From positions 14,618-78,617 of the forward strand of contig CAMDGM010000003.1 of NCBI GenBank assembly GCA_945898015.1: DNA of 64,000 nucleotides. Direction: 5' to 3'. Source of the stretch: PVC group bacterium (GTDB lineage: Bacteria > Verrucomicrobiota > Kiritimatiellia > CAIKKV01). Below, one piece after another: positions 1-64,000 of this stretch. The notes under the pieces were generated by a model, which saw only the letters and a list, made by a program, of their open reading frames with translations, made no database searches and was not told the origin of the DNA. Both the position numbers and the translations under genes were made by a program. The stretch's first letter is position 1. The number at the start of each line of letters is the position of its first letter.

Positions 1-2
1 GC

Positions 3-362
3 GCGCCGCTGAATCCGCGTTATAACGATTGCTTTATGCTGGGCTTGTACGCGGCGCTGACGCTGTGCGTGATTCGGGAGGCCTGGCGGCACGGATGTCC
101 GCGGGCGGGCCTGGGGCGGATGGCGTGGAACGGGTTGGTCGGGGGGGCGGGCTCGGTCGTGGGCATGGCGTTGACGGCCCGGGTGTCGGGCCTGCCCGGC
201 GGGATCGGGTTTGCCGCGATTTCCGTGGCCTCCGTGCTGGCGGGCGCGCTGCTGACGTCGTTCGGGTTTCACGAGAAGCGGGGCCCGGCCTGGTATGCCA
301 CCCTGGTGCTGGCCGTGGTGTCGGTGTTGTTGTTCAATCTTTCCGGGTTGGTTGCAGCCTGA
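3..362 (+). CDS. C-terminal part of a hydrophobic membrane protein whose gene starts upstream of the window (partial)
   Basis: Open frame runs in from the window edge; translation is TM-helix-like (LVLAVVSVLLFNLSGLVAA); no recognisable family. Confidence 0.3.
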   Translation, partial: APLNPRYNDCFMLGLYAALTLCVIREAWRHGCPRAGLGRMAWNGLVGGAGSVVGMALTARVSGLPGGIGFAAISVASVLAGALLTSFGFHEKRGPAWYATLVLAVVSVLLFNLSGLVAA

Positions 363-410
363 TATTTCGGTTGGCATCCCCGGCGGATCGCGTCTACAGT
401 AGGGGCTGGT

Positions 411-1256
411 ATGGATCGGCAGGAGGATGTGGTGAAAGTCGTTAAGCAATGGATTGTTCATCCCGGCCGGCCGGCGAAGCTGGGGAAGCGGGATCCCGGC
501 GCCACGCCAGGCTGCCCGTCCAAAGCGCAGGCCGTCGAGGAGTTGCCAGGGATGCTGGAGGAGCTGCGGGCCCTGCAATATCGCCTGTTCGCGGAGAACC
601 GGCGCACGGTGCTGGTGGTGCTGCAGGCCATGGACGCGGCCGGCAAGGACGGCCTGGTGCGCGGCGTTTTTTCGGGGCTGAACCCGCAGGGCTGCACGGT
701 CACGTCGTTTAAGGCGCCTTCCCCGGAGGAGCTGCACCACGACTTTCTGTGGCGCATCCACAAGGCGGTTCCGCCCCATGGCGAAATCGGCGTGTTCAAT
801 CGTTCGCATTACGAGGACGTGCTGGTCGTGCGCGTGCACGATCTCGTTCCGCGCGAGGTGTGGAAAGCCCGGTATGACCAGATTAACGCGTTCGAGAATC
901 TGCTGGCCGCCAACGGCGTCACGCTGGTGAAGATTTATCTGCATATCAGCCGCGAGGAGCAGAAGAAGCGGCTGCTGGAGCGGCTGGACAATCCCGAGCG
1001 GAACTGGAAATTCAGCGAGGCGGATTTGGCGGAGCGGAAATACTGGAACGATTACGAGGCCGCCTATGAGGCGGCGCTGGGCCGGTGCAGCACGCCGGCG
1101 GCGCCCTGGCATGTGATCCCCGCCGATCACAAGTGGTATCGCAACTGGGCGGTGGCGCATCTTCTGTTGCGCACTCTGCGGGACATGAAGTTGACGTATC
1201 CGGCGCCCCGGGGCGACGTGGCCACCCTCAAGCGCAAGCTGCGCGCGATGAAGTAA
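411..1256 (+). CDS. ppk2: Polyphosphate kinase 2 (PPK2) family phosphotransferase
   Basis: Walker-A-like 'AMDAAGKDG', PPK2-type length and conserved blocks (FNRSHYEDVLVVRVH, WHVIPADHKWYRNW); possible GTG start at 429/432 after AGGAGG. Confidence 0.75.
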   Translation: MDRQEDVVKVVKQWIVHPGRPAKLGKRDPGATPGCPSKAQAVEELPGMLEELRALQYRLFAENRRTVLVVLQAMDAAGKDGLVRGVFSGLNPQGCTVTSFKAPSPEELHHDFLWRIHKAVPPHGEIGVFNRSHYEDVLVVRVHDLVPREVWKARYDQINAFENLLAANGVTLVKIYLHISREEQKKRLLERLDNPERNWKFSEADLAERKYWNDYEAAYEAALGRCSTPAAPWHVIPADHKWYRNWAVAHLLLRTLRDMKLTYPAPRGDVATLKRKLRAMK

Positions 1257-1265
1257 GGAATTGAT

Positions 1266-3770
1266 ATGCCCGTGAAGTCCGTTAAGAAAACCGCGCCCAA
1301 GGCGCCGCCCGCGTTCCCGACCGTGTCCATGACCGCCCGGGGGCTGCGCGATGATTTTGACCGCCACCTTCGCTACACCATGGCCAAGGACCGGTCCCAC
1401 GCCACCGACCGCGACCGGTACGAGGCGCTGGCCCGCTCCGTGTGGGACCGCCTGGTGGAGCGCTGGATCCAGACCCAGCGCACGTATCAGCGCAAGAATC
1501 CCAAGCGGATCAATTACCTGTCCGTCGAATTCCTGATGGGGCGGCTGCTGGGCAACAACGTGATCAACCTCCAGATCGAGGACCAGTGCCGGGAGGCGCT
1601 CTCGGCCCTGGGCCTGGACTGGAACCTGCTGCGCGAATACGAGAGCGACGCCGGGCTGGGCAACGGCGGCCTCGGCCGGCTGGCCGCCTGTTTCCTTGAT
1701 TCCATGGCCACGCTGGCGCTGCCCGCCATGGGCTACGGGCTTTTTTATGATTACGGCATTTTCAAGCAGCGCATTGCGGATGGCGCCCAGGTGGAGGAGC
1801 CCGACCGCTGGCTCAAGGACGGGTATCCGTGGGCCCTGATCCGCCGGGAATACGCCTATGAGGTGCAGTTCGGGGGGGTGGTTGAAACGGCGACCTATGA
1901 CGAGGGGGCGTCGATTCACTGGACGGCGGGCACCAGCGTGACGGGCGTGGCGCACGACATCCCGATCGTGGGGTACGGCGGCCACACCGTCAACACGCTC
2001 CGGCTCTGGTCGGCCCACGCCGCGGACGAGTTTAATCTGGAGGATTTCAACCGCGGGTCGTATGTGGATGCGGTGGAAAACAAGGTGCTGGCCGAGAACC
2101 TGACCAAGGTGCTGTATCCGAATGACGCGATTTCCGAAGGCAAAGAGCTGCGGCTGAAGCAGCAGTACTTCTTTGTGAGCTGCTCGCTGCAGGATATCCT
2201 CCGGCGTTTTGTCCAGGACAACGGCCGCGCGTGGCACAAGCTGCCCGCCAAGGTGTTCGTGCAGCTGAACGACACCCACCCCGCCTTGGCGATTCCGGAG
2301 CTGATGCGGCTGCTGATGGATCGTGAAAAACTCGCCTGGGACCAGGCCTGGGAATTGACGCGCGCCTGCATGGGATACACGAACCACACGGTCCTGCCGG
2401 AAGCGCTTGAACACTGGGGAGTGCCCTTGTTTGCGAGACTCCTGCCGCGGCATTTGCAGATTATTTTCGAGATCAACGCCCGCTTCCTGCGGGATGTGGC
2501 CCTGCAGTATCCGGGCGACCTGGACCGGCTCGAGCGGGTCAGCTTGATTGGCGAACGGGGCGAGAAGCAGGTGCGTATGGCCAACCTGGCCGTGGTGGGG
2601 TCCTGTTCCGTGAACGGCGTGGCCGAACTGCACAGCCGCATCCTGCGCGAGCGGTTGTTCAAGGATTTCGCCGAACAGTGGCCGGAGAAGTTTAGCAACA
2701 AGACCAACGGCATCACCCAGCGCCGGTGGCTGCTCAAAGCCAACCCCGGGCTTGCCGCCCTGGTGACCGGCGCCATCGGCCCCGGCTGGATCACGGACCT
2801 GGACGAGCTGCGCAAGCTGGAAGCATTTCTGGATGACGAAGCGTTCCTGGTGCGGTTCCGTTCGGTCAAGCAGGCCAACAAGAAAGCGCTGGCGTCCCTG
2901 ATCCTTTCCACCGTGGGCGTGGCGGTCTCGCCGGACTCGCTGTTCGACGTGCAGGTCAAGCGGCTGCACGAGTACAAGCGGCAGCTCCTGCTGGCCCTGT
3001 ACATCGTGGTGCTTTACAACCGGCTGGTGGCCAATCCGACGATGGATGTCCAGCCGCGCACCTTCATCTTCGCGGCCAAGGCGGCGCCGGGGTATGCGAT
3101 GGCCAAGCGGATCATCCGGTTCCTGCATGCCGTGGCCGCCGTGGTCAACGGCACCCCGTCGCTGGACCACAAGCTGAAGGTTGTGTTTCTGCCTGATTAT
3201 CGCGTGTCGCTGGCGGAAAGGATCATTCCGGCCGCCAACCTGAGCGAGCAGATTTCGCTGGCCGGGACGGAGGCCTCCGGCACGGGGAACATGAAGCTGA
3301 TGCTCAACGGCGCGCTGACCATCGGCACGCTGGATGGTGCCACGATCGAGATCCGTGACGAGGTGGGCGAGGAGAACCTGTTCCTGTTCGGCATGACGGC
3401 CGACGAGGTGGACCAACGGCGGCCCGGGTATAATCCCCGCGAGACGGCTAGCCGGGATCCGGAGATTCACGCGGCGCTGGAGCGGATCCGCAAAAACGTG
3501 TTTTCGCTGCTCAAGCCCGGCGAATTCGATCCCATCCTGCGCGCGTTGCTGGACGAGGGCGACCGGTACATGCTGCTGGCCGACCTGCGCAGTTATATCG
3601 AGGCGCAGGAGAAGGTGGATGCGCTTTATCGCCGGCCCATGGAGTGGGACCGCATGGCGTTGCTGAACGTGGCGCGCGCGGGGAAGTTTTCATCCGATCG
3701 CACGATTCGGCAGTATGCGTCGGACATCTGGCAGGTTACGCCGTGTCCGGTCGAAACGCGCGGCGGGTAG
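1266..3770 (+). CDS. glgP: Glycogen/alpha-glucan phosphorylase
   Basis: 834 aa; pyridoxal-phosphate site 'EASGTGNMKLMLNGALTIGTLDGATIEI'; typical GT35 blocks; RBS AAGGA upstream. Confidence 0.9.
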   Translation: MPVKSVKKTAPKAPPAFPTVSMTARGLRDDFDRHLRYTMAKDRSHATDRDRYEALARSVWDRLVERWIQTQRTYQRKNPKRINYLSVEFLMGRLLGNNVINLQIEDQCREALSALGLDWNLLREYESDAGLGNGGLGRLAACFLDSMATLALPAMGYGLFYDYGIFKQRIADGAQVEEPDRWLKDGYPWALIRREYAYEVQFGGVVETATYDEGASIHWTAGTSVTGVAHDIPIVGYGGHTVNTLRLWSAHAADEFNLEDFNRGSYVDAVENKVLAENLTKVLYPNDAISEGKELRLKQQYFFVSCSLQDILRRFVQDNGRAWHKLPAKVFVQLNDTHPALAIPELMRLLMDREKLAWDQAWELTRACMGYTNHTVLPEALEHWGVPLFARLLPRHLQIIFEINARFLRDVALQYPGDLDRLERVSLIGERGEKQVRMANLAVVGSCSVNGVAELHSRILRERLFKDFAEQWPEKFSNKTNGITQRRWLLKANPGLAALVTGAIGPGWITDLDELRKLEAFLDDEAFLVRFRSVKQANKKALASLILSTVGVAVSPDSLFDVQVKRLHEYKRQLLLALYIVVLYNRLVANPTMDVQPRTFIFAAKAAPGYAMAKRIIRFLHAVAAVVNGTPSLDHKLKVVFLPDYRVSLAERIIPAANLSEQISLAGTEASGTGNMKLMLNGALTIGTLDGATIEIRDEVGEENLFLFGMTADEVDQRRPGYNPRETASRDPEIHAALERIRKNVFSLLKPGEFDPILRALLDEGDRYMLLADLRSYIEAQEKVDALYRRPMEWDRMALLNVARAGKFSSDRTIRQYASDIWQVTPCPVETRGG

Positions 3771-3777
3771 GGGAGGC

Positions 3778-4254
3778 ATGATGAAAACGCTGGTGGTGTT
3801 TTATTCCCGGACGGGCCGCACGAGAAAAGCGGCGGAAAAGCTGGCGGAGCTGCTGGGCGCGGAGACGGAGGAGCTGGTGGAGCCGGGCAAGGACCGCGGG
3901 GGCGCGGTGGGCTTCATGCTGGCCGGCCGGGATGCCATGTTGAAGCGGCCGGTGGAGCTGGCGCCGGTGGCGAAGGATCCCGCGGCGTTCGACCGGGTGG
4001 TGCTGGGCAGTCCCGTGTGGGCGTTCACGATGTGTCCGGCGATCCGGGCGTATGCGGCGGCTCATGCCGGCGCGATCCGGACGGCCGCGTTTTTCTGTAC
4101 GCATGGCGGGGGCGGGCCGTCCAAAAGCTTTTCCCAGGCTGAGGCGGTGCTGGGCAAGCCCCTGATCGCCACGCTGTCCCTGCTCGACAAGGCGATTGAC
4201 CGCGGCGAGGTTGACGCGGACCTGGCGGCCTTCGCCAAACGACTGACAGGCTAG
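3778..4254 (+). CDS. Flavodoxin-like protein
   Basis: 'MMKTLVVFYSRTGRTRKAAEKLAELLGAE' flavodoxin N-terminal FMN-binding loop; GGAGG RBS; short alpha/beta protein. Confidence 0.6.
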   Translation: MMKTLVVFYSRTGRTRKAAEKLAELLGAETEELVEPGKDRGGAVGFMLAGRDAMLKRPVELAPVAKDPAAFDRVVLGSPVWAFTMCPAIRAYAAAHAGAIRTAAFFCTHGGGGPSKSFSQAEAVLGKPLIATLSLLDKAIDRGEVDADLAAFAKRLTG

Positions 4255-4268
4255 TTCAAGGAGACGGT

Positions 4269-5159
4269 ATGCAGGTGCTGGACAAAAAGGAAATCGTGCG
4301 GATCTGCCGCATCAAAGTCGAGGAGTTTGGCCGGAATCGGCCGCGGGTGCCGTACCGGGTGGTGAAGGATTCCGCCGAGATGGGCGAGGTCATGGCGCAC
4401 GAGCTGGCTGACCTGGTCGCGGCCCACAATAAGGCGCGCAAGCCGACCCGCGCCATCGTGCCCTGCGGCCCCATGGCGTGGTATAAGCCCTTTGCCCGAA
4501 TCGTCAACGAAGAGCGCCTCTCCCTCAAGAAGCTGACTGTGTTCCACATGGACGAATGCCTGGACTGGCAGGGGCGCCTGCTGCCCAAAAGTCATCCGCT
4601 GAATTTCCGTGCCGTGATGGAGGAGGTCTTTTACGGCCCCATCAAGGCGGCGCTGGCGGTGCCCGTGGCGCAGCGGTTCTGGATGCAGCCCGATCTTTTG
4701 CCGGTCTACCGGAAGGCGTTCTGGGCCGCGCCCATCGACCTGTGCCTGGGCGGGTGGGGGCAGGATGGCCACATCGCCTACAACCAGGCGCGGCGCGAAC
4801 CGTTCAGCCCCGTCTCCCTGGACGAGCTGCGGAACGCGGAAATGCGTGTCCAGAATAACAATTGGGACACGGTGCTGGCTCTGGGCCAGCGGAATTTCGG
4901 GAGCGCGTACCAGCTCGTGCCGCCCATGTCGTGCACGATCGGGATCAAGGAGTGCCTGTCGGCGAAGCGGATGCGGGTGTTCAGTGATACGGGCGCCTGG
5001 AAGATGACGGCGTTCCGCGCCGCCCTATTCGCGCCGCCCTGCGCGGAGTATCCACTGACCCTTTTACAGGAACATCCTGACGCGGTGGTCACGGCCACGC
5101 GCGAGACGGCCGACCACCCGCTCTCCCGGCATCCGGAGTGGACGTTTCCCGGGGCCTAG
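4269..5159 (+). CDS. Glucosamine-6-phosphate deaminase / 6-phosphogluconolactonase family protein (NagB/Pgl-like)
   Basis: 'LTVFHMDECLD' motif typical of NagB/6PGL fold; AAGGAG RBS. Confidence 0.55.
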   Translation: MQVLDKKEIVRICRIKVEEFGRNRPRVPYRVVKDSAEMGEVMAHELADLVAAHNKARKPTRAIVPCGPMAWYKPFARIVNEERLSLKKLTVFHMDECLDWQGRLLPKSHPLNFRAVMEEVFYGPIKAALAVPVAQRFWMQPDLLPVYRKAFWAAPIDLCLGGWGQDGHIAYNQARREPFSPVSLDELRNAEMRVQNNNWDTVLALGQRNFGSAYQLVPPMSCTIGIKECLSAKRMRVFSDTGAWKMTAFRAALFAPPCAEYPLTLLQEHPDAVVTATRETADHPLSRHPEWTFPGA

Positions 5160-5362
5160 CCCAGCTCGAGCTTCACGAGCATGTCGCGGATCAGGCGGAT
5201 GTGGCGGGTTTCCTCGTCTTTCAGCCGCTCCAGAAGTTCCTGGACGGGCTTGATCTTGCACTGCAGGATGGCGTGGTCGTAAAAGTCGTGCGCCTGCTGC
5301 TCCTTGGCGAGGGCGGCTTTCAGAAGCTCGCCGGTCGAGCTGATCGGTCGGGGGGTGTCCAT
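5156..5362 (-). CDS. Small rubrerythrin/ferritin-like helical protein (68 aa)
   Basis: E..H-type pairs (KEQQAHDFY, DEETRHIRLI); AGGAGC RBS; stop overlaps the stop of the convergent neighbour. Confidence 0.4.
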   Translation of the reverse strand: MDTPRPISSTGELLKAALAKEQQAHDFYDHAILQCKIKPVQELLERLKDEETRHIRLIRDMLVKLELG

Positions 5363-5479
5363 GGGAAGCTCCTGGCTAATGATGTCTCTCCTTTTATCAG
5401 GTTGCCGCCGCCGAGGAAAGCATTGATGCGGGTTCCGGAATGGGGTAGCCTGACATCGTCATTCACCCCAAGGAGCGGT

Positions 5480-6790
5480 ATGAGCAGCGGGAATACCAGG
5501 ATTGCTTTGGCCTATGGGTCGAGCGTGTTGACGGCGGCCTTTCCCGCCGCCCGCACGGACGTGATCGAGCCGCGGCATGCGGCGGGCCTGCCGGATGAAC
5601 GCGCGGCGTTCCAGGCGGCGCTGGAGCGGCCGATTGGCGCGCCTCCGCTGAGGGCGTGGATCAAGCCGGGCGCCCGCGTCTGCATCGTGTTCACCGACAT
5701 CACCCGGGCCACGCCCAATGAGCGGATCATTCCCTGGCTGCTGGATGCGCTCCGGGAGGTGCCCCGCGAGCACGTGACGCTGATCAACGGCCTGGGCACG
5801 CATCGGCCGAATACGCCAGCCGAACTGGAAAAAATGCTTACCCCGGCAGTGGTCCGGGGCTGGCGCGTGATCAACCATGAGCCCGGGAACCCGGCGGCGC
5901 TGGCGGAGGTCGGGCGGTTGGACAACGGGCGGCCGGCGTTGATCCACAAGGCCGTGGTGGACGCGGATGTCCGCATCCTGACGGGCTTTATCGAGCCGCA
6001 TTTTTTCGCGGGATTCAGTGGGGGCCCCAAGGCGATCCTGCCCGGCGTGGCGGGGCAGGACAGCGTGGAGGACAATCATGGGGCGGCTCACATCGCCGAC
6101 CCGGCCGCCTCGTTCGGGATCACGGCGGGGAATCCGATCTGGGAGGAGATGGCCCGGATTGCGCGGGCGGTGGGGCCGTCGTTCCTGGTGAATGTGGCGC
6201 TGAACGCGGAGAAGCGGATCACGGGCGTGTTTGCGGGCGAGCTGTTCGCGGCGCATGCGGCGGGGTGCGCCTTCGTGAAGGCGTCGGCGATGCAGGCGGT
6301 GGCGCGGGAGTACGAGGTGGTGGTGACGACGAACAGCGGGTATCCGCTGGATTTGAATTTATACCAGGGCGTGAAGGGGCTGAGCGCGGGCGCGCGGATC
6401 GTCCGGCCGGGCGGATTGCTGATCCTGGCGTGCGAGTGCCGGGAAGGCGTGCCGGCCGGCAGTCCGTTCGACCGGCTGCTGCGCGGTTCGCCGGGTCCGG
6501 CGGAGGTGTTGAAGACGATTTCGGCCCCGGGGTTTCGGGCGCCCGAACAGTGGCAGGCCCAGATCCTGGCGCTGATCGGGCTGCGGGCGCGGCTCATGCT
6601 TTACAGCGGATTGCCGGAGGAGGCGGTGCGGGCCGCGCATTTTGAGCCATGCCGGGATATTGAGGCCGCCGTGGCGCGCGAGCTGGCGGCCCGGGGACCC
6701 GAGGCCCGCGTGGCGGTGTTGCCGCTGGGTCCGCTCACGATTCCGTACCGTCCCCGCGAGCCGCAGGACGGATTTTCGGCGGCGGGTTGA
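5480..6790 (+). CDS. LarA-like (lactate-racemase family, DUF2088) protein
   Basis: 'LINGLGTHRPNTPAELEKML' GTHR block and overall LarA-like architecture; start moved to ATG 5480 behind AGGAGC RBS (the upstream extension in the ORF track has no RBS). Confidence 0.55.
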   Translation: MSSGNTRIALAYGSSVLTAAFPAARTDVIEPRHAAGLPDERAAFQAALERPIGAPPLRAWIKPGARVCIVFTDITRATPNERIIPWLLDALREVPREHVTLINGLGTHRPNTPAELEKMLTPAVVRGWRVINHEPGNPAALAEVGRLDNGRPALIHKAVVDADVRILTGFIEPHFFAGFSGGPKAILPGVAGQDSVEDNHGAAHIADPAASFGITAGNPIWEEMARIARAVGPSFLVNVALNAEKRITGVFAGELFAAHAAGCAFVKASAMQAVAREYEVVVTTNSGYPLDLNLYQGVKGLSAGARIVRPGGLLILACECREGVPAGSPFDRLLRGSPGPAEVLKTISAPGFRAPEQWQAQILALIGLRARLMLYSGLPEEAVRAAHFEPCRDIEAAVARELAARGPEARVAVLPLGPLTIPYRPREPQDGFSAAG

Positions 6791-6814
6791 GCGGGCGTGC
6801 CCGCCGTGGTGGGT

Positions 6815-7062
6815 TGCGTCGTTTCGGGCGCAAATGGCCGGCCGCTTTCGGGCGGATCCGCCTTCCGGCTGGAGGCGTCGGGGCACGAGCCCACGCCGCC
6901 TCGCCGTCAGGCGGCTGCGCCTCGAAATCGGCGCGTCCATTTTCGCCTGATCGAAACGTCGCAACCGGGTCCACTCGCGCGCCCGGCCATCTATCGATGA
7001 GCCTCGGGCGGCGCGCGATCTCGGTTCCCGTGCCAAGCCCGCAGTAATATTGATGTTCAAAG
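6815..7062 (+). repeat. Structured GC-rich dispersed repeat, copy 1 (full length, + orientation)
   Basis: ~85% identical to 21520-21745; contains palindrome GGCGGATCCGCC, hairpin GGAGGCGTCGGGGCACGAGCCCACGCCGCCTC, core CGCCTGATCGAAACG(T/C)CGCAA. Confidence 0.8.
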
Positions 7063-7290
7063 AGTCGAGCCTTGGTCTCACGGGCTTTTGTTGGAAGCCG
7101 TCTCGCGCGCCGCCCGAGCGAGCGCGACAGCGCCGCGGGCGCGCGAAGGCGTTGTCGTTGCGGCGTTTCGATTAGCGGAAATGAGCGAGCTGATTTTGGA
7201 GCTCAGCCAGCCGACAACGGAGCGGCGTGGGCTGGTGCCCCGACGCTCCCAGGTGGAGGCTGGATCAGCCCAAAAGCAGCCGCGCATTAA
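7062..7290 (-). repeat. Same repeat family, copy 2 (inverted orientation, abutting copy 1 tail-to-tail)
   Basis: Reverse complement of 7141-7290 aligns to 6840-6975; reverse complement of 7062-7140 aligns to the middle module of the 11.4 kb copy. Confidence 0.75.
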
Positions 7291-7294
7291 CGCC

Positions 7295-7385
7295 GAAACG
7301 CCGCAACCCGACGGGTCATCCCGCATCGTTTATTGGCCAGCATGGCCGAAAGGGGAAATCCTAGACGTGGTTTTGGGGCCATTCT
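7295..7385 (+). repeat. Same repeat family, copy 3 (partial 3' module)
   Basis: 'CGAAACGCCGCAACCCGACGGG...GCCAGCATGGCCGAAAGGGGAAATCCTAG' matches 42.3 kb and 11.4 kb copies. Confidence 0.7.
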
Positions 7386-7482
7386 TACCGCTTGTCTTCC
7401 GGGTATCCTCCGGCCATAATCCTGGCGTGGCGGTTCTGTAACACGCCGGGGTGCCTTGACATTGTTTAGCGGGAGGAACGTG

Positions 7483-8748
7483 ATGAGCATGCGCAGGCTT
7501 GCCGTGTTGGTCTTGGCCGGACTCGCGACGGTGTCCGCGGCGGATGTGACGAACACCGTGGATCCCAAGGCCGAAGCGGTGCTTCAGTCCGTATCCGACT
7601 ATTTCAAGGCGGCGCCGTCCTTCAAGGTGGAGATGGAAGCCGAGACCCGGATCGAGGCCGAGGATATGAAGCAGGAGTTCACCACCCGGGCCGTCCTGGC
7701 GGTGAAACAGCCGGACAAGCTCGCGATGACGGTCAAGAACAGCATGATCGGGACGATGGTCCTGGTGTGCGACGGTACCAATGTCACCGCCTTTCTCCCG
7801 GCCTTCAACCGGTACACGGTCAAGCCCTCGGGCGGATCGCTGGAGCAGCTTTCCCTGGTCATGGGGGGGGCGTCTCCCGCCTGCCTGCCGGTCGTTTCCG
7901 CGCTGATGGAGCGCGACCCGTATGACGCGCTGGTGAAAGACGCGTCCCGCATCCAATACCTGGGCGAGGAAAAGCGGGGCGAGGTTGCCTGCCATCGCTT
8001 GAAATTCACGCATCCGGAGTTTGATTGCGAGGCCTGGATCCGGACCGGCCCCCAGCCGTTGATCGAAGCGGTCAAGCCCTGTCTGGCCAAAATGGGACTG
8101 GCGGGAAAATTGCCGCCCGGCATGAAGACCGACGTGATTCTCAACCTGACGGGATGGGAAGTTGGCACGGACCTGCCCGCCGCTTTGTTCGCCATGACGC
8201 TTCCGCCGGAGGCCCAAAAAGCGGACTCCCTTTTCCCGGGGCAGTCGGAGGAAGAACCGGTGGAAGTGGATCCCACGGAGGCCCTCCGGCTGAAGCCGGC
8301 GCCGACGTTCCGGTTGCCGTTACTGGCGGGCGGGACATTCGATTTGGCGGCGCAGAAAGGCCAGGCCGTTTCCGTGCTGTGCTTCTGGACCACGTGGGCC
8401 GGCCCCTGTCGGCTCGCCCTTCCCATGCTTGAAAAACTGGCCGCCGCCTTCAAGGACAAAGGGGTGGCGGTCGTGGGCATCAATCAGCAGGAAGGGGATG
8501 CCGCGATCAAGGAATTTCTGGGGAATGCCGGGGTGACGATTCCCGTGGCGCTCGATGGCGGCAGCGAGGTGGCCGGGCTTTACCAGGTGGCGGGGGTCCC
8601 CCAGATCGTGGTGGTCGATAAAAGCGGCCTCGTGCGCGAGGTCTATATGGGCTATGGAAAAAGCCTCGAGGACGAATTGCGGGTTGTGCTCGAGGCGCTG
8701 ACCGCCCCGCCGCCCGCGGCTCCTCCGGGCGCGCCGGCCGGGCCATAG
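7483..8748 (+). CDS. Secreted LolA-like (DUF2092-type) domain fused to TlpA/ResA-like thioredoxin-fold domain (atypical WAGPC site)
   Basis: Signal peptide MSMRRLAVLVLAGLATVSA; C-terminal 'FWTTWAGPCRLALP...VVGIN...GVPQIVVVD' thioredoxin-like fold; GGGAGG RBS. Confidence 0.6.
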   Translation: MSMRRLAVLVLAGLATVSAADVTNTVDPKAEAVLQSVSDYFKAAPSFKVEMEAETRIEAEDMKQEFTTRAVLAVKQPDKLAMTVKNSMIGTMVLVCDGTNVTAFLPAFNRYTVKPSGGSLEQLSLVMGGASPACLPVVSALMERDPYDALVKDASRIQYLGEEKRGEVACHRLKFTHPEFDCEAWIRTGPQPLIEAVKPCLAKMGLAGKLPPGMKTDVILNLTGWEVGTDLPAALFAMTLPPEAQKADSLFPGQSEEEPVEVDPTEALRLKPAPTFRLPLLAGGTFDLAAQKGQAVSVLCFWTTWAGPCRLALPMLEKLAAAFKDKGVAVVGINQQEGDAAIKEFLGNAGVTIPVALDGGSEVAGLYQVAGVPQIVVVDKSGLVREVYMGYGKSLEDELRVVLEALTAPPPAAPPGAPAGP

Positions 8749-8781
8749 ACACTCCGCATTTAGTCCTGACCCTTTGGCGCC

Positions 8782-9525
8782 TTACAAAACCACGGACAGC
8801 ATCAGGCTGCCCCAGAACGGGTTATCATCCTTGTAGAGGGCCTTCGCGCCAGCTCGGATATCCGAGTCCGGCAGCCAGGCATATTGGATGCCGGGCGTGA
8901 GGGTGACGGTTTTCGACAAGGCGAACGACACCTTGGCGCCCGTGGTTACATCGTTCAAGGCCGCATCGTCCACGCCGAAGTAGAAGGCGTTGTAATCCTC
9001 GTCCGCGGCGCCTATCGAGGCGATCAGCTCCAAGGTGGTGGTATCGCCAAGGGCGATTTCCTTTGAAAGTGCCAACGAGGCATAGAACCCGTCGGCCTCC
9101 TCCACATCGCGGTAGACGGAAAGGGTGGGGACCGCCAGCGACGCGTCCGGCAGGGACAGGCTTCCGTAGACTTCCCGCGTACTGGAAACATCTGTGTTGG
9201 GGAACAGGTACTCGATCACGCCGACGCCATATTCCATGGCGCCCCACTGGCCGCCGTAGGAGACGGTGAGATCGACCTCCGAGAAGTCGGCGTGGGTCTC
9301 TCCGCGGTCGGTGGCGTCGTAGTTCGCCCAGACGTTCACTCCGAATCCGTCCTTTTCCACGTTCAAGGCGGGCTGGATGACGGCTTCGTCGTTCAGCATC
9401 TGGCCGCGCCATACGTAGGCGGAGAGGATCGGCAGGTCCACGCCCGCATCCGCGCCGCGCGCCGTTGTTCCCGCGCCCAGAATTCCAGCCGTCGCTATCA
9501 GCATCAGTCCCGTTGCCGTCCGCAT
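8782..9525 (-). CDS. Outer-membrane beta-barrel protein (hypothetical)
   Basis: Signal peptide; alternating hydrophobic beta-strand pattern; 'YVWRGQ' block; length ~250 aa. Confidence 0.5.
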   Translation of the reverse strand: MRTATGLMLIATAGILGAGTTARGADAGVDLPILSAYVWRGQMLNDEAVIQPALNVEKDGFGVNVWANYDATDRGETHADFSEVDLTVSYGGQWGAMEYGVGVIEYLFPNTDVSSTREVYGSLSLPDASLAVPTLSVYRDVEEADGFYASLALSKEIALGDTTTLELIASIGAADEDYNAFYFGVDDAALNDVTTGAKVSFALSKTVTLTPGIQYAWLPDSDIRAGAKALYKDDNPFWGSLMLSVVL

Positions 9526-9775
9526 GTTCGTACTCCCTGGTTGTTGTTTCAGTCCGTAATTCCCTTAGCAAGGGCAATGCCAACTCGGGCTAAAGAGTTG
9601 TAAATGACTCACGGTGAATCGGTTGCAAGATAAATGACGAGAAAGTCGCCATTCATTGGATGCGACAAGATGGTCGAATAATGCTTTGAGTGCTACAGAA
9701 TTGTTCCATCGGTTGATAGAGCGGAGACTTCTATATACAGGGGTCACGCTGTGCGGCTGTCCGGAGGCCCGGCGG

Positions 9776-10408
9776 TTATGGCGACCGTGATTCGCGTTTC
9801 GTCCCCGCGCTCACCGGGATGAGAATTTCGTTGCGGCGCAGGAACCAGGGGGTGAAGGGGGGATTGTAGCGGGCCCACACGGGTTCGCCCTGGACGGTTA
9901 AGCCCTTTGCCGCGATCCACGTTTCCAGCTCCTTCTTATGTTGCCGGTAATGCTTTTCCGACCAGACACCGGAGTAGCGAATCGCGGCCATCCGGCGGCC
10001 AGGAATCTGGCGCAAGGCGACTTTCGGATCGGTTGGCGCGGGGAGGTTTTGCAGGGTCGAGCCGGCCGGCATCATGAAGCTGACGGCCCAGCCGCCCGGG
10101 GCGGGTTCCTGGCTGACGGGGGCGGTCATGGCGATTTTCTCGCTCCGCGCCTCCTGTGAAACGGGGGCGGTCATGGCGATGGTGTTGCTCGTCTGGTTGT
10201 CGCCGGAGATGTAGCGAAAAAGCCGGCGGAATGCCTTATTCCCGGCCTGTTCCAGCGAGCCTTCCACGATGGTTTCCGCGAGCACGACCGGCGCGTAATC
10301 GCGGAGTTCGCAGGCTTCAGCTTTCTCCGTCACCGTATACTTGGCTTCTTCGAGGGCCATGGCGTTTAATCCTCCCAGAATAAGGATGAGGACAGAATGG
10401 ATGTGTTT
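9776..10408 (-). CDS. SOUL/HBP heme-binding family protein
   Basis: Signal peptide MKHIHSVLILILGGLNAMA; SOUL-like blocks (YEVREY-like 'CELRDYAPVVLAE', 'NPPFTPWFLRRNEI'). Confidence 0.6.
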   Translation of the reverse strand, partial: KHIHSVLILILGGLNAMALEEAKYTVTEKAEACELRDYAPVVLAETIVEGSLEQAGNKAFRRLFRYISGDNQTSNTIAMTAPVSQEARSEKIAMTAPVSQEPAPGGWAVSFMMPAGSTLQNLPAPTDPKVALRQIPGRRMAAIRYSGVWSEKHYRQHKKELETWIAAKGLTVQGEPVWARYNPPFTPWFLRRNEILIPVSAGTKRESRSP

Positions 10409-10526
10409 CATCACCGGTACTCCTAGCAAGATTTATCAGTCAACCGATGCAAGTTGAAGGAACGATAGACTGGATAGTGCTCTGATGCAATTGGTTTTGG
10501 GGCGTGGGAACACCATATACCTATAT

Positions 10527-10994
10527 TTACGGCGTCTTCGCGTTGAGTCGGGCGCGAAGCGCCAGCACGTCGATCTTGTCTTTATCGCGCAAACTGTCCT
10601 GTTTCAGCAGGATCAAGCCTTCGGCGCCCAGGTAAGGAACCGGAACGCCATCCAGGTCGATCCAGAGCCGATAGGCAAGCAGATCCTCGAAATGGCGGCC
10701 GCCCATGCGGACAAACAGATCGATGGGAAAGTCCTCAATAACGCGGACTGCGCCTTCCTCATCGGTGAAATCGGCGGCGGTTAATTCACTGGCAAAACCC
10801 TGGCCATACCGGGAAAGGGACGACAGCAGGCGGTCGATATTGTCCGGTGTGTTGGCGACCAGCAGGTCGACATCCTCGGTGGTGCGGACAAAGCCGTTGA
10901 GGGTGCAGGCCACGCCGCCCACGGTCATGAACGCCACTTTATTTCGGGCGAGGGTGACCAACAGTTTTTCGAACAGGGTAAGTTCCGGAGTCAT
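10527..10994 (-). CDS. Minimal nucleotidyltransferase (MNT/pol-beta fold) family protein
   Basis: 'FMTVGGVACTLNGFVRTTEDVDLLV' GG...R.T.D.D NTase motif; 155 aa. Confidence 0.5.
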   Translation of the reverse strand: MTPELTLFEKLLVTLARNKVAFMTVGGVACTLNGFVRTTEDVDLLVANTPDNIDRLLSSLSRYGQGFASELTAADFTDEEGAVRVIEDFPIDLFVRMGGRHFEDLLAYRLWIDLDGVPVPYLGAEGLILLKQDSLRDKDKIDVLALRARLNAKTP

Positions 10995-11344
10995 CGCGTG
11001 GCTCGACTTTCAGGTTGCGAACAAACCGGTTGAGGCGGTCCAGGCGCACGAGCGGGCGTTCCGGTTTTTCCCGGCCCACCGTTTTCCGGATCGACTTGTC
11101 AGGGGTGTCATTCACGTTTCTATGATAGCAGGGTAAAGGACGAGGCGCAATCCTGATACTTGCCTAAGGAACCCTTTCAAAGGGAATAGCGTGGATGAGA
11201 GGTTGGGGGGGTGAAGGCCGGGCTGGGTGCGGTGTTTCGGGCGTTCCCCGTCGGGTGCTTTTGCGCGCTAAGGGCTTCAGGCTGGATGGGCCGGGCCTTT
11301 AGGCCACGTCCCATCGCCTTCAACCCTTATCCTCGCAAAATCAC

Positions 11345-11525
11345 CTCGTCGTGGTCTGCCTGATCGAAACGCCGCCCCCGAGATCCATCGCGCGCCCGGC
11401 CGCTGTCGCGGCCTCGGGCGGCCCATCGACTCCGCTCAGGGCAGGCGCGCGAGACGGCTTCCGACCAAAGCCCGTTTCGTTCACATGCCAGCATAGCCGA
11501 AAGGGGCAATCCGTAGGTGTGGTTT
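11345..11525 (+). repeat. Same dispersed repeat family, copy 4
   Basis: 'GCCTGATCGAAACGCCGC...TCGCGCGCCCGGCCGCTGTCGCGGCCTCGGGCGG...GCCAGCATAGCCGAAAGGGGCAATCCGTAGGTGTGGTTTTGG' matches copies at 6.9/7.1/7.3/42.3 kb. Confidence 0.75.
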
Positions 11526-11576
11526 TGGACGCTACCTTAGGAAGTGTTTCAAAACAGACGGTCTCCGTTTGTGGGT

Positions 11577-13697
11577 TTATTCTGTCCGGGGTGCGGCGGA
11601 ATGGAGGGTATACCGGACCGAGCGGGCTGTGCCGTTCGTGGCGGGATCGAGCAGGGTGATGAGCGCGGTGCAGGTGCGGGCCTTGGACTGGTAGCCGTCC
11701 GTCCAGCCCGGGGACAATAGCAGGGCGCGGGGGCGGTCGAATTGAATATCCATGGCGCCGTTGAAGCGTTCGACGCGAATCCGTTCGGCGGCGGGAAAGG
11801 CGTCGCCGGGCTTGGCGAGGACCCAGACGTTGGACGACTGCACGCGGATCACGGCTGCGGTCTGGGCGGGCAGCTCCTGCAGGAAAAGCGGCAGGGTTTC
11901 GTAGAGTTCGGCGACCGGCACGGCGTTGGAGCCGGGTGTGACCACGGTGTCCACGGTCACGCCGGCGGCCCCGGCCGTGAAGGTGCGGGTGTAGGCGTAG
12001 CCGGAGTTGGTTTCCGTTTGCGTGTCGGGCGTCAGGAGGGGAATGGCGCCTGACACCGTGATGACGGCCTGGGTGGCGTCCAGATGACGCGTGGTTTGCG
12101 GCTGGCGGAGGCGGGCGGTGGTGAGGAGGGCGCCGGCGGCGGTGCAGCCGCTGACCGCGTGGATGGGCCAGGCGCGCCATTCGGACCAGGAATCGAACAC
12201 TGCGCCCTGCACGCCGCGGCGGCGGCCGGCGAGGGTGACGCCGGAGGCCGGCGTCCAGAAGATGGAAAGCTGGCCGCCGCCGTAGCCGTAGGGCAGGTTG
12301 TTGTGGCCGAACGACCGGCCCACGGGTCCGGTGTGGATCGCAACGGCGTAGGTTGGGAACCGGGCGATGACGAAAGCGTCACCGAAGGTGCGGATGAAAG
12401 AGCCGTCGCGCCGGTAGGGGGAGAGGAGCAGGGGCGACTCTGCGGCGGCCAGGGCGCGGAGCCGGGCGAGGTGGCCGGCGGGCGCGTGGATGGAGGCGAA
12501 GCGGGCGCGGTAGCTCCAGTGGGATTCATGCCAGGCGCGGGCCTTGAGGACGGGCGGCTTGACGAGGTTGAGCGTGCCGGCCAGCTTGGCGGGGATGGCG
12601 GCAAGTGTCGGGTCGTCGGGCAGGGTGGCCAGATAGATGGCGTCGTCGCTGAGCATGGCGGCGGATTGCAGGCGGTCGGGGAACGGCCATTGATCGTGCG
12701 CCGGGTCGGCGGAGGTGCGCGAGCTCATGGCGCTGGGGCCGGAGGCGCCTTTGTTGTCGGGATTGGGAAAGCAGAGGTGGGCGCGAAGCGCGAGGGCGTT
12801 GCGCATGGCGTCGCGGGCGAACGGCCAGTCGGAGGCGAGCGCCGCCCAGGAGCCGAAGAACAGGCTGATGCCGTTGTAGGAGGTGTCGAAGCAGCCGTTA
12901 TCCACGAAATAGCCGGCCTCGTTGAAGAAGGCGGGGTTCGTGAAGAGGGGTCGGGAATAGGACTCCGCGAGGGCGGCCATGCCGGGGTCGCCGGTGGCTT
13001 TTTGAACATACCACAGGCCGACGGGCGCGAAGAGATCCATGTCGGTCATGAGCCCCTTGGGGCCCCAGGCGGCGAGGCGGCGGCTGAGTTTTTTGAGGCC
13101 GGTTTCGAAGGCGGCCCGGGCCTCCGCGGGGAGGGCCGTTTTACAGAGGCCGTAGGTGTCGGCGATCCAGATGAGGTTGCCGCCGAGGTAGTCGGCGCGG
13201 TCAGAGCCCTGCGGGTTCTGTTCGTACAGGGTGTCGAGCATGATCAGGTCGATGATGGCGAGGGTGAGGGCGCGGAGTTGGAGGGCGCGGTTATCGCGGT
13301 AGGGGTTGCCGGGCCAGGACCAGGCGGCGAGGCGGGCGAGCGATTGGCAGGCGCCGGGATCGGCGGGGAGGGCGAGTCCGTTGGTGCCCTCGATGGCGGC
13401 GAGGGTGAAGGCGGGCGCGGGGAGCAGCGCTTCGGCGATCGCGGGCGGGGTGAGGGACAGGAGCCAGAGCTGGTAGCGGGCGTCGTCATCGGACGGCGTG
13501 ATGGCGGTGAACGCCTGGGGGGTGACGGCGAAGTCGTTGGAGGCGAGGGTGGCGAGGAAGGTGCGGAGGGTTTGCTGGTAGGGGTGATGGGCGGGCAGGG
13601 AGGTGACGGGGAGTGTGACCTGGACATAGGCGGCGGGTGCCGCCGTGGCGAGGAGTGCGGCGGACAGGGAGGTGAGCAGGCGGGTGAGTAATGTCAC
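11577..13697 (-). CDS. Secreted 706-aa hypothetical protein (possible polysaccharide-lyase/heparinase-II/III-like; unverified)
   Basis: Clear signal peptide MTLLTRLLTSLSAALLATAAPAA; long non-repetitive ORF; 66 bp downstream of the co-oriented PEP-domain gene. Confidence 0.45.
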   Translation of the reverse strand: MTLLTRLLTSLSAALLATAAPAAYVQVTLPVTSLPAHHPYQQTLRTFLATLASNDFAVTPQAFTAITPSDDDARYQLWLLSLTPPAIAEALLPAPAFTLAAIEGTNGLALPADPGACQSLARLAAWSWPGNPYRDNRALQLRALTLAIIDLIMLDTLYEQNPQGSDRADYLGGNLIWIADTYGLCKTALPAEARAAFETGLKKLSRRLAAWGPKGLMTDMDLFAPVGLWYVQKATGDPGMAALAESYSRPLFTNPAFFNEAGYFVDNGCFDTSYNGISLFFGSWAALASDWPFARDAMRNALALRAHLCFPNPDNKGASGPSAMSSRTSADPAHDQWPFPDRLQSAAMLSDDAIYLATLPDDPTLAAIPAKLAGTLNLVKPPVLKARAWHESHWSYRARFASIHAPAGHLARLRALAAAESPLLLSPYRRDGSFIRTFGDAFVIARFPTYAVAIHTGPVGRSFGHNNLPYGYGGGQLSIFWTPASGVTLAGRRRGVQGAVFDSWSEWRAWPIHAVSGCTAAGALLTTARLRQPQTTRHLDATQAVITVSGAIPLLTPDTQTETNSGYAYTRTFTAGAAGVTVDTVVTPGSNAVPVAELYETLPLFLQELPAQTAAVIRVQSSNVWVLAKPGDAFPAAERIRVERFNGAMDIQFDRPRALLLSPGWTDGYQSKARTCTALITLLDPATNGTARSVRYTLHSAAPRTE

Positions 13698-13763
13698 GAG
13701 GGATTCCTTAATAGTGGAGGGACAGGCCGAGGTTGGGACCGTTGAGGGATTGTTCGGTTTTTT

Positions 13764-16397
13764 TCATAGTGAAGGCGGGATGGCCTCCGGGGGCAGTCGG
13801 TAGCAGACGGCGCGCTGCCGGAGCGAGTTGGCGTTAAGGATCAGAGCGCCGTCATCGGGCAGGTGGGTGGCGTCGATCAGCCGTACGGCGTGCGTCCATT
13901 CCTTTTGATCGGGAAGGAACGCCGTCAGGCGATTTTCGGTGCGCTCTTCGAAGAAGGCGGTGTTCAGGGCGTTGCCGGGTTTGCCCGGGAAGAGCGCGAG
14001 GTAGAGGATGTCGCGCTCGACGAGTTCGTTGAAGAAATGCGTGCCGAGCGACACGTCGGGGATGAGGTCCGCCCGCATGGCCACGATCTCGCCGAGCACG
14101 GAGACTCCGGCGATGTCCACGAACGAGACAGGGACCCCGAGGGCGGGCGTGGTGGTGCCCCAGCGGCCGGGGCCCAGGAGCATCACCGTTTTCTTGGCGA
14201 GTTCAGGCAGGTGGGTGATTTCCCCGATCAGGCGCGCGACGGCGTAGCGGTCGCTTTCCCGCAGGGTGCTATACACGGCGGGGGCCACGTAGAGGATCCA
14301 GTCGATTTTCATCTCCACGCTGTTGCCGATCACGGCGCCGCGGGATTCCAGCACCACATCGTCGGGCGGGATGGTGTCGGGCGGATCGCCGAGTGCGTCT
14401 CCGGTGCCGCGGACCTGGAGGGGGCGGCACTGGACGAGGTTGATCTTGAATTCGTCGGCCTCGGCGAAATTGAGCGTGAACTCGACGTCCACCGGGTGCC
14501 GGTAGGCCGCCTGGAGGGTGTCGAGCATGTCCCGCATGTCGGTGACGAAGGAGGTTTCGGTGAGGAGGCGGTCGAACGTGAGCACCCAGGGCGATTCGGC
14601 TCCGGGCCGGGCGGAGTCGCGGGCGCGTTCGCGGGAGGCGAACATGGACAACGGGATGTCGGGGTGCCGGTCGATGATGTCCTTGAAGGAGACGGAGGCG
14701 AGGTGGTTGGCCTCGAGGTCGAGCACGTCCACGCGGCGCTGGGCGTATTGGACGACCTCGTTGAAGTCGGCTTCGGGCCGGCGGGTGGGCGCGTTGAGGG
14801 CCACGATGCGGGTGTAGTCGTCATCGGACCGGTCCACGGCGCGGGTGCCCATGCCGAAGACGAGGCGGATCATGCCGGCCCGGGGGTCGATGGCGGGGTC
14901 CCAGACGTAGGGGTTGAAGGAGAAGGCCACGCCGGCGGACTGGGGGAAGAAGTAGCTGCCGTAGGCGTTGCCGGAGACGCGCTGGATGAGGAGGCCCATC
15001 TGCTCGTCCTGGGTCATGAGGCCGCGGCGCTGGCGGTAGGTGAGGGCCTCCTCGCTCATGGTGCTGGCGTAGACGCTGCGGACGGCGAACAGGAAATCCT
15101 CGAGCCGCTTGTGGGAGCCGCCCTGGTTGGCGCAGAAGACGCTTTCATATTTGCCGGCGAAGGCGTTGCCGAAGTTGTCCTCCAGGAGGCTGGAGGAGCG
15201 GACGATGACGGGGGACTGGCCGAAGTAGTCGAGCATGTCGGCGTACTGGCGGACGATGTAGTCGGGGAATTCGCCGGCATGGATGCGGCGGCGGGTGGTT
15301 TCGGTGTCGTCGTCAGGCCCTTCGGTGGCCTTGTGGCGGTGGATCATCCACCAGCAGCCATTCTGGACGAGGTAGGTGTAGAAGACGTCGGCGCCGACGA
15401 AGAACGAGTCGTGCATTTCCAGGAGCCGGCCCCAGCGGTCGGGGTCGGCCTTGCGGAGGATGGCGCGGGCGAGGATCATGCCCACGGCCTTGCCGCCGAT
15501 GAGGCCGGTGCCGATCATGCGGCGGCGGATGGCCAGCAGATCGCGCAGGGTGAGGTTCCGCTCGGCGAGGGCGAGGACCTTCTCGTCGTGGGAGATGAGC
15601 ATGCGGAGGATCTTGTGGAAAAAGGAGGCGGCCTTTTCGGGGGAGCCGCCGCCCTGGTCGAGCTCGTTCTGGACGACCTGGGCCTCGGAGAAGGTTTTGG
15701 TCCAGTACCCAAGTTGGGCGCTGGCGGCCTCGGAGCGGGACCAGGGCGAGTTGGCGAGGATTTCGGTGATGATGCCGCTCTGGTTGACGGGGACGAACCG
15801 GTCGGCCTCCCACGCATGGAGCATGTACATGGTGGGGGAGTAGCGGTATTGGACCTTGATGGGCTGGAGGTAGAGTTTTTCCCGGTGGCGGTAGACATCC
15901 ACCAGGATCTGGGTGGTGGAGGCGATTGGCTTGAGGGCGTGGAAGGAGTGGAAATTGCGGAGGATGGCGAAGTAGGCGATGGCGGCGCGGTCGTAGAGGT
16001 AGGGGCAGGTGAGCATGAAGAAGTTGCCCAGCATGCGGTCGCTGCACCAGTCGGGGGCGAGGTCGGAGAGGCAGTCGAAGAGGTAGAGGCAGCCGCGCCC
16101 CTCCTCGTTGATGACGCGGTGGATTTCCGAGAGGAAGGGCTCGAAGCCGCGGTCGGGGTTGAGGGGGATGACTTCGGCGCCCTCCTCGGGGGTGAGGAGG
16201 GGCTCGTGCTGGGCGAAGCGGAAGTAGAAGATCTTCTGCCGGTTTTCGCGGGCGTAGGCGGCGTAGGCGGGGATGAAGGGGAGGTAGTCGCGGACGTTTT
16301 CAACCTGCCAGACGATGTTGTCGCCGGGCATGAGGCCGCGGAAGACATGGTCCAGCGCGGGCAGGCCGGTGCTGAGCTTGATCCGGAGCTTGGGCAT
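13764..16397 (-). CDS. PEP/pyruvate-binding (PPDK_N/PEP-synthase ATP-grasp-type) domain protein with N-terminal degenerate KaiC/RecA-like domain
   Basis: N-terminus 'LSTGLPALDHVFRGLMPGDNIVWQVEN' resembles KaiC/RadA 'G.pGLDe.l.GG.p.g' but lacks GxxGxGKT; residues ~250-877 resemble the PEP-synthase nucleotide-binding domain (GLIGGKAVGMILARAIL); no TSHAAI phosphohistidine domain seen. Confidence 0.5.
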   Translation of the reverse strand: MPKLRIKLSTGLPALDHVFRGLMPGDNIVWQVENVRDYLPFIPAYAAYARENRQKIFYFRFAQHEPLLTPEEGAEVIPLNPDRGFEPFLSEIHRVINEEGRGCLYLFDCLSDLAPDWCSDRMLGNFFMLTCPYLYDRAAIAYFAILRNFHSFHALKPIASTTQILVDVYRHREKLYLQPIKVQYRYSPTMYMLHAWEADRFVPVNQSGIITEILANSPWSRSEAASAQLGYWTKTFSEAQVVQNELDQGGGSPEKAASFFHKILRMLISHDEKVLALAERNLTLRDLLAIRRRMIGTGLIGGKAVGMILARAILRKADPDRWGRLLEMHDSFFVGADVFYTYLVQNGCWWMIHRHKATEGPDDDTETTRRRIHAGEFPDYIVRQYADMLDYFGQSPVIVRSSSLLEDNFGNAFAGKYESVFCANQGGSHKRLEDFLFAVRSVYASTMSEEALTYRQRRGLMTQDEQMGLLIQRVSGNAYGSYFFPQSAGVAFSFNPYVWDPAIDPRAGMIRLVFGMGTRAVDRSDDDYTRIVALNAPTRRPEADFNEVVQYAQRRVDVLDLEANHLASVSFKDIIDRHPDIPLSMFASRERARDSARPGAESPWVLTFDRLLTETSFVTDMRDMLDTLQAAYRHPVDVEFTLNFAEADEFKINLVQCRPLQVRGTGDALGDPPDTIPPDDVVLESRGAVIGNSVEMKIDWILYVAPAVYSTLRESDRYAVARLIGEITHLPELAKKTVMLLGPGRWGTTTPALGVPVSFVDIAGVSVLGEIVAMRADLIPDVSLGTHFFNELVERDILYLALFPGKPGNALNTAFFEERTENRLTAFLPDQKEWTHAVRLIDATHLPDDGALILNANSLRQRAVCYRLPPEAIPPSL

Positions 16398-16413
16398 ATC
16401 CCCCCCGGCGTAA

Positions 16414-17838
<1,425 letters not shown>

Positions 17839-17933
17839 TCAAGGTTGTTCTGCGCGAAGCACGGGAGGGCGAGCGTCCCCGCGAGCCGCATGGCGGATTT
17901 CCGGCGGCGGGTTGAGCGGCGCCGTTTCGGGTG

Positions 17934-18707
17934 TCAGGACCAGCAGCGTTGCAGCATCTGCCAGAGCTGGGCATACATGGCGTTGATGGCGATGGCGATC
18001 AGCAGCAGGAAGGCCAGCCGGCGCAAGACGGGCTTGGAGAATTTGGCGCCGATCCGCAAGCCGAGGAGGGAGCCCAGCAGGACCACGGGTGAGAGGGCCA
18101 CGCCCCAGGCCATGCCCAATAAGGTGGACTTGCCGAATGCGCCATAGAGCAGGGCCAGTTGAATCGGCACCATGCTGATGAACGTGGCAAACAGGAAGGC
18201 GCGCGTCCGCTCCACGGTCCAGTCGTGGGTCATGACCCACAGCACCAGCGGCGGGCCGCCCATGGAGCAAAGGCCGCCGGTGAATCCGCTCAGGCCGAAG
18301 GCCGCCAAATCCCAGCCCTTGTGCAGCCGGGGGCGCGGCCGGGGCTGCCAGGCGGCCTGCAGGATCACCAGGAGGAGCAGGACCATGCCGATCCAGAACT
18401 TGATCTGGGCCGGCGGATGGCTGGCCAGGATGCTGAGCGCCCAGATCCCGAGCAGCATGGTGGTGGCGCGGATGGCCACCGAGAAGCCGACGATTTTCCA
18501 GGGCACCGCGTGGCTCAGGTGGTGCACGCCGCTGGCGGCCTGCACGGCGGTGCAGACGGAGGAGATGGCAATGGCCATGGGCACGGGAAGCCCGATCATC
18601 AAAAACAGGGGCACGGAGAGCAGGCCGAAGCCAAAGGCCACCATCCCCTGCAATAATCCGCCGGCCAGCACAATCAGCACGGCGGCGATAATCTGGTGGG
18701 CGTCCAT
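17934..18707 (-). CDS. TSUP family sulfite/anion exporter (TauE/SafE)
   Basis: 257 aa; 8 TM helices; duplicated 4-TM halves typical of TauE/SafE. Confidence 0.7.
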   Translation of the reverse strand: MDAHQIIAAVLIVLAGGLLQGMVAFGFGLLSVPLFLMIGLPVPMAIAISSVCTAVQAASGVHHLSHAVPWKIVGFSVAIRATTMLLGIWALSILASHPPAQIKFWIGMVLLLLVILQAAWQPRPRPRLHKGWDLAAFGLSGFTGGLCSMGGPPLVLWVMTHDWTVERTRAFLFATFISMVPIQLALLYGAFGKSTLLGMAWGVALSPVVLLGSLLGLRIGAKFSKPVLRRLAFLLLIAIAINAMYAQLWQMLQRCWS

Positions 18708-18737
18708 GGGGTTGGTCCTTGTGGCGTTAGCGGGCGG

Positions 18738-19511
18738 TTAAGTCTTCCACCAGTATTCCGGACTGATGGCGGGAAGTGAAAACGTCCGAAAATGAGGCGG
18801 CAGGCTCTCCAGCAGCGCCTGGGCTTTGCGGCCGAGCGCGGTGGCGGCCAGCTCGACGTTGCGCCGGCCGACCTCGACAGAAGCGTGGATCCGGGGATCC
18901 AGTCCGGAAATGCCGTCGTGCCCGACGTCCGTCTTCCAGTCTACGGGCGCCAGCGGCGCCTGGCCCAGAGCCGGCAGGTCGACCAGGTCCGGGTAGAAAA
19001 ACATCATGTTCGAGGTTTCCCACTTGGCGGCGTGATCGGAGCTGGATTCGGGGCCCTGGCTCAAGGATATCTCCCACAAGCCGATGCCGGTGACGGTGCC
19101 ATCGGCGACCACCGGGACCAGGGCCTGGTTGATCATCGCGAGCTGCTGGGAGACATTGTGGCCGGACACGCCGATGATCACCCGTGCGCCCATGGCCTTG
19201 ATGCGGTCGAACAGGGCGGTGACCATAGCGACTTTCCAGGGGGCCTCTTCGGGGTGGAGTTCTTTCGAGCCCATGTCCGTCCGCGCATAGGGGAAGTAGA
19301 GGGGCGGATAGACCACGCCGCCGAAGGTTTCGGCGCACTTGATCAGGATGGCATGCGCCTTCATGGCGTCGTTTCCAAGAGGCAGGTGCCGGCCGTGCCA
19401 CTCGATCAAACCGAACGGCACATAGACCACGGGGAATCGGCGAAGTGCCTCTTCCAGTTGGAGGGGCCGCATGAATTGCAGTTGAACGTCAGTGGATAAG
19501 TGAGGGTCCAT
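18738..19511 (-). CDS. Creatininase-family (creatinine amidohydrolase fold) protein
   Basis: 'GLIEWHGRHLPLGND' matches creatininase 'GS.EQHGPHLPLGTD' metal-binding block; 'GVSGHN'. Confidence 0.7.
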   Translation of the reverse strand: MDPHLSTDVQLQFMRPLQLEEALRRFPVVYVPFGLIEWHGRHLPLGNDAMKAHAILIKCAETFGGVVYPPLYFPYARTDMGSKELHPEEAPWKVAMVTALFDRIKAMGARVIIGVSGHNVSQQLAMINQALVPVVADGTVTGIGLWEISLSQGPESSSDHAAKWETSNMMFFYPDLVDLPALGQAPLAPVDWKTDVGHDGISGLDPRIHASVEVGRRNVELAATALGRKAQALLESLPPHFRTFSLPAISPEYWWKT

Positions 19512-19520
19512 AGGGTTCCT

Positions 19521-21428
19521 TTATTGGGGGGATCGGATCCAGCGGGCGATGGCGTCGGCCGCGAGGCGGGGTTTGGGCGCCCGGCCGGGGAACCATTTGT
19601 TCACCGGCTGGTCGAGGCAGACGCCGTGCATGAAGTTGTAGGTGGCCCGGCGCAGGCAGGCTTCGAGCTCCACCGGATCCGGAGCGCCCGGTTCCGTGAA
19701 AGGAATTTCGTTGCAGGCGAATCCGCCGGCCGGCCGGGGCAGGAGCCGGATGCTGTAGCGGTCCGGCTCCCGGGCCATGGGGCTGTGCGCGGTGAGCGCG
19801 AAGCGATGCCAGAAGGCGGACTGCAGGAGGCCCGCTGAAAAACATTGCCGGACAAACTCCAGGCCGTCCACGGTTTCCTGAAGGGTCTGGGTGGGGAACC
19901 CGGTCATCAGGTAGGCGTGCACCCGGATGCCCGCGTTGGCGAAAGCCGAACAGGCCCGGGCGGCATCCTTGAGCGTGATGCCCTTGTCCATCAGCGCCAG
20001 CAACCGGTCGTGCGCGCATTCCAGGCCGCCCGTCACCGCCACGCAACCGGCGGCCGCCATCTTAGCGGCCAGCTCCGGGGTGAACCCTTTTTCGAACCGG
20101 ATGTTGCCCCACCAGACGGCGGGCACGCCGCGGGCCGTGAGGCGGTCCGAAAGACCGGCGAGCAGGCCGGGGGCCAGCGCTTCGTCGGTGAAATGGAATC
20201 CGGCGCGGCCCGTGCGGGCGATCAGCGTTTCCAGCTTGTCCGCGAGCGCCTCGGCCGGCGTGGGGGAATAGCGGGCGATGTAGGGAAGCGAGACGTCGCA
20301 GAAGCGGCACCGGTGCCAGTAGCAGCCGCGCGCGGCGGGCAGCTTGAGCCACAGGCCGTCCGACCAGAGCCGGTGCATGGGGTTGGCCGATTCGGCCAGT
20401 CCGATGTACTGGTCGAGCGGCAGCGCCTCATACGCCGGCGTGATGGTCGCCAGGGGCGGCGGATCGGGCTCGCCGGCCGGGACGTCGAGGAATACGACCT
20501 TGCCGGCGCGCCGGACAAAGGTGCGGACGAGTTGATCATCACCGATCTTTCCGGCGGCATGGTGGATGGCGCGAAGGAGGGGGAGTTCGCCGTCATCGAG
20601 CGTGACGTAATCCACGAGATCGAACAGGCGGGGCTCGGTGAGGCTGCGCAATTCGGTGTTCACATAGCCGCCGCCGAGCGCGATGCGGATGGCGGGGTTT
20701 TGTTTTTTCAGGACGCGGGCGATGCGGAGCGCGGCATATAGCGTGCCCGGAAAGGGAACGGTCAGGCCGGCGAATCCGGGCTTGTGCCGGGCGCCGGCTT
20801 CGGAGGCGAGATCGTCGATCAGCCGGTCCGTGAAAGAGGGCGGGGCGGCGAGCGCGGCGGCCAGCGGCGTGAAATCAGAGGCGCTGACCGCGAGATGGTC
20901 GGCATAGCGGGCGAAGGCGAAGCGGGGATCCAGGCCGTCGCGTATGGCATCGGCGAGGTCGTCGAGGAAGAGGCTGGCGAGGTGGCGGGCCTTGTCGCGC
21001 ACATCGGCGGGCCCGAAGGCGTCGAGGGGGCTGGGCGTGGCGTCGAGGGGTTGGAAGCGGGGGCCTTCCGGCAGGTAGGCGCGGGCGGCGATCCGGTAGG
21101 CGAGGGTGTCGTTTCGGTTTTGGAGAAATTGAATGACGGGGTCGATGGCGGATTGGCAGGCGGGCGCGTGCTTGAGGACGTGGCGGACGGACGGGGCGCG
21201 GGAGGCGGGCCGTGCGGCGCGGAGCGCGGCTTCGATTTGGAGGAGTCCATCGCGCGAGAAGAGGCGGAGCGCGAGGGCGAGGGAAAGGTCCTCCTGGATG
21301 CAGGGCTGGCCGCGGACCTGGAGGAAACCAGCCAGCCAGGCGGTGGCGGGGTAGGGCGCGTTGATCTGGACCAGGGGCGGGGTCAGCAACAGCACGGGGC
21401 TGGCGGTTGGCGGACGGGAGGATTTCAT
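19521..21428 (-). CDS. B12-binding-domain radical SAM protein (Cys triad CYWHRCRFC)
   Basis: N-terminal Rossmann-like B12-binding region; 'GCYWHRCRFCDVS' Cys triad; start revised to MKSSRPP because the upstream 56 codons are translation of repeat copy 5. Confidence 0.5.
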   Translation of the reverse strand: MKSSRPPTASPVLLLTPPLVQINAPYPATAWLAGFLQVRGQPCIQEDLSLALALRLFSRDGLLQIEAALRAARPASRAPSVRHVLKHAPACQSAIDPVIQFLQNRNDTLAYRIAARAYLPEGPRFQPLDATPSPLDAFGPADVRDKARHLASLFLDDLADAIRDGLDPRFAFARYADHLAVSASDFTPLAAALAAPPSFTDRLIDDLASEAGARHKPGFAGLTVPFPGTLYAALRIARVLKKQNPAIRIALGGGYVNTELRSLTEPRLFDLVDYVTLDDGELPLLRAIHHAAGKIGDDQLVRTFVRRAGKVVFLDVPAGEPDPPPLATITPAYEALPLDQYIGLAESANPMHRLWSDGLWLKLPAARGCYWHRCRFCDVSLPYIARYSPTPAEALADKLETLIARTGRAGFHFTDEALAPGLLAGLSDRLTARGVPAVWWGNIRFEKGFTPELAAKMAAAGCVAVTGGLECAHDRLLALMDKGITLKDAARACSAFANAGIRVHAYLMTGFPTQTLQETVDGLEFVRQCFSAGLLQSAFWHRFALTAHSPMAREPDRYSIRLLPRPAGGFACNEIPFTEPGAPDPVELEACLRRATYNFMHGVCLDQPVNKWFPGRAPKPRLAADAIARWIRSPQ

Positions 21429-21519
21429 AACGGGGGGAAGGATAGCGGGTATGGGCCGGGATGGAAAGCGGGATTGTCGGGCGGGTCTGGGAAGCGGGTT
21501 GGCTGCCTGTGCGGCTTGC

Positions 21520-21745
21520 GGCGTTTCGGGCGTTAATAGGCGGCCGCTTTCGGGCGGATCCGGTTTCCGGCTAGAGGCGTCGGGGCACGAGCCCACGCCA
21601 CCTCGCCGTCAACCGGCTGCGCCTCGAAACCGGCTCGCCCATTTCCGCCTGATCGAAACGCCGCAAGCCCAAGCCCCTCGCGCGCCCGAAGGGCGGCGCG
21701 CGATTTCGGTTCCCGTGAAAAGCCCGATGACAATATATTTACAAG
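21520..21745 (+). repeat. Same dispersed repeat family, copy 5 (full length)
   Basis: Near-identical modules to 6815-7062 (GGCGGATCCGG..., GGCGTCGGGGCACGAGCCCACGCC, CGCCTGATCGAAACGCCGCAAGCCC, GCGCGCGATTTCGGTTCCCGTG). Confidence 0.8.
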
Positions 21746-21789
21746 TGCCGGCTTGAAAAAGGCGTGATTACCCGCATACTGGGCGCAAG

Positions 21790-23793
21790 ATGAAAACGAA
21801 ACTTGTTTTGATCATGGCTGGTTTTGTCCTTCTCGCTATCTTGCCGCAGACCGCCCCGGCCGCAGACGAGCGACCGGACTGGTGGCAGGTACAGCGCGAA
21901 CTGGATGGCGTCCTTCTGAATGGAGGAACGAATATCGCCGACCTGGTGAGGGCGGCTACCAACGGAGCCTTCCCCACCGCGCATGATGCCTTGTTCCAGG
22001 CGAGCGTGTTCATGCGCGCGGGCATGAATCAGGCGGCCATCGGGGCGCTGAAGGAACTGAAGGCAAAATGCCCCGGGCTGGACAATTACCAGGTCTCGGG
22101 CCTCTATCAGGACGCGGGCGAACACCGTCAGGCCTGGGAGCTGGCCCGGGCCATCGCCGAAATCTTCTCGGACAACATATCCAGCCTGGCGTTGTGCAAC
22201 GGTCTGTTCGATTCCTTTGAACAGGCCGGCTGGTCCGTCGATCGCGTCGACGCCTGGCTGGCCGATCGGGGTACCGGCCGCGACGGCTTCTGGGTCAAGG
22301 AGCGGCTCCAGTTCAACCGGAAACACGACCGCGGCGACGATCTTATCCGCGATCTGGAGCAAGGCGTGAACGACTCGCCTACGAATGCCGAAGTGGCCGT
22401 TGCCTTTTTGGAGGCGATTACTTATGCGCAGCCCTTTGCCAAGGGCGCGTTGAATCTGGCCTGGCTCACCCAGACGGTCAAGCCGGGCCTGGCAACCGGG
22501 GCGAGTGAAATCGCCGCTCGTCTTGAACAGTTGGCGGATTGGACCAACGCGGCGTTCTTTTTCCGGCAGGCGATCGCCATTCCTTTGACGGGTGATGAGG
22601 TCAGACAGTTGGGCGAAATGCGCCAGGTCATGATACCGTTTCCGATGATGGAGGCGGAATTCGCGGTCGGCGTTCGGGAAGGCTTGGCGCGCGTGCTCTT
22701 GAAGATGGGCCTGCCCGGGGAGGCGCAGTTGTGGATGGTGGAGGCGCAGGACATCCGGGAGAAAAACAAGCTGGGGCACGGCTCCTTGCTGGCCGGGCAA
22801 GTCCAGGGGGAGAGCGGGCAGCGGAGGATTGAGGAACGGATTCTGGCGGAGGAACAGAAATCGGAAACGGACCCCGAATACTGGCGTGAGCGGGCGCGGT
22901 ATTACCGGGGCCGGAAAGAGCCGGCGCAGGAAGAGGCGGCGCTAAAAAAAGGCCTTGCGCTGACTACGCCGCAGCTGGAACCGGAGCACACGTTCAAGGG
23001 CAAGGGGCACACGGATTGGCGCAGTTGGATGTTGTCGGATTACGCGGCCTTTCTGGCGCGGGAAAAGCGCCCGGCAGAAGCCGTGGCCCTGCTCCGAAAG
23101 GAGATCGAGGTCGCGCCTGCGAGTGCGGAATCGGCTACGCGGGCAGCCCGCATCCTGGCCTTTGACTTCGAGAAGGAGGTCCGGGTGGAGGACGATGTGT
23201 TGTGGGCCTGGCTGACCGGCCGGCCGAAATGGGAATTCACGGAGGAACGGCTATTGTGGCGGATGTTGGAGAATGCGAAGCGCGAGGTGTTGGAGGCGCC
23301 TTTTGCGCGCGCCGAAAAATTAGCCGCCGGCGCCGACCCGACCCGCGCCCGGACGCTGGGTTGGATCATGAACCGCATGGGTTTTCCGAAACGCTCCATT
23401 TCCCTGCTCGAATATGCGGTGGAGCGGGCGGCGGACAAGGATTTCAAGGCGACGGCGGCCTTTACGCTGTTCGAGTCGTACCTGGACATTGCGGATTGGG
23501 TGAAGGCGGAAAGGGTTTTCCCGGAGGCGGGAAAGCAACTTACGCCCTCTGAGTTGCCTGTGTGGTATGCGAAGATCGCGGTCATCGCCGCGAAGGCGGG
23601 CGAGGGGAAGGAGGCTATGCGGATTTTTAGAAAGCTGGCGAATTTGGCTCCGACCGCCACGAACGAGGTTGACGAGCTGGCCCGGTATGGCCTACGGAAG
23701 GACTTGATCGCCTTTTATCGCGCCATGCAGCAGGCGCTTCCGGAATCCGAGGTGCCGGGAAAGGTGCTGAAGAATCTGGACGCGAAACCGTGA
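21790..23793 (+). CDS. Secreted alpha-helical (TPR-like) hypothetical protein
   Basis: Signal peptide MKTKLVLIMAGFVLLAILPQTAPAADE; 667 aa; helical repeat character. Confidence 0.5.
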   Translation: MKTKLVLIMAGFVLLAILPQTAPAADERPDWWQVQRELDGVLLNGGTNIADLVRAATNGAFPTAHDALFQASVFMRAGMNQAAIGALKELKAKCPGLDNYQVSGLYQDAGEHRQAWELARAIAEIFSDNISSLALCNGLFDSFEQAGWSVDRVDAWLADRGTGRDGFWVKERLQFNRKHDRGDDLIRDLEQGVNDSPTNAEVAVAFLEAITYAQPFAKGALNLAWLTQTVKPGLATGASEIAARLEQLADWTNAAFFFRQAIAIPLTGDEVRQLGEMRQVMIPFPMMEAEFAVGVREGLARVLLKMGLPGEAQLWMVEAQDIREKNKLGHGSLLAGQVQGESGQRRIEERILAEEQKSETDPEYWRERARYYRGRKEPAQEEAALKKGLALTTPQLEPEHTFKGKGHTDWRSWMLSDYAAFLAREKRPAEAVALLRKEIEVAPASAESATRAARILAFDFEKEVRVEDDVLWAWLTGRPKWEFTEERLLWRMLENAKREVLEAPFARAEKLAAGADPTRARTLGWIMNRMGFPKRSISLLEYAVERAADKDFKATAAFTLFESYLDIADWVKAERVFPEAGKQLTPSELPVWYAKIAVIAAKAGEGKEAMRIFRKLANLAPTATNEVDELARYGLRKDLIAFYRAMQQALPESEVPGKVLKNLDAKP

Positions 23794-23806
23794 TGTGCCA
23801 ATTGTT

Positions 23807-24718
23807 TTATCCGACTGTTTCTATCAGGTCCTTCTGCACCACGGCGCCGGGCCGGGTCATCAGAGCGGGCCCGATTTTGCGGCCCGGATAGATCGAGGTG
23901 TGGATGCCGGTGTGGACGTGGTCGCCCAGGATGGCGCCGAGTTTCCGGAGGCCGGTATCGACCAGCACGCCGCCGACCATGGAGCGGTGGTTATTTCCAT
24001 CATGCCGGAAATTGGCGCAGATGGTGCCGGCTCCGAAGTTGACCTCTTCGCCGATGACGGAGTCGCCGCAATAGCTCAGGTGGCCGATGGCCGTGCCGTT
24101 CATGATGATCGAGTTCTTGACCTCCACCGACTGGCCGATGTGGCAGCGGTCGCCGATGCTGGTGTTTCCTCGGATGAAGCAATTAGGCCCGATTTTGCAG
24201 TCGGCGCCGATCATGACATTGCCTTCGACGTAGACGCCTGGCAGGAGGCGCGAGCGGGGCCCCAGGATCAGAATGCCCTCGAGGTGGGCGGCCGCATGGA
24301 CGCTGCCATCGATCCGGGATTCCGTCAGCGCGGCCAGCAGCTGTTCATTGACGCGGAGCAGATCCCAGGGGTAACGGATCCGAAAGCTGTCGGCGTCCGC
24401 CAGAAAGGCCGGCGCTGCGGACGGGACGCCGGTGCGGGGCCCCGACCAGGCCAGAAGATCCTTTTTGGCGTCGATCAGCGACCAGGTTCCGGGGCGGGCG
24501 GCGCAGGCCGCAAGCGTGGCGGTCGAGAGCCAGGCGTCGCCCCGGACGAAGAGGCTGTTTGCCCCGGTGGCGGTGAGGGCCAGTCCGGCGCGGGCCAGGC
24601 GCTCGCGTTGGATATCGGCCAGCGGCCGGTTGGCCACGGGACAGGCGGCGAGGTCGCGTGTGCAGGTGATCGGGTGGAGGGTTTCGGGGCGTCCGGCGTC
24701 GAGGAGTTCCGCGTTCAT
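23807..24718 (-). CDS. Left-handed beta-helix (hexapeptide-repeat) transferase, GlmU C-terminal-like
   Basis: Tandem hexapeptide repeats (IGADCKIGPNCFIRGNTSIGDRCHIGQSVEVKNSIIMNGTAIGH); 'IRYPWDLLRVNEQLL' linker; start overlaps glmM stop (ATGA). Confidence 0.6.
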   Translation of the reverse strand: MNAELLDAGRPETLHPITCTRDLAACPVANRPLADIQRERLARAGLALTATGANSLFVRGDAWLSTATLAACAARPGTWSLIDAKKDLLAWSGPRTGVPSAAPAFLADADSFRIRYPWDLLRVNEQLLAALTESRIDGSVHAAAHLEGILILGPRSRLLPGVYVEGNVMIGADCKIGPNCFIRGNTSIGDRCHIGQSVEVKNSIIMNGTAIGHLSYCGDSVIGEEVNFGAGTICANFRHDGNNHRSMVGGVLVDTGLRKLGAILGDHVHTGIHTSIYPGRKIGPALMTRPGAVVQKDLIETVG

Positions 24719-26067
24719 GCGTCCAGATCCTTTCCCACGGCCGCGGTCAACTCCTGGATCCAATGCGCCACCGCCTGCTGGGTTTTGGCTTCCACCAGGA
24801 GGCGGATCTTATTTTCGGTGCCCGAGTAGCGCACGATGAGGCGGCCGTCATGTCCCAGTGCCGTGGTTCCGGCGGCGATGGCTCGGGTGAGCGTCGGCAG
24901 CGTGTCGAGCGGCTTCTTGGTTTTCACCGGGAGGCTGACCAGCGTCTGGGGATATTCGCTCATGCAGTCGGCCAGGTCGCGCAGGGAGGCGCCCTGGACC
25001 TTCATGAGCTTGAGCACCTGCAGGGCGGTGATGATGCCGTCTCCGGTGGTGGCGTAATCCATGAAGATCACGTGCCCGCTCTTTTCACCGCCGACGTTGA
25101 ATCCCTCACGGCGCATGCGGTCGATCACCTGGCGGTCGCCGACATCGGTCACGTCCACGCGGATGCCGTGGCGGTGCATAGCCTCGTGCAGGCCGAGGTT
25201 GCTCATGGTGGTGGCCACGAGCGTGTCGCGGGCGAGGACGTGGCGGGCTTTGAAGTCGATGGCGCACAGGGCGAGGATGCGGTCGCCGTCGATCACGCGG
25301 CCGGCGGCGTCGGTGAAGATGACGCGGTCGGCATCGCCGTCGAAGGCGATGCCGATATTGGCGTGCTGTTCGACCACGAGCTTGCCCGCGGCTTCAGGGT
25401 GCAATGCGCCGCAGCCGTTGTTGATGTTGTAGCCGTCGGGCTCGGTGAAGATCTTGGTCACCTGGGCGCCGAGCTCCTTGAAGATCAGGGGGGCCATGGA
25501 GTAGGCGGCGCCGTTGGCGCAATCGAGCACGATTTTCAGGCCGACCAGGTCCTGGTTCTTGATGGAGCTTTTCGCGAACTCGATGTAGCGGCCCCGGGCG
25601 TCGTCGATGCGGTAGGCCTTGCCGAGCTGGTCGCTGCGGATGTGGTCGCTGGTGAGCTGTTTCGTGCCCACGTGGCGGGCGATCTCGTCCTCGATGTCGT
25701 CGCTGACCTTGAAGCCGTCGCGGCCGAAGATCTTGATGCCGTTGTCGTCCGAGGGGTTGTGGGAGGCGGTGAGCATGAGACCGACGTCGGCGGCCATGGA
25801 GCGGGCGAGGTGGGCGACGGCGGGGGTGGGGACGGGGCCGACGAGCAGGACGTCCATGCCCATGGAGACGAGGCCGCTGGTCAGCGCGGTTTCGAGCATG
25901 TAGCCGGAGAGGCGGGTGTCCTTGCCGATGACGGCGCGGCGCGAGCCGTGGCCGGTGGCCTTGAAGACGTGGCCGATCGCCTTGCCGACCTGCAGCGCGA
26001 TTTCGGGGGTGATGGGATAGCGGTTCGCCTGACCCCGGATACCGTCGGTGCCGAAAAGTCGTTCCAT
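24715..26067 (-). CDS. glmM: Phosphoglucosamine mutase
   Basis: 'LFGTDGIRG', 'GLMLTASHNPSDDNGIK' phosphoserine loop; start at MERLFGTDG behind AGAGG. Confidence 0.9.
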   Translation of the reverse strand: MERLFGTDGIRGQANRYPITPEIALQVGKAIGHVFKATGHGSRRAVIGKDTRLSGYMLETALTSGLVSMGMDVLLVGPVPTPAVAHLARSMAADVGLMLTASHNPSDDNGIKIFGRDGFKVSDDIEDEIARHVGTKQLTSDHIRSDQLGKAYRIDDARGRYIEFAKSSIKNQDLVGLKIVLDCANGAAYSMAPLIFKELGAQVTKIFTEPDGYNINNGCGALHPEAAGKLVVEQHANIGIAFDGDADRVIFTDAAGRVIDGDRILALCAIDFKARHVLARDTLVATTMSNLGLHEAMHRHGIRVDVTDVGDRQVIDRMRREGFNVGGEKSGHVIFMDYATTGDGIITALQVLKLMKVQGASLRDLADCMSEYPQTLVSLPVKTKKPLDTLPTLTRAIAAGTTALGHDGRLIVRYSGTENKIRLLVEAKTQQAVAHWIQELTAAVGKDLDA

Positions 26068-26231
26068 GGTTTGCCTCTGTGTGAGCCGAGGGGGCCCGTA
26101 CCGGTTGCTTTTCAAGCCATACTATAGAGAGCGGCCTTTCCCCTGACAAGCTCTTCTCCGCGGCTTGTCTGGGAGTGACAACGGCCGGAGCGCGGCGTAA
26201 AGTGGCGGGCATGGTTAAAGGAGTGTGATTC

Positions 26232-27878
26232 ATGAAAGTGGTGATCGTTGGCGGGGTGGCGGCGGGGATGTCGTGTGCGGCCCGGCTGAGGCGGCTTGAT
26301 GAACAGGCGCAGATCGTGGTGCTGGAAAAAGACGAATATGTGTCCTTTGCCAATTGCGGGCTGCCGTATCATATCGGCGGCGTGATTGCGGATCGCGACG
26401 ACCTGCTGGTGCAGACGCCTCAGTCGCTGAAGGGGTCGCTGAATCTGGATGTGCGCCCGTTTTCCGAAGTCACGGCCATTGACCGGGCGGCGAAGCACGT
26501 GAGCGTGAAGGAACGCAAGACCGGCAAAACGTATTTCGAATCCTACGACAAGTTGGTCCTCGCCACCGGCGCCCGGGGATTGCGGCCGCCGCTGCCGGGC
26601 TTGGCGCATCCCGCCATTCATGAATTGCGCACGGTCGCGGACATGGATGCCATCCTTGCCCGGCTGGGGCAGGGCGCCAAACGGGCGGTGGTGATGGGCG
26701 GGTTCATCGGCGTCGAAGCGGCGGAGAACCTCGTCCGCCGCGGGCTGGAGGTCACGCTGGTCGAGAAAATGCCGCAGATCATGGGGCCCCTGGATCCCGA
26801 GATGGCGGCCTATGTCCAGGGAGAATTGGAAACGAACGGTGTTCGGGTGGTGACCGGGTGCGGGGTGTCGGGGTTTGCCGATGCCGGCGGGGCGGTGCAT
26901 GTGACGCTGGAGGACGGCCGGAGTCTGGAATCCGATCTGGTGGTGCTGGCGATCGGGTCCGTGCCGAACAGCGACTTGGCGCGGGCGGCGGGCTTGACGC
27001 TGGGGCGGAGCCAGGGCGTGGTGGTGAACGACAGGATGCAGACGTCGGACCCGGATGTGTATGCGGCCGGCGACGTGGTGGAGACCCGTGAATTCGTGAC
27101 GGGCGCGCCGGCGTTCATTCCCATGGCGGGGCCCGCGAACCGGCAGGGCCGGCTGGTGGCGGATCAGATTGCGGGGCGGGACCTCCGCTACCGGGGGACG
27201 CAGGGAACGGCGATGATCCAGGTTTTCAAGATGAGCGCGGGCCTGACGGGGCTGACCGAGAAGGCGCTGAAGCGGGCGGGGGTGGCGTATCGGAAGGTCT
27301 ATCTGCATCCGAACGGGCATGCCGGGTATTTTCCCGGCACCCAGGCCCTGCATTTCAAGCTGCTGTTTTCACCGGATGGAAAAGCGATCCTGGGCGCGCA
27401 GATTTGCGGGTATGACGGGGTGGACAAGCGGATCGACGTGATCGCCACGGCCATGCGGGGCGGGCTGGGGGTGTTCGACCTGGAGCATCTGGAGCTGGGC
27501 TATGCCCCGCCCTACAGCTCGGCCAAGGATCCGGTCAACATGGCGGGCTTCATTGCGTCCAACCTGTTGCGCGGGGATGTGGCGTTCTGGTATGCCGAGG
27601 AGTATCCGGAGAAGACGACGGGGACGGTGCTGCTGGACGTGCGGGGCAAGGGCGAGTTCGAGGCGTGGCACATTCCGGGCGCGGTGAATCTGCCGCTGCC
27701 CGCGCTGCGGGCGGCGTGCGGGGCGCTGGACCCGTCGCGTGAATATCGCGTCTACTGCAAGGTCGGGTTCCGCAGCTACCTGGCCTATCGCATCCTTGCG
27801 CAGCATGGGTTCAAGGCGGCCACCCTGGCCGGCGGCGGCGAGTTGTTCCGCGTCATGTATCCGGGCGTGAAGCCGTAG
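26232..27878 (+). CDS. CoA-disulfide reductase / NADH-oxidase-type FAD oxidoreductase with C-terminal rhodanese domain
   Basis: 'KVVIVGGVAAG' FAD site; 'SFANCGLPY' redox Cys; C-terminal rhodanese 'YRVYCKVGFRSYLAYRIL'. Confidence 0.75.
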   Translation: MKVVIVGGVAAGMSCAARLRRLDEQAQIVVLEKDEYVSFANCGLPYHIGGVIADRDDLLVQTPQSLKGSLNLDVRPFSEVTAIDRAAKHVSVKERKTGKTYFESYDKLVLATGARGLRPPLPGLAHPAIHELRTVADMDAILARLGQGAKRAVVMGGFIGVEAAENLVRRGLEVTLVEKMPQIMGPLDPEMAAYVQGELETNGVRVVTGCGVSGFADAGGAVHVTLEDGRSLESDLVVLAIGSVPNSDLARAAGLTLGRSQGVVVNDRMQTSDPDVYAAGDVVETREFVTGAPAFIPMAGPANRQGRLVADQIAGRDLRYRGTQGTAMIQVFKMSAGLTGLTEKALKRAGVAYRKVYLHPNGHAGYFPGTQALHFKLLFSPDGKAILGAQICGYDGVDKRIDVIATAMRGGLGVFDLEHLELGYAPPYSSAKDPVNMAGFIASNLLRGDVAFWYAEEYPEKTTGTVLLDVRGKGEFEAWHIPGAVNLPLPALRAACGALDPSREYRVYCKVGFRSYLAYRILAQHGFKAATLAGGGELFRVMYPGVKP

Positions 27879-27951
27879 CGCCGGACGGGTGTATTTGGGC
27901 CCGGCCGGTTTTCGCCGAGACGGTTCACCCGCCGGGCTGTTGTCGCGTGCT

Positions 27952-28890
27952 TTATCGCCCTGTTGGCCGCGAAGCAGGCCTTGCATATTCGAAGACAAAG
28001 CGCGCGCCAAGCCCGGCGCTCCATGCGGTGTAGTCATCCTCGTTGTTGGCGCAGGAAACGGACTCCCAGTGGGCATAGGTGAATAACTCCATCCAGGGCC
28101 GAACCCGGTAAGCCGCCCAGCTGCCCAGATGCAACGGGGTTTCCTGATGCGCTTTATCGGCAACGTCTTCGTCGTAGGCCCAGCTTTCGTAGGCAATCCA
28201 ACCGCCGAGGGTCAGGCAGGCGGTGGGGCTGAATTCGGCCCCAAGCGTTCCACCCAAGCCCTCAAATTCGGCTTCCGGAGCACTCGAAATGTTTTTTTCA
28301 ATCATGAATTCAGCCCAGAGGCTTGTCTGGCGGGACACGTGCCATCGCCATTCGGGCCGAAGAGCGATAAGGGTATCCACCCGGGCAAGGGTCGAGGTGT
28401 AAGCCGAGGTATCATACGCCGTCCTCCGCCAATAGCCTTTCAGAATCCACTCGGCAGAGAGGTGTTCCAGAGAATGGCCGACAGAGGGTTCGGCCTGCAG
28501 GAACACGGCATCGTTCTCCGGCAGGGCCTCGTCGTTTAAGAATCCCGTCGCGACGATGGCGCCAAAATTATAACGATCTCCCAGGGCTCGTCCCCGCGCC
28601 TGGAGCAGGCCCTCTTCCTTGTGCGCAGGCTCCTCTTTTTCATATTGCATGCGACTGTAATCGAACACGAGCGAGGCTTCCGCCTGCTCGTTGATCAGGA
28701 ACACATCCAGGCCGGACGCGCCTCCCCAGCAGGCAGATCCTGATCCGGCGCCCGGCTCCTGAAGGCGGTTGTTTTCGTACCCGCCTTGTGTTTCCAGACG
28801 TGGGGAGAGGAAAAGGTCCGCCGCGAACGCGGGCGGGGCCGCCATGAGGATCCCGAGAAATAAAGCGCGCAGCAAAGGCGGCTTGGTCAC
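27952..28890 (-). CDS. Outer-membrane beta-barrel protein (hypothetical), last gene of the ECF-sigma operon
   Basis: Signal peptide LRALFLGILMAAPPAFA; aromatic-rich alternating strands; terminal F-x-F-E-Y-like end. Confidence 0.5.
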   Translation of the reverse strand: MTKPPLLRALFLGILMAAPPAFAADLFLSPRLETQGGYENNRLQEPGAGSGSACWGGASGLDVFLINEQAEASLVFDYSRMQYEKEEPAHKEEGLLQARGRALGDRYNFGAIVATGFLNDEALPENDAVFLQAEPSVGHSLEHLSAEWILKGYWRRTAYDTSAYTSTLARVDTLIALRPEWRWHVSRQTSLWAEFMIEKNISSAPEAEFEGLGGTLGAEFSPTACLTLGGWIAYESWAYDEDVADKAHQETPLHLGSWAAYRVRPWMELFTYAHWESVSCANNEDDYTAWSAGLGARFVFEYARPASRPTGR

Positions 28891-29813
28891 GCCTGACTTC
28901 TTCCGTTTTGGCGCCGGCGCAGTTGCTCCGTGCCGGGCGCCCCTGGTCCGGGCGCACGGTTCGGCCCGTCGACGTGCTTGGGTCCGGCCGTACCCGTTCC
29001 GGCGGGGTCGACGTGAACAGGCCCCTGGCCAGGCGAGGCGTCCGCCTGGTTCCGCGGGGCGACAACCTGCCTCTTACCGGCTCCGACATCCCCGTTTCCG
29101 CCGGCGCATTCCTGGCCCCAGAGACGCTGGCGGATCCGATCGCCGTCCACATGGGCCTTGTGCTGTTGAATGGCGAACCGGGAGGCCCGGACCACTTCGG
29201 AGCGGCGCAGGTTCCGGTCGATAAAGTCAGCCATCATCGGGCCGACGGTGGCATCATCCATATCGTTCAACCGCATGGTTTCGCCGGCTTCGATGATGCT
29301 TTGTATCCGGTCGCTCTGGCTGCCGTTCCCCCGCGCCAGGACCAGGTTCACCGTCTTGGCCTCAAGTCCGCTTTCCAGGGCCAGCGCGACGGTCTTCAGC
29401 AGATTGTCGTTCTCCGTTTTCCGCGCGCCATAGCCGGTTTCCTTTAACACCTCCGCGGCCGTCCGGAGGGTCGCCAGCCGCGCCTGTCCAGCCTGCAGCA
29501 AGATATTCGCCCCGGCTTTCTTTGCCGCCCCTTCTTCCAGGCGCACCAGCACGGCGTCGGAGGGCAATCCCTGGCGGGCCGCTTCTGCGACCGGCGCCAG
29601 GCAGTCGTGCGCCGCCTCGCCGGAAAGGCCGTTGGCTTTCATGGCGTTCATCAGCCGGTGCCATCGGCCCGCGTCTAAATCGGCAGGTTTTTCATTCAAC
29701 AGCCTTTCCCAGGAGCCGCCTCCGTCTGGCGGAGCTTCCCCCCCCAGGCCAGGCTCTATCAGATGGGCCAGCAGCACGATGAGGCTGCCCCTCCGGATGA
29801 ATCGGGTAATCAT
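28887..29813 (-). CDS. Hypothetical protein (308 aa) between anti-sigma and OMP
   Basis: 4-bp overlaps with both neighbours (operon); N-terminal hydrophobic segment; no recognisable family. Confidence 0.4.
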   Translation of the reverse strand: MITRFIRRGSLIVLLAHLIEPGLGGEAPPDGGGSWERLLNEKPADLDAGRWHRLMNAMKANGLSGEAAHDCLAPVAEAARQGLPSDAVLVRLEEGAAKKAGANILLQAGQARLATLRTAAEVLKETGYGARKTENDNLLKTVALALESGLEAKTVNLVLARGNGSQSDRIQSIIEAGETMRLNDMDDATVGPMMADFIDRNLRRSEVVRASRFAIQQHKAHVDGDRIRQRLWGQECAGGNGDVGAGKRQVVAPRNQADASPGQGPVHVDPAGTGTAGPKHVDGPNRAPGPGAPGTEQLRRRQNGRSQA

Positions 29814-29816
29814 AAA

Positions 29817-30416
29817 TCAACTCCTATCGTTCAAGACGTCAATGACGGCGTTTTCACGCCCGAATCCGTCCGGCCGGTGAGCCGGCGCGGCCGGGTCCGT
29901 CACCCAGACCTTGCCATTGACTAAAAATTGGTATTCGTACCGGCCCTCCGGCAGGCTGACCTCGGCCGTCCAATGGCCGGAGGCGTCCGGCCCGAGCAGC
30001 CGGATCATTCCTGGCGTCCAATTGTTGAAGTTGCCGACCAGCTCGACCTGCTGTGCGCCCGGGGCGTGAATCTGGAAGTGAACCGGCACCGTCTGGAGGC
30101 CGGGGGCCGCCAGACGACCCAGCCCCAAAAGAATCACCAGCATGGCCAGGGCGCCCGCCAGAGCCGGCAGCGCCCACTGGCTTCGCTGGGGCAGCAAGCC
30201 CTGCAAATAGTCAAGGAATGTCGCCCGGGTCGGGGCGCGAAGGGCGGCCAGGATGTTTTCCGCCAGGCCATCCGGCGCCGGCACGCGCGCCTGTTCGAGG
30301 CGCGCCAGGGCGGCCCTGTAACGGGCCACGGTGGACTGCTCGGCGGGGGTGGCGGTGTTCTCGGCGACTTCCCCGTCCAGTAGCGCCTGGATCCGGTCCT
30401 GATCTTTTGTTTTCAT
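29817..30416 (-). CDS. Anti-sigma factor with periplasmic CBM48/AMPK-beta-like glycogen-binding module
   Basis: N-terminal 'IQALLDGEV' anti-sigma motif; single TM (LPALAGALAMLVILLGLG); C-terminal 'VELVGNFNNWTPGMIRL...GHWTAEVSLPEGRYEYQFLVNGKVWVTDPAAP' E-set/CBM48 signature. Confidence 0.6.
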   Translation of the reverse strand: MKTKDQDRIQALLDGEVAENTATPAEQSTVARYRAALARLEQARVPAPDGLAENILAALRAPTRATFLDYLQGLLPQRSQWALPALAGALAMLVILLGLGRLAAPGLQTVPVHFQIHAPGAQQVELVGNFNNWTPGMIRLLGPDASGHWTAEVSLPEGRYEYQFLVNGKVWVTDPAAPAHRPDGFGRENAVIDVLNDRS

Positions 30417-30955
30417 GTTTTTGCCTGACTCGATTCCAGAAGCCGGACGAGTTCGTCCCGCCCTCGTGCGACCCGCATCTTGGCGGCGCTGACGCCGACG
30501 CCCAGCGATGCGGCAACGTCCTCGTAAGACATTCCGTCCATATGTTTCAAAACCAAGGCCTCCCGCAGGATGCCGGGAAGCTGCTTCAAGGCCGCCGCCA
30601 GCTCCTCGTCGCGGCTATCGGGCATCGGCGTCTTCTCGATGTCCTGCCATTCGACCGCCTTCTCTTCCGTGCGTTTCCGGCGGCTGAAACTGCGGAACCT
30701 GTTTTTGGCCAGGTTGGCGCCAATGCTCATGACCCAGTTTTTGAAAGCGTATTCAGCCCGGTACAGGTGCAGCTTCCGGAATGCCTGAATGAACGTCTCC
30801 TGTGTGATGTCACCCGCCTCGTGCCAGTTCCCGGTCATGCGCCACGCGAGGTTGAACACCGCATCCTGATTCCGGCGGATCAAATCCTCGAAGGCATCCG
30901 TGCGACCCGCGCGACATTCTTCCACGGCATTAAACTCGGGATCGCTCATATCCAT
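30413..30955 (-). CDS. RNA polymerase ECF-type sigma-70 factor
   Basis: Region 2 'DITQETFIQAFRKLHLY', region 4 'SYEDVAASLGVGVSAAKMRVARGR'. Confidence 0.8.
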   Translation of the reverse strand: MDMSDPEFNAVEECRAGRTDAFEDLIRRNQDAVFNLAWRMTGNWHEAGDITQETFIQAFRKLHLYRAEYAFKNWVMSIGANLAKNRFRSFSRRKRTEEKAVEWQDIEKTPMPDSRDEELAAALKQLPGILREALVLKHMDGMSYEDVAASLGVGVSAAKMRVARGRDELVRLLESSQAKT

Positions 30956-30956
30956 T

Positions 30957-30985
30957 AATATACACCGGGCGGCAGGTGTTTGTCA
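30957..30985 (-). promoter_or_regulatory. Candidate sigma70-type promoter (TGACAA-N17-TATATT on minus strand) abutting the sigma start codon
   Basis: Seen by eye; -10 lies only 2 nt from ATG so it would imply a leaderless or second-ATG start; speculative. Confidence 0.2.
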
Positions 30986-31103
30986 CCTTATTCGTCTTAT
31001 GTGTCCCATATGTGACGAGTTGGGGCGGGCAGGGGTATAACAGATGTGGCGCATCCGATAACCGGATGCCGATCGAGGGCAAAAGCCCGAAAGGAGAGAC
31101 GAG

Positions 31104-31358
31104 ATGAATCGTAAACGGTGTTTCGTGGTGGCGATGGCGGCGATGCTGGTGTTGACCGGGGTGTCTTTCGGGGGTGAGGGAAAAGCGAAGCGGCAGGGAG
31201 GCGGAGCGGGAACCGCCGCCGCGGCGGGCATCCAGAAACGGGACCGGCTGAAAGATGGAACCTGCACAACGCCGGTCGTGTCTGCCGCATCCGTGAGCAC
31301 GGCGGCCAAGACGCGCGACCGGCTGCGCGATGGATCCTGCCTGACCCCGACGCCGTAG
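31104..31358 (+). CDS. Small secreted peptide with internal duplicated Cys motif
   Basis: Signal peptide MNRKRCFVVAMAAMLVLTGVSFG; repeats 'KRDRLKDGTCTTP' / 'TRDRLRDGSCLTP'; AGGAGA RBS; followed by strong terminator. Confidence 0.45.
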   Translation: MNRKRCFVVAMAAMLVLTGVSFGGEGKAKRQGGGAGTAAAAGIQKRDRLKDGTCTTPVVSAASVSTAAKTRDRLRDGSCLTPTP

Positions 31359-31378
31359 TCGGCGGCCGGTTGGATCAA

Positions 31379-31412
31379 GGGCTGGAAGCAAGCGTGCTTC
31401 CAGCCCTTTTTT
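31379..31412 (+). terminator. Rho-independent terminator (GGGCTGGAAGCA-AGCG-TGCTTCCAGCCC + TTTTTT)
   Basis: Perfect 12-bp GC-rich stem, 4-nt loop, T6 tract. Confidence 0.8.
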
Positions 31413-31435
31413 ATTGGGCCGGCGTCCGCGCCGGC

Positions 31436-33205
31436 TTAGCGCACCTTGACCGAAACCGCATTCGAGTAGGGTGAAACGGCGGCGATGGCGTCGGTCCGGT
31501 AGGCCTGAACGCGGTAATAGTAGGTGCCTGCGGCGGGAACCGTGTTGCTGAACGTGCGGACATTCGCCCCTACGGCGCCGACGCGGGCGTAGACCACGCC
31601 CGCCCTCGAGCTCAAGCCGCGCTCAATGTAGAACCCGGTTTCATTGCTGGAATTATCCAGCCAGGTCAGGGTGACGGTGCGCAGCGAGGCCTTGGCTGTC
31701 AGGCTGGACGGGGCCAGGAGCACCGAAGGATCGGTGGTCGTGATCTTTACGGTATTGATGGCGGTGGCGCCCAGATTGTCGGTCACCACGAGGGACGCCG
31801 AAAACGTGCCGGCCTTCGTATAGGTATGGGCCGTGGTCACGCCGGCGACCGCCGCACTGCCGTCGCCAAAGTTCCACATATACAAGACGATGCTGCCATT
31901 GGGATCGTAGGACGCGCCGCCATTGAAATTGACCAGGCACGGGATGTCGCCTCCGGCGCTGTCGGCGGTAGCCACCGCCACGGGGGGCAGGTTCCCGATG
32001 GAACTGTAGGCCTTGGCCACGGCCGCATCGGCCTGGATGAGGCCGAACCCGTAAACGCTGTCCGCACCCGCAGCGCCGAGGTCCAGGCAGGTGGAGGTGA
32101 TCACGCCCTCGACGACGGCCGGGCTGAAGGAGGGATTCAGGGAGAAGATCAAGGCCGCCAGTCCGGCGGTGATGGGGGATGAATAGGACGTTCCGCTTCC
32201 GTAGCCGTAATAGCCGCCAAGAATGGTGGACCAGACGCTCAGGCCCGGGGCGACGACGTCGATGGGTGTGCCGTAATTGGAGAAACTGGTCCGCGCATTC
32301 AGGGAGTCGGTCGCGCCAACCAGGAGAATGCTGGCCGGATCGGCATAGCTGCTGATATCCATGTTTTCGTTGCCGGCGGCCATCACGACCAGGGCGCCCT
32401 TGAGGCGGGCGTCGTTGGCGGCGGCGATAATGGCGGAGTTGTAATAGCCGGAAAAGCTGATGTTGATCACCTTGGCCCCGTGGCTGGCGCCGTACGTGAT
32501 GGCCTCGGCCATGTCGCTGACATAAGCCGAACCCACACCGTCGGCGTACGTCATCCGAATCGGGAGGATGCGCACATTCCAGGCGACGCCGGCCACGCCG
32601 ATGCCGTTGTTGCCCGTGGCGCCGGCAAAACCCGCCACCATGGTGCCGTGGCCATAGGTGTCCATGCAGTTGGTCGTGTTCAGGTAGGTATTCCAGCCGG
32701 GCAGTATCAGGCGTGATTTCAGGTCGGCATGGTTCAGGTCGACACCGGTGTCGCAGACGGCGATGATGACCTGCGTGCTGCCGACCGTGAAGTCCCAGGC
32801 GCCGGCGGACCGGATGTTGACGTGCTGCCACTGATTGGCGAAATAGGGGTCGTTCGGGGTCGTGACCGCCTGTTCAACATAGTCTGGCTGGGCCCACTCC
32901 ACGGCTCCGCTGTCGAAAAGCTTGGCCGCCAGCTCTTCTTCCGTACGATTCGCGGCCCGATTGGCTTTCACGCGCAGGACGGCGTCGTTCACGAGTTTTT
33001 TTTCCAGGCGCATGTCGTAGGTCAGCAGAAGGGCGCCGAGCGCATCGCGCTGCTCCGCCGACATGTCGGCTTTCCATTTATACAGGAGCACGCCGGGCCG
33101 CCGATTTTTCTGGACGCCGCCGGCCTTGCCTGCCGCCAAGCTTGTTCCCGACAGCGTCATCGCAAAGCCCGCCGCCAACAATAATACTACAACGCGTTTG
33201 AACAT
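31436..33205 (-). CDS. Secreted subtilisin-like serine protease (S8) with C-terminal PKD and FN3-like domains
   Basis: Catalytic triad blocks 'VCDTGVDLNHADL', 'HGTMVAGFAG', 'GTSYSSPITAGLAAL'; PKD 'WNFGDGS...HTYTKAGTFSASLVVTD'; signal peptide. Confidence 0.85.
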   Translation of the reverse strand: MFKRVVVLLLAAGFAMTLSGTSLAAGKAGGVQKNRRPGVLLYKWKADMSAEQRDALGALLLTYDMRLEKKLVNDAVLRVKANRAANRTEEELAAKLFDSGAVEWAQPDYVEQAVTTPNDPYFANQWQHVNIRSAGAWDFTVGSTQVIIAVCDTGVDLNHADLKSRLILPGWNTYLNTTNCMDTYGHGTMVAGFAGATGNNGIGVAGVAWNVRILPIRMTYADGVGSAYVSDMAEAITYGASHGAKVINISFSGYYNSAIIAAANDARLKGALVVMAAGNENMDISSYADPASILLVGATDSLNARTSFSNYGTPIDVVAPGLSVWSTILGGYYGYGSGTSYSSPITAGLAALIFSLNPSFSPAVVEGVITSTCLDLGAAGADSVYGFGLIQADAAVAKAYSSIGNLPPVAVATADSAGGDIPCLVNFNGGASYDPNGSIVLYMWNFGDGSAAVAGVTTAHTYTKAGTFSASLVVTDNLGATAINTVKITTTDPSVLLAPSSLTAKASLRTVTLTWLDNSSNETGFYIERGLSSRAGVVYARVGAVGANVRTFSNTVPAAGTYYYRVQAYRTDAIAAVSPYSNAVSVKVR

Positions 33206-33298
33206 GATGGAGTCCCTTCCTGTTTCGTGTCCGACCAGTGTTGGCCATGTATACTATACACGGCCCAGGTGAAAAACGTCACATTCTTGGTTCGCCGG

Positions 33299-35002
33299 CT
33301 ATGTTCCGGATGTCGGGAACTCGAACACGTTGACACCGCAAGGGGCAACGGTGAACGGAAAGGTCGGGCCGGGCAGGATGTGGCGCTCGCCGGTCAGCGC
33401 GTCCTGGACGGTGACGGGGAATACGAGGCCGGTGTCGGGCAGGGTCACCGTGAGGGTTTGGGGCTGGTGGACGTCGAGGTTGGCGAGCAGCAGGAACGCG
33501 CCGGCTTTCTCCGAGAGGTCCCGGCGGAAGGCGGCCAGCACGGCCGCGTGCCCGTGGTCCACAAACACCAGGTTGCCGTTCTGCTTGAACAGGTCGTGCC
33601 GGGCGAGCAGGGCGTTGATGCGGGCGAAGAAGTCCGCGAATTCCGGGTTGGGCGCGAGGTCCAGTTTCTGCCCTTTCCCGATGAACGGGACGCGGTCCTG
33701 AACGCCCGCGTCCACCCCCTGGACCAGGCCGGTTTGGCCGAGCGTATAGAGGGCGGCGATGGCATACCGGGGGAGGGCGGAGCGGGCGGAGCCGAAGAGC
33801 TGGGCCGGCACGCCGGTGTCGTGGGTGGTGATGGCGCACAGGTGGCGGAGCCGGCTGGAGACGGTGTGCAGGTAGGTGATGTAGTGGCGCAGCTGCGGCC
33901 CGAAGGGATATTCCCAGCTGTTGGCCAGCAGCAGGTTGATGCCCCATTCGGGGACCGTCCGCTCCAGGGTCAGCTCATCGGTGAAATATTCCCCCAGGAT
34001 GGCCAGATCCGGGAATGGGCCGCGCAGGAAGCTGCTGAGGTCGGCAATGAATTCCGCGTTGCTGCTGTGCAGGTTGTCGAATCGGACCATGCCGCCGGTG
34101 CTGGCGGCGTAGTGGGACCAGAAGGCGGCGTATTGCTTCATGTAGCCGGCGACCTCGCGCCGGACCGCCGAGCTGGGGTGGTCGTAATAGATTGGCACCA
34201 GGTCCGCCCACCGGATCCAGGTCTGCCGGTGCCAGCAGCCGGCGCGTTTGAAGTCGTCCGGTTCGCTGTCGTCGGGGACGATCCAGTCCGGGCGGGCGAG
34301 GGCGATTTGACTGTCGGAGCAGACATGGTTCAGCACGAGGTCGAGGCAGAGCCGGAGGCCCTGCCGGCGGCAGGTTTCGACGAAGTCCTCGAATTGGTCG
34401 AGGGCGCTGCGGGGGTCGGCGGGATCCCGGTAGCGGGCGTCCACATCGAACAGGTTGGCGGCGGCGTAGGGGCTGTCGGAGAACCCCATTTGCGTGACGG
34501 GCAGGAGGTGGAGGGTGTCAAAGCCCATGGCCGCGATGCTGGGGAGAAGCGCTTTCCAGTCGGTGATGGTGCCGGAGGCGCTGGGGATGAGGGTGTAGAG
34601 GCGGACGGTCCGCATGGAGGGCGGGTCCACCAGGACATAGGAATGGGGGACCCGGTCCCAATACCAGGAGTCGCCGCCGTCCAGGGAGTATTTGAGGCGG
34701 AAGCGGTAGAGGCCGCACCGGGGCGGGGTCAGGGAGAGCGCGAAGGTTTTCCCGTCCGTGGTGGAGAAGGGGATATCGCGCCATTCGCCCGGTTCGGCAT
34801 CGTCCAGGTCCGTGTGCAGGACGACTTGAGGGGGTGCGTCTTTGCGGACATTCAGGGTGACGGTGAGGGCGAGCGGCTGGTCCCGGAAGAGGCGGAAGAA
34901 GTTTTTCCGGCCGGACGGAAAGGAGCGCTGGACGATGCCGGCTGCCCCCTTTTGGAGGGAGCGCGGGGGCAGCGGCGGGATGGGTAGGCGAGACAGCGAC
35001 AT
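33299..35002 (-). CDS. GH13 alpha-amylase-family enzyme, GlgE-like (alpha-1,4-glucan:maltose-1-phosphate maltosyltransferase-like)
   Basis: Region I 'LDLVLNHV', nucleophile region 'GMVRFDNLHSS' (GlgE-like 'FRVDNPHT'), 'AAMGFDTLHLLPV'. Confidence 0.55.
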   Translation of the reverse strand: MSLSRLPIPPLPPRSLQKGAAGIVQRSFPSGRKNFFRLFRDQPLALTVTLNVRKDAPPQVVLHTDLDDAEPGEWRDIPFSTTDGKTFALSLTPPRCGLYRFRLKYSLDGGDSWYWDRVPHSYVLVDPPSMRTVRLYTLIPSASGTITDWKALLPSIAAMGFDTLHLLPVTQMGFSDSPYAAANLFDVDARYRDPADPRSALDQFEDFVETCRRQGLRLCLDLVLNHVCSDSQIALARPDWIVPDDSEPDDFKRAGCWHRQTWIRWADLVPIYYDHPSSAVRREVAGYMKQYAAFWSHYAASTGGMVRFDNLHSSNAEFIADLSSFLRGPFPDLAILGEYFTDELTLERTVPEWGINLLLANSWEYPFGPQLRHYITYLHTVSSRLRHLCAITTHDTGVPAQLFGSARSALPRYAIAALYTLGQTGLVQGVDAGVQDRVPFIGKGQKLDLAPNPEFADFFARINALLARHDLFKQNGNLVFVDHGHAAVLAAFRRDLSEKAGAFLLLANLDVHQPQTLTVTLPDTGLVFPVTVQDALTGERHILPGPTFPFTVAPCGVNVFEFPTSGT

Positions 35003-35076
35003 CCAGGCTCCTGTTCAAAAAAAAGACCCGGAACACGGGTTCCGGGTCTTAGTATGGATAGCAGGCCTGGGTTTGC

Positions 35077-36177
35077 CTAGTTTTTTCCACGTCCCTTGAC
35101 GCCGGCCGCGGTGGCGGCGTTGGAGTGGGCCTTTTCGTGGGGCCGCAGGTCGCGCGCGGCCTGGCCGGCGCGCCACATTTCGGAGTTGCGCATGACGGCG
35201 AGCTCGACCTCGAGCAGTTGCTTGTAGTTCGGGCCGCCGCAGGTCTTCATGACGCGGCGGGCTTCGGCCTGGGACTTCACGGCCTTATACAGGTCCTTGA
35301 AGACCGGCAACGTCGCCTTCTTGAACTTCGGCTTCCAGTCCAGCGCGCCGCGCTGGGCGGTGGCGGAGCAGTTGGCGTACATCCAGTCCATGCCGTTTTC
35401 GTCGACCAGGCGGATGAGGCTCTGCGTGAGTTCCTCGACGGTTTCGTTGAACGCTTCGCTGGGGGAGTGGCCGTTGACGCGCAGCACGTCGTACTGGGCC
35501 TCCATGATGCCGGCCAGGGCGCCCATCAGCACGCCGCGCTCGCCCACGAGGTCGCTGGTGACCTCGTTTTCGAACGTGGTCGGGAAGAGATAGCCGGACC
35601 CGATGGCGATGCCGAGCGCGATGGCGCGGTCGTTGGCCCGCCCGGTGGCGTCCTGGGCCACGGCGAAGCTGGAGTTGATGCCCACGCCGGCCAGGAAGTT
35701 GCGGCGCACGGAGGTGCCGGAGCCCTTGGGGGCGACGAGCAGCACGTCGATATCGGCCGGGGGCTTCACGGAGGTGAGGTTGCGGTAGACGTAGGCGAAC
35801 CCGTGGGAGAAATAGATCGCCTTGCCGGCGGTGAGGAACGGTTTCACGCGCGGCCACACCATTTTCATGGCGCCGTCGGCCACGAGCATCTGGATGATGG
35901 TGGCGCGCTTGGCCGCTTCTTCGATGTCAAACAGGGTTTTGCCGGGAACCCAGCCGTCCTTGACCGCGCGTTCCCAGTCCTTGGGGTAGGACTTGGACTG
36001 GCCGACGATGACGTTAACGCCGTTTTCCTTCATGTTCAGCGCCTGGGCGGGACCCTGGACGCCGTAGCCGATCACGGCCACGATTTCCTTTTTCAGAACC
36101 TGCTGGGCCTTGCGGAGCGAAAACTCTTTGCGGGTGACGACGGTTTCCACGACGCCGCCAAAGTCGATCTTAGCCAT
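35077..36177 (-). CDS. ilvC: Ketol-acid reductoisomerase
   Basis: 'IAVIGYGVQGPAQALNMKENGVNV' NADPH site; 'LVAPKGSGTSVRRNF'; class-I KARI blocks. Confidence 0.85.
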   Translation of the reverse strand: MAKIDFGGVVETVVTRKEFSLRKAQQVLKKEIVAVIGYGVQGPAQALNMKENGVNVIVGQSKSYPKDWERAVKDGWVPGKTLFDIEEAAKRATIIQMLVADGAMKMVWPRVKPFLTAGKAIYFSHGFAYVYRNLTSVKPPADIDVLLVAPKGSGTSVRRNFLAGVGINSSFAVAQDATGRANDRAIALGIAIGSGYLFPTTFENEVTSDLVGERGVLMGALAGIMEAQYDVLRVNGHSPSEAFNETVEELTQSLIRLVDENGMDWMYANCSATAQRGALDWKPKFKKATLPVFKDLYKAVKSQAEARRVMKTCGGPNYKQLLEVELAVMRNSEMWRAGQAARDLRPHEKAHSNAATAAGVKGRGKN

Positions 36178-36377
36178 ACGATGAACTCCTTGGTAGTAAT
36201 GCAGCCGGACCGTCTGATTCGGCCATGAAAGAGCGGAATTATTACTGATTGTGCCGGGGAAGTCTAGGGGAAATGCAGCAAAGATGCAAAATGGGGTTGT
36301 GCCCGGTAATTATTACTACTAAGGTATAAGCATATTGTCGTATTTACCATGCGCCTGGAGGGGTGTTTTTGAAAATC

Positions 36378-39300
36378 ATGTTTCTATGCCCTAAGTGCCA
36401 GAAGAAGCTGGAGTCGGACGGGGAGGCCAGCGGGCGGAAGGTGAAATGCCCGACGTGCGGGCAGGAGATGGTGGTCCCGAACCGGGAGCTGAAGCCCGGG
36501 GTGACGCTGGGCGGGTTCTGCATTGTGCGCAAGATTGGCGAAGGGGGCATGGGCGAGGTGTTCCTGGCGCGGCAGAAGTCGCTGGACCGGGATGTGGCGC
36601 TGAAGGTGCTCACGCCGCAGCTATGCCGGGACAAGGAGTTGGTGAGCCGGTTCTTCAGCGAAGTCAAGGTGCTGGCCCGGCTGGAGCATCACGGGATTGT
36701 GACCGCCCACGAAGCCGGCGAGGACGGAGGCATGTTTTTCCTGGCCATGGCCTTTGTGCCGGGCCATTCGCTCCAGGAGCAGATCGACAAGAGCGGGGCC
36801 TTTGACGAAAAGACGGCGCTCCGGCTGGTTCGCAAAATGGCGATGGCTCTGGATTATGCGTGGACCGACCACAAGCTGCTGCACCGGGACATCAAGCCGT
36901 CCAACGTGCTGCTCGACGGCCGGGGCGAGCCGAAGCTGGTGGATTTCGGGCTGGCCAAAAGCATCGACAAGGCCGAGGGCCTGACGGTCAGCGGCACGGT
37001 GATGGGCACCCCGAACTATATGTCGCCCGAGCAGGTTCGCGGAGAGGGAAACCTGGATTTCCGGGCGGACTTGTACTCGCTGGGGGCGACGCTGTTCCAT
37101 ATGCTGACGGGGAAGATGCCCTATGCGGGCAGCAGCATCATGGAAACGCTGCAGAAGCAAATCAACGAGGCGCTGCCGGATCCGCGCACCATCAACCCGG
37201 CGGTCGGCAAGGGCTGCGTGATGCTGTTGCAGAAGATGCTGGCCAAGAAGCAGGACCAGCGGCCCGGGAGCTGGAAGGTGCTGCTGGGGGATGTTGACCG
37301 GGTGCTGGCTGGCCAGGAGCCGACCGGGCAGGCGTTGAAAGAGGGCGAATCGGTTTTGTTGATGCGCGGGGATTACCGGGGCAAGACCCCGGGCTCGAAG
37401 CGGGCGTCGTCGTCGGGTAACTCGCCTAAAAAGTGGATTGGGGTGGCAGCTGCGGCCGGTGGTCTTGTGGTGCTGGCGGCGGGCCTGACGATATGGGTGA
37501 AGCGCCGGCCTCCCGCCGGAGCGCCCGATCCTGTGCCGCAAGCGGCAGCGCCCGCCGCGGTTTCAGCCGCGCCGGTGGCGGCAGTGCCGACTGCGGCGGC
37601 GGCGAAGCTGGCGCTGGAGGCGAGAGTCCAGGAAGCGGCGGCGGTGGCGGCGGCCCAGGAAAAGGCGAGACTGGACGTTCAGGCGCGCCAGGCGGCCGAG
37701 GCGGCGGCGAAAGAACTGGCGGCCCGGGAACAGGTTGCGAAAGAAGCCGCCGCGCAGGAGGCGCGGGCGAAAGAAGAGGCAGCCAAGGCGGCCCAGCTCA
37801 AGGCGGCGCAGGAGCGCTTTTCGGCCCGGCAGGCCGAGGTGGCGGGACTGTTGTTGAAGGCGGATTTTGCGGGCGCCCGGGAAAACGCGGGAACGCTGCG
37901 GTACGATGCGGCGCTGGCGCCGGTGTCGGCGGAGGCCGAGGCGCTGGCCGCGCTGGTGGACCGGATCGGGGACCCGGACACGGTGGTGCTGCGGTCGTTT
38001 GAGAAGAACAAGGGCGAGACGGTGAAGGTGGAGGGCAAGACCGGGCTGGCTGTGGAGATGCGGGTGCTCGGGGTGTCCGGCGGCCGGGTCCAGACGCGGC
38101 AGGTCCTGCAGGGGGCGAGCGTGGACCGGGCGTTTGGGCCGGGGGACTTGAGCCTGCGGGAGCGACTGGGCCGGATCGGGGATGCAAAGACGCCGGAGGC
38201 GATGATTTTGCGGGGGCTGATGCTGGGCGTGGAGGGAGGGGACTGGGTCAAGGCGAAGCAGGTCTTGGGCGAAGCCGGGCCCGGCCTGGGCGAGGCGCTG
38301 GTGGCGGCTCTTCAGGCGAAAAGCGCGTCCCGGGAGGAGCAGGCGGCGCGCCAGGCGCTGGGCGTGATATTGAAAACGGCGGCGCTGCCGGCGGACTTGA
38401 ATGAACCGGGCCGGGTGATGGAGCTGCTGGCCGCAAAACCGCTGAGTCCTGAAAATAAGGACAAGGTCCGGGCCGGCGTGGAGTCGTTTTTAAAGACGTA
38501 CGGGAACTCGGAAGAGGCCGGCGTGGCCCGGGCCTTGGTGGAAGGCCTTAAAGGGATCGATCCGGAGGTGGCCGCGAAGCTGGAGCTGGCGGGGGTGTTC
38601 AAGCTGGCGGGCTTGACGTTGGACCTGGAGCAGACCGCGGCGCTTCTGGATGACATCGAGGCGCGCGGGTTCGGCAAGGACGCGGCGAAAATCCAGGCGG
38701 CGGCGGCGGCGTTCAAGCGCGACCATGGCAAGAGCGAGATCGGCAAGCAGGCCGCGCCCCTGGTCGCGGCCCTGGCGGCGGCCCAGGAGGCGGCGCCCGT
38801 TCCGTTCACCCCGGTTCCGATGCTCGAGGCCACCGAGGAGAATATGAAGAAGGCGCTTGCGGCGCTCCAGGCGGCCAATAAAAAGGCCACCGGGATTTCC
38901 AAGGCGGAGTATCGAGTGGTTAAAGATGGTTTGTGTTTGGCAATTCATTCGGCGGAAAACATACAGGATATTCGACCGCTGGCCGGGCTTCCGTTGAAAA
39001 CACTTTCCCTGTTAAGGGCGGAAATCAAGGATTTCACGCCCTTGACGGGCATGCCGCTTGAAACGCTGACGCTGAACAATTGGAAAGGGGATAAACTTGA
39101 TTCTTTTCCGGACTTGAAAGAGTTGCGCTCCTTGGGCCTGTCCTATTCGTCTATCAAGAGTCTGCTTCCCTTCCGCCGGCTAAAGCTTAAATCGTTGTCC
39201 GTCAATAACGGTCGGATGGACAAACTGGACGGGATCGAAGGGTTCCCGTTGGAAACGCTTTCAATCAGAAATTGCCCGGTGGAAGACTTGAGCCTGTTGG

Positions 39301-39845
39301 CGGGGAAACCATTGAGGGCTCTCGGGATTGGATCACTTACGGATCCGGTTATTCACGACATTTCTGTGGTGAAGGGTTTTGATTTGTTGACGTTTGAACT
39401 GGAGGGTTCCAGTGTCAAGGACTTGTCACCGCTGGCGGGAAAAGCACTCAATAAAATCGCGCTTTATCGTTCGCCCATTTCCGATTTAACGCCGTTGGCG
39501 GGCATGCCGTTGCGGGAAGTGCGATTATGGGGCCTTACGGTAACGGATCTGACCCCGATCAAGAATGAACTGCTGCAACGACTGGAACTGGACTCCCTTC
39601 CTGTAAAAGAGTTGAAACCTCTGGTCGGCTGTCCATTGCAGTCTTTGCGCGTCACCAATATGCCGAAACTCATGGACGCTCAAAACATTCCGGACTATTT
39701 TCCGGACATTCAAGATCTCATGGTGATGGAGTCTCTCGCGAAGCCCGAGTTGTTGAATCGGATGAAGAATCTCAAAAAGTTGACGGTGTTTGCTCCTGGA
39801 GAGGTCGTGGGGCGAGTCGTTCCCGTGAACGCGATCAAGAAATAA
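36378..39845 (+). CDS. Ser/Thr protein kinase with N-terminal zinc ribbon, TM segment, Ala-rich coiled region and C-terminal leucine-rich repeats
   Basis: 'CPKCQ...CPTCGQ' ribbon; kinase 'GEGGMGEVFLARQ','HRDIKPSNVLL','DFGLAK','GTPNYMSPE'; TM 'IGVAAAAGGLVVLAAGLTIWV'; C-terminal LRR consensus (LxxLxLxxxxIxDLxPL). Confidence 0.8.
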   Translation: MFLCPKCQKKLESDGEASGRKVKCPTCGQEMVVPNRELKPGVTLGGFCIVRKIGEGGMGEVFLARQKSLDRDVALKVLTPQLCRDKELVSRFFSEVKVLARLEHHGIVTAHEAGEDGGMFFLAMAFVPGHSLQEQIDKSGAFDEKTALRLVRKMAMALDYAWTDHKLLHRDIKPSNVLLDGRGEPKLVDFGLAKSIDKAEGLTVSGTVMGTPNYMSPEQVRGEGNLDFRADLYSLGATLFHMLTGKMPYAGSSIMETLQKQINEALPDPRTINPAVGKGCVMLLQKMLAKKQDQRPGSWKVLLGDVDRVLAGQEPTGQALKEGESVLLMRGDYRGKTPGSKRASSSGNSPKKWIGVAAAAGGLVVLAAGLTIWVKRRPPAGAPDPVPQAAAPAAVSAAPVAAVPTAAAAKLALEARVQEAAAVAAAQEKARLDVQARQAAEAAAKELAAREQVAKEAAAQEARAKEEAAKAAQLKAAQERFSARQAEVAGLLLKADFAGARENAGTLRYDAALAPVSAEAEALAALVDRIGDPDTVVLRSFEKNKGETVKVEGKTGLAVEMRVLGVSGGRVQTRQVLQGASVDRAFGPGDLSLRERLGRIGDAKTPEAMILRGLMLGVEGGDWVKAKQVLGEAGPGLGEALVAALQAKSASREEQAARQALGVILKTAALPADLNEPGRVMELLAAKPLSPENKDKVRAGVESFLKTYGNSEEAGVARALVEGLKGIDPEVAAKLELAGVFKLAGLTLDLEQTAALLDDIEARGFGKDAAKIQAAAAAFKRDHGKSEIGKQAAPLVAALAAAQEAAPVPFTPVPMLEATEENMKKALAALQAANKKATGISKAEYRVVKDGLCLAIHSAENIQDIRPLAGLPLKTLSLLRAEIKDFTPLTGMPLETLTLNNWKGDKLDSFPDLKELRSLGLSYSSIKSLLPFRRLKLKSLSVNNGRMDKLDGIEGFPLETLSIRNCPVEDLSLLAGKPLRALGIGSLTDPVIHDISVVKGFDLLTFELEGSSVKDLSPLAGKALNKIALYRSPISDLTPLAGMPLREVRLWGLTVTDLTPIKNELLQRLELDSLPVKELKPLVGCPLQSLRVTNMPKLMDAQNIPDYFPDIQDLMVMESLAKPELLNRMKNLKKLTVFAPGEVVGRVVPVNAIKK

Positions 39846-39966
39846 GTTTGGCGGTTTTTCTGACTGCGCCGGATCATCGTGTAATCCGCATTTGCCTTTA
39901 TCCAGGAATTCGTGAATACTCCGGCTTGTGGGATAACCCCATGATAAAAACGAATGGAGTTGCACG

Positions 39967-42066
39967 ATGTTGACCCGATTTCGCTTGATGGCTTTGCTGG
40001 GCGTGTTAGTGGCCGCGGTTTCCGTGAATGGGCAGGAGCCCCCCTCACCGCCGGACACTCCGCCCCAGCCGCAGGTTTGGTGGCCGACGCAACCGAGCCG
40101 GCTTCCCTTTGTGCATACGCTCTTCACCAGTCATATGGTGTTGCAGCGTGACGTGGCGGCGCCGATCTGGGGATGGGGCGCGCCGGGTGAGTCGATTTCC
40201 GTTGTGGTTGCGGATGAGAAGGGTGGCAACCGGGCCACCGCCACCGCCGTGGCCGGGGCGGACGGCAAATGGATGACGAAAATCGGGCCGTTTGCGGCTG
40301 GCGGACCGCTGACGCTCACGATCAAGGGCGCGAAGGAGCAAGTGGTGCTCACGGATGTGCTGGTCGGCGACGTCTGGCTCTGTTCCGGCCAGTCGAACAT
40401 GGGCATTCCGGTGCGCACGGCGGCCAACGCCACGGAAGAGATTGCGCAGGCCAAGTATCCCGGTATCCGGTCTTTCACCGTGGGCTTTTATCCATCGTAT
40501 GTGCCGCTGCCGACTCCTCTTCCGGCGGCCTGGGAGGTTTGCACGCCCGAGACGGTGGCCAGTTTCAGCGCCGTGGGCTATTACTTTGCCCGTGACATTC
40601 ATCAAGCCGAAAAGATTCCCATCGGCATCATTCACAGCTCGGTGGGCGCGACCGCGGCCGAGGTGTGGATCAGCGGGGACGGCCTCCGGAAGTATATGCC
40701 CTACGATTTCCATGATCAACTGGCCACGCTGGCCACGAACATTGGCGATCCTGCGGTTGACTATTTCAAGGAGGTTGAACAGTGGGCGGCGGCCGTGGAT
40801 CCCGAGAGCGCGAAGAAGCAGATCACCTCCGACCCCAACCTGAACACGGCGGACTGGATGGATATGGCGGTGCCCAAGCCCTGGGAAGAGGCGGGGTTGA
40901 GCAACTTTGACGGGATGGTCTGGTTCCGTACGGTTGTCGACATTCCTGCGGCGGTGGCGGGCAAGCCGGCCGTTCTCGCGCTGGGCTCCATCCGGGATAC
41001 GGACATCACCTGGCTGAACGGTACGCTGGTGGGGTGCAACCAGAACAAGGGTTCCTATCGCCGGTATCGGATTAACGGCGCGTTGCTGAAGCCGGGCCGG
41101 AACCTGCTGGTGGTGGCTGTGGTCAACATCAATGGGCCGGGCGGATTTTCGGGGGAGCCGCGCGGCATGATGCTCAACTCGGAGGCCGCCTCCACGAACG
41201 TCCACCTGGCCGGAATCTGGAAGGCCCGGCCGGGGGCCGCCATGAAGGACCTGACGCGCGCCTTTCCCAAGCCCAAAACGGGCTACTATAAAACGATCAC
41301 GGGGCTGTACAACGGGATGATCGGGCCGTTGGCGCCCTTTGCCATCAAGGGGGCCTTGTGGTACCAGGGTGAAGCCAGCTGGCCTTTCTGGCTGCAATAC
41401 CGCCGGCTGCTCCCCGCCTTGATTGCCGATTGGCGGGATCAATTCCAGGTGGGTGAGTTCCCCTTCCTGATCGTGTCGCTCGCGACGCAAGGCGGGAAGC
41501 AGACGCATCCGACCGAGCCGGGGTATGGCGAGGTCCGGGAGGCGATGTGGCGGACGGTCCGCAAAGTTCCCAACACGGGGCTGGCGGTCGCGGCGGATCT
41601 GGGAGACGAGCCGGTATCGAACATCCATCCCAAGAACAAGCAGGATGTCGGGCGGCGACTGGCGATGGTGGCCCGGCAGCTGGTGTATGGCGAAAAAGAG
41701 CTGCTGGTTTCCGGCCCGGAGTTCACCGAGATGATGCTGGAGCGCAAGAATGCGGATCCTGATCCGGCCACCGTGAGCCCCGATAAAGAGTTTGTCAAAG
41801 AATTCAAGACCCGGCTGTATTTCAAGCATGTGGGCGGCGGGCTGGTGTTCAAGCCGGGCAACGCCAAGCCGAACGGGTTTGCGGTCGCCGGCGAGGACAA
41901 GAATTTTGTCTGGGCCGATGCGGTGATCGAGGGCGACACGGTGGTTGTTTCCGCGCCCGGCGTGGTGGTGCCGCGCTATGTCCGGTATGGCTGGGCCTAC
42001 AACCCCATCATCACCCTCTTCAACAAGGAAGGCCTGCCCGCCATTCCCTTCCGTACGGACGAATGA
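39967..42066 (+). CDS. Sialate O-acetylesterase-like (SASA/DUF303) carbohydrate esterase
   Basis: Signal peptide; 'GDVWLCSGQSNM' SGNH nucleophile block; ~700 aa typical of SASA. Confidence 0.65.
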   Translation: MLTRFRLMALLGVLVAAVSVNGQEPPSPPDTPPQPQVWWPTQPSRLPFVHTLFTSHMVLQRDVAAPIWGWGAPGESISVVVADEKGGNRATATAVAGADGKWMTKIGPFAAGGPLTLTIKGAKEQVVLTDVLVGDVWLCSGQSNMGIPVRTAANATEEIAQAKYPGIRSFTVGFYPSYVPLPTPLPAAWEVCTPETVASFSAVGYYFARDIHQAEKIPIGIIHSSVGATAAEVWISGDGLRKYMPYDFHDQLATLATNIGDPAVDYFKEVEQWAAAVDPESAKKQITSDPNLNTADWMDMAVPKPWEEAGLSNFDGMVWFRTVVDIPAAVAGKPAVLALGSIRDTDITWLNGTLVGCNQNKGSYRRYRINGALLKPGRNLLVVAVVNINGPGGFSGEPRGMMLNSEAASTNVHLAGIWKARPGAAMKDLTRAFPKPKTGYYKTITGLYNGMIGPLAPFAIKGALWYQGEASWPFWLQYRRLLPALIADWRDQFQVGEFPFLIVSLATQGGKQTHPTEPGYGEVREAMWRTVRKVPNTGLAVAADLGDEPVSNIHPKNKQDVGRRLAMVARQLVYGEKELLVSGPEFTEMMLERKNADPDPATVSPDKEFVKEFKTRLYFKHVGGGLVFKPGNAKPNGFAVAGEDKNFVWADAVIEGDTVVVSAPGVVVPRYVRYGWAYNPIITLFNKEGLPAIPFRTDE

Positions 42067-42289
42067 GTCTTTCTTCTGTGCAAAGCAGTGGAGGGCGTCG
42101 CGCCGTCGACGCCGTCTTTTCTGGTAGGCCGGGCGCTATGAGCCCGGCGTCTCACACTTTCTGGTGCTTTTCATGACATATCTATTTGTGTAGCCGTGCC
42201 GCGCTCGTAGCGCGCGGCCTACACAGACCGTACGCTTCATTTTATTCACAGCTTCTACGAGCCTGGCTTTTTGTGGTGGTCGGTTGTGT

Positions 42290-42420
42290 CGGTTTCCAGT
42301 GCGGCTCCGTCTCAAAATCGCGACGCCCAGTTCCGCCTGATCGAAACGCCGCAACCCGACGGGTCCTCCCGCCTCGTTCACGTGCCAGCATAGCCGAAAG
42401 GGGCAATCCGTAAGCGAGGA
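42290..42420 (+). repeat. Same dispersed repeat family, copy 6, directly upstream of the second ECF sigma gene
   Basis: 'CGCCTGATCGAAACGCCGCAACCCGACGGGTCCTCCCGCCTCGTTCACGTGCCAGCATAGCCGAAAGGGGCAATCCGTAAG'. Confidence 0.75.
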
Positions 42421-42448
42421 TTAGGGGGCCGGCATTGATATTGACAGC

Positions 42449-43108
42449 GTGCGGACGCTGCTCAATGATGGGGACATGGCCGAGGGAGCAACAACAACGG
42501 ACCGGGCGGAAGACAGCACCTTGGTGCGGCGCGCCAAAGGCGGGGACCTGGCCGCATTCGAATCCCTCGTGTCGCGCCATGAACAGCGCATCTACGGACT
42601 GGCCCGCCGGCTGACCGGCTCGGAGGAGGATGCCCAGGACATCACCCAGCAGACCTTTCTGAGCGTGATGCGGAAGCTGGACGGGTTCCGGGAAGCTGCC
42701 GCCTTTTCCACGTGGCTGTCCACGATCGCGGTGAACACGGCCCTCAAGGTGGTGCGCAAGCGGCGCGGCTTGCCGTCAACCTCCCTCGACGCGGCCGTGG
42801 AGCCCGATCCCGACGGCCACGTCCCGCACCCGGATTACATTGCCGACTGGCGTGACACGCCGGACCGACTGGCCCAGCATGCCGAGACCCGGAAGTTGCT
42901 CGATGCGGCTATCGCGCAACTGGAGCCCGGGCAGCGCGCGGTATTCATGCTCCGGGATGTGGAAGACCTTTCCATCCGGGAGACAGCCAAAGCCCTGCGA
43001 CTCAGCGAAGCGAATGTGAAGGTCCGGTTGCTGCGGGCGCGCCTGCACTTGCGCGAGCGGCTCACCCGGGCCTTTGGCGACAAGGAGATCCTCCATGCCC
43101 ACACCTAA
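42449..43108 (+). CDS. RNA polymerase ECF-type sigma factor (start uncertain, possibly 42476)
   Basis: 'DAQDITQQTFLSVMRKL', 'LSIRETAKALRLSEANVKVRLLRAR'. Confidence 0.8.
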   Translation: MRTLLNDGDMAEGATTTDRAEDSTLVRRAKGGDLAAFESLVSRHEQRIYGLARRLTGSEEDAQDITQQTFLSVMRKLDGFREAAAFSTWLSTIAVNTALKVVRKRRGLPSTSLDAAVEPDPDGHVPHPDYIADWRDTPDRLAQHAETRKLLDAAIAQLEPGQRAVFMLRDVEDLSIRETAKALRLSEANVKVRLLRARLHLRERLTRAFGDKEILHAHT

Positions 43109-43385
43109 AAAAAGCAAGACGACTCATACCATCGGCGGCAAGCATGGCGCCACCTGCGACGAACTCCTCGCTCTCTTGAACGAATATGTGGACGGGGGTG
43201 TGGACATCAAGGCCTGCAAGGAGTTGGAAACCCACCTGGCCGGCTGCAATCCCTGCCGCGTGGTGGTGGACAATATCCGCAAAACCATCACGCTGTATCG
43301 CAAGGACAAGCCCTGCGAGTTGCCTGTCCAATTCCGTGACCGTTTACACGAGACCTTGCGGAAAAGGTGGAAGAAAAAAGGCTGA
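43095..43385 (+). CDS. Zinc-binding anti-sigma factor (ZAS, zf-HC2)
   Basis: 'C...ETHLAGCNPCR' HxxxCxxC motif; start overlaps sigma stop. Confidence 0.6.
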   Translation: MPTPKKSKTTHTIGGKHGATCDELLALLNEYVDGGVDIKACKELETHLAGCNPCRVVVDNIRKTITLYRKDKPCELPVQFRDRLHETLRKRWKKKG

Positions 43386-43487
43386 GTTTCGATTTCCTGT
43401 ATCCTTTCCCGGGCTCGCGGGTCTAATAATTGTACAAGGGCAAAGGGTCTGATAGAAATAAGTCTTATATTAAAGGAGATAGGTCCT

Positions 43488-43706
43488 ATGACAACAGAAC
43501 GATATATCCGCATGGTGGCAGGCGCCTTTGTGGCGGTCAGCGTGGCGCTGGGCTATTGGGTAAATCCAGGCTGGCTTATTTTCACGGCTTTTGTAGGATT
43601 GAATTTGTTCCAGTCTGCCTTCACCGGCATATGTCCTCTGGAGGCGATTCTCAAGAAGTGCGGCGTTCCCTCTGCGGGCGGCGGATGCGGTTGCGGGAAG
43701 AAATGA
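43488..43706 (+). CDS. DUF2892 (YgaP C-terminal-like) small membrane protein with Cys-Gly-rich tail
   Basis: 'YIRMVAGAFVAVSVALGYW...LIFTAFVGLNLFQSAFTGICPL' DUF2892 pattern; C-terminal 'GGGCGCGKK'; AAGGAGA RBS. Confidence 0.6.
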   Translation: MTTERYIRMVAGAFVAVSVALGYWVNPGWLIFTAFVGLNLFQSAFTGICPLEAILKKCGVPSAGGGCGCGKK

Positions 43707-43716
43707 AAGGGCGGCC

Positions 43717-45057
43717 TTGATGAAGCGATCGACCTTGTGGAGCCGGGCTTTCCCGGCTTTTCTTGTTCTCGGTTTGGTTGGCGCCTCCGGCGCCCGGGCC
43801 GTCACGCTCGACGCGTGTATTGCCGCGGCCCTGGACCGCAACCCCGACGTGCGCGGTGCGACCGAGCGCGTGCAGGCTGCCCAGGCGGCCATCCGGGAAG
43901 CCCAGTCAGCCTATTACCCAACCGTGGGCGCCTCGAGCACCTATGCGCGGACCGACAATCCGCCGCAGGCCTTCATGATGATGCTCAACCAGCGGAGCGT
44001 GTCGCTGCAGTCCGATTTCAACAATCCCCCCGACACCGACAACCTGGCCCTCAGCCTGGGGCTGCAGGTCCGGCTCTATGATTTCGGCCGGCGCGAACTC
44101 GACACCCGCATGGCCCGCGACGGGGCCGAACTGTCCCGCCTGGTTCTGCAGGGCCTGCAGAATGAGCTGATTCACCAGGTTACGCGCGGCTATTTTTCCG
44201 TGTTGCAGGCCGCCGCCTTCGTGGCCGTGCGCGAGGAATCGGTCCAGACGTTCGAGGAAAGCCTGCGCGTGGCCCGCGAGCGGCTGAACGCCGGCGGCAC
44301 GGTGAAAACCGACGTGCTGAACCTGGAGGTCCAGCTCGCGCAGGCGAAAGACGACCTGATCCGGGCGAGGAACGGCGTGCAATTGTCGCTCGCGGCCCTG
44401 AATACCGCGATCGGCCAGGGCCTTGTCAGCACCAACAACCTGCCTGCCCGGATGGAACTGCCCGATACCCGGCCCGAGTTTGGGGCGGGTTCTAACGCCG
44501 TGACGGATCGTCCCGAATTCTCAGCCGCTGTGCGTCTCGCGGATGCGCGCGCCGCCGGCGCGCAGAAGGCCCGGCGCCAGTATTGGCCTACCGTGAACGG
44601 GTTCGGGTCCGTGGACTGGAACAGCGAGGCGTCCACCGATTTCGAGCAAAGCTACATGGCCGGCGTGTCGGCCGAGGTGACGCTGTTCGACGGCTTCCGG
44701 CGCCAGGCGGCCGTGGCGGGCGCCGAGGCCGGGGAACGGGCGGCCCGGGAAGATATTCAGAAGGCGGCCAATTCTCTCAAGCTGGATCTGACCACCGCGT
44801 CGTTGCAGGCCGGGGAAGCGTGGGACCGGCTCGAGGTGGCCCGGAAGAGCATCGAAAATGCGGAAGAATCCCTGCGCATCACCCGCGAAAAATACCGCCA
44901 GGGCGCGGCCGACATTCCCGAGCTGCTCACCGCGCAGGTGGGGCTGGCCGGAACCCGCACCCGGAACGTGGCGGCCCTGTATGACTGCCTGACTGCGATG
45001 TCGAACCTGGAGCGGGCGCGCGGCGCGCTGGTCCGCCGCTATGTGAAAGAACTGTAA
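43717..45057 (+). CDS. TolC-family outer-membrane efflux protein
   Basis: Signal peptide; two OEP repeat halves; 'LDACIAAALDRNPDVR'. Confidence 0.8.
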   Translation: MMKRSTLWSRAFPAFLVLGLVGASGARAVTLDACIAAALDRNPDVRGATERVQAAQAAIREAQSAYYPTVGASSTYARTDNPPQAFMMMLNQRSVSLQSDFNNPPDTDNLALSLGLQVRLYDFGRRELDTRMARDGAELSRLVLQGLQNELIHQVTRGYFSVLQAAAFVAVREESVQTFEESLRVARERLNAGGTVKTDVLNLEVQLAQAKDDLIRARNGVQLSLAALNTAIGQGLVSTNNLPARMELPDTRPEFGAGSNAVTDRPEFSAAVRLADARAAGAQKARRQYWPTVNGFGSVDWNSEASTDFEQSYMAGVSAEVTLFDGFRRQAAVAGAEAGERAAREDIQKAANSLKLDLTTASLQAGEAWDRLEVARKSIENAEESLRITREKYRQGAADIPELLTAQVGLAGTRTRNVAALYDCLTAMSNLERARGALVRRYVKEL

Positions 45058-45071
45058 CGAGGAGTTGAGCC

Positions 45072-46097
45072 ATGAAGAAATTCGTCAAACCCGTGCTGGG
45101 CACGGTGGTGCTGGTCGTGTTGATCCTGTGGAGCGTGGGTGTTGGAAAGGCAAAAATGGCGGGAACGCGGATCGATTTCAAGCCCGGCTTGCCGTTGCCG
45201 GCGGAAGCGGCCTTGTTCACGGTCAAGGCCGAATCGCTCGCGCCGCGCGTGGATGTGGTCGGCACCGTGGCCTCGGAGCTCCGGGTCAACCTCAGCGCCC
45301 GGATTCCCGCTACCGTGAAGGAGGTATTTGTGTCCGCCGGCAGTGCGGTCAAAAAAGGGCAACCCCTGCTGACGCTGGACGACCGCGACCTGCGGGAGCA
45401 GGCGACGGCCGCAGAGGCCCAGTTCAAGCAGGCCGAAACCGAGGTCAACCGGACCCGCCGCCTGTTCGAGAGTCAGGCCGCCACCGAACAGGCCCTGACC
45501 GCCGCGCAGTCTCTCTTTGCCGTGGCCCGCGCCCAGTGGGACCGCAGCAAGGTCATGCTGACCTATGCGCAGGTGGAATCGCCCCTGGACGGAGTGGTCA
45601 CCGACCGCCGCGGTGAACCCGGCGACATGGCCGGCCCCGGTCAGGTGCTCCTGGCCGTCTACGATCCCGTCAACCTGCAGCTTGAAGTGCCCGTGCCGGT
45701 GCGGCTGCTCGGCAAATTACCGGTCGGCCAGGCCGTGGAGGTGACCCTGGACCGCTCCGCCTACGTGTATCAAGGCCGTGTGCGGCAGATCGTCAGCGAG
45801 GTCGACCCGCTCAGCCGCACCCAGCTCGTGAAGGTTCACATCGAGGGGACGGATGCCAGTGTGCTGCCAGGTACCTTCGGTCGCCTCTGGGTGGCCGACG
45901 ACGCCCGCGAGGCTATCATGATCCCGGTTGCCGCGATCTATTCGGTCGGGCAGATCGAGATGGTTCAGGTGGTCCGGGAGGGCCGCGCCCTCCGGCGTTC
46001 GGTCCGGACCGGCCTGCGCACCGGCGATTTTGTGGAGGTGCTCTCCGGCCTTGCCGGTGGCGACTCGGTGCTCCTCAATCCGGTGAAGGAGAACTGA
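45072..46097 (+). CDS. RND efflux periplasmic adaptor (membrane-fusion protein)
   Basis: N-terminal TM; HlyD-like lipoyl/beta-barrel blocks 'VVGTVASELRVNLSARIPATVKEVFVSAGSAVKKGQPL'. Confidence 0.8.
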   Translation: MKKFVKPVLGTVVLVVLILWSVGVGKAKMAGTRIDFKPGLPLPAEAALFTVKAESLAPRVDVVGTVASELRVNLSARIPATVKEVFVSAGSAVKKGQPLLTLDDRDLREQATAAEAQFKQAETEVNRTRRLFESQAATEQALTAAQSLFAVARAQWDRSKVMLTYAQVESPLDGVVTDRRGEPGDMAGPGQVLLAVYDPVNLQLEVPVPVRLLGKLPVGQAVEVTLDRSAYVYQGRVRQIVSEVDPLSRTQLVKVHIEGTDASVLPGTFGRLWVADDAREAIMIPVAAIYSVGQIEMVQVVREGRALRRSVRTGLRTGDFVEVLSGLAGGDSVLLNPVKEN

Positions 46098-46101
46098 GGT
46101 C

Positions 46102-49100
46102 ATGGAAAACGAGACCAAGCACTCCGCGGTCGGGGGGATCATCGACGCCTTTCTCAAGGGAAACCTGGCGGTCCTGCTGATCATCATTTCTTTGGCGGCG
46201 GGCGCGGCGGCGCTCTTCCTTACGCCGCGCGAGGAGGAGCCGCAGATCGTGGTGCCCCTGGCCGACGTGATGGTGATGTATCCCGGCGGCTCGGCCCAGG
46301 AGGTGGAGCGCCTGGTATCGTCACGGCTCGAGCGGATGCTCTACCAGATCGACGGCGTGGAGTATGTTTACTCCATGTCCCGGCCCGGTATGGCCGTGGT
46401 GACCGTGCGTTTCGCGGTGGGGCAGAACCGCGAGCAGAGCCTGATTAAGCTCTACAACAAGCTCTTCCAGAATATCGATAAGACCACGCCCGGCATTGCC
46501 GGCTGGTTCGTGAAGCCGATCGAGATCGACGATGTGCCCATCGTGAACGTGGCCCTGTATAGTGATCGCTACGACGAACACGTCCTATACCGGGTGGGCG
46601 AGGAAGTGGTGGCGCGCCTGCAGCGCATTCCCAACACGGCGGCTATCACCTTGCACGGGGGGCAGAGCCGGGTGCTGCAAGTCTATCTCGACATGGAACG
46701 GCTGGCGGCCTACGGGTTCACCCCCATGGAGATCGCGGGCGCGCTCAAGGTTTCGAACGCGCAGGGCGAAAGCGGGGGCTTCGACCAGGCCAACGCCTCT
46801 TTGCGTGTGCAGGCCGGCCCGTTCCTGAGTAGCGCCGCCGAGGTGCGCAACCTGATGGTGGGCATCCACGACAACCGGCCCGTCTACCTGCGCGATGTGG
46901 CGCGGGTCGAGGATGGTCCTGCCGAACTCACGACCTATAGCCGCATCGGATTCGGCGCCGCGGCCGGCTCTGCGGCTCCGAGCCTGACGGCCCGACCGTC
47001 GTATCCCGCGATCACGCTGGCCGTGGCCAAAAAGAAGGGCAGCAATGCGGTCTGGGTGGCGAAAGAGGTCGAGGCGGCCCTGGCCGAGATGCGCGGCAAG
47101 ATCATTCCCGACGAAATCCAGGTCCGCGTGACGCGCGACTACGGGGCCACCGCGAATGACAAAGTCAACGGACTCGTCGAAAGCCTGGTGGAGGCCATCA
47201 TCACGGTCATCGTGCTGATCGCCATCGCCATGACCTGGCGGGTCAGCCTGATCGTGGCGCTGGCCATTCCGATCACCTATGCGCTGACGCTCCTGGTCAA
47301 TTATCTCGCCGGCTACACGATCAATCGCGTCACGCTCTTTGCGCTTATTCTCGCGCTCGGCCTGCTGGTGGACGATCCGATCGTGGCGGTGGAAAACATC
47401 TACCGGCATCTGGCCATGAAGCGCTTTCCGCGCCTGAAAGCCATCTCGATGGCTATGAACGAGGTCATGCCGCCCGTCATCCTGGCCACGCTGGCCGTGA
47501 TTGCGGCGTTCCTGCCCCTGTTCTTCATCTCCGGCATGATGGGCCCCTACATGCGCCCCATGGCCCTCAATGTTCCGCTCGCCATGCTGGCGTCGATGCT
47601 GGTTTCCTTCGCCATCACGCCGTGGGTGTCCAGCAAGCTCCTGCCCGAGCATGCCGCCGGCGAGGAGGAGTATGATTTGAAGCGTACCCTTACCTACCGC
47701 CTCTATCACCGCGCCATGCGGCCTTTTGCGGATTCGCGGCGCAACGGCAAGCTGTTGCTCGCGGGCACCGGCGTTCTGTTTGTCCTGTCCATGCTCCTGG
47801 TCCCGACCGGCGGCGTGCCGCTCAAGATGTTGCCCTTCGACAACAAGAACGAGTTCCAGATGCTCGTGGATATGCCTGAGTCCGCCACGCTCGAGACGAC
47901 CGACGCCGTGGTGCGGGACTTGGAGGACTACCTGAGAACCATGCCCGAGGTGACGGACTTCACCTCGCTGGTGGGCGCCGGTTCGCCGATGGATTTCAAC
48001 GGGCTGGTGCGGCACTATTACCTGCGGCAGGGCCCGCACGTGGCGGACCTGCGGGTGAACCTGGTGAACCGCACCGAACGCGCGATGGACAGTCATTCCA
48101 TCACCCTGCGCATCCGCCGGGATGTGGCCGCGATCGAGAAGCGGTGGGGCGCGCGCATCAAGCTGGTGGAAACGCCGCCCGGCCCGCCGGTGCTTTCCAC
48201 CGTGGTTGCCGAGATTCGCGGCCGGCCGCATCACGAGTACCAGGATTTGGTCAACGCGGCGGAGACGGTCAAGGCCAGTCTGGCCCAGGAGCCGGGGGTG
48301 GTGGACGTGGACGACACGGTGGAAGCCAATCAGGCTGAATTTTTCTTCCGGGTGGACCGCGAGAAGGCGGGGCTGAACGGGATTTCGACGGAGGACATCA
48401 CGCAGACGCTCGGGTTGGCGCTGGCCGGCATGCCCGGCGGCACGCTGCACGTCCCGGGCCAGCAGAACGAAGTCCCGATTGTGCTGAGGTTGCCGCGTGA
48501 GAAGCGGTCCGACCTGGCCCTGCTCAAGAATATTGTGGTCAAGGGACGCGGCGGTCGGTCGGTGCAACTGGGCGAGTTGGGGAGCTTCGAGCGTAAGACG
48601 GTTGACAAGACGATCTTCCACAAGAACCTGGAGCGCGTGGTGTATGTGACGGCTGAGATGGCGGGGCGGGGCCCGGCCTATGCCGTGCTCAGCCAGCAGA
48701 AGCATTTTGCCGCCCACCCGCTGCCCGCAGGGTTGACCCTCGACTGGCGCGGGGAGGGGGAGTGGAAGATCACGCTGGATGTGTTCCGGGATCTGGGCAT
48801 TGCCTTTGCGGCGGCGCTGGTTGTGATCTATGTGCTGCTTGTGTATGAAACCGGCTCGTATGTGCTGCCCGGGGTCATCATGACGTCCATCCCCCTCACG
48901 CTGATCGGCATTATGCCCGGTTTCTGGCTGCTCAATCTCCTGGTGGACCGGCCGGTGGGCGGCTTTGGCAATCCGGTCTTCTTCACGGCCACAGCCATGA
49001 TCGGCATGATTGCGTTGGCGGGGATCGTGGTGCGGAACGGCATTCTGCTGGTGGATTTCATCCGCAACGCGGTGGAGCGGGGGGCCAGCGTGCGAGACGC

Positions 49101-49308
49101 CGTGTTCGAGGCGGGCGCAGTCCGGTTTCGTCCGATTTTCCTGACGGCCGCCGCAACGATGCTGGGCACGTGGCCCATCACGCTCGACCCGATCTTCAGC
49201 GGGCTGGCCTGGGCCATCATCTTTGGGCTCTTCGTCTCCACGGCGTTCACGCTGCTGGTCATTCCAACGGTATACATCATGATTTACGGCAAACAGGCGG
49301 CGGGGTGA
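46102..49308 (+). CDS. RND superfamily efflux permease (AcrB/CzcA-like)
   Basis: 1068 aa; 12-TM, two large periplasmic loops; ATGA overlap with the adaptor gene. Confidence 0.85.
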   Translation: MENETKHSAVGGIIDAFLKGNLAVLLIIISLAAGAAALFLTPREEEPQIVVPLADVMVMYPGGSAQEVERLVSSRLERMLYQIDGVEYVYSMSRPGMAVVTVRFAVGQNREQSLIKLYNKLFQNIDKTTPGIAGWFVKPIEIDDVPIVNVALYSDRYDEHVLYRVGEEVVARLQRIPNTAAITLHGGQSRVLQVYLDMERLAAYGFTPMEIAGALKVSNAQGESGGFDQANASLRVQAGPFLSSAAEVRNLMVGIHDNRPVYLRDVARVEDGPAELTTYSRIGFGAAAGSAAPSLTARPSYPAITLAVAKKKGSNAVWVAKEVEAALAEMRGKIIPDEIQVRVTRDYGATANDKVNGLVESLVEAIITVIVLIAIAMTWRVSLIVALAIPITYALTLLVNYLAGYTINRVTLFALILALGLLVDDPIVAVENIYRHLAMKRFPRLKAISMAMNEVMPPVILATLAVIAAFLPLFFISGMMGPYMRPMALNVPLAMLASMLVSFAITPWVSSKLLPEHAAGEEEYDLKRTLTYRLYHRAMRPFADSRRNGKLLLAGTGVLFVLSMLLVPTGGVPLKMLPFDNKNEFQMLVDMPESATLETTDAVVRDLEDYLRTMPEVTDFTSLVGAGSPMDFNGLVRHYYLRQGPHVADLRVNLVNRTERAMDSHSITLRIRRDVAAIEKRWGARIKLVETPPGPPVLSTVVAEIRGRPHHEYQDLVNAAETVKASLAQEPGVVDVDDTVEANQAEFFFRVDREKAGLNGISTEDITQTLGLALAGMPGGTLHVPGQQNEVPIVLRLPREKRSDLALLKNIVVKGRGGRSVQLGELGSFERKTVDKTIFHKNLERVVYVTAEMAGRGPAYAVLSQQKHFAAHPLPAGLTLDWRGEGEWKITLDVFRDLGIAFAAALVVIYVLLVYETGSYVLPGVIMTSIPLTLIGIMPGFWLLNLLVDRPVGGFGNPVFFTATAMIGMIALAGIVVRNGILLVDFIRNAVERGASVRDAVFEAGAVRFRPIFLTAAATMLGTWPITLDPIFSGLAWAIIFGLFVSTAFTLLVIPTVYIMIYGKQAAG

Positions 49309-49401
49309 AGCCGGAGAACTTCCGGCTACGCGAACCGCCCGGCCACGAGAAACAGCCGGGCGACTCTTTCTCGAGCCACCTTCGTCTTCCAGCCTTTTCG
49401 T

Positions 49402-50100
49402 TCACGGCGCCGTGTAAATCAAATACAGCCCGCCCAAGAGGACCAGTCCGCCGCACACCTTTTTGAGGATCACCGCGCCCTTAGACTTCTCGTTCCAGTC
49501 GAGGTAGTGCTGGACCACCTCCGTGAACGTGCCTGCCAGCACGATGACCGAGCAATGCCCCATGCCGTAGAGCAGGAGCAGGAGGATGCCATACGGCAGA
49601 TTGGTTGACGCCAGCTTAAATGTGACCGCCAGCATCGGCGCCATGTAGGCAAAGGTACAGGGTCCCAGCGCCACCCCGAACACCAGGCCCAGGACGAACG
49701 CCGCCAACATCCCTTTGCTCTTCATGCCGGGCTGGGCGGCTCCCGGCATGGGCAGGCGGATGGCATCAAGCAAGTAGAGGCCGACCACAAAGAAAAGGAG
49801 GGCGACAAAGTAGTTTCCATAACGCCCCACATCGCCCAGCATCCGTCCAGCCATGGCCGTGATGGCGCCGATCACGCCGATCGTGATCAGAATGCCGATG
49901 GAGAACAGAAGGGAGAGGGTGAATGCCCGACGGGTCGAAATCCGGCCCTGCTGGTCCACGAACCCGACAATCAGGGGAATGCTGGCCAAATGGCAGGGGC
50001 TCAGCAGGATGCTGAGCACGCCCCATACAAAAGCGGCGCTCAGCGCCAATCCGGCCGAGCCATCGACGGCGCGCGACAAGGCGGTGAATAGTTGTTCCAT
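49402..50100 (-). CDS. CcdA/DsbD-type thiol:disulfide transmembrane electron transporter
   Basis: 'LLSPCHLASIP' and 'GPCTFAYMAP' paired Cys in TM helices. Confidence 0.75.
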   Translation of the reverse strand: MEQLFTALSRAVDGSAGLALSAAFVWGVLSILLSPCHLASIPLIVGFVDQQGRISTRRAFTLSLLFSIGILITIGVIGAITAMAGRMLGDVGRYGNYFVALLFFVVGLYLLDAIRLPMPGAAQPGMKSKGMLAAFVLGLVFGVALGPCTFAYMAPMLAVTFKLASTNLPYGILLLLLYGMGHCSVIVLAGTFTEVVQHYLDWNEKSKGAVILKKVCGGLVLLGGLYLIYTAP

Positions 50101-50112
50101 CCGGAGCCCCTT

Positions 50113-50637
50113 TTATTTCGCCAGGTCCACGCCGAACTCCTTCCACTTCGCCAGGATGTCATCTTTGCTGTAGAACCCCTCGTGGCGAAACAATTCTTTC
50201 CCCGCCGCATTGTAGAAGATCTGTGTCGGGATTACGTTGATCCCGTATTCTTTTCCCGCTTTCGGGTTTTCCCAGACGTCAATGAACTGAACGTCCAGCT
50301 TCCCGGCGTAGGTGTTCTGCAGGTCTTTAAGAATCGGCGCCATCAACTTGCACGGAACGCACTTCCCGGCGCCCAGGTCCACCAGACGGGGTAACATGTT
50401 TGTCTGGCTGGCCGCTTCCAGCGCGGCCGCGTTGGCGCCGGTTGCTTCAACGACGGCAGGAATAACGGTCGCCATAGGAGGAGTGCCCGGCGAAACATCT
50501 TTTAATCCGGCGTTCTTGGCTGCCAACACCCCTACAACCGCCAGGGCCAGGACGATCCAGATCCATTTGCCCGGCCCGCTGCAACAACTGCCGCCGCCGC
50601 ACCCGCAAGCAGAGCCCTCGTTCTTCTTTTCGCTCAT
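50113..50637 (-). CDS. Membrane-anchored thioredoxin-fold protein (CVPC) with N-terminal Cys-Gly cluster
   Basis: 'GSACGCGGGSCCSGPG' then TM then 'GAGKCVPCKLMAP' thioredoxin motif. Confidence 0.65.
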   Translation of the reverse strand: MSEKKNEGSACGCGGGSCCSGPGKWIWIVLALAVVGVLAAKNAGLKDVSPGTPPMATVIPAVVEATGANAAALEAASQTNMLPRLVDLGAGKCVPCKLMAPILKDLQNTYAGKLDVQFIDVWENPKAGKEYGINVIPTQIFYNAAGKELFRHEGFYSKDDILAKWKEFGVDLAK

Positions 50638-50647
50638 CTCACGCTCC

Positions 50648-50881
50648 TCAGGTTAAATGTTTCTTGATCTCGTCCACGTTCAACACCTTTCCCGCGCTTT
50701 TCACCTGGCCGTCCACGACCAGTGCGGGCGTGGTCATCACGCCGAACTTCATGATATCCTGGATCTTCTCAACCTTTTCGATCTGCGCCTCGATGCCCAA
50801 CGCTTTGGCCGCCGCCTCCGTGTTGGCCATGAGTGTCTTGCACTTCGGACAGCCCGTTCCCAATATTTGAATTTTTAGCAT
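50648..50881 (-). CDS. Redox-active disulfide protein 2 (small thioredoxin-like, TIGR00412-type)
   Basis: 'MLKIQILGTGCPKCKTL...TTPALVVDGQV' matches this family's layout; 77 aa. Confidence 0.7.
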   Translation of the reverse strand: MLKIQILGTGCPKCKTLMANTEAAAKALGIEAQIEKVEKIQDIMKFGVMTTPALVVDGQVKSAGKVLNVDEIKKHLT

Positions 50882-50897
50882 GTGTCTACGCTTTCTG

Positions 50898-51917
50898 TTA
50901 CATCATGATATTAAACAGGTATCCGACCGCCATGATTCCGATCGCCACCACACCGAAAAACACGGCGAGCAACCGGGGTTTAAGAACTTTGCGAAGAATG
51001 ATCGCCTCCGGAAGGGAAAGCGCGATCACCGCCATCATGAACGCCAGCACCGTGCCCAGTGCCGCACCTTTGCCGAGCAGCGCCTGAACGATCGGGATGA
51101 TGCCTGCCGCGTTGGAATACATCGGCACGCCGATGAGCACCGCCAGCGGCACCGACCACCACGCGCCCTTGCCCATGATGGAGGCCATGAAGTTTTCCGG
51201 CACGTATCCGTGGATGCCCGCGCCCACGCCGATGCCGATCAACACATAGAGCCACACGCGCCCCACAATGTCTTTCACCGCGTCGAGTCCGAGGCGGATC
51301 CGCTCGGGCCAATCCGGCACCTCTTCCGGGCCGGCGTCGCCGAGCTTGGTCTCGTAAACCCAGTCTTCGACGTGCTTTTCCATCCGCAACCGTCCCATGA
51401 TCCAGCCGGACACGATGGCAATGACCAATCCCATACCCATATAAATCGCCGCGACCTTCCACCCGAACAACCCGAACAACAGGACCAGCGCCACTTCGTT
51501 GACCATGGGCGACGACACCAGGAAGGAAAAGGTCACCCCCAGCGGCACGCCGGTTGTGACGAAGCCGATGAACAACGGCACGGCCGAGCAGGAACAGAAG
51601 GGCGTGACAATGCCCAGCAGCGCGGCCAGCACATTGCCGGCGAATTCGCTTTTGCCGGAGAGAATCCGCCGCGTCCGTTCCGGGGTGAAGAACGAGCGGA
51701 TGATGCCCACGCCGAACACGATCAGGGTCAGCAGCATCAGCACCTTGGGCGATTCGAAAACAAAAAACTCAACGGCGACAGCCAGATGCGAACCGGGCGT
51801 CATCCCGAGCAGCGAATAGGTGAGCCAGGCTGCGACCGGCGCGAGACTGCGATACACAAGCCACCATATCGCGAGACCCGCGATGCCCCACGGCAGATAT
51901 TTGCCCGCTTTATTCAC
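50898..51917 (-). CDS. ArsP/DUF318-type permease with TPFCSCS motif (GTG start)
   Basis: 'IVTPFCSCSAVPLF' dicysteine motif characteristic of ArsP-like permeases; ATG-less N-terminus so GTG at 51917 behind GGGGAG chosen; the longer ORF-track version overlaps arsR. Confidence 0.6.
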   Translation of the reverse strand: MNKAGKYLPWGIAGLAIWWLVYRSLAPVAAWLTYSLLGMTPGSHLAVAVEFFVFESPKVLMLLTLIVFGVGIIRSFFTPERTRRILSGKSEFAGNVLAALLGIVTPFCSCSAVPLFIGFVTTGVPLGVTFSFLVSSPMVNEVALVLLFGLFGWKVAAIYMGMGLVIAIVSGWIMGRLRMEKHVEDWVYETKLGDAGPEEVPDWPERIRLGLDAVKDIVGRVWLYVLIGIGVGAGIHGYVPENFMASIMGKGAWWSVPLAVLIGVPMYSNAAGIIPIVQALLGKGAALGTVLAFMMAVIALSLPEAIILRKVLKPRLLAVFFGVVAIGIMAVGYLFNIMM

Positions 51918-51940
51918 AGGTGCACTCCCCACGCTTTCAT

Positions 51941-52258
51941 TCAGCCTGCCCTGAGCAAACTGGCCCGCCGCCGGGCATGGTTTTTCACGGCCTCGAAGGC
52001 GCACGTGAGGGCCTTGAGGATGCACGGGGTCTCGAGGTGGTAAAACACCTTCATGCCGTTGCGGCGGTCGCTGACGATCCCCGTTTTCTTCAGGATGGCC
52101 AGGTGGCGCGACAGGCCGGACTGATCGATGTCCGCCAGCGCGTTCAGCTCGCAGACGCACCGGTCGCCCGCGGTCAGGGCGTCCACGATCAGCACCCGGA
52201 CCGGATGGGCCAGGGCTTTGAGCATGTCCGCCCGTAATTCGGCCTGTTCGTATGTCAT
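51941..52258 (-). CDS. ArsR/SmtB-family metalloregulator
   Basis: 'LKALAHPVRVLIVDALTAGDRCVCEL' HTH with CVC metal site. Confidence 0.75.
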   Translation of the reverse strand: MTYEQAELRADMLKALAHPVRVLIVDALTAGDRCVCELNALADIDQSGLSRHLAILKKTGIVSDRRNGMKVFYHLETPCILKALTCAFEAVKNHARRRASLLRAG

Positions 52259-52372
52259 GACGCCACCATATGCGAATATGCGCATAAGGGCAAGACCCTT
52301 TCGCGATATCCCATTACCTCTCGCAACTCGTCCGGGGAATCGTGCCCGAGGAGAATAAGCCCAACACGGCGA

Positions 52373-54408
52373 TTACTTTTTATTCTTCAAGGCCTGCGTT
52401 TCGTTCGCGACCGGAAGCTCCGGGCGGGCGGCCCATTCCGTCCAGCCGGCGTCGTACCATCGGACATTCGGATAGCCCAGCAGGTGTTTCAGCACGAAGA
52501 AGGTCTGGCTGGCCTGGTGCCCGGTGCGGCAATGCACGATGACTTCGGTGTTGGTGGACGGAATGAGTTGGCGGTAGGCGGCCGCCAGCTCGGCGGTTGG
52601 CTTGAAGGTGACGACCTTGTTGGAACTGGTGATCACATCCTCCGAGAAGGCGCGATTCAATGCCCCGGGGATATGGCCGCCGCGGGCTTCGTCGGACTTC
52701 TTGCCCGTGTAAAAATCCGCCGGCCGCACGTCAATGATCACGGTGCCAGGCTTGCCAATCGTGGCGGCCACGGTCTTGAAATTCACCGTGAAGTCATCGG
52801 CGTCCGTTTTCACCGGGCAGGTCGATTCGGTGACGGCGGGCAAAGCGGCGTTCACGGGCCGGCCTTCCTGCGCCCACTTGGCGTAACCTCCGTTCAGGAC
52901 GGCATAGTCCATGTGTCCCATCCGCTCGAACGCCAGGCCGGGCAGGGTGGCGTCGTGCATCTTGTCGCTGGGCACAAGGACAATGGTGTCGGAGGGGTGG
53001 AGGCCCAGGAGCGAGAACTGGGCCGCAAGCATGGCCGGAGGCAGGAGCATGGACGGCACGCCCCCGATGTTGCCGCGAAGGCTCTCCACGTTGAGGCTGA
53101 GGGAATTCGGAATGTGCGAGGCGTTATATTCCGGCTGGGGCCGCAGGTCAATGACCTTGAGCCCCGGGGTTCCGAGCCTTGCCGCAAGCCAGTCGGTCTC
53201 GACGACGCGCGGCAGGGCGGCGGTTACGACCTTGGCGAAGATTCCGACCTTGGGGGTTCCATCGGACGCGTTGAAGTAAGTGCGCCAGGCGTTGACCCGG
53301 GCGGCATCGACTGGCGTCAACGGCTCCGGTCGCAGCGAGACGGGCTTCAGGCAGCGATCCCGGAAGCCCTGCAGGCCATCCGTCAGCAGGTAGACATGGC
53401 CGAAGCCCAGGCGTTGAAGCGAGTCTCGGGCCTGGGCGGGATGGGTCATCCCATTGGAATAGAGAACGATCAGCCCTTTGTTCTTGTAAGGTTGAAGGGC
53501 CTCCGCCAACTCGGCGAGTGGCACGTTGAGCGCGCCGGGAATGTGGAAGGCGTTGAACTCGGCCGCCGGCCGCACGTCCACGACCACGAGATCCGGTTCG
53601 CCGGCCATCAGGCGGTCCGCGAGTTCCTCGGGTTCGATGTGGTCCCGGGCGTTCTCCACGGTTTCCATCAGGGCCTTCTCATCCACAGCCGTTGCGGCGG
53701 CCGTGTTCGCCGGCTGCACGGAAGCCCGTGTGCTGACTGGAGACAGGACGAACAAGCCGCACGCCAGCGCCACGAGGATCAGGCTGAAGGCCTTCAGGAA
53801 CGGCGACCCCAGATAGGGCGCCCGGCCCGTGCGCGCTTTTTCGGTCCGCTCCGACAGCCAGAACGCCGCCACGGCCACCAGTGTGAACGTGAGGACGAAC
53901 GCATTGCGTGACAGGCCCAGGGATAAATAGGCCATCTGTGTGCCCTGGTCGCCGGCGGTGTAGAGCGGCCGGACGAGGGGGAACACTTCGTTGAACAGGA
54001 TGCTGCCTCCTACGGTGCCAAGCAGGAACACGAGCGCATCGATCCGGCCGGCGGCGAGACCCGCCGCGGCCGTGCCGGGACACCAGGCGCCCATGACAAA
54101 GCCGACACCGAACAACAGGCCGCCCACGATCTGGGCGCCATAAATGGTCGGCATGAGAAAAATCTGATCCATGCGCATCCAGCCTAACCCCACCAGATAC
54201 GAGAGGCCCAGCAGGGCGGTGATCACCGCGGAGAACATCACCTTCACCACGGCCATGTCGGTGAAGTAGAAGACGCCGGCCAGCCGGCGCGAACTGCTGA
54301 AGCCGGCCCGCTCGAGCGCGAAACCGAATCCGAAGCCGATCAGCGCCGCGAGGAAAAAGGCCCGGTTGGTACCGAGGGCATCGAGACTGTAAAGGGTGTT
54401 AATCATGC
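52373..54408 (-). CDS. YeeE/YedE-family sulfur-compound transporter half fused to three rhodanese domains
   Basis: N-terminal multi-TM 'GAWCPGTAAAGL' YeeE motif; rhodanese repeats, last with active Cys 'VHCRTGHQAS'; start at MINTLYSL. Confidence 0.65.
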
Positions 54409-54932
54409 CATTGCCTCCTGACAAACCAGGCTGCGGCATAACCGCTGGCAAAGAGACACACCATGAACACGAGGCTGCCGGAAAGGAGCAGTGCGCCGCC
54501 GCTCAGGGCCTGGCCGGAGGTGCACCCCTGCGCCAGGCGGCTCGCGAAGCCGACGATCACACCGCCCGCGAGAGCGTACCAGAGACGTCGCCTCACGGAA
54601 GAGGCGGCACCGCGTTCCACCTGGATCCGCGCGCGGTTCGCCAGAAGCGCCGAGAACAGCGCTCCGACGAAGGTTCCCACGAACATGAACACGAGGTAAT
54701 AGTGCAGCGGGTTCGCGCCCCATTTGCCGAAGTATGCACTGCCCAGTGTGTGAGACGTTGCCACACACAGGGATAGCGAGGCGCCGATGCGCGCAATGCC
54801 GCTCGACGCGCCCAGCCCGGCTCCGAGAATCACGAATGAGGCCAGGAGCACCAAACCAAGCAAAACCCCGGTCAGATAGGGGTTCGAGTAGGGCTTGGGT
54901 CCGCCATGGAGGGGGTTAGCTTCCGTTTTCAT
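54399..54932 (-). CDS. YeeE/YedE-family transporter (second half)
   Basis: 4-TM protein with 'RLAQGCTSGQALSG' conserved Cys loop; overlaps the downstream partner by 10 nt. Confidence 0.65.
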   Translation of the reverse strand: MKTEANPLHGGPKPYSNPYLTGVLLGLVLLASFVILGAGLGASSGIARIGASLSLCVATSHTLGSAYFGKWGANPLHYYLVFMFVGTFVGALFSALLANRARIQVERGAASSVRRRLWYALAGGVIVGFASRLAQGCTSGQALSGGALLLSGSLVFMVCLFASGYAAAWFVRRQWHD

Positions 54933-54935
54933 GAC

Positions 54936-56966
54936 TCAGCACCCCGCGCTTTTCTTCTTGGGCGTTTCAGGGGCGGCGGGAGCCGGCGCGGCCTGCCTGG
55001 CCGGTGCCGGCCCGGGAGCCGCGGGTTTCACGGCGGGGCCCGAAGCCGGAGCCCCCGCCGCCGGCCGGGGCATGGCAGACTCGTTCCAGTAGGCTTCCAG
55101 TCCGCCGTACAGAACCTTGATGGGGCGCTGGGTCTTTTGCGAGAGGATGCCGCCAGCCGCCATGGCCAGCGAGCCGTCGCGATCGACGATGATCAGGGGA
55201 ACCGTGCCGTTTAGATAAGCCGGGTTGGCGATCACCTCTGCGATATCCGCATTTACCGAACCGGGCAATGTGAAGTCCGCATACCCGGCCGGCGGGCGGA
55301 TGTCCACAATCTCGAACGTGCCGGGAAGGTCCATCAGCAGGCGTTTGAGTTCGGCGGCCGCCAGTCGTTCCGGGAGTTTGACGGTTCGAGCAGCGGGTGC
55401 GGCCTGGCCGGATCCGCTCCCGGTGGCACTCAGGGTCGGAAGCCCCTCGGCGATCCAGGCCTCGCTGCCGCCTTCCATATTCAGGACGGTCTTGAAGCCC
55501 ATCTTCTGGAGTACGGCGGCCCCCATGCTGGAGCGATAGGCGGAGTTGCATACGGTGAGGACCGGCATATCTTTGGATAGGCGTTTACCCTCTGTGAACA
55601 GCTTGTTCAACGGGGCATTCAGGACGTTGCCGATGCGAAGGCCCATCCATTCACTCGGAAGACGCACGTCCGCAATGACGGGCGCCGTGCCGGCCTTCAT
55701 CTGCTGATAAAGGACTTTGGGCTTCACCAGCGCGAAGGAGCCGACCGGCAGGTTGGCCTGTTTCCAGGCGTCCGGACCGCCCTGCAGATAGCCGGCGGGC
55801 GCGTCGTAACCAATACGTTTCAGGCGGAAGGCGGCTTCCTGGACTTCGCCATCCGAACCGATCAGGATGAACGGCTCACCCCAAGGGATCATGATGCCGG
55901 TCCAGGTCTCGAAGCGGCCGCGGATGCCGATGTTGATTGCGTCGGCGGGATGACCGGCGGCAAAGGGCCCGGTGTCGCGCACATCCACGAGCCACGCCCC
56001 TTTCTGGGCTTGGGCGGCGACGTTGGCAGGCGGCAGCGCCGCCGGCGTGGTCTTTTCCCAGTCCACGAGCGGCGGGCCGTCGTGATTCATTTTGGCATTA
56101 TGTTTGAAATACTGGGGGGCGTCGGGAAGCCCGTCGATCACGGCCATGATGTAGGAGGTCCGATCCGGATGCTGCAGATAGGGGTTCTCCAGGCGCTGTT
56201 CGCCTATCGTGGAGACCGGTTTGTCGCTCAGGTGCGCTCCACAGAGCGAGCCCGCTCCATGGGCCGGGAAGAACCGCGTGTCGTCGGGCAATTTCGAGAG
56301 TTTATCCTTCCACGAATGATAGCCCATTTCGGCCAGCTCGGCGGCGCTCATGGCGTCGCCCATCAGGTCGGGCCGCCCGACGCTGCCGATGAACAGGGTG
56401 TCGCCGGTGAGGACGAACGCCGGGTTCGGCGCCGAGGCAGGATTATACACGTAAAGACAGGTGCCGTCGGGTGTGTGTCCCGGGGTTGTCACGATCATCG
56501 CGCGCACCCGGCCGAAGGCGATGGCATCCCCGTTCGTGACGGCCTTGTGCGGGTAGCCAGCCTGGGTGGCCGCGTTGGCGATGATCTCGGCGCCGGCGGC
56601 CTTGGCCAGTTCCATATGCCCCGCCACGAAATCGGCATGCGAATGCGTGAGGTAGACCCGGGTAATCTTCAGGCCCAACTCCTGCGCATCCTTCAGGTAG
56701 CGGGCGATATCGCGGGCCGGATCGACGATCATGGCCTCCCCGCCGCTGCCAATCAGATAGGAGTAGTGCGACAGGACGCCCAGGTTGTACTGGCGGAATA
56801 CGAAGTCAGCGGATTTCTGCTCGGTTTCTTTGATGAGTTGAACGCTGGCTGCTTCGTCGCCGTGTGTCGCCGCCTCCGTATCGCCCGGCAGGCTGGCTGC
56901 CCGTGCCAAAGCGGCGGCAAGCAACATCCCCATCCCTAGATATCCGGCCACTCTCGATTTCTTCAT
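54936..56966 (-). CDS. Secreted MBL-fold persulfide-dioxygenase-like enzyme fused to rhodanese domains
   Basis: Signal peptide; 'VYLTHSHADFVAGH' metallo-beta-lactamase motif; rhodanese 'LTVCNSAYRSS'; Pro/Ala-rich C-terminal tail ending KKKSAGC. Confidence 0.65.
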   Translation of the reverse strand: MKKSRVAGYLGMGMLLAAALARAASLPGDTEAATHGDEAASVQLIKETEQKSADFVFRQYNLGVLSHYSYLIGSGGEAMIVDPARDIARYLKDAQELGLKITRVYLTHSHADFVAGHMELAKAAGAEIIANAATQAGYPHKAVTNGDAIAFGRVRAMIVTTPGHTPDGTCLYVYNPASAPNPAFVLTGDTLFIGSVGRPDLMGDAMSAAELAEMGYHSWKDKLSKLPDDTRFFPAHGAGSLCGAHLSDKPVSTIGEQRLENPYLQHPDRTSYIMAVIDGLPDAPQYFKHNAKMNHDGPPLVDWEKTTPAALPPANVAAQAQKGAWLVDVRDTGPFAAGHPADAINIGIRGRFETWTGIMIPWGEPFILIGSDGEVQEAAFRLKRIGYDAPAGYLQGGPDAWKQANLPVGSFALVKPKVLYQQMKAGTAPVIADVRLPSEWMGLRIGNVLNAPLNKLFTEGKRLSKDMPVLTVCNSAYRSSMGAAVLQKMGFKTVLNMEGGSEAWIAEGLPTLSATGSGSGQAAPAARTVKLPERLAAAELKRLLMDLPGTFEIVDIRPPAGYADFTLPGSVNADIAEVIANPAYLNGTVPLIIVDRDGSLAMAAGGILSQKTQRPIKVLYGGLEAYWNESAMPRPAAGAPASGPAVKPAAPGPAPARQAAPAPAAPETPKKKSAGC

Positions 56967-57099
56967 GCGGTGACTCCTTTTGCCATTATGTCCCGATTAC
57001 GACAATACCACGAGCGCCCATGCCGGTGATATGGGGTGTAGGCCCTATCCGGGCATGTAGCTTGACCCCTGCCGACTTTCGCGTCATCATATTCTCATC

Positions 57100-57507
57100 A
57101 TGACATACTACGACAAACAAACTTCAGAAAGCAAGCGGCCTAACCTGGACGATCCCCGCGTGCCGCTGGCCGCGGAGCGAACCTTCCTGGCCTGGATCCG
57201 CACCGGGCTGGCGCTGATGGGCTTCGGGTTCGTGGTGGCGCGGTTCGGGTTGTTTCTGCGGGAGCTGGAAGTGGCCCAGCATCTGGAAAGCACCTCGAAG
57301 CACGGCGTGTCGTTGTGGCTGGGAATTGCCCTGGTCGTGCTGGGGGTGTGGATGAACCTGGCGGCCCTGGGGCGGTATCGCTTTTATCTCCGGCAACTCA
57401 AGGCGGGAATCATGCCGGACGCGCACCCGCGTCTGGAAACGGCGGTGGCCGTGGTGCTCGCCCTGGTTGGGGTGGCGGCCGTGCTGTATCTCCTGATGGC
57501 CGCGTAG
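57100..57507 (+). CDS. DUF202/YidH-family inner-membrane protein
   Basis: 'LAAERTFLAWIRTGLALMGFGFVV' DUF202 signature; 3 TM helices. Confidence 0.65.
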   Translation: MTYYDKQTSESKRPNLDDPRVPLAAERTFLAWIRTGLALMGFGFVVARFGLFLRELEVAQHLESTSKHGVSLWLGIALVVLGVWMNLAALGRYRFYLRQLKAGIMPDAHPRLETAVAVVLALVGVAAVLYLLMAA

Positions 57508-57585
57508 GCCGCAGGATTGTTGAACCCTCGTTCAGCGGTCTGAGAAATAAATGATATTTCAGGTAAGATAGCGTCCGATAAAAGC

Positions 57586-57807
57586 ATGAAAACGACCATT
57601 TCGAAGAAGGGGCAGATCACCGTGCCCAAGGCGTGCCGGGACCGGCTGGGGCGGCGGCCCGGCACCGTGCTTGATTTTGAGGCCGTGGGGGGCAAGCTGG
57701 TGGGAAGCAAGCGTGTGTCCGAGGATGTCTTCAGGAAGTGGAGGGGAAAGGGCCGGTTGCCTGGCGCTCTGGGGGTTGACGCCTATCTGGCCCGGGTGCG
57801 GGGATGA
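57586..57807 (+). CDS. AbrB/MazE/SpoVT-type antitoxin (VapB-like)
   Basis: 'MKTTISKKGQITVPKACRDRLG' swapped-hairpin motif; 73 aa. Confidence 0.65.
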   Translation: MKTTISKKGQITVPKACRDRLGRRPGTVLDFEAVGGKLVGSKRVSEDVFRKWRGKGRLPGALGVDAYLARVRG

Positions 57808-57997
57808 TCTCTACGTTCTGACCGCGGATCGTGCGCGGACCTTGGCGGCGGCGCATATCAAGGCGCATTACAAAGTGTCGTTTGCCGATGCCTTCGTGAT
57901 TGCCCTGGCGCCGGAATCGGCCGCCACCGTGGTCACGGGCGATCCCGAACTCAAAGCGGTCGAACCGTGGCTTCCTATTCTTTGGCTGCCGCGGTAA
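57804..57997 (+). pseudogene. PIN-domain (VapC-like) toxin, C-terminal half only (N-terminal catalytic half missing)
   Basis: 'LYVLTADRARTLAAAHIKAHYKVSFADAFVIALAPESAATVVTGDPELKAV' = VapC C-terminal block; the 5' part of the 57671 ORF is just the antitoxin gene read out of frame. Confidence 0.5.
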
Positions 57998-58240
57998 CCG
58001 CCCGTTCCGGATGGATGGCCCGGGCCTCCTGGCGCCTGGTTGCGTTGCGGGGAGTTGTGGTCGGCCGCTTGGTGCATGACGACGTGTTGTTGCCTGGCAC
58101 GGCGCTGAATAAACTCAGGACCCGGCTCGTGTGGAAGGCGGCGTAACAAGCTTGAAGCAGAGAGTTTTGATAGAGTTTAGGGAGTTTATCTTTTCCTTGT
58201 AATATCCATAAATAACGGCAAATGAGATTTAATCTGGGTC

Positions 58241-58525
58241 GGAATCGGAATCGGAATCGCTATCGCCGGGCGCAATCTCGACCTCGATTTCGATACCGAT
58301 GCCGATGCCGATTTCGATACCGATACCGATGCCGATACCGATACCGATATACTGAGTATGCCGATGCCGATGCCGATGCCGATACCGATGCCGATGCCGA
58401 TGCCGATACCGATGCCGATACCGATACCGATGCCGATACCGATGCCGATGCCGATACCGATGCCGATGCCGATACCGATACCGATACCGATACCGATATA
58501 CTGAGTATGCCGATGCCGAATACCG
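58241..58525. repeat. Hexanucleotide microsatellite (GCCGAT/ACCGAT)n, ~45 units in two blocks each ending 'ATATACTGAGTATGCCGATGCC', preceded by (GGAATC)3
   Basis: Direct reading of 58241-58525; second 'CGGGATCGGAATCCCTATCG' box at 58611-58636 mirrors 'CGGAATCGGAATCGCTATCG' at 58245-58264. Confidence 0.9.
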
Positions 58526-58669
58526 GGAAGAAAGAAAAGATGGAGCCAACATGAGACAGACTATCAGGTTGTTCCACGGGCGTTCGTGTGGTATAGGGAT
58601 TCGGAGATTTCGGCATCGGGATCGGAATCCCTATCGAAGATGACGACTCCAGGGGGGACAGAGAGAGAG

Positions 58670-59128
58670 ATGGCCTTCAGCCACGAACGCTTGGATGTTT
58701 ATCGCGCCGCTATCGAGTATGTTGGCTGGGCGCATCGTTTGTGCATGGGCCTGAAGGGAGATCAGCGCAGCACCAAGGATCAGTTGTTGCGGGCCTCGCA
58801 ATCGATCCCCTTGAATATTGCCGAGGGGAACGGAAAAGTCACGGAGGCTGATCGTCGTCGCTACTTCGAAATTGCCCGGGGGTCGACGCTTGAGTGTGCC
58901 GCCATTCAAGACGTCCTTGAAGTGTGCGACATGCTGTCACATGAACAGAATCTGGAAGCCAAGAAACTTCTTGATCGCCTTGTCGCCATGCTTACGAAAC
59001 TGGGTCAGCGCGGATACACTGTCCACGAGTCCAGGGACATCTACTCCAGTACCGATGCCGATGCCGATGCAAGAACCGATACCGATACCGGTGCCGAGAA
59101 TTCTCGTAACGGGAAAAGGACACGCTAG
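58670..59128 (+). CDS. Four-helix-bundle protein (23S rRNA intervening-sequence protein family, TIGR02436-like) with DA/DT-repeat C-terminal tail
   Basis: 'ERLDVYRAAIEYVGW...LRASQSIPLNIAEGNGKVTEADRRRYFEIARGSTLECAAIQDVL' family hallmark; purine-rich RBS; C-terminal 'STDADADARTDTDTGAE' encoded by the downstream hexamer tract. Confidence 0.7.
   Translation: MAFSHERLDVYRAAIEYVGWAHRLCMGLKGDQRSTKDQLLRASQSIPLNIAEGNGKVTEADRRRYFEIARGSTLECAAIQDVLEVCDMLSHEQNLEAKKLLDRLVAMLTKLGQRGYTVHESRDIYSSTDADADARTDTDTGAENSRNGKRTR
59051..59098. repeat. Short (ACCGAT/GCCGAT)n hexamer tract inside the 3' end of the four-helix-bundle gene
   Basis: ACCGATGCCGATGCCGATGCAAGAACCGATACCGATACCGGTGCCGAG. Confidence 0.8.
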
Positions 59129-59130
59129 AA

Positions 59131-59388
59131 ATGCCCACGCTCGACTGGATCGGAAAACAAGCGGTGGTGAATCATCACCACACGGTTCCATTTCATTTGC
59201 TGAAGGATGTGCCGGAGCTTTCCGTGGGCGATCCGGGAACCGGAAACCTGATCGTGCAGGGCGATAACCTGCTCGTGCTCAAAGCCTTTCTCCCGTATTG
59301 GGAGGCCCGGAGCAAGGGGACGTGTCTGTTTGTGATGCCCACGGATAAGGATTGGGAAGCGATAAAAAAGAAGGGGGAAGCGAGATGA
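59131..59388 (+). pseudogene. N-terminal remnant of an N6/N4 DNA methyltransferase (type III Mod-like)
   Basis: 'LDWIGKQAV...NLIVQGDNLLVLKAFLPY' matches the MTase N-terminal 'nlLI.GDNLe.LK.L.p' block; frame ends after ~85 aa with no DPPY/catalytic motifs in any frame. Confidence 0.45.
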
Positions 59389-60080
59389 AGCGATCTGAAA
59401 TCAATGCGATCATGAAGGATGCGGTGGAGTTTCTGGACCGGATGAATTTCAAGCTGCCGCCGTTCGCCTTCTGGAGCCCGGCCGAATGGGCGCGCAAGGG
59501 CCGTGAGTATGACGAGATCCGGGACAACATGCTGGGCTGGGATATTACTGATTTCGGGAGCGGGGATTACCGCACGATCGGACTCTTGCTGTTCACCATC
59601 CGGAACGGCAACTTCAGCTTGAAGAAATACACGAAGCCCTATGCCGAAAAGCTTCTGCTGGTCGAGGAGGAGCAGATTACCCCCTATCACTTCCACTGGA
59701 AAAAGATGGAGGACATCATCAACCGCGGGGGCGGCAACCTGATGGTCAAGGTTTACAACGCGACCCCGGCGGGCCGTTTTGCCGCGTCGCCGGTGGCGGT
59801 TTCGATGGACGGCCGGAATTACAAGGTCAAGGCGGGGACGGTGATCAAGGTGGCTCCCGGCGAAAGCATCACGCTGCCGGCCGGGCAGTACCATAAGTTC
59901 TGGGGCGAGCCGGGCACCGGGCGGATCCTGCTGGGCGAGGTCTCCAAGATGAACGACGACCGGGTCGACAACCGGTTTTATGAAAAGGTCGGCCGGTTTC
60001 CTGCCATCAAAGAGGATGCGAAGCCGCTGTATCTGCTCGGGAACGAGTATCCGAAGGCAAAGAAATCGCGCCAACCGTAA
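59385..60080 (+). CDS. D-lyxose/D-mannose ketol-isomerase (cupin, YdaE-like)
   Basis: 'MKRSEINAIMKDAVEFLDRMNFKLPPFAFW...EEQITPYHFHWKKMEDIINRGGG' matches the D-lyxose isomerase family; GGAAG RBS. Confidence 0.7.
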   Translation: MKRSEINAIMKDAVEFLDRMNFKLPPFAFWSPAEWARKGREYDEIRDNMLGWDITDFGSGDYRTIGLLLFTIRNGNFSLKKYTKPYAEKLLLVEEEQITPYHFHWKKMEDIINRGGGNLMVKVYNATPAGRFAASPVAVSMDGRNYKVKAGTVIKVAPGESITLPAGQYHKFWGEPGTGRILLGEVSKMNDDRVDNRFYEKVGRFPAIKEDAKPLYLLGNEYPKAKKSRQP

Positions 60081-60108
60081 TACAAGTATTGTTCCTGAGG
60101 AAAGAGGG

Positions 60109-60179
60109 AACTACGAAATACGCGAAAGGCACGAAAACAGAACCTTCTTTATTTCGTGCCTTTTGCGCTTTTCGTAGTT
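60109..60179. promoter_or_regulatory. Long imperfect inverted repeat / hairpin (≈25-bp arms) between isomerase and GH38 genes
   Basis: AACTACGAAATACGCGAAAGGCACGAAA ...16 nt... TTCGTGCCTTTTGCGCTTTTCGTAGTT; no T-tract after it. Confidence 0.5.
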
Positions 60180-60204
60180 ACGGCTCGAAGAGGCTTGGCG
60201 TGTT

Positions 60205-62964
60205 ATGAAAAAAACGGCGTTCGTGTTTTCCCATGTCCACTGGGACATTGAATGGTATCTCCCGTTCCGGTCTTTCCGGTTCTGGCTGGTGAAGAGCCTG
60301 GACCGGTTGATCGATCCGGTCTCGCGGCAGCCGGGATTCAAGACCTTTGTGTTCGACGGCCAGGTGGCCCCGATCGAACATTACCTGGAGGTCAAGCCGG
60401 AGCGCGAGGCGGCCATCCGCAAGCTGGTCAAGTCCGGGAAGCTCTCCGTGGGTCCCTTTTATACCCAGTACGACGAGTGGCTGACGGGACCGGAGGCGAT
60501 TGTCCGCAACTGCCTCTATGGAAACCGGCGGGCTCGCGAACTCGGCCGGGTGATGAAGGCCGGGTACCTGCCCGACAATTTCGGTCATCCCGCGCAGATG
60601 CCGCAGATCCTGGACGGCTTCGGCCTGAAAAGCCTCATTTTCATGCGAGGCATGCCGGAGCGGTCCGAGGCGGTGGGGGATCAGTTTCACTGGGTTGGCC
60701 TCGATGGCACGCGCGTTCTGGGTATTCACCTGCGCAACACCTATTGTAATGCTTTGGCCGCGGGGTCGAAGACGAACGCCTGGGGGCCGCCGGCGTTCCG
60801 TGCCGCCGCGTTTGGCGATTACATTCAGACGCCCGAGTTCCTGCATCGCGCAGCGTGCGAGACGGACAGGAAGAAGGGCGTGGAGGCCCTGGTGGACGCC
60901 GCGAAGAAGGCCGAGCCCGGCTGTCACACCGGGGTGATTCCGCTGGCCAACGGTTATGACAGCGCCGTGCCCCAGGAAACCATCGCCGAGCTGATCGCCC
61001 TGGCCAACAAGCAGCAGGACGAATTCGAATTTGTGCACGGGAATTGCGAAGCGCTTACAAACGCGATTCAGCGGCGCGGCGCGCCGCTGAAGGATTTCAA
61101 GGGCGAGCTGTGGGGCGGGAAGTACCAGTTGCTCCTGACAGGCGCCATCACCACGCGCAGCTACCTCAAGCAGTCGAATTTTCTGGCCGAGGCGCTGCTC
61201 GAGCGCTATGCCGAACCGCTCAGCGCGTTGGCTTCGCTCGATGGGGCGGAATGGCCGGCGCGGCCGCTGGAGGAGGCCTGGCGCTGGCTGTTCCTCAATC
61301 AGGCGCACGACGGGATCCACGGGTCGAGCGCCGATCCGGTGCACGAGGAGATGGTGCAGCGGTTCAACGCGGCCCGGCAGATCGCCGTGGGCCTGACCCA
61401 CGAGGCCCTGGCTGTGCTGGCGGCGCGGCGGGACGACAAACAGGCGACGGGCGGACTCGTCCTCGCTTTCAATCCCGCGGGGAGCGCGGAGGCGCCGGCC
61501 ATTGTGGATACGTGGCTGCATGGCTATGATCCGGCCAAGCATGTTGTAGTCGACGAGAGCGACCGGCCTCTGCCGATTCAAGTGGTGGCCAATCCCTGGG
61601 CGGCGGACCCACCGTCCAAGACGTCCAGCTGGGCGCCGGCGTGGCCCGACGGCAATCCGGCCCATGTGCTCGTGGCGGCGTCGGTCCCGGCCGGCGGCCT
61701 GGCCGCGTTGCGGATGCGCGCCGGCAAGGCGCCGAAGTCGAAACGGCTCGGCACGCAGTCCGCCACATCGATCGAGAACGAGCACCTGCGCGTGAGTTTC
61801 AAGCGCGGGGCGCTGGAGGTCTACGACAAGGCCACCCGCCGGACATATGCCGGCTTGAACGTCATCGAGGACGAGGCGGACCGGGGCGATGCCTGGGACT
61901 TTTCCGAGCCGTGGGAGAAGAGCCCGGTCCTGCGCAGCACGGACTTTCCCGCCACCTGCCGCCGGGTCGAATCCGGCCCGGTCCGGGCCATGCTGGAGGT
62001 CACCACCCGGATGCGGGTGCCCAAGCGGCTTGAGGGTGAGAAGCGGTCACGCGAAAAGGTGGACCTGGCGCTGGTTGCGAAGGTGAGCCTCTACCGTGGC
62101 GCGCGCCGGGTGGACGTGTCGCTGACGTTCGACAACCAGGCCTGCGATCATCGGCTGAGGCTGGTGTGTCCGACCGGGCTGGAAAGCGGCCGCGTGATGA
62201 GCCAGGGCCATTTCGGCATTCTGAGCCGGCCTGTGCGGAATCCCGACGAAGGCAAGACGGGGTGGACCCAGCCGCCGCCCGTGACGTTCTATTTCCGTGA
62301 ATGGATTGCGGTGGAGGCGGGGCGGGCCGGACTGGCGGTGGCCTGCCGCGGGCTCCACGAGTATGAGTCCAGGAGTGGCCGCCACGGCGTGGACCTGCGG
62401 GTTACGCTGCAGCGGGGTTACGGGCGGATGGGCCGGTCGAACGTCAAGGCGCGGGCGGGGGCGACGTCGCCGACGATTCCGACGCCCGGCGCCCAGTGTC
62501 TGGGCGTGCAGACCTTTGATTATGCCTTCCTGCCCTATTCGGCCGGTGGCCGTGCTGCCCGGGCGCCGTTCATGCCGCAGGCGCTGGCATTCCTCTATCC
62601 GCCCATGGGGCACCAGGCGGATCCGACGCATATCCTGGTGGATCCGGCGCTCGTGAAAAAGGGCGTGAAAGGGGCGATCCCGGCCCCGGCCTTCCGGGTT
62701 GAGCCGGGCCACCTGCGCGTCAGCGCTTTCAAGCGTGCGGCGGAGAATGACGGCTGGATTGTGCGGTTCTGGGAGAACGAGGGCCGGAAAACAAAAGCCC
62801 GCCTCACGCTGGCCCCGGCCTTTGGAAAGGTTGTTGAAACCAATCTCAACGAGGAAGCGATCCGGCCCGTCAAGGTGTCCGGCGGTCGCGTGACCCTCGA
62901 GGTGGCTCCGTATAAGATCGTGACCTTGAAACTGTTTGAGGTGATAAGCGTGCGGCCTACTTGA
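60205..62964 (+). CDS. GH38 alpha-mannosidase
   Basis: 'FVFSHVHWDIEWY' GH38 N-terminal metal-site block; 919 aa. Confidence 0.8.
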   Translation: MKKTAFVFSHVHWDIEWYLPFRSFRFWLVKSLDRLIDPVSRQPGFKTFVFDGQVAPIEHYLEVKPEREAAIRKLVKSGKLSVGPFYTQYDEWLTGPEAIVRNCLYGNRRARELGRVMKAGYLPDNFGHPAQMPQILDGFGLKSLIFMRGMPERSEAVGDQFHWVGLDGTRVLGIHLRNTYCNALAAGSKTNAWGPPAFRAAAFGDYIQTPEFLHRAACETDRKKGVEALVDAAKKAEPGCHTGVIPLANGYDSAVPQETIAELIALANKQQDEFEFVHGNCEALTNAIQRRGAPLKDFKGELWGGKYQLLLTGAITTRSYLKQSNFLAEALLERYAEPLSALASLDGAEWPARPLEEAWRWLFLNQAHDGIHGSSADPVHEEMVQRFNAARQIAVGLTHEALAVLAARRDDKQATGGLVLAFNPAGSAEAPAIVDTWLHGYDPAKHVVVDESDRPLPIQVVANPWAADPPSKTSSWAPAWPDGNPAHVLVAASVPAGGLAALRMRAGKAPKSKRLGTQSATSIENEHLRVSFKRGALEVYDKATRRTYAGLNVIEDEADRGDAWDFSEPWEKSPVLRSTDFPATCRRVESGPVRAMLEVTTRMRVPKRLEGEKRSREKVDLALVAKVSLYRGARRVDVSLTFDNQACDHRLRLVCPTGLESGRVMSQGHFGILSRPVRNPDEGKTGWTQPPPVTFYFREWIAVEAGRAGLAVACRGLHEYESRSGRHGVDLRVTLQRGYGRMGRSNVKARAGATSPTIPTPGAQCLGVQTFDYAFLPYSAGGRAARAPFMPQALAFLYPPMGHQADPTHILVDPALVKKGVKGAIPAPAFRVEPGHLRVSAFKRAAENDGWIVRFWENEGRKTKARLTLAPAFGKVVETNLNEEAIRPVKVSGGRVTLEVAPYKIVTLKLFEVISVRPT

Positions 62965-63157
62965 TGGCCAGATTTGACGATTTAGCAAGGAAAGCGAGCT
63001 TTCGCGCCTGCTCGTCAAGCCGGCTTCGAGGGCTGTTGCGCCGGACGGTGGACTGTGCCTCCGCCCAGGTCATGGCGTCCTGAATCAAGCGCCAGCGCTC
63101 CTGGGCTGTCCAGTTCCGCTCGCGCTTGCATGCTTCACGTTGGATGAGAGGATTCAC
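62957..63157 (-). CDS. Small hypothetical protein (66 aa), possible partner of the adjacent MNT-fold gene
   Basis: Overlaps the 3' end of the 63135-63635 gene; helical, charged; no family recognised. Confidence 0.3.
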   Translation of the reverse strand: MNPLIQREACKRERNWTAQERWRLIQDAMTWAEAQSTVRRNSPRSRLDEQARKLAFLAKSSNLAIK

Positions 63158-63635
63158 GGGCAGATAATGCTTTCTTCAAATCGCGAATGCGATCATTTTT
63201 CCGGTCTTCGGGATCGAGGCTCAATTGGCAGGCCAGCATGTCCGCATCCGACAACCCCCGGTAAACGGTTCCGGCAGCGGTTTGCCCGGACACGGATGTG
63301 GTGAAGGACTGTTGCCAACTCGGCAGACCCGCGACGCTGAGGAAGACATCAATGGCGCCGTGGGGGCTGCTCAGGCAATAGATTGTTTGCCGGCCCAGCC
63401 ATCCCGTTGGCAGGGCTGCCACCGGACCCCAGGTTTCCTCCGCGGGGCCCCATTCGGCATCCAGTTCGGCCAAGGCCTCCTCGCACCGAAGACGGTTGCC
63501 GGCGTCGTCTTCGATCCATAAATCGATGTCGAATGTCAGGACCGGCTTGTGCCGCAGCAGAAAGTGGACCCCGCCAATAAGAAGCGTGCGCACCTCCCGG
63601 CGGTTGAAGACGGTCAGGATATGGTCAATGTCCAT
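63135..63635 (-). CDS. Minimal nucleotidyltransferase (MNT/pol-beta fold) family protein, paralogue of 10527-10994
   Basis: 'LLIGGVHFLLRHKPVLTFDIDLWIED' GG...T.D.D NTase motif; similar C-terminal 'DRIRDLKKAL'. Confidence 0.5.
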   Translation of the reverse strand: MDIDHILTVFNRREVRTLLIGGVHFLLRHKPVLTFDIDLWIEDDAGNRLRCEEALAELDAEWGPAEETWGPVAALPTGWLGRQTIYCLSSPHGAIDVFLSVAGLPSWQQSFTTSVSGQTAAGTVYRGLSDADMLACQLSLDPEDRKNDRIRDLKKALSARESSHPT

Positions 63636-63782
63636 AATTAAAAATTTAGCACGAATTACGGCTGATTAAAGATTAATCGGCGCGCGCCCGGCGTGATGGC
63701 CCTAACACAAACCTAACAATTCCCTCACATGAGCCTGACAAGCGTCGGCTTTACTTGCTGCCTACAAGAGAAAGGCAGCAGC

Positions 63783-64000
63783 ATGAAATTTGTCACGAGC
63801 GTTTTATTGGCAGGTGTGGCTCTGGTGGTGATGACCAGCGGTTGCGGGCGCAAGGCGGAGACGGCGTTTACGGTGGCGGGCTCGACTGCCTTCCAGCCGT
63901 TTGCCGAAAAGCTGGCGGATCAGTTCATGGCCTCGCATCCGGACGTGAACATCACGGTGCAAGGAGGAGGCTCCTCCCTCGGCATCCAGTCCGCTCTTTC
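63783..64000 (+). CDS. pstS: Phosphate ABC transporter substrate-binding protein (PstS family), 5' part only
   Basis: Lipoprotein signal 'LLAGVALVVMTSGCG'; 'FTVAGSTAFQPFAEKLADQF' PstS N-terminal block; runs off window end. Confidence 0.6.
   Translation, partial: MKFVTSVLLAGVALVVMTSGCGRKAETAFTVAGSTAFQPFAEKLADQFMASHPDVNITVQGGGSSLGIQSAL

Follow-up and report, generated by a model that had tools for sequence, protein, structure and literature searches.

GC-rich intergenic hairpin repeats of a Kiritimatiellia bacterium as probable derivatives and end relics of ISKra4-group insertion sequences

The DNA analysed here, called the window, is a stretch of 64,000 nucleotides from a PVC group bacterium (Verrucomicrobiota; Kiritimatiellia; CAIKKV01), positions 14,618 to 78,617 of contig CAMDGM010000003.1. 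A preliminary description, made from the letters alone, listed six copies of a structured intergenic repeat in this stretch. All six exist, and self-BLAST places their similarity far above chance: 84.7% over 189 nt between 6798-6985 and 21500-21688 (E 1e-53), 78% over 177 nt between 7136-7310 and 21688-21512 in inverted orientation, 66% over 220 nt between 6793-7012 and 11207-11422 (E 1.5e-21), 83.7% between 7294-7378 and 42342-42427, and 86.2% between 11471-11528 and 42368-42425. The unit consists of an imperfect hairpin of ~155 nt (hp1) followed by two smaller GC-rich hairpins (hp2 and hp3), ~240 nt in total, and the window contains four complete units, a fifth with an internal deletion and a fragment of a single end. 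A covariance model (CM) of 18 copies found exactly four full window units, at 194-218 bits, and with filters off no window units beyond these four and the deleted one at 42277-42393 (+). Units and composites in the window measure 150-650 nt and differ in the subsets of modules that they carry, which makes them mosaics. They sort into two classes, an IS (insertion sequence) left-end type and an IS right-end type, whose modules are only ~65% identical to each other while the stems are kept in both. Bulged bases (the TGAT bulge) are conserved. The features of the window, with the promoter-like sites beside them, are the following.

6727..6806 (+), copy 1, outer segment, with an IS tip of canonical type, GGGTCCGCTCACGATTCCGTACCG...
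6807..7045 (+), copy 1, right-end type, clustering with IS right ends; CM R1 217.9 bits; hp1 at 6813-6965 (+), then hp2 and hp3
7046-7075, spacer between copies 1 and 2
7076..7313 (-), copy 2, inverted and tail-to-tail with copy 1 (inverted repeat I2); CM R1 213.7 bits; hp1 at 7157-7307 (-)
7311..7376 (+), tail-type terminus 1, ...GCCAGCATGGCCGAAAGGGGAAATCC...GTGGTTTTGG; within the 83.7% match of 7294-7378 to 42342-42427
7392..7420 (+), sigma70-like site TTGTCT-17-CATAAT before the DUF2092-TlpA gene (7483-8748)
11145..11154, candidate left 9-bp target duplication of copy 3, GCGCAATCCT
11152..11528 (+), copy 3, complete non-autonomous element of ~375 bp
11152-~11196, left tail-type inverted repeat of copy 3; 2-21/1000 shuffles against the reverse-complemented tails
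11220-11479 (+), left-end-type hp1-hp2-hp3 of copy 3; CM 193.7 bits
11476-11528 (+), tail terminus of copy 3, similar to 42368-42425
11529-11537, candidate right target duplication of copy 3, ACGCTACCT
17804..17832 (-), sigma70-like site TTGACA-17-CATAAT (11/12), facing the glutamate dehydrogenase gene (16414-17808, -)
17819..17935 (+), remnant of a lone IS outer end, beginning exactly at the IS tip and cut just past the first arm of hp1
21466..21730 (+), copy 4, solo end of right-end type; CM 216 bits for 21509-21730; outer remnant 21466-21508 (+) aligning to the L147 right end; hp1 ~21515-21668, hp2 21678-21703, hp3 to ~21727 (+)
42277..42357 (+), copy 5, hp1 minus its apical ~95 nt (remnant of the 5' arm plus the 3' half); CM 14.8-15 bits; 84% identical to 21614-21669
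42358..42426 (+), tail-type terminus 3; 86% identity to 11471-11528 and 84% to 7294-7378
42441..42469 (+), sigma70-like site TTGACA-17-AATGAT before the ECF sigma gene

The family extends beyond the limits first drawn for it, by the outer segment of copy 1 (6727/6749-6806) and by the solo remnant at 17819-17935. These two are 93% identical over 6749-6794 and 17874-17919. Segment 6758-6807 matches the IS end of metagenome contig L147 described below (E 2e-4) and the tip at 6727 resembles IS tips (2/500 shuffles), while the solo remnant aligns to positions 1-88 of the L147 end (blastn E 6.6e-6; nhmmer E 0.0011; 0/500 shuffles). A degenerate canonical IS-tip pattern had zero matches in the window, and the window matches of the 11-mer TTCCGTAGGGG, with 2 mismatches allowed, were at chance level. 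Given its outer segment, copy 1 runs into the 3' end of the LarA ORF, so that, contrary to the original statement, this copy lies only partly between genes; from this segment come the final ~14-21 codons and the stop (6788-6790) of that ORF, in which the LarA_C Pfam match stops at residue 531 of 550. The six sequence blocks quoted as found in the copies and nowhere else are indeed so restricted, apart from the 11-mer GGCGGATCCG(C/G), with a further occurrence at 51293. The entry for 7295-7385 represents a terminal module rather than a full unit.

Outside the window, homologous copies were found in at least 2 MAGs and at least 6 metagenome contigs. Among the matches listed in a scan with GCCTGATCGAAACGYCGC, most were due to chance; L024, L045 and L071 were genuine, and L030 was weak and short. 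The named relatives that carry the hairpins are only MAGs labelled Verrucomicrobiota and Kiritimatiellia. The plasmid collection and viral contigs searched gave zero matches, a first viral scan having returned chance hits only. The short-read contigs L149, L071, L024 and L156 end within the repeat.

The metagenome contigs L147 and L156 carry the same units, in inverted orientation, at both ends of a complete IS of ~2.55 kb. In L147 the units lie at 181-420 (+) and 2299-2526 (-) and score 199-217 bits, and the IS ends of both contigs together score 194-217 bits with the model that gives the window units 194-218. Between the L147 units are a DUF6788 gene and a gene for an ISKra4-family DDE transposase (NF033572, 217 bits; cutoff 205). 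The inverted repeat extends outward from the units (86-178 and 2547-2638, 89-96%), so that the terminal inverted repeats reach ~335 bp, and the IS is flanked by the direct repeat CCCTCCAG, a clean 8-9-bp target duplication. L156 comes from an independent sample and shows the same arrangement, with a transposase 95% identical to that of L147; the autonomous form is thus known from these two near-identical contigs. We rejected the possibility that the L147 IS is nested inside an older MITE, as the genes are not bordered by inner inverted repeats and the long outer one comes to within 28 nt and 56 nt of the two IS genes. Related ISs in L153, L155 and L157 share a common tip, GGGCGCATGTCACTTCCGTAGGGG, and L152, L153 and L157 also have a DUF6788 gene, which is divergent from the transposase gene. 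The ISs of L153, L155 and L157, with 70-83% identical transposases, have inverted repeats of 25-37 nt and no hairpin modules. The modules are thus an accessory limited to a single sub-lineage, perhaps carried as passengers. In the 64-kb window, tblastn with the L147 proteins found zero ISKra4-type transposases and zero DUF6788 proteins. With the transposase absent there and present in L147 and L156, the window elements are derivatives and not strict members of the ISKra4 group.

Versions without a transposase, ~675 bp long, occur in a related MAG; their tips match, and they come with an 8-bp duplication. The copy at L123 9101-9775, with tips GGTGCGCATC.../...GATGCGTCC and a direct repeat matching at 7 of 8 positions (GTTGTGCT / ATTGTGCT), is a bona fide MITE. 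In the window, copy 3 is an insertion/deletion polymorphism between close strains: it is missing from the ~97%-identical strain L149, whose alignment covers 7290-11150 and then resumes at 11530-12735. At the corresponding empty site L149 has GCGCAACCT; the candidate duplication is imperfect and the junction ambiguous by a few nucleotides, alternative junctions giving reconstruction scores of 145-150. The end of tail terminus 1 is homologous to the end of this polymorphic copy. No target duplication was found around the composite 6727-7376. Tail-type termini were taken as termini on the basis of the L149 boundary, of the weak inverted repeat that they form with copy 3's left end and of a constant offset to the -35 box. 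Their similarity to canonical IS tips is non-significant (111-357/500 shuffles), so the shuffle tests lend no support to a homology between the two. Wherever full borders are readable, the hairpin modules sit within the frame of an IS or a MITE, between terminal repeats; a target duplication accompanies three such frames (L147, L123 and window copy 3) and is imperfect in one of them.

Based on these results, we consider it probable, at roughly three chances in four, that these repeats descend from an IS lineage of the ISKra4 group, as MITE-like, non-autonomous derivatives, as copies with internal deletions and as relics of single ends. The transposase of this group (p-MULT 4) is one of the Mutator-like DDE enzymes of prokaryotes (Guerillot et al. 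2014, PMC3942029). On this reading the repeats, as transposase-less derivatives and broken ends of ISKra4-type ISs, are ordinary mobile DNA, and the hairpins form a new family of such DNA rather than a new RNA or a new regulatory system. Several observations weigh against the reading: the window lacks an ISKra4-type transposase and a DUF6788 gene, its tail termini are not significantly like canonical IS tips, its target duplications are imperfect or absent, related ISs have no hairpin modules, the autonomous form is known from two near-identical contigs, and the promoter spacing comes from two sites and a consensus scan and is missing at the L147 and L123 insertions. The composite, MITE-like reading offered at the outset is borne out by units that are subterminal parts of the IS ends in L147 and L156, by the related MAG versions with terminal inverted repeats and target duplication, and by the strain-polymorphic copy in the window.

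A different origin, in which hp1-hp3 would be an independent cassette, spreading by itself or by recombination and captured by unrelated carriers (the ends of the ISKra4 sub-lineage and small tail-ended elements) without being integral to the function of that IS, agrees with several observations. The hairpin-less ISs with 70-83% identical transposases and short repeats, the two kinds of terminus on the window modules, canonical-like and tail-type, the latter not significantly IS-tip-like, and the mosaic make-up of the copies all point in this direction. However, no enzyme or mechanism for independent spread is visible, readable full borders always place the modules in an IS or MITE frame, and the ancient left and right module types fit a long residence in IS ends. 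We therefore regard the cassette as unlikely.

It is correct, as originally stated, that copies are found immediately 5' of genes. The site at 7392..7420 lies 15 nt past tail terminus 1, is the sole promoter-like site in 6600-7600 and is presumably the target promoter of the terminus 1 insertion; that at 42441..42469 lies 14 nt past its tail terminus and is the sole promoter-like site in 42100-42600. Two of the three tail termini are thus 14-15 nt upstream of the only nearby sigma70-like -35 of a consensus-predicted promoter, and the third is without one; this promoter spacing is absent from the L147 and L123 insertions. Promoter-targeting members of the ISKra4 group are reported to have sigma-A promoters 13-17 bp from the IR-genome junction, and the position of the copies just 5' of genes would be explained by this known insertion of the group's elements upstream of sigma-A promoters (PMC3942029). 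The site at 17804..17832, with its -35 inside the IS-end remnant and its -10 outside, looks like a hybrid promoter to which the remnant gives a perfect -35 box. An element upstream of the ortholog in a related MAG had prompted the idea of a conserved cis-regulator of the DUF2092-TlpA gene, which we rejected, as the L150 and L151 orthologs have upstream gaps of 50 nt and 126 nt without the element; repeated promoter targeting is the simpler reading.

The covariation check that had been proposed for aligned copies revealed compensatory changes at 31 of 53 pairs in the 18 copies, which come from several genomes and metagenomes, compared with 5-15 in slid controls. In these copies 95.9% of stem cells pair (81% in shuffles, ~42% in slid controls), and one-sided stem changes are near-absent. 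Such strong covariation of the long stem, together with folding z-scores of -5.3 and -8.8, the position of several copies immediately upstream of genes and the terminator-like score of hp2 in copy 4, might suggest cis-regulatory or small RNAs (attenuators, terminators or RNase targets) selected as RNA in host UTRs, and a small-RNA or attenuator family had been one of the early suggestions. Against this, wobble pairs show no strand bias (15 G-U vs 13 A-C among 901 cells), one-sided changes number nearly zero and both strands fold. Orientation and position relative to genes vary, the L150 and L151 orthologs lack the upstream element, the sister strain dispenses with one copy, and the units are transposon ends. 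Rfam yielded zero families at gathering score; in E-value mode only plant microRNA hairpin models appeared, far below threshold, reflecting the long hairpin alone. An RNA function in host UTRs is therefore very improbable. The stems persist through 35% sequence divergence, whether selection keeps them or quasi-palindromes are corrected in the DNA by template switching; if selection is responsible, the hairpins would serve the element.

Likewise, REP/BIME- or REPIN-like palindromes multiplied by a RAYT (a Y1, IS200-like enzyme) on single-stranded hairpins, to which the repeats had been compared, would share with them the GC-rich, intergenic and modular copies, the inverted doublets and the stems kept by compensatory change, as REPIN stems are, and the conserved bulged bases could mark a protein site. 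This comparison fails on the size of the unit, ~240 nt with a 155-nt hairpin vs 20-40 nt for a REP, and on its location at the ends of a DDE IS that makes 8-9-bp target duplications; Y1 enzymes are not known to produce any. No RAYT gene was seen at any of the loci examined, and we hold this reading to be extremely doubtful. Integron attC sites, retrons and CRISPR-like arrays were rejected, the copies being 4-20 kb apart and conserved in sequence, without cassettes or arrays.

The derivation from ISKra4-group ISs remains the preferred reading. Each end of the lineage's element has, internal to the short terminal repeat, a structured module of ~240 nt. The window copies may have been mobilised in trans, the transposase coming from another place in the genome or from ancestors, probably by a copy-out/paste-in route with an 8-9-bp target duplication, as proposed for the Mutator-like superfamily. 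A preferential placement ~14-15 bp upstream of sigma70-type -35 boxes would account for the copies just 5' of genes, and later deletions and recombination between the palindromic arms of hp1 could have produced the mosaic of modules. The hairpins, if selected, would most plausibly be subterminal sites for transposase or host factors, or inward-facing barriers to read-through. It is possible, and we propose it only tentatively, that hp1 with hp2 and hp3 is a selected functional module in each IS end. As a platform, it would bind transposase or a host factor on a hairpin folded as single-stranded or cruciform DNA; as an inward-facing transcription barrier, it would allow an element beside promoters neither to be activated by nor to disturb neighbouring transcription. 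If true, this would be an IS-borne structured element undescribed for Mutator-superfamily DDE transposons.

The lineage resembles the ISKra4 group in the transposase of L147 and L156, which passes the NCBIfam ISKra4 model, in the terminal inverted repeats and 8-9-bp target duplication of L147, in the extra gene of unknown function beside the transposase, as in some described elements, and in two window termini 14-15 nt before a predicted -35, inside the published 13-17 bp. It differs in its ends of ~335 bp with a 155-nt hairpin and two smaller ones, where close relatives have 25-37-nt repeats, and in that the window holds only transposase-less derivatives. Structured MITEs are known from other bacteria, such as Correia/NEMIS in Neisseria, ERIC/IRU in enterobacteria, RUP and BOX in pneumococcus and Nezha in cyanobacteria. 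They too are small, multi-copy, mostly intergenic, modular and able to form long hairpins; they often lie near promoters or the ends of genes, and their presence varies between strains. Here, in contrast, the hairpin lies inside each end, two per full element, instead of arising from the pairing of terminal repeats, and both the IS family of origin and the preferred target are different. With REP, BIME and REPIN sequences the repeats share GC-rich palindromic intergenic mosaics, inverted doublets and compensated stems; they differ in size, in the DDE rather than Y1 enzyme linked to them and in target duplications. Eukaryotic Mutator/MULE elements have a transposase of the same superfamily, long TIRs (~200 bp or more) with subterminal sites and abundant deletion derivatives, but they are eukaryotic, make 9-bp duplications and have TIRs not known as internal hairpins, so that kinship is at the superfamily level only. 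TnGBS/ISLre2 elements (p-MULT 3) have their insertion sites 15-17 bp upstream of sigma-A promoters, and their unequal ends set the orientation (PMC3942029). Similarly, both promoter-adjacent ends in the window are of one type, the tail; unlike here, the transposase is of another clade, the hosts are Firmicutes and no hairpin modules are described.

In conclusion, conspicuous GC-rich intergenic hairpins of these uncultured bacteria are best explained as mobile-element debris, not for annotation as RNA, and the breaks of short-read assemblies at repeats in these organisms are explained as well. Our literature search found no paper on MITEs from the ISKra4 group and none mentioning DUF6788; the derivatives described here are apparently the first MITE-like ones of this group, which also gains a sub-lineage whose ends are very long and contain internal hairpins. 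Promoter-proximal targeting would receive independent support outside the phyla of the original description. Host expression is touched at several points, namely the final codons and stop of larA, the -35 box in front of the glutamate dehydrogenase gene and the predicted promoters of the thiol-disulfide oxidoreductase and ECF sigma genes.

The repeats are most likely (probability about 0.75) MITE-like derivatives and end relics of an insertion sequence (IS) of the ISKra4 group that has long hairpinned ends, and not REP/BIME elements as had been considered. Every copy in the preliminary description was recovered by repeat finding and self-BLAST, which aligned 6798-6985 with 21500-21688 (84.7% identity over 189 nt) and detected an inverted copy of this unit at 7136-7310 (78%) and a diverged one at 11207-11422 (66%, E 1.5e-21). 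A separate tail block is common to 7294-7378, 11471-11528 and 42342-42427, at 84-86% identity. All but one of the blocks quoted as unique to the copies are so, the exception being a trivial 11-mer that also lies elsewhere in the window. The family is more extensive than first described: it runs on outward beyond the limits set for copy 1, and an overlooked stretch of 46 nt (6749-6794) that takes in the stop codon of the lactate-racemase (LarA) ORF has a 93% identical counterpart at 17874-17919. We built a covariance model on 18 aligned copies drawn from the window, two MAGs and six metagenome contigs, and searched the window with it, also with filters off; no units were found in the window beyond four full ones and one whose apex is deleted.

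Copies of the repeat unit in the window (covariance model, except the last line)
6807-7045, plus strand, full unit (copy 1)
7076-7313, minus strand, full unit (copy 2)
11220-11479, plus strand, full unit (copy 3)
21509-21730, plus strand, full unit (copy 4)
42277-42393, plus strand, unit with deleted apex (copy 5)
42301-42357, fragment of the unit, within copy 5 (self-BLAST and repeat finding)

Other repeats and hairpins were also observed in the window. Three more GC-rich hairpins, e.g., GTGTAGCCGTGCCGCGCTCGTAGCGCGCGGCCTACAC, occupy 42090-42260, with the SASA-esterase gene on one side and copy 5 on the other; they have no relation to the family, and no repeat of them occurs in the window. A tandem CGATAC/CGATGC hexamer array at 58291-58498 (~34 copies with 85% matches), echoed by a shorter one at 59050-59097, flanks and enters the gene 58586-59128, encoding a 23S-rRNA-intervening-sequence-type protein (PF05635). 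A 28-nt inverted repeat at 60109-60179 (AACTACGAAATACGCGAAAGGCACGAAA / TTTCGTGCCTTTTGCGCTTTTCGTAGTT; 89% complementary, 15-nt loop), located between convergent ORFs, is probably a bidirectional terminator.

The alignment resolves the unit into three hairpins: hp1, imperfect and ~155 nt long, with the base GGGTTGCGGCGTTTCGGGCG ... CGCCTGATCGAAACGCCGCAACCC; hp2, GC-rich (TCGCGCGCCCG...CGGGCGGCGCGCGA); and the short hp3 (GACGGCTTCCGACCAAAGCCCGT). The invariant arm in hp1/hp2 is CTGATCGAAACGCCGC. The proposed covariation check on aligned copies supported the stems: across the 18 copies, standard pairs fill 95.9% of stem cells (81% in column shuffles, ~42% with slid partners), 31 of 53 pairs changed on both sides (5-15 in slid controls), one-sided changes are almost absent, and the covariation score is 0.341 (controls at most 0.069). 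Several unpaired positions are invariant too, notably a CTGAT bulge in the 3' arm. Such hairpins had been thought to fit a small-RNA or attenuator family as well, but an RNA made from one strand was rejected, since the pattern is symmetrical between strands (15 G-U and 13 A-C cells of 901), each strand folds much better than shuffled sequence (z-scores -5.3 and -8.8) and no Rfam family matches the units. The stem pattern is that of a DNA palindrome, whether selection on either strand maintains it or one arm is corrected from the other.

Outside the window, a genome scan dominated by chance hits gave, among the matches listed, real copies in JAWOJA01, a MAG labelled Kiritimatiellia (contigs L045, L071 and L123), and in a Verrucomicrobiota MAG (L024), and a longer search pattern gave copies in six metagenome contigs. 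JAWOJA01 has the unit three times as a composite of two inverted units, ~580-720 nt, like 6807-7313 of the window. The best defined, L123 9101-9775, has tips GGTGCGCATC.../...GATGCGTCC and is bordered by GTTGTGCT / ATTGTGCT, a 7/8 target duplication. Contigs L149, L071, L024 and L156 begin or end within the repeat, as expected of multi-copy DNA. One copy, on contig L137, adjoins a gene (891-2330, minus strand) with a DruA-like (Druantia) N-terminal region and an ISAs1-family transposase domain.

A complete element was found on metagenome contig L147, where inverted units (181-420; 2299-2526) flank a divergent gene pair: one gene codes for a DUF6788 protein (Pfam E 3e-24) and the other for a 455-aa product that passes the NCBI ISKra4-family transposase model (217 bits, cutoff 205). 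The inverted repeat extends outward past the units at 89-96%, to tips GGGGCGCATGTCACTTCCGTAGGGG, and CCCTCCAG borders these at either side as a target duplication of 8-9 bp. We rejected an IS nested in a MITE because no second pair of inverted repeats adjoins the L147 genes; the element is a single IS of ~2.55 kb with ends of ~335 bp. In an independent sample (contig L156) the same units flank the same gene pair, with a 95% identical transposase. L147 and L156 units agree at 97-98%, while left-end units share only 63-66% identity with right-end ones within this hairpinned sub-lineage, and all other copies, including those of the window, cluster as one or the other. Transposase relatives at E <= 1e-40 number 2,495, mostly on contigs about IS-length. 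Three related ISs (contigs L153, L155 and L157), with 70-83% identical transposases and the same tip as L147, have ordinary inverted repeats of 25-37 nt and no hairpin units, which makes the hairpin module an accessory of one sub-lineage. The DUF6788 gene is also present in two of them.

DUF6788 genes, each divergent from an ISKra4-type transposase gene
L147 449-823, minus strand
L156 268-663, minus strand
L153 3561-3965, minus strand
L157 191-565, minus strand

The DUF6788 protein of these ISs is small and Cys-rich, and the L147 gene has a strong predicted sigma70-like promoter (858-831, 11/12); a full-text literature search found no paper mentioning the domain.

Neither an ISKra4-type transposase gene nor a DUF6788 gene is present in the 64-kb window, and its copies show several states of the element. 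The segment 17819-17935 aligns to the IS end from exactly its first base (E 6.6e-6; 0 of 500 shuffles) and stops just past the first hp1 arm, which makes it a solo end relic. A near-consensus sigma70-like site (TTGACA-17-CATAAT, 11/12; 17804-17832, minus strand) has its -35 inside this remnant, where canonical tips read GTGACA, and its -10 outside; it faces the glutamate dehydrogenase gene (16414-17808, minus strand) and looks like an IS-created hybrid promoter. Outside copy 1, likeness to the IS tip begins at 6727 (2 of 500 shuffles) and to the subterminal region at 6758 (E 2e-4). Since this flank resembles the IS end and the LarA_C Pfam match stops at residue 531 of 550, the LarA ORF (5138-6790) takes its final ~14-21 codons, stop included, from element DNA within 6727-6790. 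That copy 3 was recently gained or lost is directly evident from contig L149 of a ~97%-identical strain, whose alignment covers 7290-11150 and picks up again at 11530, with ~375 nt missing between. The absent segment begins with a left end, (T)CCTGATACTTGCCTAAGGAACCCTTTC..., takes in hp1-hp3 and finishes at the tail end ...GTGGTTTTGG; its two ends are weakly matching inverted repeats of one another (2-21 of 1000 shuffles). An imperfect duplication of 9 bp, GCGCAATCCT / ACGCTACCT, would fit the junction, alternative junctions scoring almost as high, and the empty site in L149 reads GCGCAACCT. The tail termini have no significant similarity to canonical tips in a shuffle test, which implies either strongly unequal ends or a putative second carrier. 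No clean duplication surrounds 6727-7376, a composite probably built up by insertions on top of one another and by recombination at the hp1 arms, which are palindromic.

Retention of the stems through ~35% divergence, together with the invariant bulges, argues for a role of the hairpins. They may be subterminal binding sites, like those in the long ends of eukaryotic Mutator elements, or may block read-through inward; the hp2 hairpin in copy 4 has a terminator-like score. Alternatively, template-switch correction of quasi-palindromes could yield the paired changes without selection.

The position of the tails suggests a target preference, which would account for copies lying 5' of genes. For some ISKra4-group elements, predicted sigma-A promoters lie 13-17 bp from the IR-genome junction, and TnGBS/ISLre2 elements likewise insert near sigma-A promoters, where unequal ends set their orientation (Guerillot et al., PMC3942029). 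Two window tails, ending at 7376 and 42426, lie at a similar distance from the sole sigma70-like site of their region.

Sigma70-like sites beyond the tails (consensus matches)
starts 7392, TTGTCT-17-CATAAT, 15 nt past the tail end
starts 42441, TTGACA-17-AATGAT, 14 nt past the tail end

Because the sequences past these termini are unrelated to each other, the promoters would be targets and not cargo, an interpretation drawn from two sites with promoters predicted as consensus matches. The third tail (11528) has no such sigma70-like site, nor was the spacing seen at the L147 and L123 insertions. The ECF sigma gene beyond 42426, previously assigned a GTG start at 42449, probably starts at the in-frame ATG at 42476, after a predicted -10 box ending at 42469, and its mRNA is possibly leaderless.

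The window's DUF2092-TlpA gene has orthologs in two other genomes (L150, L151), and no element was found upstream of these. In JAWOJA01, a composite does precede the ortholog, and a further tip-like sequence follows the composite.

Features upstream of the JAWOJA01 ortholog
L123 9163-9734, composite
L123 9784-9915, tip-like sequence GGGCGCACGAAACG...CCGTATGGGG, between the composite and a promoter-like site (9915-9943)

The same promoter targeting would account for this composite, and the arrangement at L123 9163-9915 suggests that insertion occurred more than once, one element behind another, at a single promoter.

Follow-up and report, generated by a model that had tools for sequence, protein, structure and literature searches.

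A widespread family of KaiC-like/ATP-grasp proteins recurrently encoded beside NADP-glutamate dehydrogenase

An 877-aa protein encoded in the window, by which we mean the whole 64,000-nt stretch of DNA that was analysed, combines a catalytically degenerate KaiC-like domain, a PEP-synthase-type ATP-grasp domain and a family-specific C-terminal domain, and the conserved genomic partner of its gene is the upstream gene for NADP-specific glutamate dehydrogenase (GDH), gdhA. The pseudo-KaiC domain and the His-bearing C-terminal domain are two new domain families. We tentatively read the protein as a cytoplasmic ATP-dependent phosphotransferase at the GDH/nitrogen-assimilation node, with a proposed phosphoryl route through His787 and either GdhA or a metabolite as acceptor.

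Family and locus

Homologues of the 877-aa protein number more than 7,900, occur in at least 10 phylum-level groups and form about 1,160 clusters at 50% identity. The best 120 homologues listed are 850-1499 aa long, most of them 850-920, and the best listed, where coverage was calculated, align over 96-100% of the query. Given the number of homologues and the full-length alignment of the top listed matches, the features that an earlier, sequence-only reading had picked out are far beyond chance. Full-length identity is at least 49% across phyla, and the family appears to be under strong purifying selection. Relatives of 1,469-1,499 aa were considered as Rosetta-stone fusions with a partner enzyme; they proved to carry the same module duplicated in tandem. 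Forms of 990 and 1,232 aa look like miscalled starts.

Database labels of these homologues are generic or wrong ('PEP/pyruvate-binding domain-containing protein', 'pyruvate, phosphate dikinase', 'pyruvate, water dikinase'). The sequence-only reading had called the protein an unusual fusion. As to rarity this did not hold, with more than 7,900 homologues in many phyla, but the architecture is indeed unannotated or mis-annotated, without being a PpsA variant. The latter follows from NCBIfam scores, since the protein falls below every equivalog cutoff for PEP synthase (PEPS), pyruvate phosphate dikinase (PPDK) and rifampin phosphotransferase (Rph). The best PEPS equivalog (NF004881) gave 55 bits against a cutoff of 883, TIGR01418 gave 38.6 bits against 739.75, and the Rph model NF041857 gave 35 bits against 999, over residues 366-498 only. 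A literature search found nothing on a KaiC-like plus PPDK_N architecture. A role in a defence system was considered and dropped, as a search with PADLOC models at E up to 0.01 gave no match that would place the protein in anti-phage defence.

Both open reading frames that had been described, of 877 and 706 aa, were recovered with the same coordinates, strand and 66-nt gap (Table 1). The gdhA gene immediately upstream had been overlooked. Its stop codon lies 16 nt from the start of the 877-aa gene, and the junction contains a G-rich ribosome-binding site. The gdhA product scored 765 bits against NF006929 (cutoff 536), in an alignment starting from residue 26; translation probably begins at the ATG at about 17757. 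A consensus scan of the window returned a sole strong promoter match, 5′ of gdhA.

Table 1. Coordinates of features at the gdhA-877 locus (positions in the window)
Feature	Position	Strand	Basis or remark
CDS of 706-aa secreted protein	11577..13697	(-)	Outside the conserved unit though adjacent here
877-aa CDS	13764..16397	(-)	KaiC-like pseudo-ATPase, helical linker, PPDK_N ATP-grasp and C-terminal domain
Family-specific alpha/beta C-terminal domain, residues 669-877	13767..14393	(-)	AF2; conserved GPGRWGT loop
His787 codon	14037..14039	(-)	Invariant; candidate catalytic or phospho-carrier residue
PPDK_N-type ATP-grasp, residues 297-668	14394..15509	(-)	PF01326, invariant ligands; predicted active
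Helical linker, residues 206-296	15510..15782	(-)	Helices in AF2 model
KaiC/RecA-fold domain, residues 1-205, catalytically degenerate	15783..16397	(-)	AF2 and Foldseek
Asp108 codon, Walker-B-like Asp (FDCLS)	16074..16076	(-)	Alignment with KaiC CII D378
Former Walker A site, residues 33-39 (ENVRDYL)	16281..16301	(-)	hhalign, HMMER, family consensus
gdhA, NADP-specific glutamate dehydrogenase	16414..17832	(-)	NF006929, Pfam ELFV_dehydrog
Sigma-70-like promoter match, candidate for gdhA-877 operon	17804..17832	(-)	TTGACA-17-CATAAT, 11/12, consensus match alone

Domain content of the 877-aa protein

The N-terminus had been proposed to be a degenerate KaiC/RecA-like domain on the strength of the sequence 'LSTGLPALDHVFRGLMPGDNIVWQVEN', which is present and is not followed by a GxxxxGK[ST] motif. 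An AF2 model of residues 1-205 (pLDDT 81.7, pTM 0.78) was compared with the PDB by Foldseek, and the top 50 matches were all KaiC (probability 1.00, E 1e-9 to 2e-8), in alignments spanning about 226 columns. This result supported the proposed fold and spoke against a domain unrelated to RecA/KaiC. The domain is degenerate, both the Walker A motif and the catalytic Glu being replaced. ENVRDYL sits where the KaiC Walker A motif has GATGTGKT, in alignments by hhalign with KaiC and by HMMER with 8jon_A; the hhalign alignment is weak (E 0.01) and agrees with the HMMER alignment and with the fold match. The family consensus at this position is 'dsi.DY', lacking GK[ST], and Ala62, invariant in a 27-sequence alignment, takes the place of the catalytic Glu, KaiC CII E318. 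Asp108, in FDCLS, pairs with KaiC CII D378 and is invariant in 40 diverse members. As a consequence of the loss of the P-loop and the catalytic Glu, ATP hydrolysis in the manner of KaiC is impossible for this domain.

The domain resembles KaiC in its fold, in the order of its strands, in an entry motif ('S-x-G-x-x-x-LD...G-G') and in the retained Walker B Asp. In contrast to KaiC, the protein has a single such domain, without P-loop or catalytic Glu, fused to an ATP-grasp enzyme and with no clock context, and it shows no significant sequence-profile membership. Pfam matched no family to the domain, the weak Pfam matches of 27 aligned members included no KaiC/ATPase family, and a domain profile searched against the PDB reached KaiC at E 1.6 only. 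Candidate occurrences of the domain in other architectures were rejected, the short matches being either fragments or chimeras produced by frameshifts, without any further Pfam domain. The pseudo-KaiC domain is most likely a platform for oligomerisation, docking or ligand sensing.

In tandem-duplicated relatives the last two or three helices of the linker move with the ATP-grasp module, and module A of two of them (P0046 and P0151) begins to align at about residue 263 of the query. The PEP-synthase-type nucleotide-binding domain recognised in the sequence-only reading was borne out by a match to PPDK_N (PF01326) at residues 299-665 (Pfam E 4.5e-48). The ATP/Mg ligands GGK303, R400-SSS-x2-E406-D407, E639 and Q656-C-R658 are invariant in 40 diverse members, and this invariance holds among members 35-54% identical. 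A family profile can be aligned with PEPS (8a8e, 2ols) and Rph (5hv1) over their ATP-grasp part. The domain is complete and is predicted to be active.

The protein stops after a 210-residue C-terminal domain, for which the AF2 model has a pLDDT of 89.7 and a pTM of 0.89. Gly754, within the conserved GPGRWGT loop, and His787 are invariant among 40 diverse members. His787 occurs in S-L-G-T-His787 at the N-terminus of a helix, beginning helix 127-135 of the domain model after a lower-confidence loop; it is preserved where relatives of ~1,480 aa carry the module in duplicate, as G-S-H in P0046. Searches with the C-domain sequence found no match in Pfam or the PDB, and Foldseek searches with the model found no significant match in the PDB or BFVD and no structural match to 5hv1. 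A TSHAAI phosphohistidine swivel domain, said earlier not to be visible, indeed escaped detection in the 877-aa protein by Pfam, NCBIfam, PDB, Foldseek and hhalign searches; in a control with a genuine swivel domain, the same tools found 29 PDB sequences. Pfam also found no PEP/pyruvate TIM barrel (PF02896).

The possibility that the C-domain is a diverged swivel was considered and rejected. The two are alike by eye only ('MLLGPGRW'/'D.SLGTHFF' resembling 'ILV..T.P.W'/'D.GG.TSHAA'), an hhalign comparison with the swivel of E. coli PpsA reached E 0.29, over 14 columns that were not collinear, and none of 26 members matched PF00391 even with E values up to 10 allowed. Since the C-domain has no detectable likeness to swivel phosphohistidine domains, it is the conservation of His787 that suggests a role for this residue.

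These domain contents refute the identity that the source annotations of homologues would give the protein. An ordinary PEP synthase or PPDK would explain the presence of PPDK_N, with its homologous ATP-grasp (PF01326) and conserved GGK, RSS..ED and E...Q.R motifs, and also the weak sub-threshold NCBIfam matches to PEPS models. We nevertheless regard it as hardly credible: the protein has neither the PEP-utilizers swivel domain (PF00391), readily found by the same tools where genuine, nor the TIM barrel, its PDB profile match is limited to the ATP-grasp part, and the top PEPS equivalog lies far below its cutoff. The absence of PF00391 and PF02896 therefore excludes a pyruvate/PEP half-reaction by the known route.

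The protein also resembles Rph (Listeria 5HV1). The ATP/Mg ligands are the same, alignment of the 877-aa profile with 5hv1/5fbs has an E of about 3e-6, the domain order is not that of PEPS, the size is about 870 aa, and the putative catalytic His787 lies near the C-terminus, as does the catalytic His825 of RPH (PMC4844700). Unlike Rph, the 877-aa protein lacks the beta/beta/alpha swivel as well as the RIF-binding domain, possesses an additional N-terminal KaiC-like domain, and belongs to a family that is housekeeping-like in conservation, with a context of GDH/nitrogen metabolism and not of resistance.

In the phenylphosphate synthase beta subunit, too, a PPDK_N ATP-grasp is not covalently joined to a canonical swivel. 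This subunit and other PPDK_N-only polypeptides depend on a His-domain subunit encoded adjacently; phenylphosphate synthase and acetovanillone kinase are such split enzymes, with separate PPDK_N and His-domain polypeptides. With these precedents and no recognisable swivel domain of its own, the 877-aa protein might be one half of a split dikinase, binding ATP while a separate gene encodes the phosphohistidine subunit. We consider this improbable. The neighbouring gene that supplies the His-domain subunit of phenylphosphate synthase has no recurrent counterpart at 877-aa loci, where a neighbour census gave no recurrent PEP-utilizer-type gene, and a scan for GG.[TS][SC]H found no occurrence in flanking DNA totalling 1.1 Mb, the entire window among it. 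A conserved C-domain, in which one His is invariant, moreover forms part of the 877-aa protein itself.

Neighbouring genes and proposed function

Across 84 loci encoding homologues of the 877-aa protein, gdhA was present within 6 kb of the homologue in 37 (44%), and in 26 the distance was 400 bp or less; of the 51 loci that extend 2.5 kb or more to both sides, 23 contain it. The gdhA-linked loci show four orientation classes and span six phylum-level groups, namely Verrucomicrobiota/Kiritimatiellia, Lentisphaerae, Planctomycetota, purple-sulfur Gammaproteobacteria, Delta-type lineages and Spirochaetes. In an unbiased census of neighbours GDH was by far the most recurrent (36 loci), followed by NrpR (11 loci), NfnB-like (10) and NfnA-like (7) genes. 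We take NrpR to be a 2-oxoglutarate-sensing repressor and the NfnB/NfnA-like genes to encode an NADPH-supplying oxidoreductase; NrpR and NfnAB genes were not found in the window itself. Since gdhA was absent within 6 kb at 47/84 loci, among them three (L006-L008) of the four that belong to the closest relatives, the association is frequent, not obligate. At one locus, genes for glycogen phosphorylase and PPK2 adjoin the 877-aa homologue.

We propose that the 877-aa enzyme acts at the GDH node of nitrogen assimilation, its gene presumably being co-transcribed with that of NADP-GdhA in the window. The ATP-grasp domain would bind and cleave ATP as it does in PEP synthase, PPDK and rifampin phosphotransferase, and the C-domain would stand in for two domains of those enzymes, the phosphohistidine swivel and the substrate domain. 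The phosphoryl group may pass from the ATP-grasp site to His787 and the glycine-rich GPGRWGT loop acting jointly, and from them to the acceptor. A His phospho-carrier is common to all characterised PPDK_N enzymes (PMC4844700), which we count in favour of this role for His787. The acceptor might be GdhA itself, resulting in ATP-dependent control of GDH activity; the KaiC-like domain, if it assembles as a hexamer, could then dock onto hexameric GDH. Alternatively, the acceptor might be a metabolite of the 2-oxoglutarate/glutamate pair. We know of no PPDK_N enzyme that phosphorylates a protein, which counts against GdhA as acceptor. That the family is an unrecognised ATP-driven partner of NADP-GDH, either controlling GDH post-translationally, with a dead KaiC-like ring docked onto the GDH hexamer and the ATP-grasp/His787 module modifying it, or constituting a new dikinase for a metabolite of the 2-oxoglutarate/glutamate node, with a non-swivel phosphohistidine domain of novel fold, strikes us as conceivable though rather unlikely.

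GWD, phenylphosphate synthase and PigC are PPDK_N enzymes that act on small molecules or polymers. Targets of this kind are those of all characterised PPDK_N enzymes (PMC4844700), and this speaks for a dikinase or kinase acting on a GDH-unrelated metabolite (a xenobiotic or antibiotic, as for Rph, or a glucan, as for glucan water dikinase, GWD), as do the 47/84 loci without nearby gdhA and the locus with glycogen phosphorylase and PPK2. Adjacency to gdhA would then be incidental, and it could indeed reflect co-regulation only. We find such an enzyme doubtful, given that identity of at least 49% across phyla is atypical of resistance or xenobiotic enzymes and that neither an Rph-like substrate domain nor a swivel domain was found. 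In addition, strong recurrence among the neighbours is confined to GDH and extends over four orientations and six phylum-level groups; NrpR and NfnAB-like genes also recur beside the family.

The same GDH and NrpR context would suit a sensor, and the protein does contain a pseudo-ATPase domain. It might thus be a non-enzymatic regulator or scaffold, in which the ATP-grasp domain reports energy charge and exerts allosteric control over GDH or nitrogen genes without phosphotransfer. This is unlikely in our view, since all catalytic ATP/Mg ligands are invariant, which is more than binding alone usually needs, and since the invariant His787 suggests chemistry.

Glutamate dehydrogenase is one of the two routes by which ammonium enters biomass. 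To our knowledge, bacterial GDH is generally regarded as ATP-independent and has few dedicated protein regulators. If, as in the phosphotransferase reading that we prefer, GDH or a GDH substrate were modified using ATP, models of nitrogen assimilation and its energy cost would change, and PVC bacteria, purple sulfur bacteria and many anaerobes would have an additional, ATP-dependent step in assimilating ammonium. The lineages affected would be Planctomycetota, Verrucomicrobiota/Kiritimatiellia, Lentisphaerae, purple sulfur bacteria and syntrophic/anaerobic Deltaproteobacteria. It would also mean that a PPDK_N ATP-grasp can operate without a canonical swivel domain and that the KaiC fold can be reused as a non-catalytic module. 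At minimum, a widespread annotation error, the PPDK/PEP synthase label, is corrected.

The adjacent secreted protein

The 706-aa protein encoded downstream has, as had been noted, a signal-peptide-like N-terminus, and the same holds for 39/40 of its homologues. Its family comprises 92 homologues, and it gave no match in Pfam or the PDB. The sequence-only reading had suggested that the two genes might be co-transcribed and had raised the question of their co-occurrence. The genes are co-oriented, and no terminator-like hairpin was found in the 66-nt gap, which would fit a joint role of the two proteins, such as one in an envelope or polysaccharide pathway.

Synteny contradicted such a link in both directions, and we give it almost no credence. 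A homologue of the 706-aa protein was present at 0/84 loci related to the 877-aa gene, relatives 81-86% identical included, and the closest 877-aa relatives, 81-85% identical, have different downstream genes. Conversely, loci of 706-aa homologues had no PPDK_N neighbour. In the MAG JBIIYJ01, homologues of the two proteins are encoded on different contigs. Further, one protein is cytoplasmic and the other exported. Members of the 706-aa family have GH172, BNR, sulfatase and epimerase genes as neighbours, a setting of glycan degradation.

Gene arrangement around the 877-aa protein

Two co-oriented minus-strand ORFs of 877 and 706 aa, reported by an earlier sequence-only reading, were present in the window with the claimed 66-nt spacing, and the N-terminus of the 877-aa product, MPKLRIKLSTGLPALDHVFRGLMPGDNIVWQVEN, matched the quotation given there. 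That reading was silent on gdhA, which lies directly upstream of the 877-aa gene on the same strand and whose product scored 765 bits against an NCBIfam cutoff of 536. The gdhA stop codon and the 877-aa ATG are separated by 16 nt containing a G-rich ribosome-binding stretch, and no terminator-like hairpin was found between these genes in the window. The listed gdhA ORF begins at a TTG (17832) overlapping a sigma-70-like match (TTGACA-17-CATAAT, 11/12), the sole strong one in the window. The NCBIfam alignment of GdhA starts at residue 26, which makes the ATG at ~17757 the probable true start, with 17757-17832 (minus strand) lying 5′ of it and the promoter match just upstream. The three ORFs further upstream were not recurrent among related loci. 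The 864- and 535-aa ORFs are unsupported, typical shadow ORFs of 62-69% GC DNA; long and lying over both real genes, they could mislead gene callers.

Coding features around the 877-aa gene in the window
Feature	Position	Strand	Basis or remark
877-aa ORF	13764-16397	minus	ORF finding
706-aa ORF	11577-13697	minus	ORF finding
gdhA, NADP-specific glutamate dehydrogenase (GDH)	16414-17832	minus	Pfam ELFV_dehydrog; NCBIfam NF006929
864-aa antisense ORF	13863-16457	plus	overlaps 877-aa gene; shadow ORF
535-aa antisense ORF	12084-13691	plus	overlaps 706-aa gene; shadow ORF
691-aa ORF, radical-SAM-like motifs	19521-21596	minus	upstream of gdhA
257-aa ORF	18738-19511	minus	upstream of gdhA
257-aa hydrophobic membrane ORF	17934-18707	minus	upstream of gdhA

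Domain architecture and proposed mechanism

The sole Pfam domain in the 877-aa protein was PPDK_N (PF01326; residues 299-665, E 4.5e-48). GGK303, R400-S-S-S-x-x-E406-D407, G415-K416, E639 and Q656-C-R658 were invariant in a diversity alignment of 40 sequences (50%-cluster representatives), whose profile matched the ATP-grasp domains of PEP synthases (8a8e, 2ols, 9goj) and Listeria rifampin phosphotransferase (Rph; 5hv1, 5fbs) at E 1e-10 to 4e-6. The motifs RSSxxxED...FAG and D-I-E...Q-x-R-P correspond between the family and the PEP synthase/Rph structures. The Pfam match and invariant motifs bear out the PEP-synthase-type ATP-grasp proposed earlier, and by its motifs the domain looks active. 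This likeness might suggest a true PEPS or PPDK; against that identity, the NCBIfam models for PEP synthase, Rph and PigC/RedH matched only far below threshold (best score 55 bits, cutoff 883), inside residues ~330-665 and, save for one weak PEP-synthase match, within ~330-500.

The N-terminal 296 residues of 27 family members were aligned and then modelled (pLDDT 81.7, pTM 0.78). Pfam gave no KaiC-related match on this domain, and its profile reached KaiC in the PDB only at E 1.6, no sequence profile being significant. Despite this, the KaiC fold of the predicted structure was confirmed by Foldseek against the PDB, since all of the top 50 matches were KaiC (probability 1.00, E 1e-9 to 2e-8; ~226 aligned columns, 12-19% identity). 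Independent alignments, by HMMER to 8jon_A and by hhalign to S. elongatus KaiC (in a sequence consistent with the fragment in the HMMER alignment), concurred on the register. Residues 33-39 (ENVRDYL) occupy the place of the Walker A GATGTGKT, and Ala62, invariant across the 27 sequences, aligns with catalytic Glu318; Asp108, aligned with Walker B Asp378, is invariant even in members 35-54% identical. With Walker A and the catalytic Glu replaced, the KaiC-like core (about residues 1-205) is predicted to be a pseudo-ATPase, in line with the degenerate KaiC/RecA-like domain first described; residues 206-296 are helical in the model. Such a core would suit a pure sensor or scaffold, a rival that leaves the invariant ATP-grasp motifs to be accounted for.

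Residues 660-877 were modelled at very high confidence (pLDDT 89.7, pTM 0.89). Foldseek nonetheless found nothing significant in BFVD or among 350,542 PDB chains, where the best match had E 0.07 at a probability of 0.21; a sequence profile had no match in the PDB, and Pfam gave zero matches for 26 members at E up to 10. The protein holds two domain families missing from Pfam. Gly754, in the loop GPGRWGT-x-x-P-x-LGVP, and His787, in S-L-G-T-H-F-F at a helix N-terminus after a lower-confidence loop, were invariant in the diverse alignment.

Characterised PPDK_N enzymes all cut ATP at the beta-phosphate, and a His in their mobile swivel domain then delivers the phosphoryl group to another site (PMC4844700). 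Unlike them, the 877-aa protein has no canonical swivel carrier, an absence already seen in the sequence-only reading, and has instead the strongly conserved new domain with its invariant His at the C-terminus, where the His domain of RPH is also placed. Given an intact ATP site, a missing canonical carrier and a conserved His-bearing domain, we propose that the phosphoryl group would pass from ATP to His787 and on to an acceptor, with the dead KaiC-like domain serving for oligomerisation or docking. The missing carrier could also mean that the protein is part of a split dikinase whose His subunit is encoded distally, a rival set against an invariant His within the same chain. The family is a novel variant among PEP-utilising ATP-grasp phosphotransferases, outside PEPS, PPDK and RPH.

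Rare relatives of 1,469-1,499 aa are tandem duplications, with linker, PPDK_N and C-terminal domain preceding a complete copy that includes the KaiC-like domain. In P0046, P0050, P0053 and P0151 (~1,480 aa), the copy lacking the KaiC-like domain is fused ahead of the complete one, and the duplicated module keeps the His787 equivalent as G-S-H. The duplication hints that ATP-grasp/C-terminal modules may act in pairs.

Family distribution and nitrogen-assimilation neighbours

In a word-indexed search with the 877-aa protein, 7,958 proteins reached E 1e-3 or better. Among the best 120 of these matches, 116 measured 850-920 aa, with 57-89% identity and 96-100% query coverage; they came from Kiritimatiellia, Lentisphaerae/Victivallales, Verrucomicrobia and Planctomycetota, and where named were labelled 'PEP/pyruvate-binding domain-containing protein' or 'pyruvate, phosphate dikinase', with 'pyruvate, water dikinase' and 'hypothetical protein' as further labels. 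When HMMER compared the N-domain profile exhaustively with 1.84 billion 50%-cluster representatives, 1,159 clusters matched at E up to 1e-3, of which 244 also passed E 1e-30; matches of at least 820 aa were nearly all about 825-920 aa, and shorter ones were collinear fragments or frameshift chimeras without other Pfam domains. A one-genome-per-species scan yielded 80 loci (49-86% identity) and additionally reached purple-sulfur Gammaproteobacteria, Syntrophaceae, Myxococcales/Polyangiaceae, Bacteriovoracaceae, Spirochaetes, Omnitrophota, Anaerolineales, Binatia and Auribacterota. With such counts the architecture is very common, not the rarity it had been taken for; literature searches found no paper on it.

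When 84 related loci were searched by tblastn with the window's three proteins, GdhA was present in 37 (62-87% identity): upstream on the same strand in 19, upstream divergent in 9, downstream convergent in 7 and downstream on the same strand in 2. The gene lay at most 400 bp from the family gene in 26 loci, and was present in 23 of the 51 with at least 2.5 kb on each side. Linked loci belonged to Verrucomicrobiota/Kiritimatiellia, Lentisphaerae, Planctomycetota, Gammaproteobacteria, Delta-type lineages and Spirochaetes. Given about one gdhA per multi-megabase genome, we infer that chance adjacency within 6 kb is well below 1% per locus. In an unbiased census (all-against-all clustering of every ORF of at least 100 aa in 82 non-redundant loci), GDH was the sole strongly recurrent neighbour (36 loci) after the family gene itself and shadow ORFs. 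A small-molecule dikinase unrelated to GDH must be weighed against this recurrence; the family is better described as widespread, mis-annotated, uncharacterised enzymes genomically coupled to NADP-glutamate dehydrogenase. Architecture and GDH linkage are both observed; on the proposed route the acceptor would belong to the GDH node, being either GdhA or a metabolite related to 2-oxoglutarate/glutamate.

The census also returned NrpR (PF01995 NRD1_2 plus winged helix; 11 loci), an NfnB/GltD-type NADPH oxidoreductase (10 loci; scoring 610 bits with TIGR01316, cutoff 472) and its NfnA/SudB-like partner (7 loci); NrpR and NfnAB genes are absent from the window. NrpR is a 2-oxoglutarate-responsive repressor, known in archaea as a 2-oxoglutarate-sensing nitrogen repressor, and NfnAB supplies NADPH. 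GDH, NrpR and NfnAB-like neighbours all concern ammonium assimilation, as enzyme, repressor and NADPH supply.

Bacterial NrpR homologues (PF01995 + HTH_12) adjoin gdhA and the family gene in L019, L021, L022, L034, L041, L045, L049, L052, L053, L072 and L073 (Planctomycetota, Lentisphaerae, Verrucomicrobia and Deltaproteobacteria), which suggests that NrpR controls GDH in these bacteria. Genes for NfnB/GltD (TIGR01316) and NfnA/SudB (DHODB_Fe-S_bind) occur near the family gene in L013, L025, L028, L029, L037, L054, L069, L074, L075, L079 and L083, and such pairs would fit a module that supplies NADPH to NADP-GDH. In the Lentisphaerae locus L045, a second, distant ELFV-type dehydrogenase (8727-9875; 27% identity with GdhA of the window) sits directly downstream, so that the family gene is flanked by two amino-acid dehydrogenases. 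A different setting, linked to energy or carbon, was seen at one locus only, on the Lentisphaerae-type contig L001 (4512-7870): genes for PPK2 (polyphosphate kinase 2) and glycogen phosphorylase adjoin the family gene in divergent orientation, and those for PEPCK and an aminotransferase lie downstream.

The 706-aa secreted protein

Absence of a terminator-like site from the 66-nt gap means that transcription may read through from the 877-aa into the 706-aa gene in the window, and the two products had been proposed as partners. A 706-aa homologue was found by tblastn in 0/84 loci related to the 877-aa gene, no PPDK_N gene stood beside 706-aa homologues, and in the Kiritimatiellia MAG JBIIYJ01 the two homologues lie on separate contigs (L008, contig 40; L085, contig 11). 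Nothing points to a functional unit of the two proteins. Of the sequence-only reading, the proposed partner and the rarity claim were wrong; the observation was confirmed and the structural interpretation was right.

The 706-aa family is small, comprising 92 proteins of ~700 aa, all named 'hypothetical' and without Pfam, NCBIfam or PDB relatives. A Sec signal peptide-like N-terminus was present in 39/40 members, after which the mature sequence opens with a conserved YVQV.LP...LP.EH.YQ. Its homologues (L085-L087) neighbour GH172, BNR sialidase-like, sulfatase, GlcNAc 2-epimerase, DUF4838 and GntR genes; the recurrence of all but the last of these suggests that the 706-aa protein probably represents a new glycan-active enzyme family of PVC bacteria.
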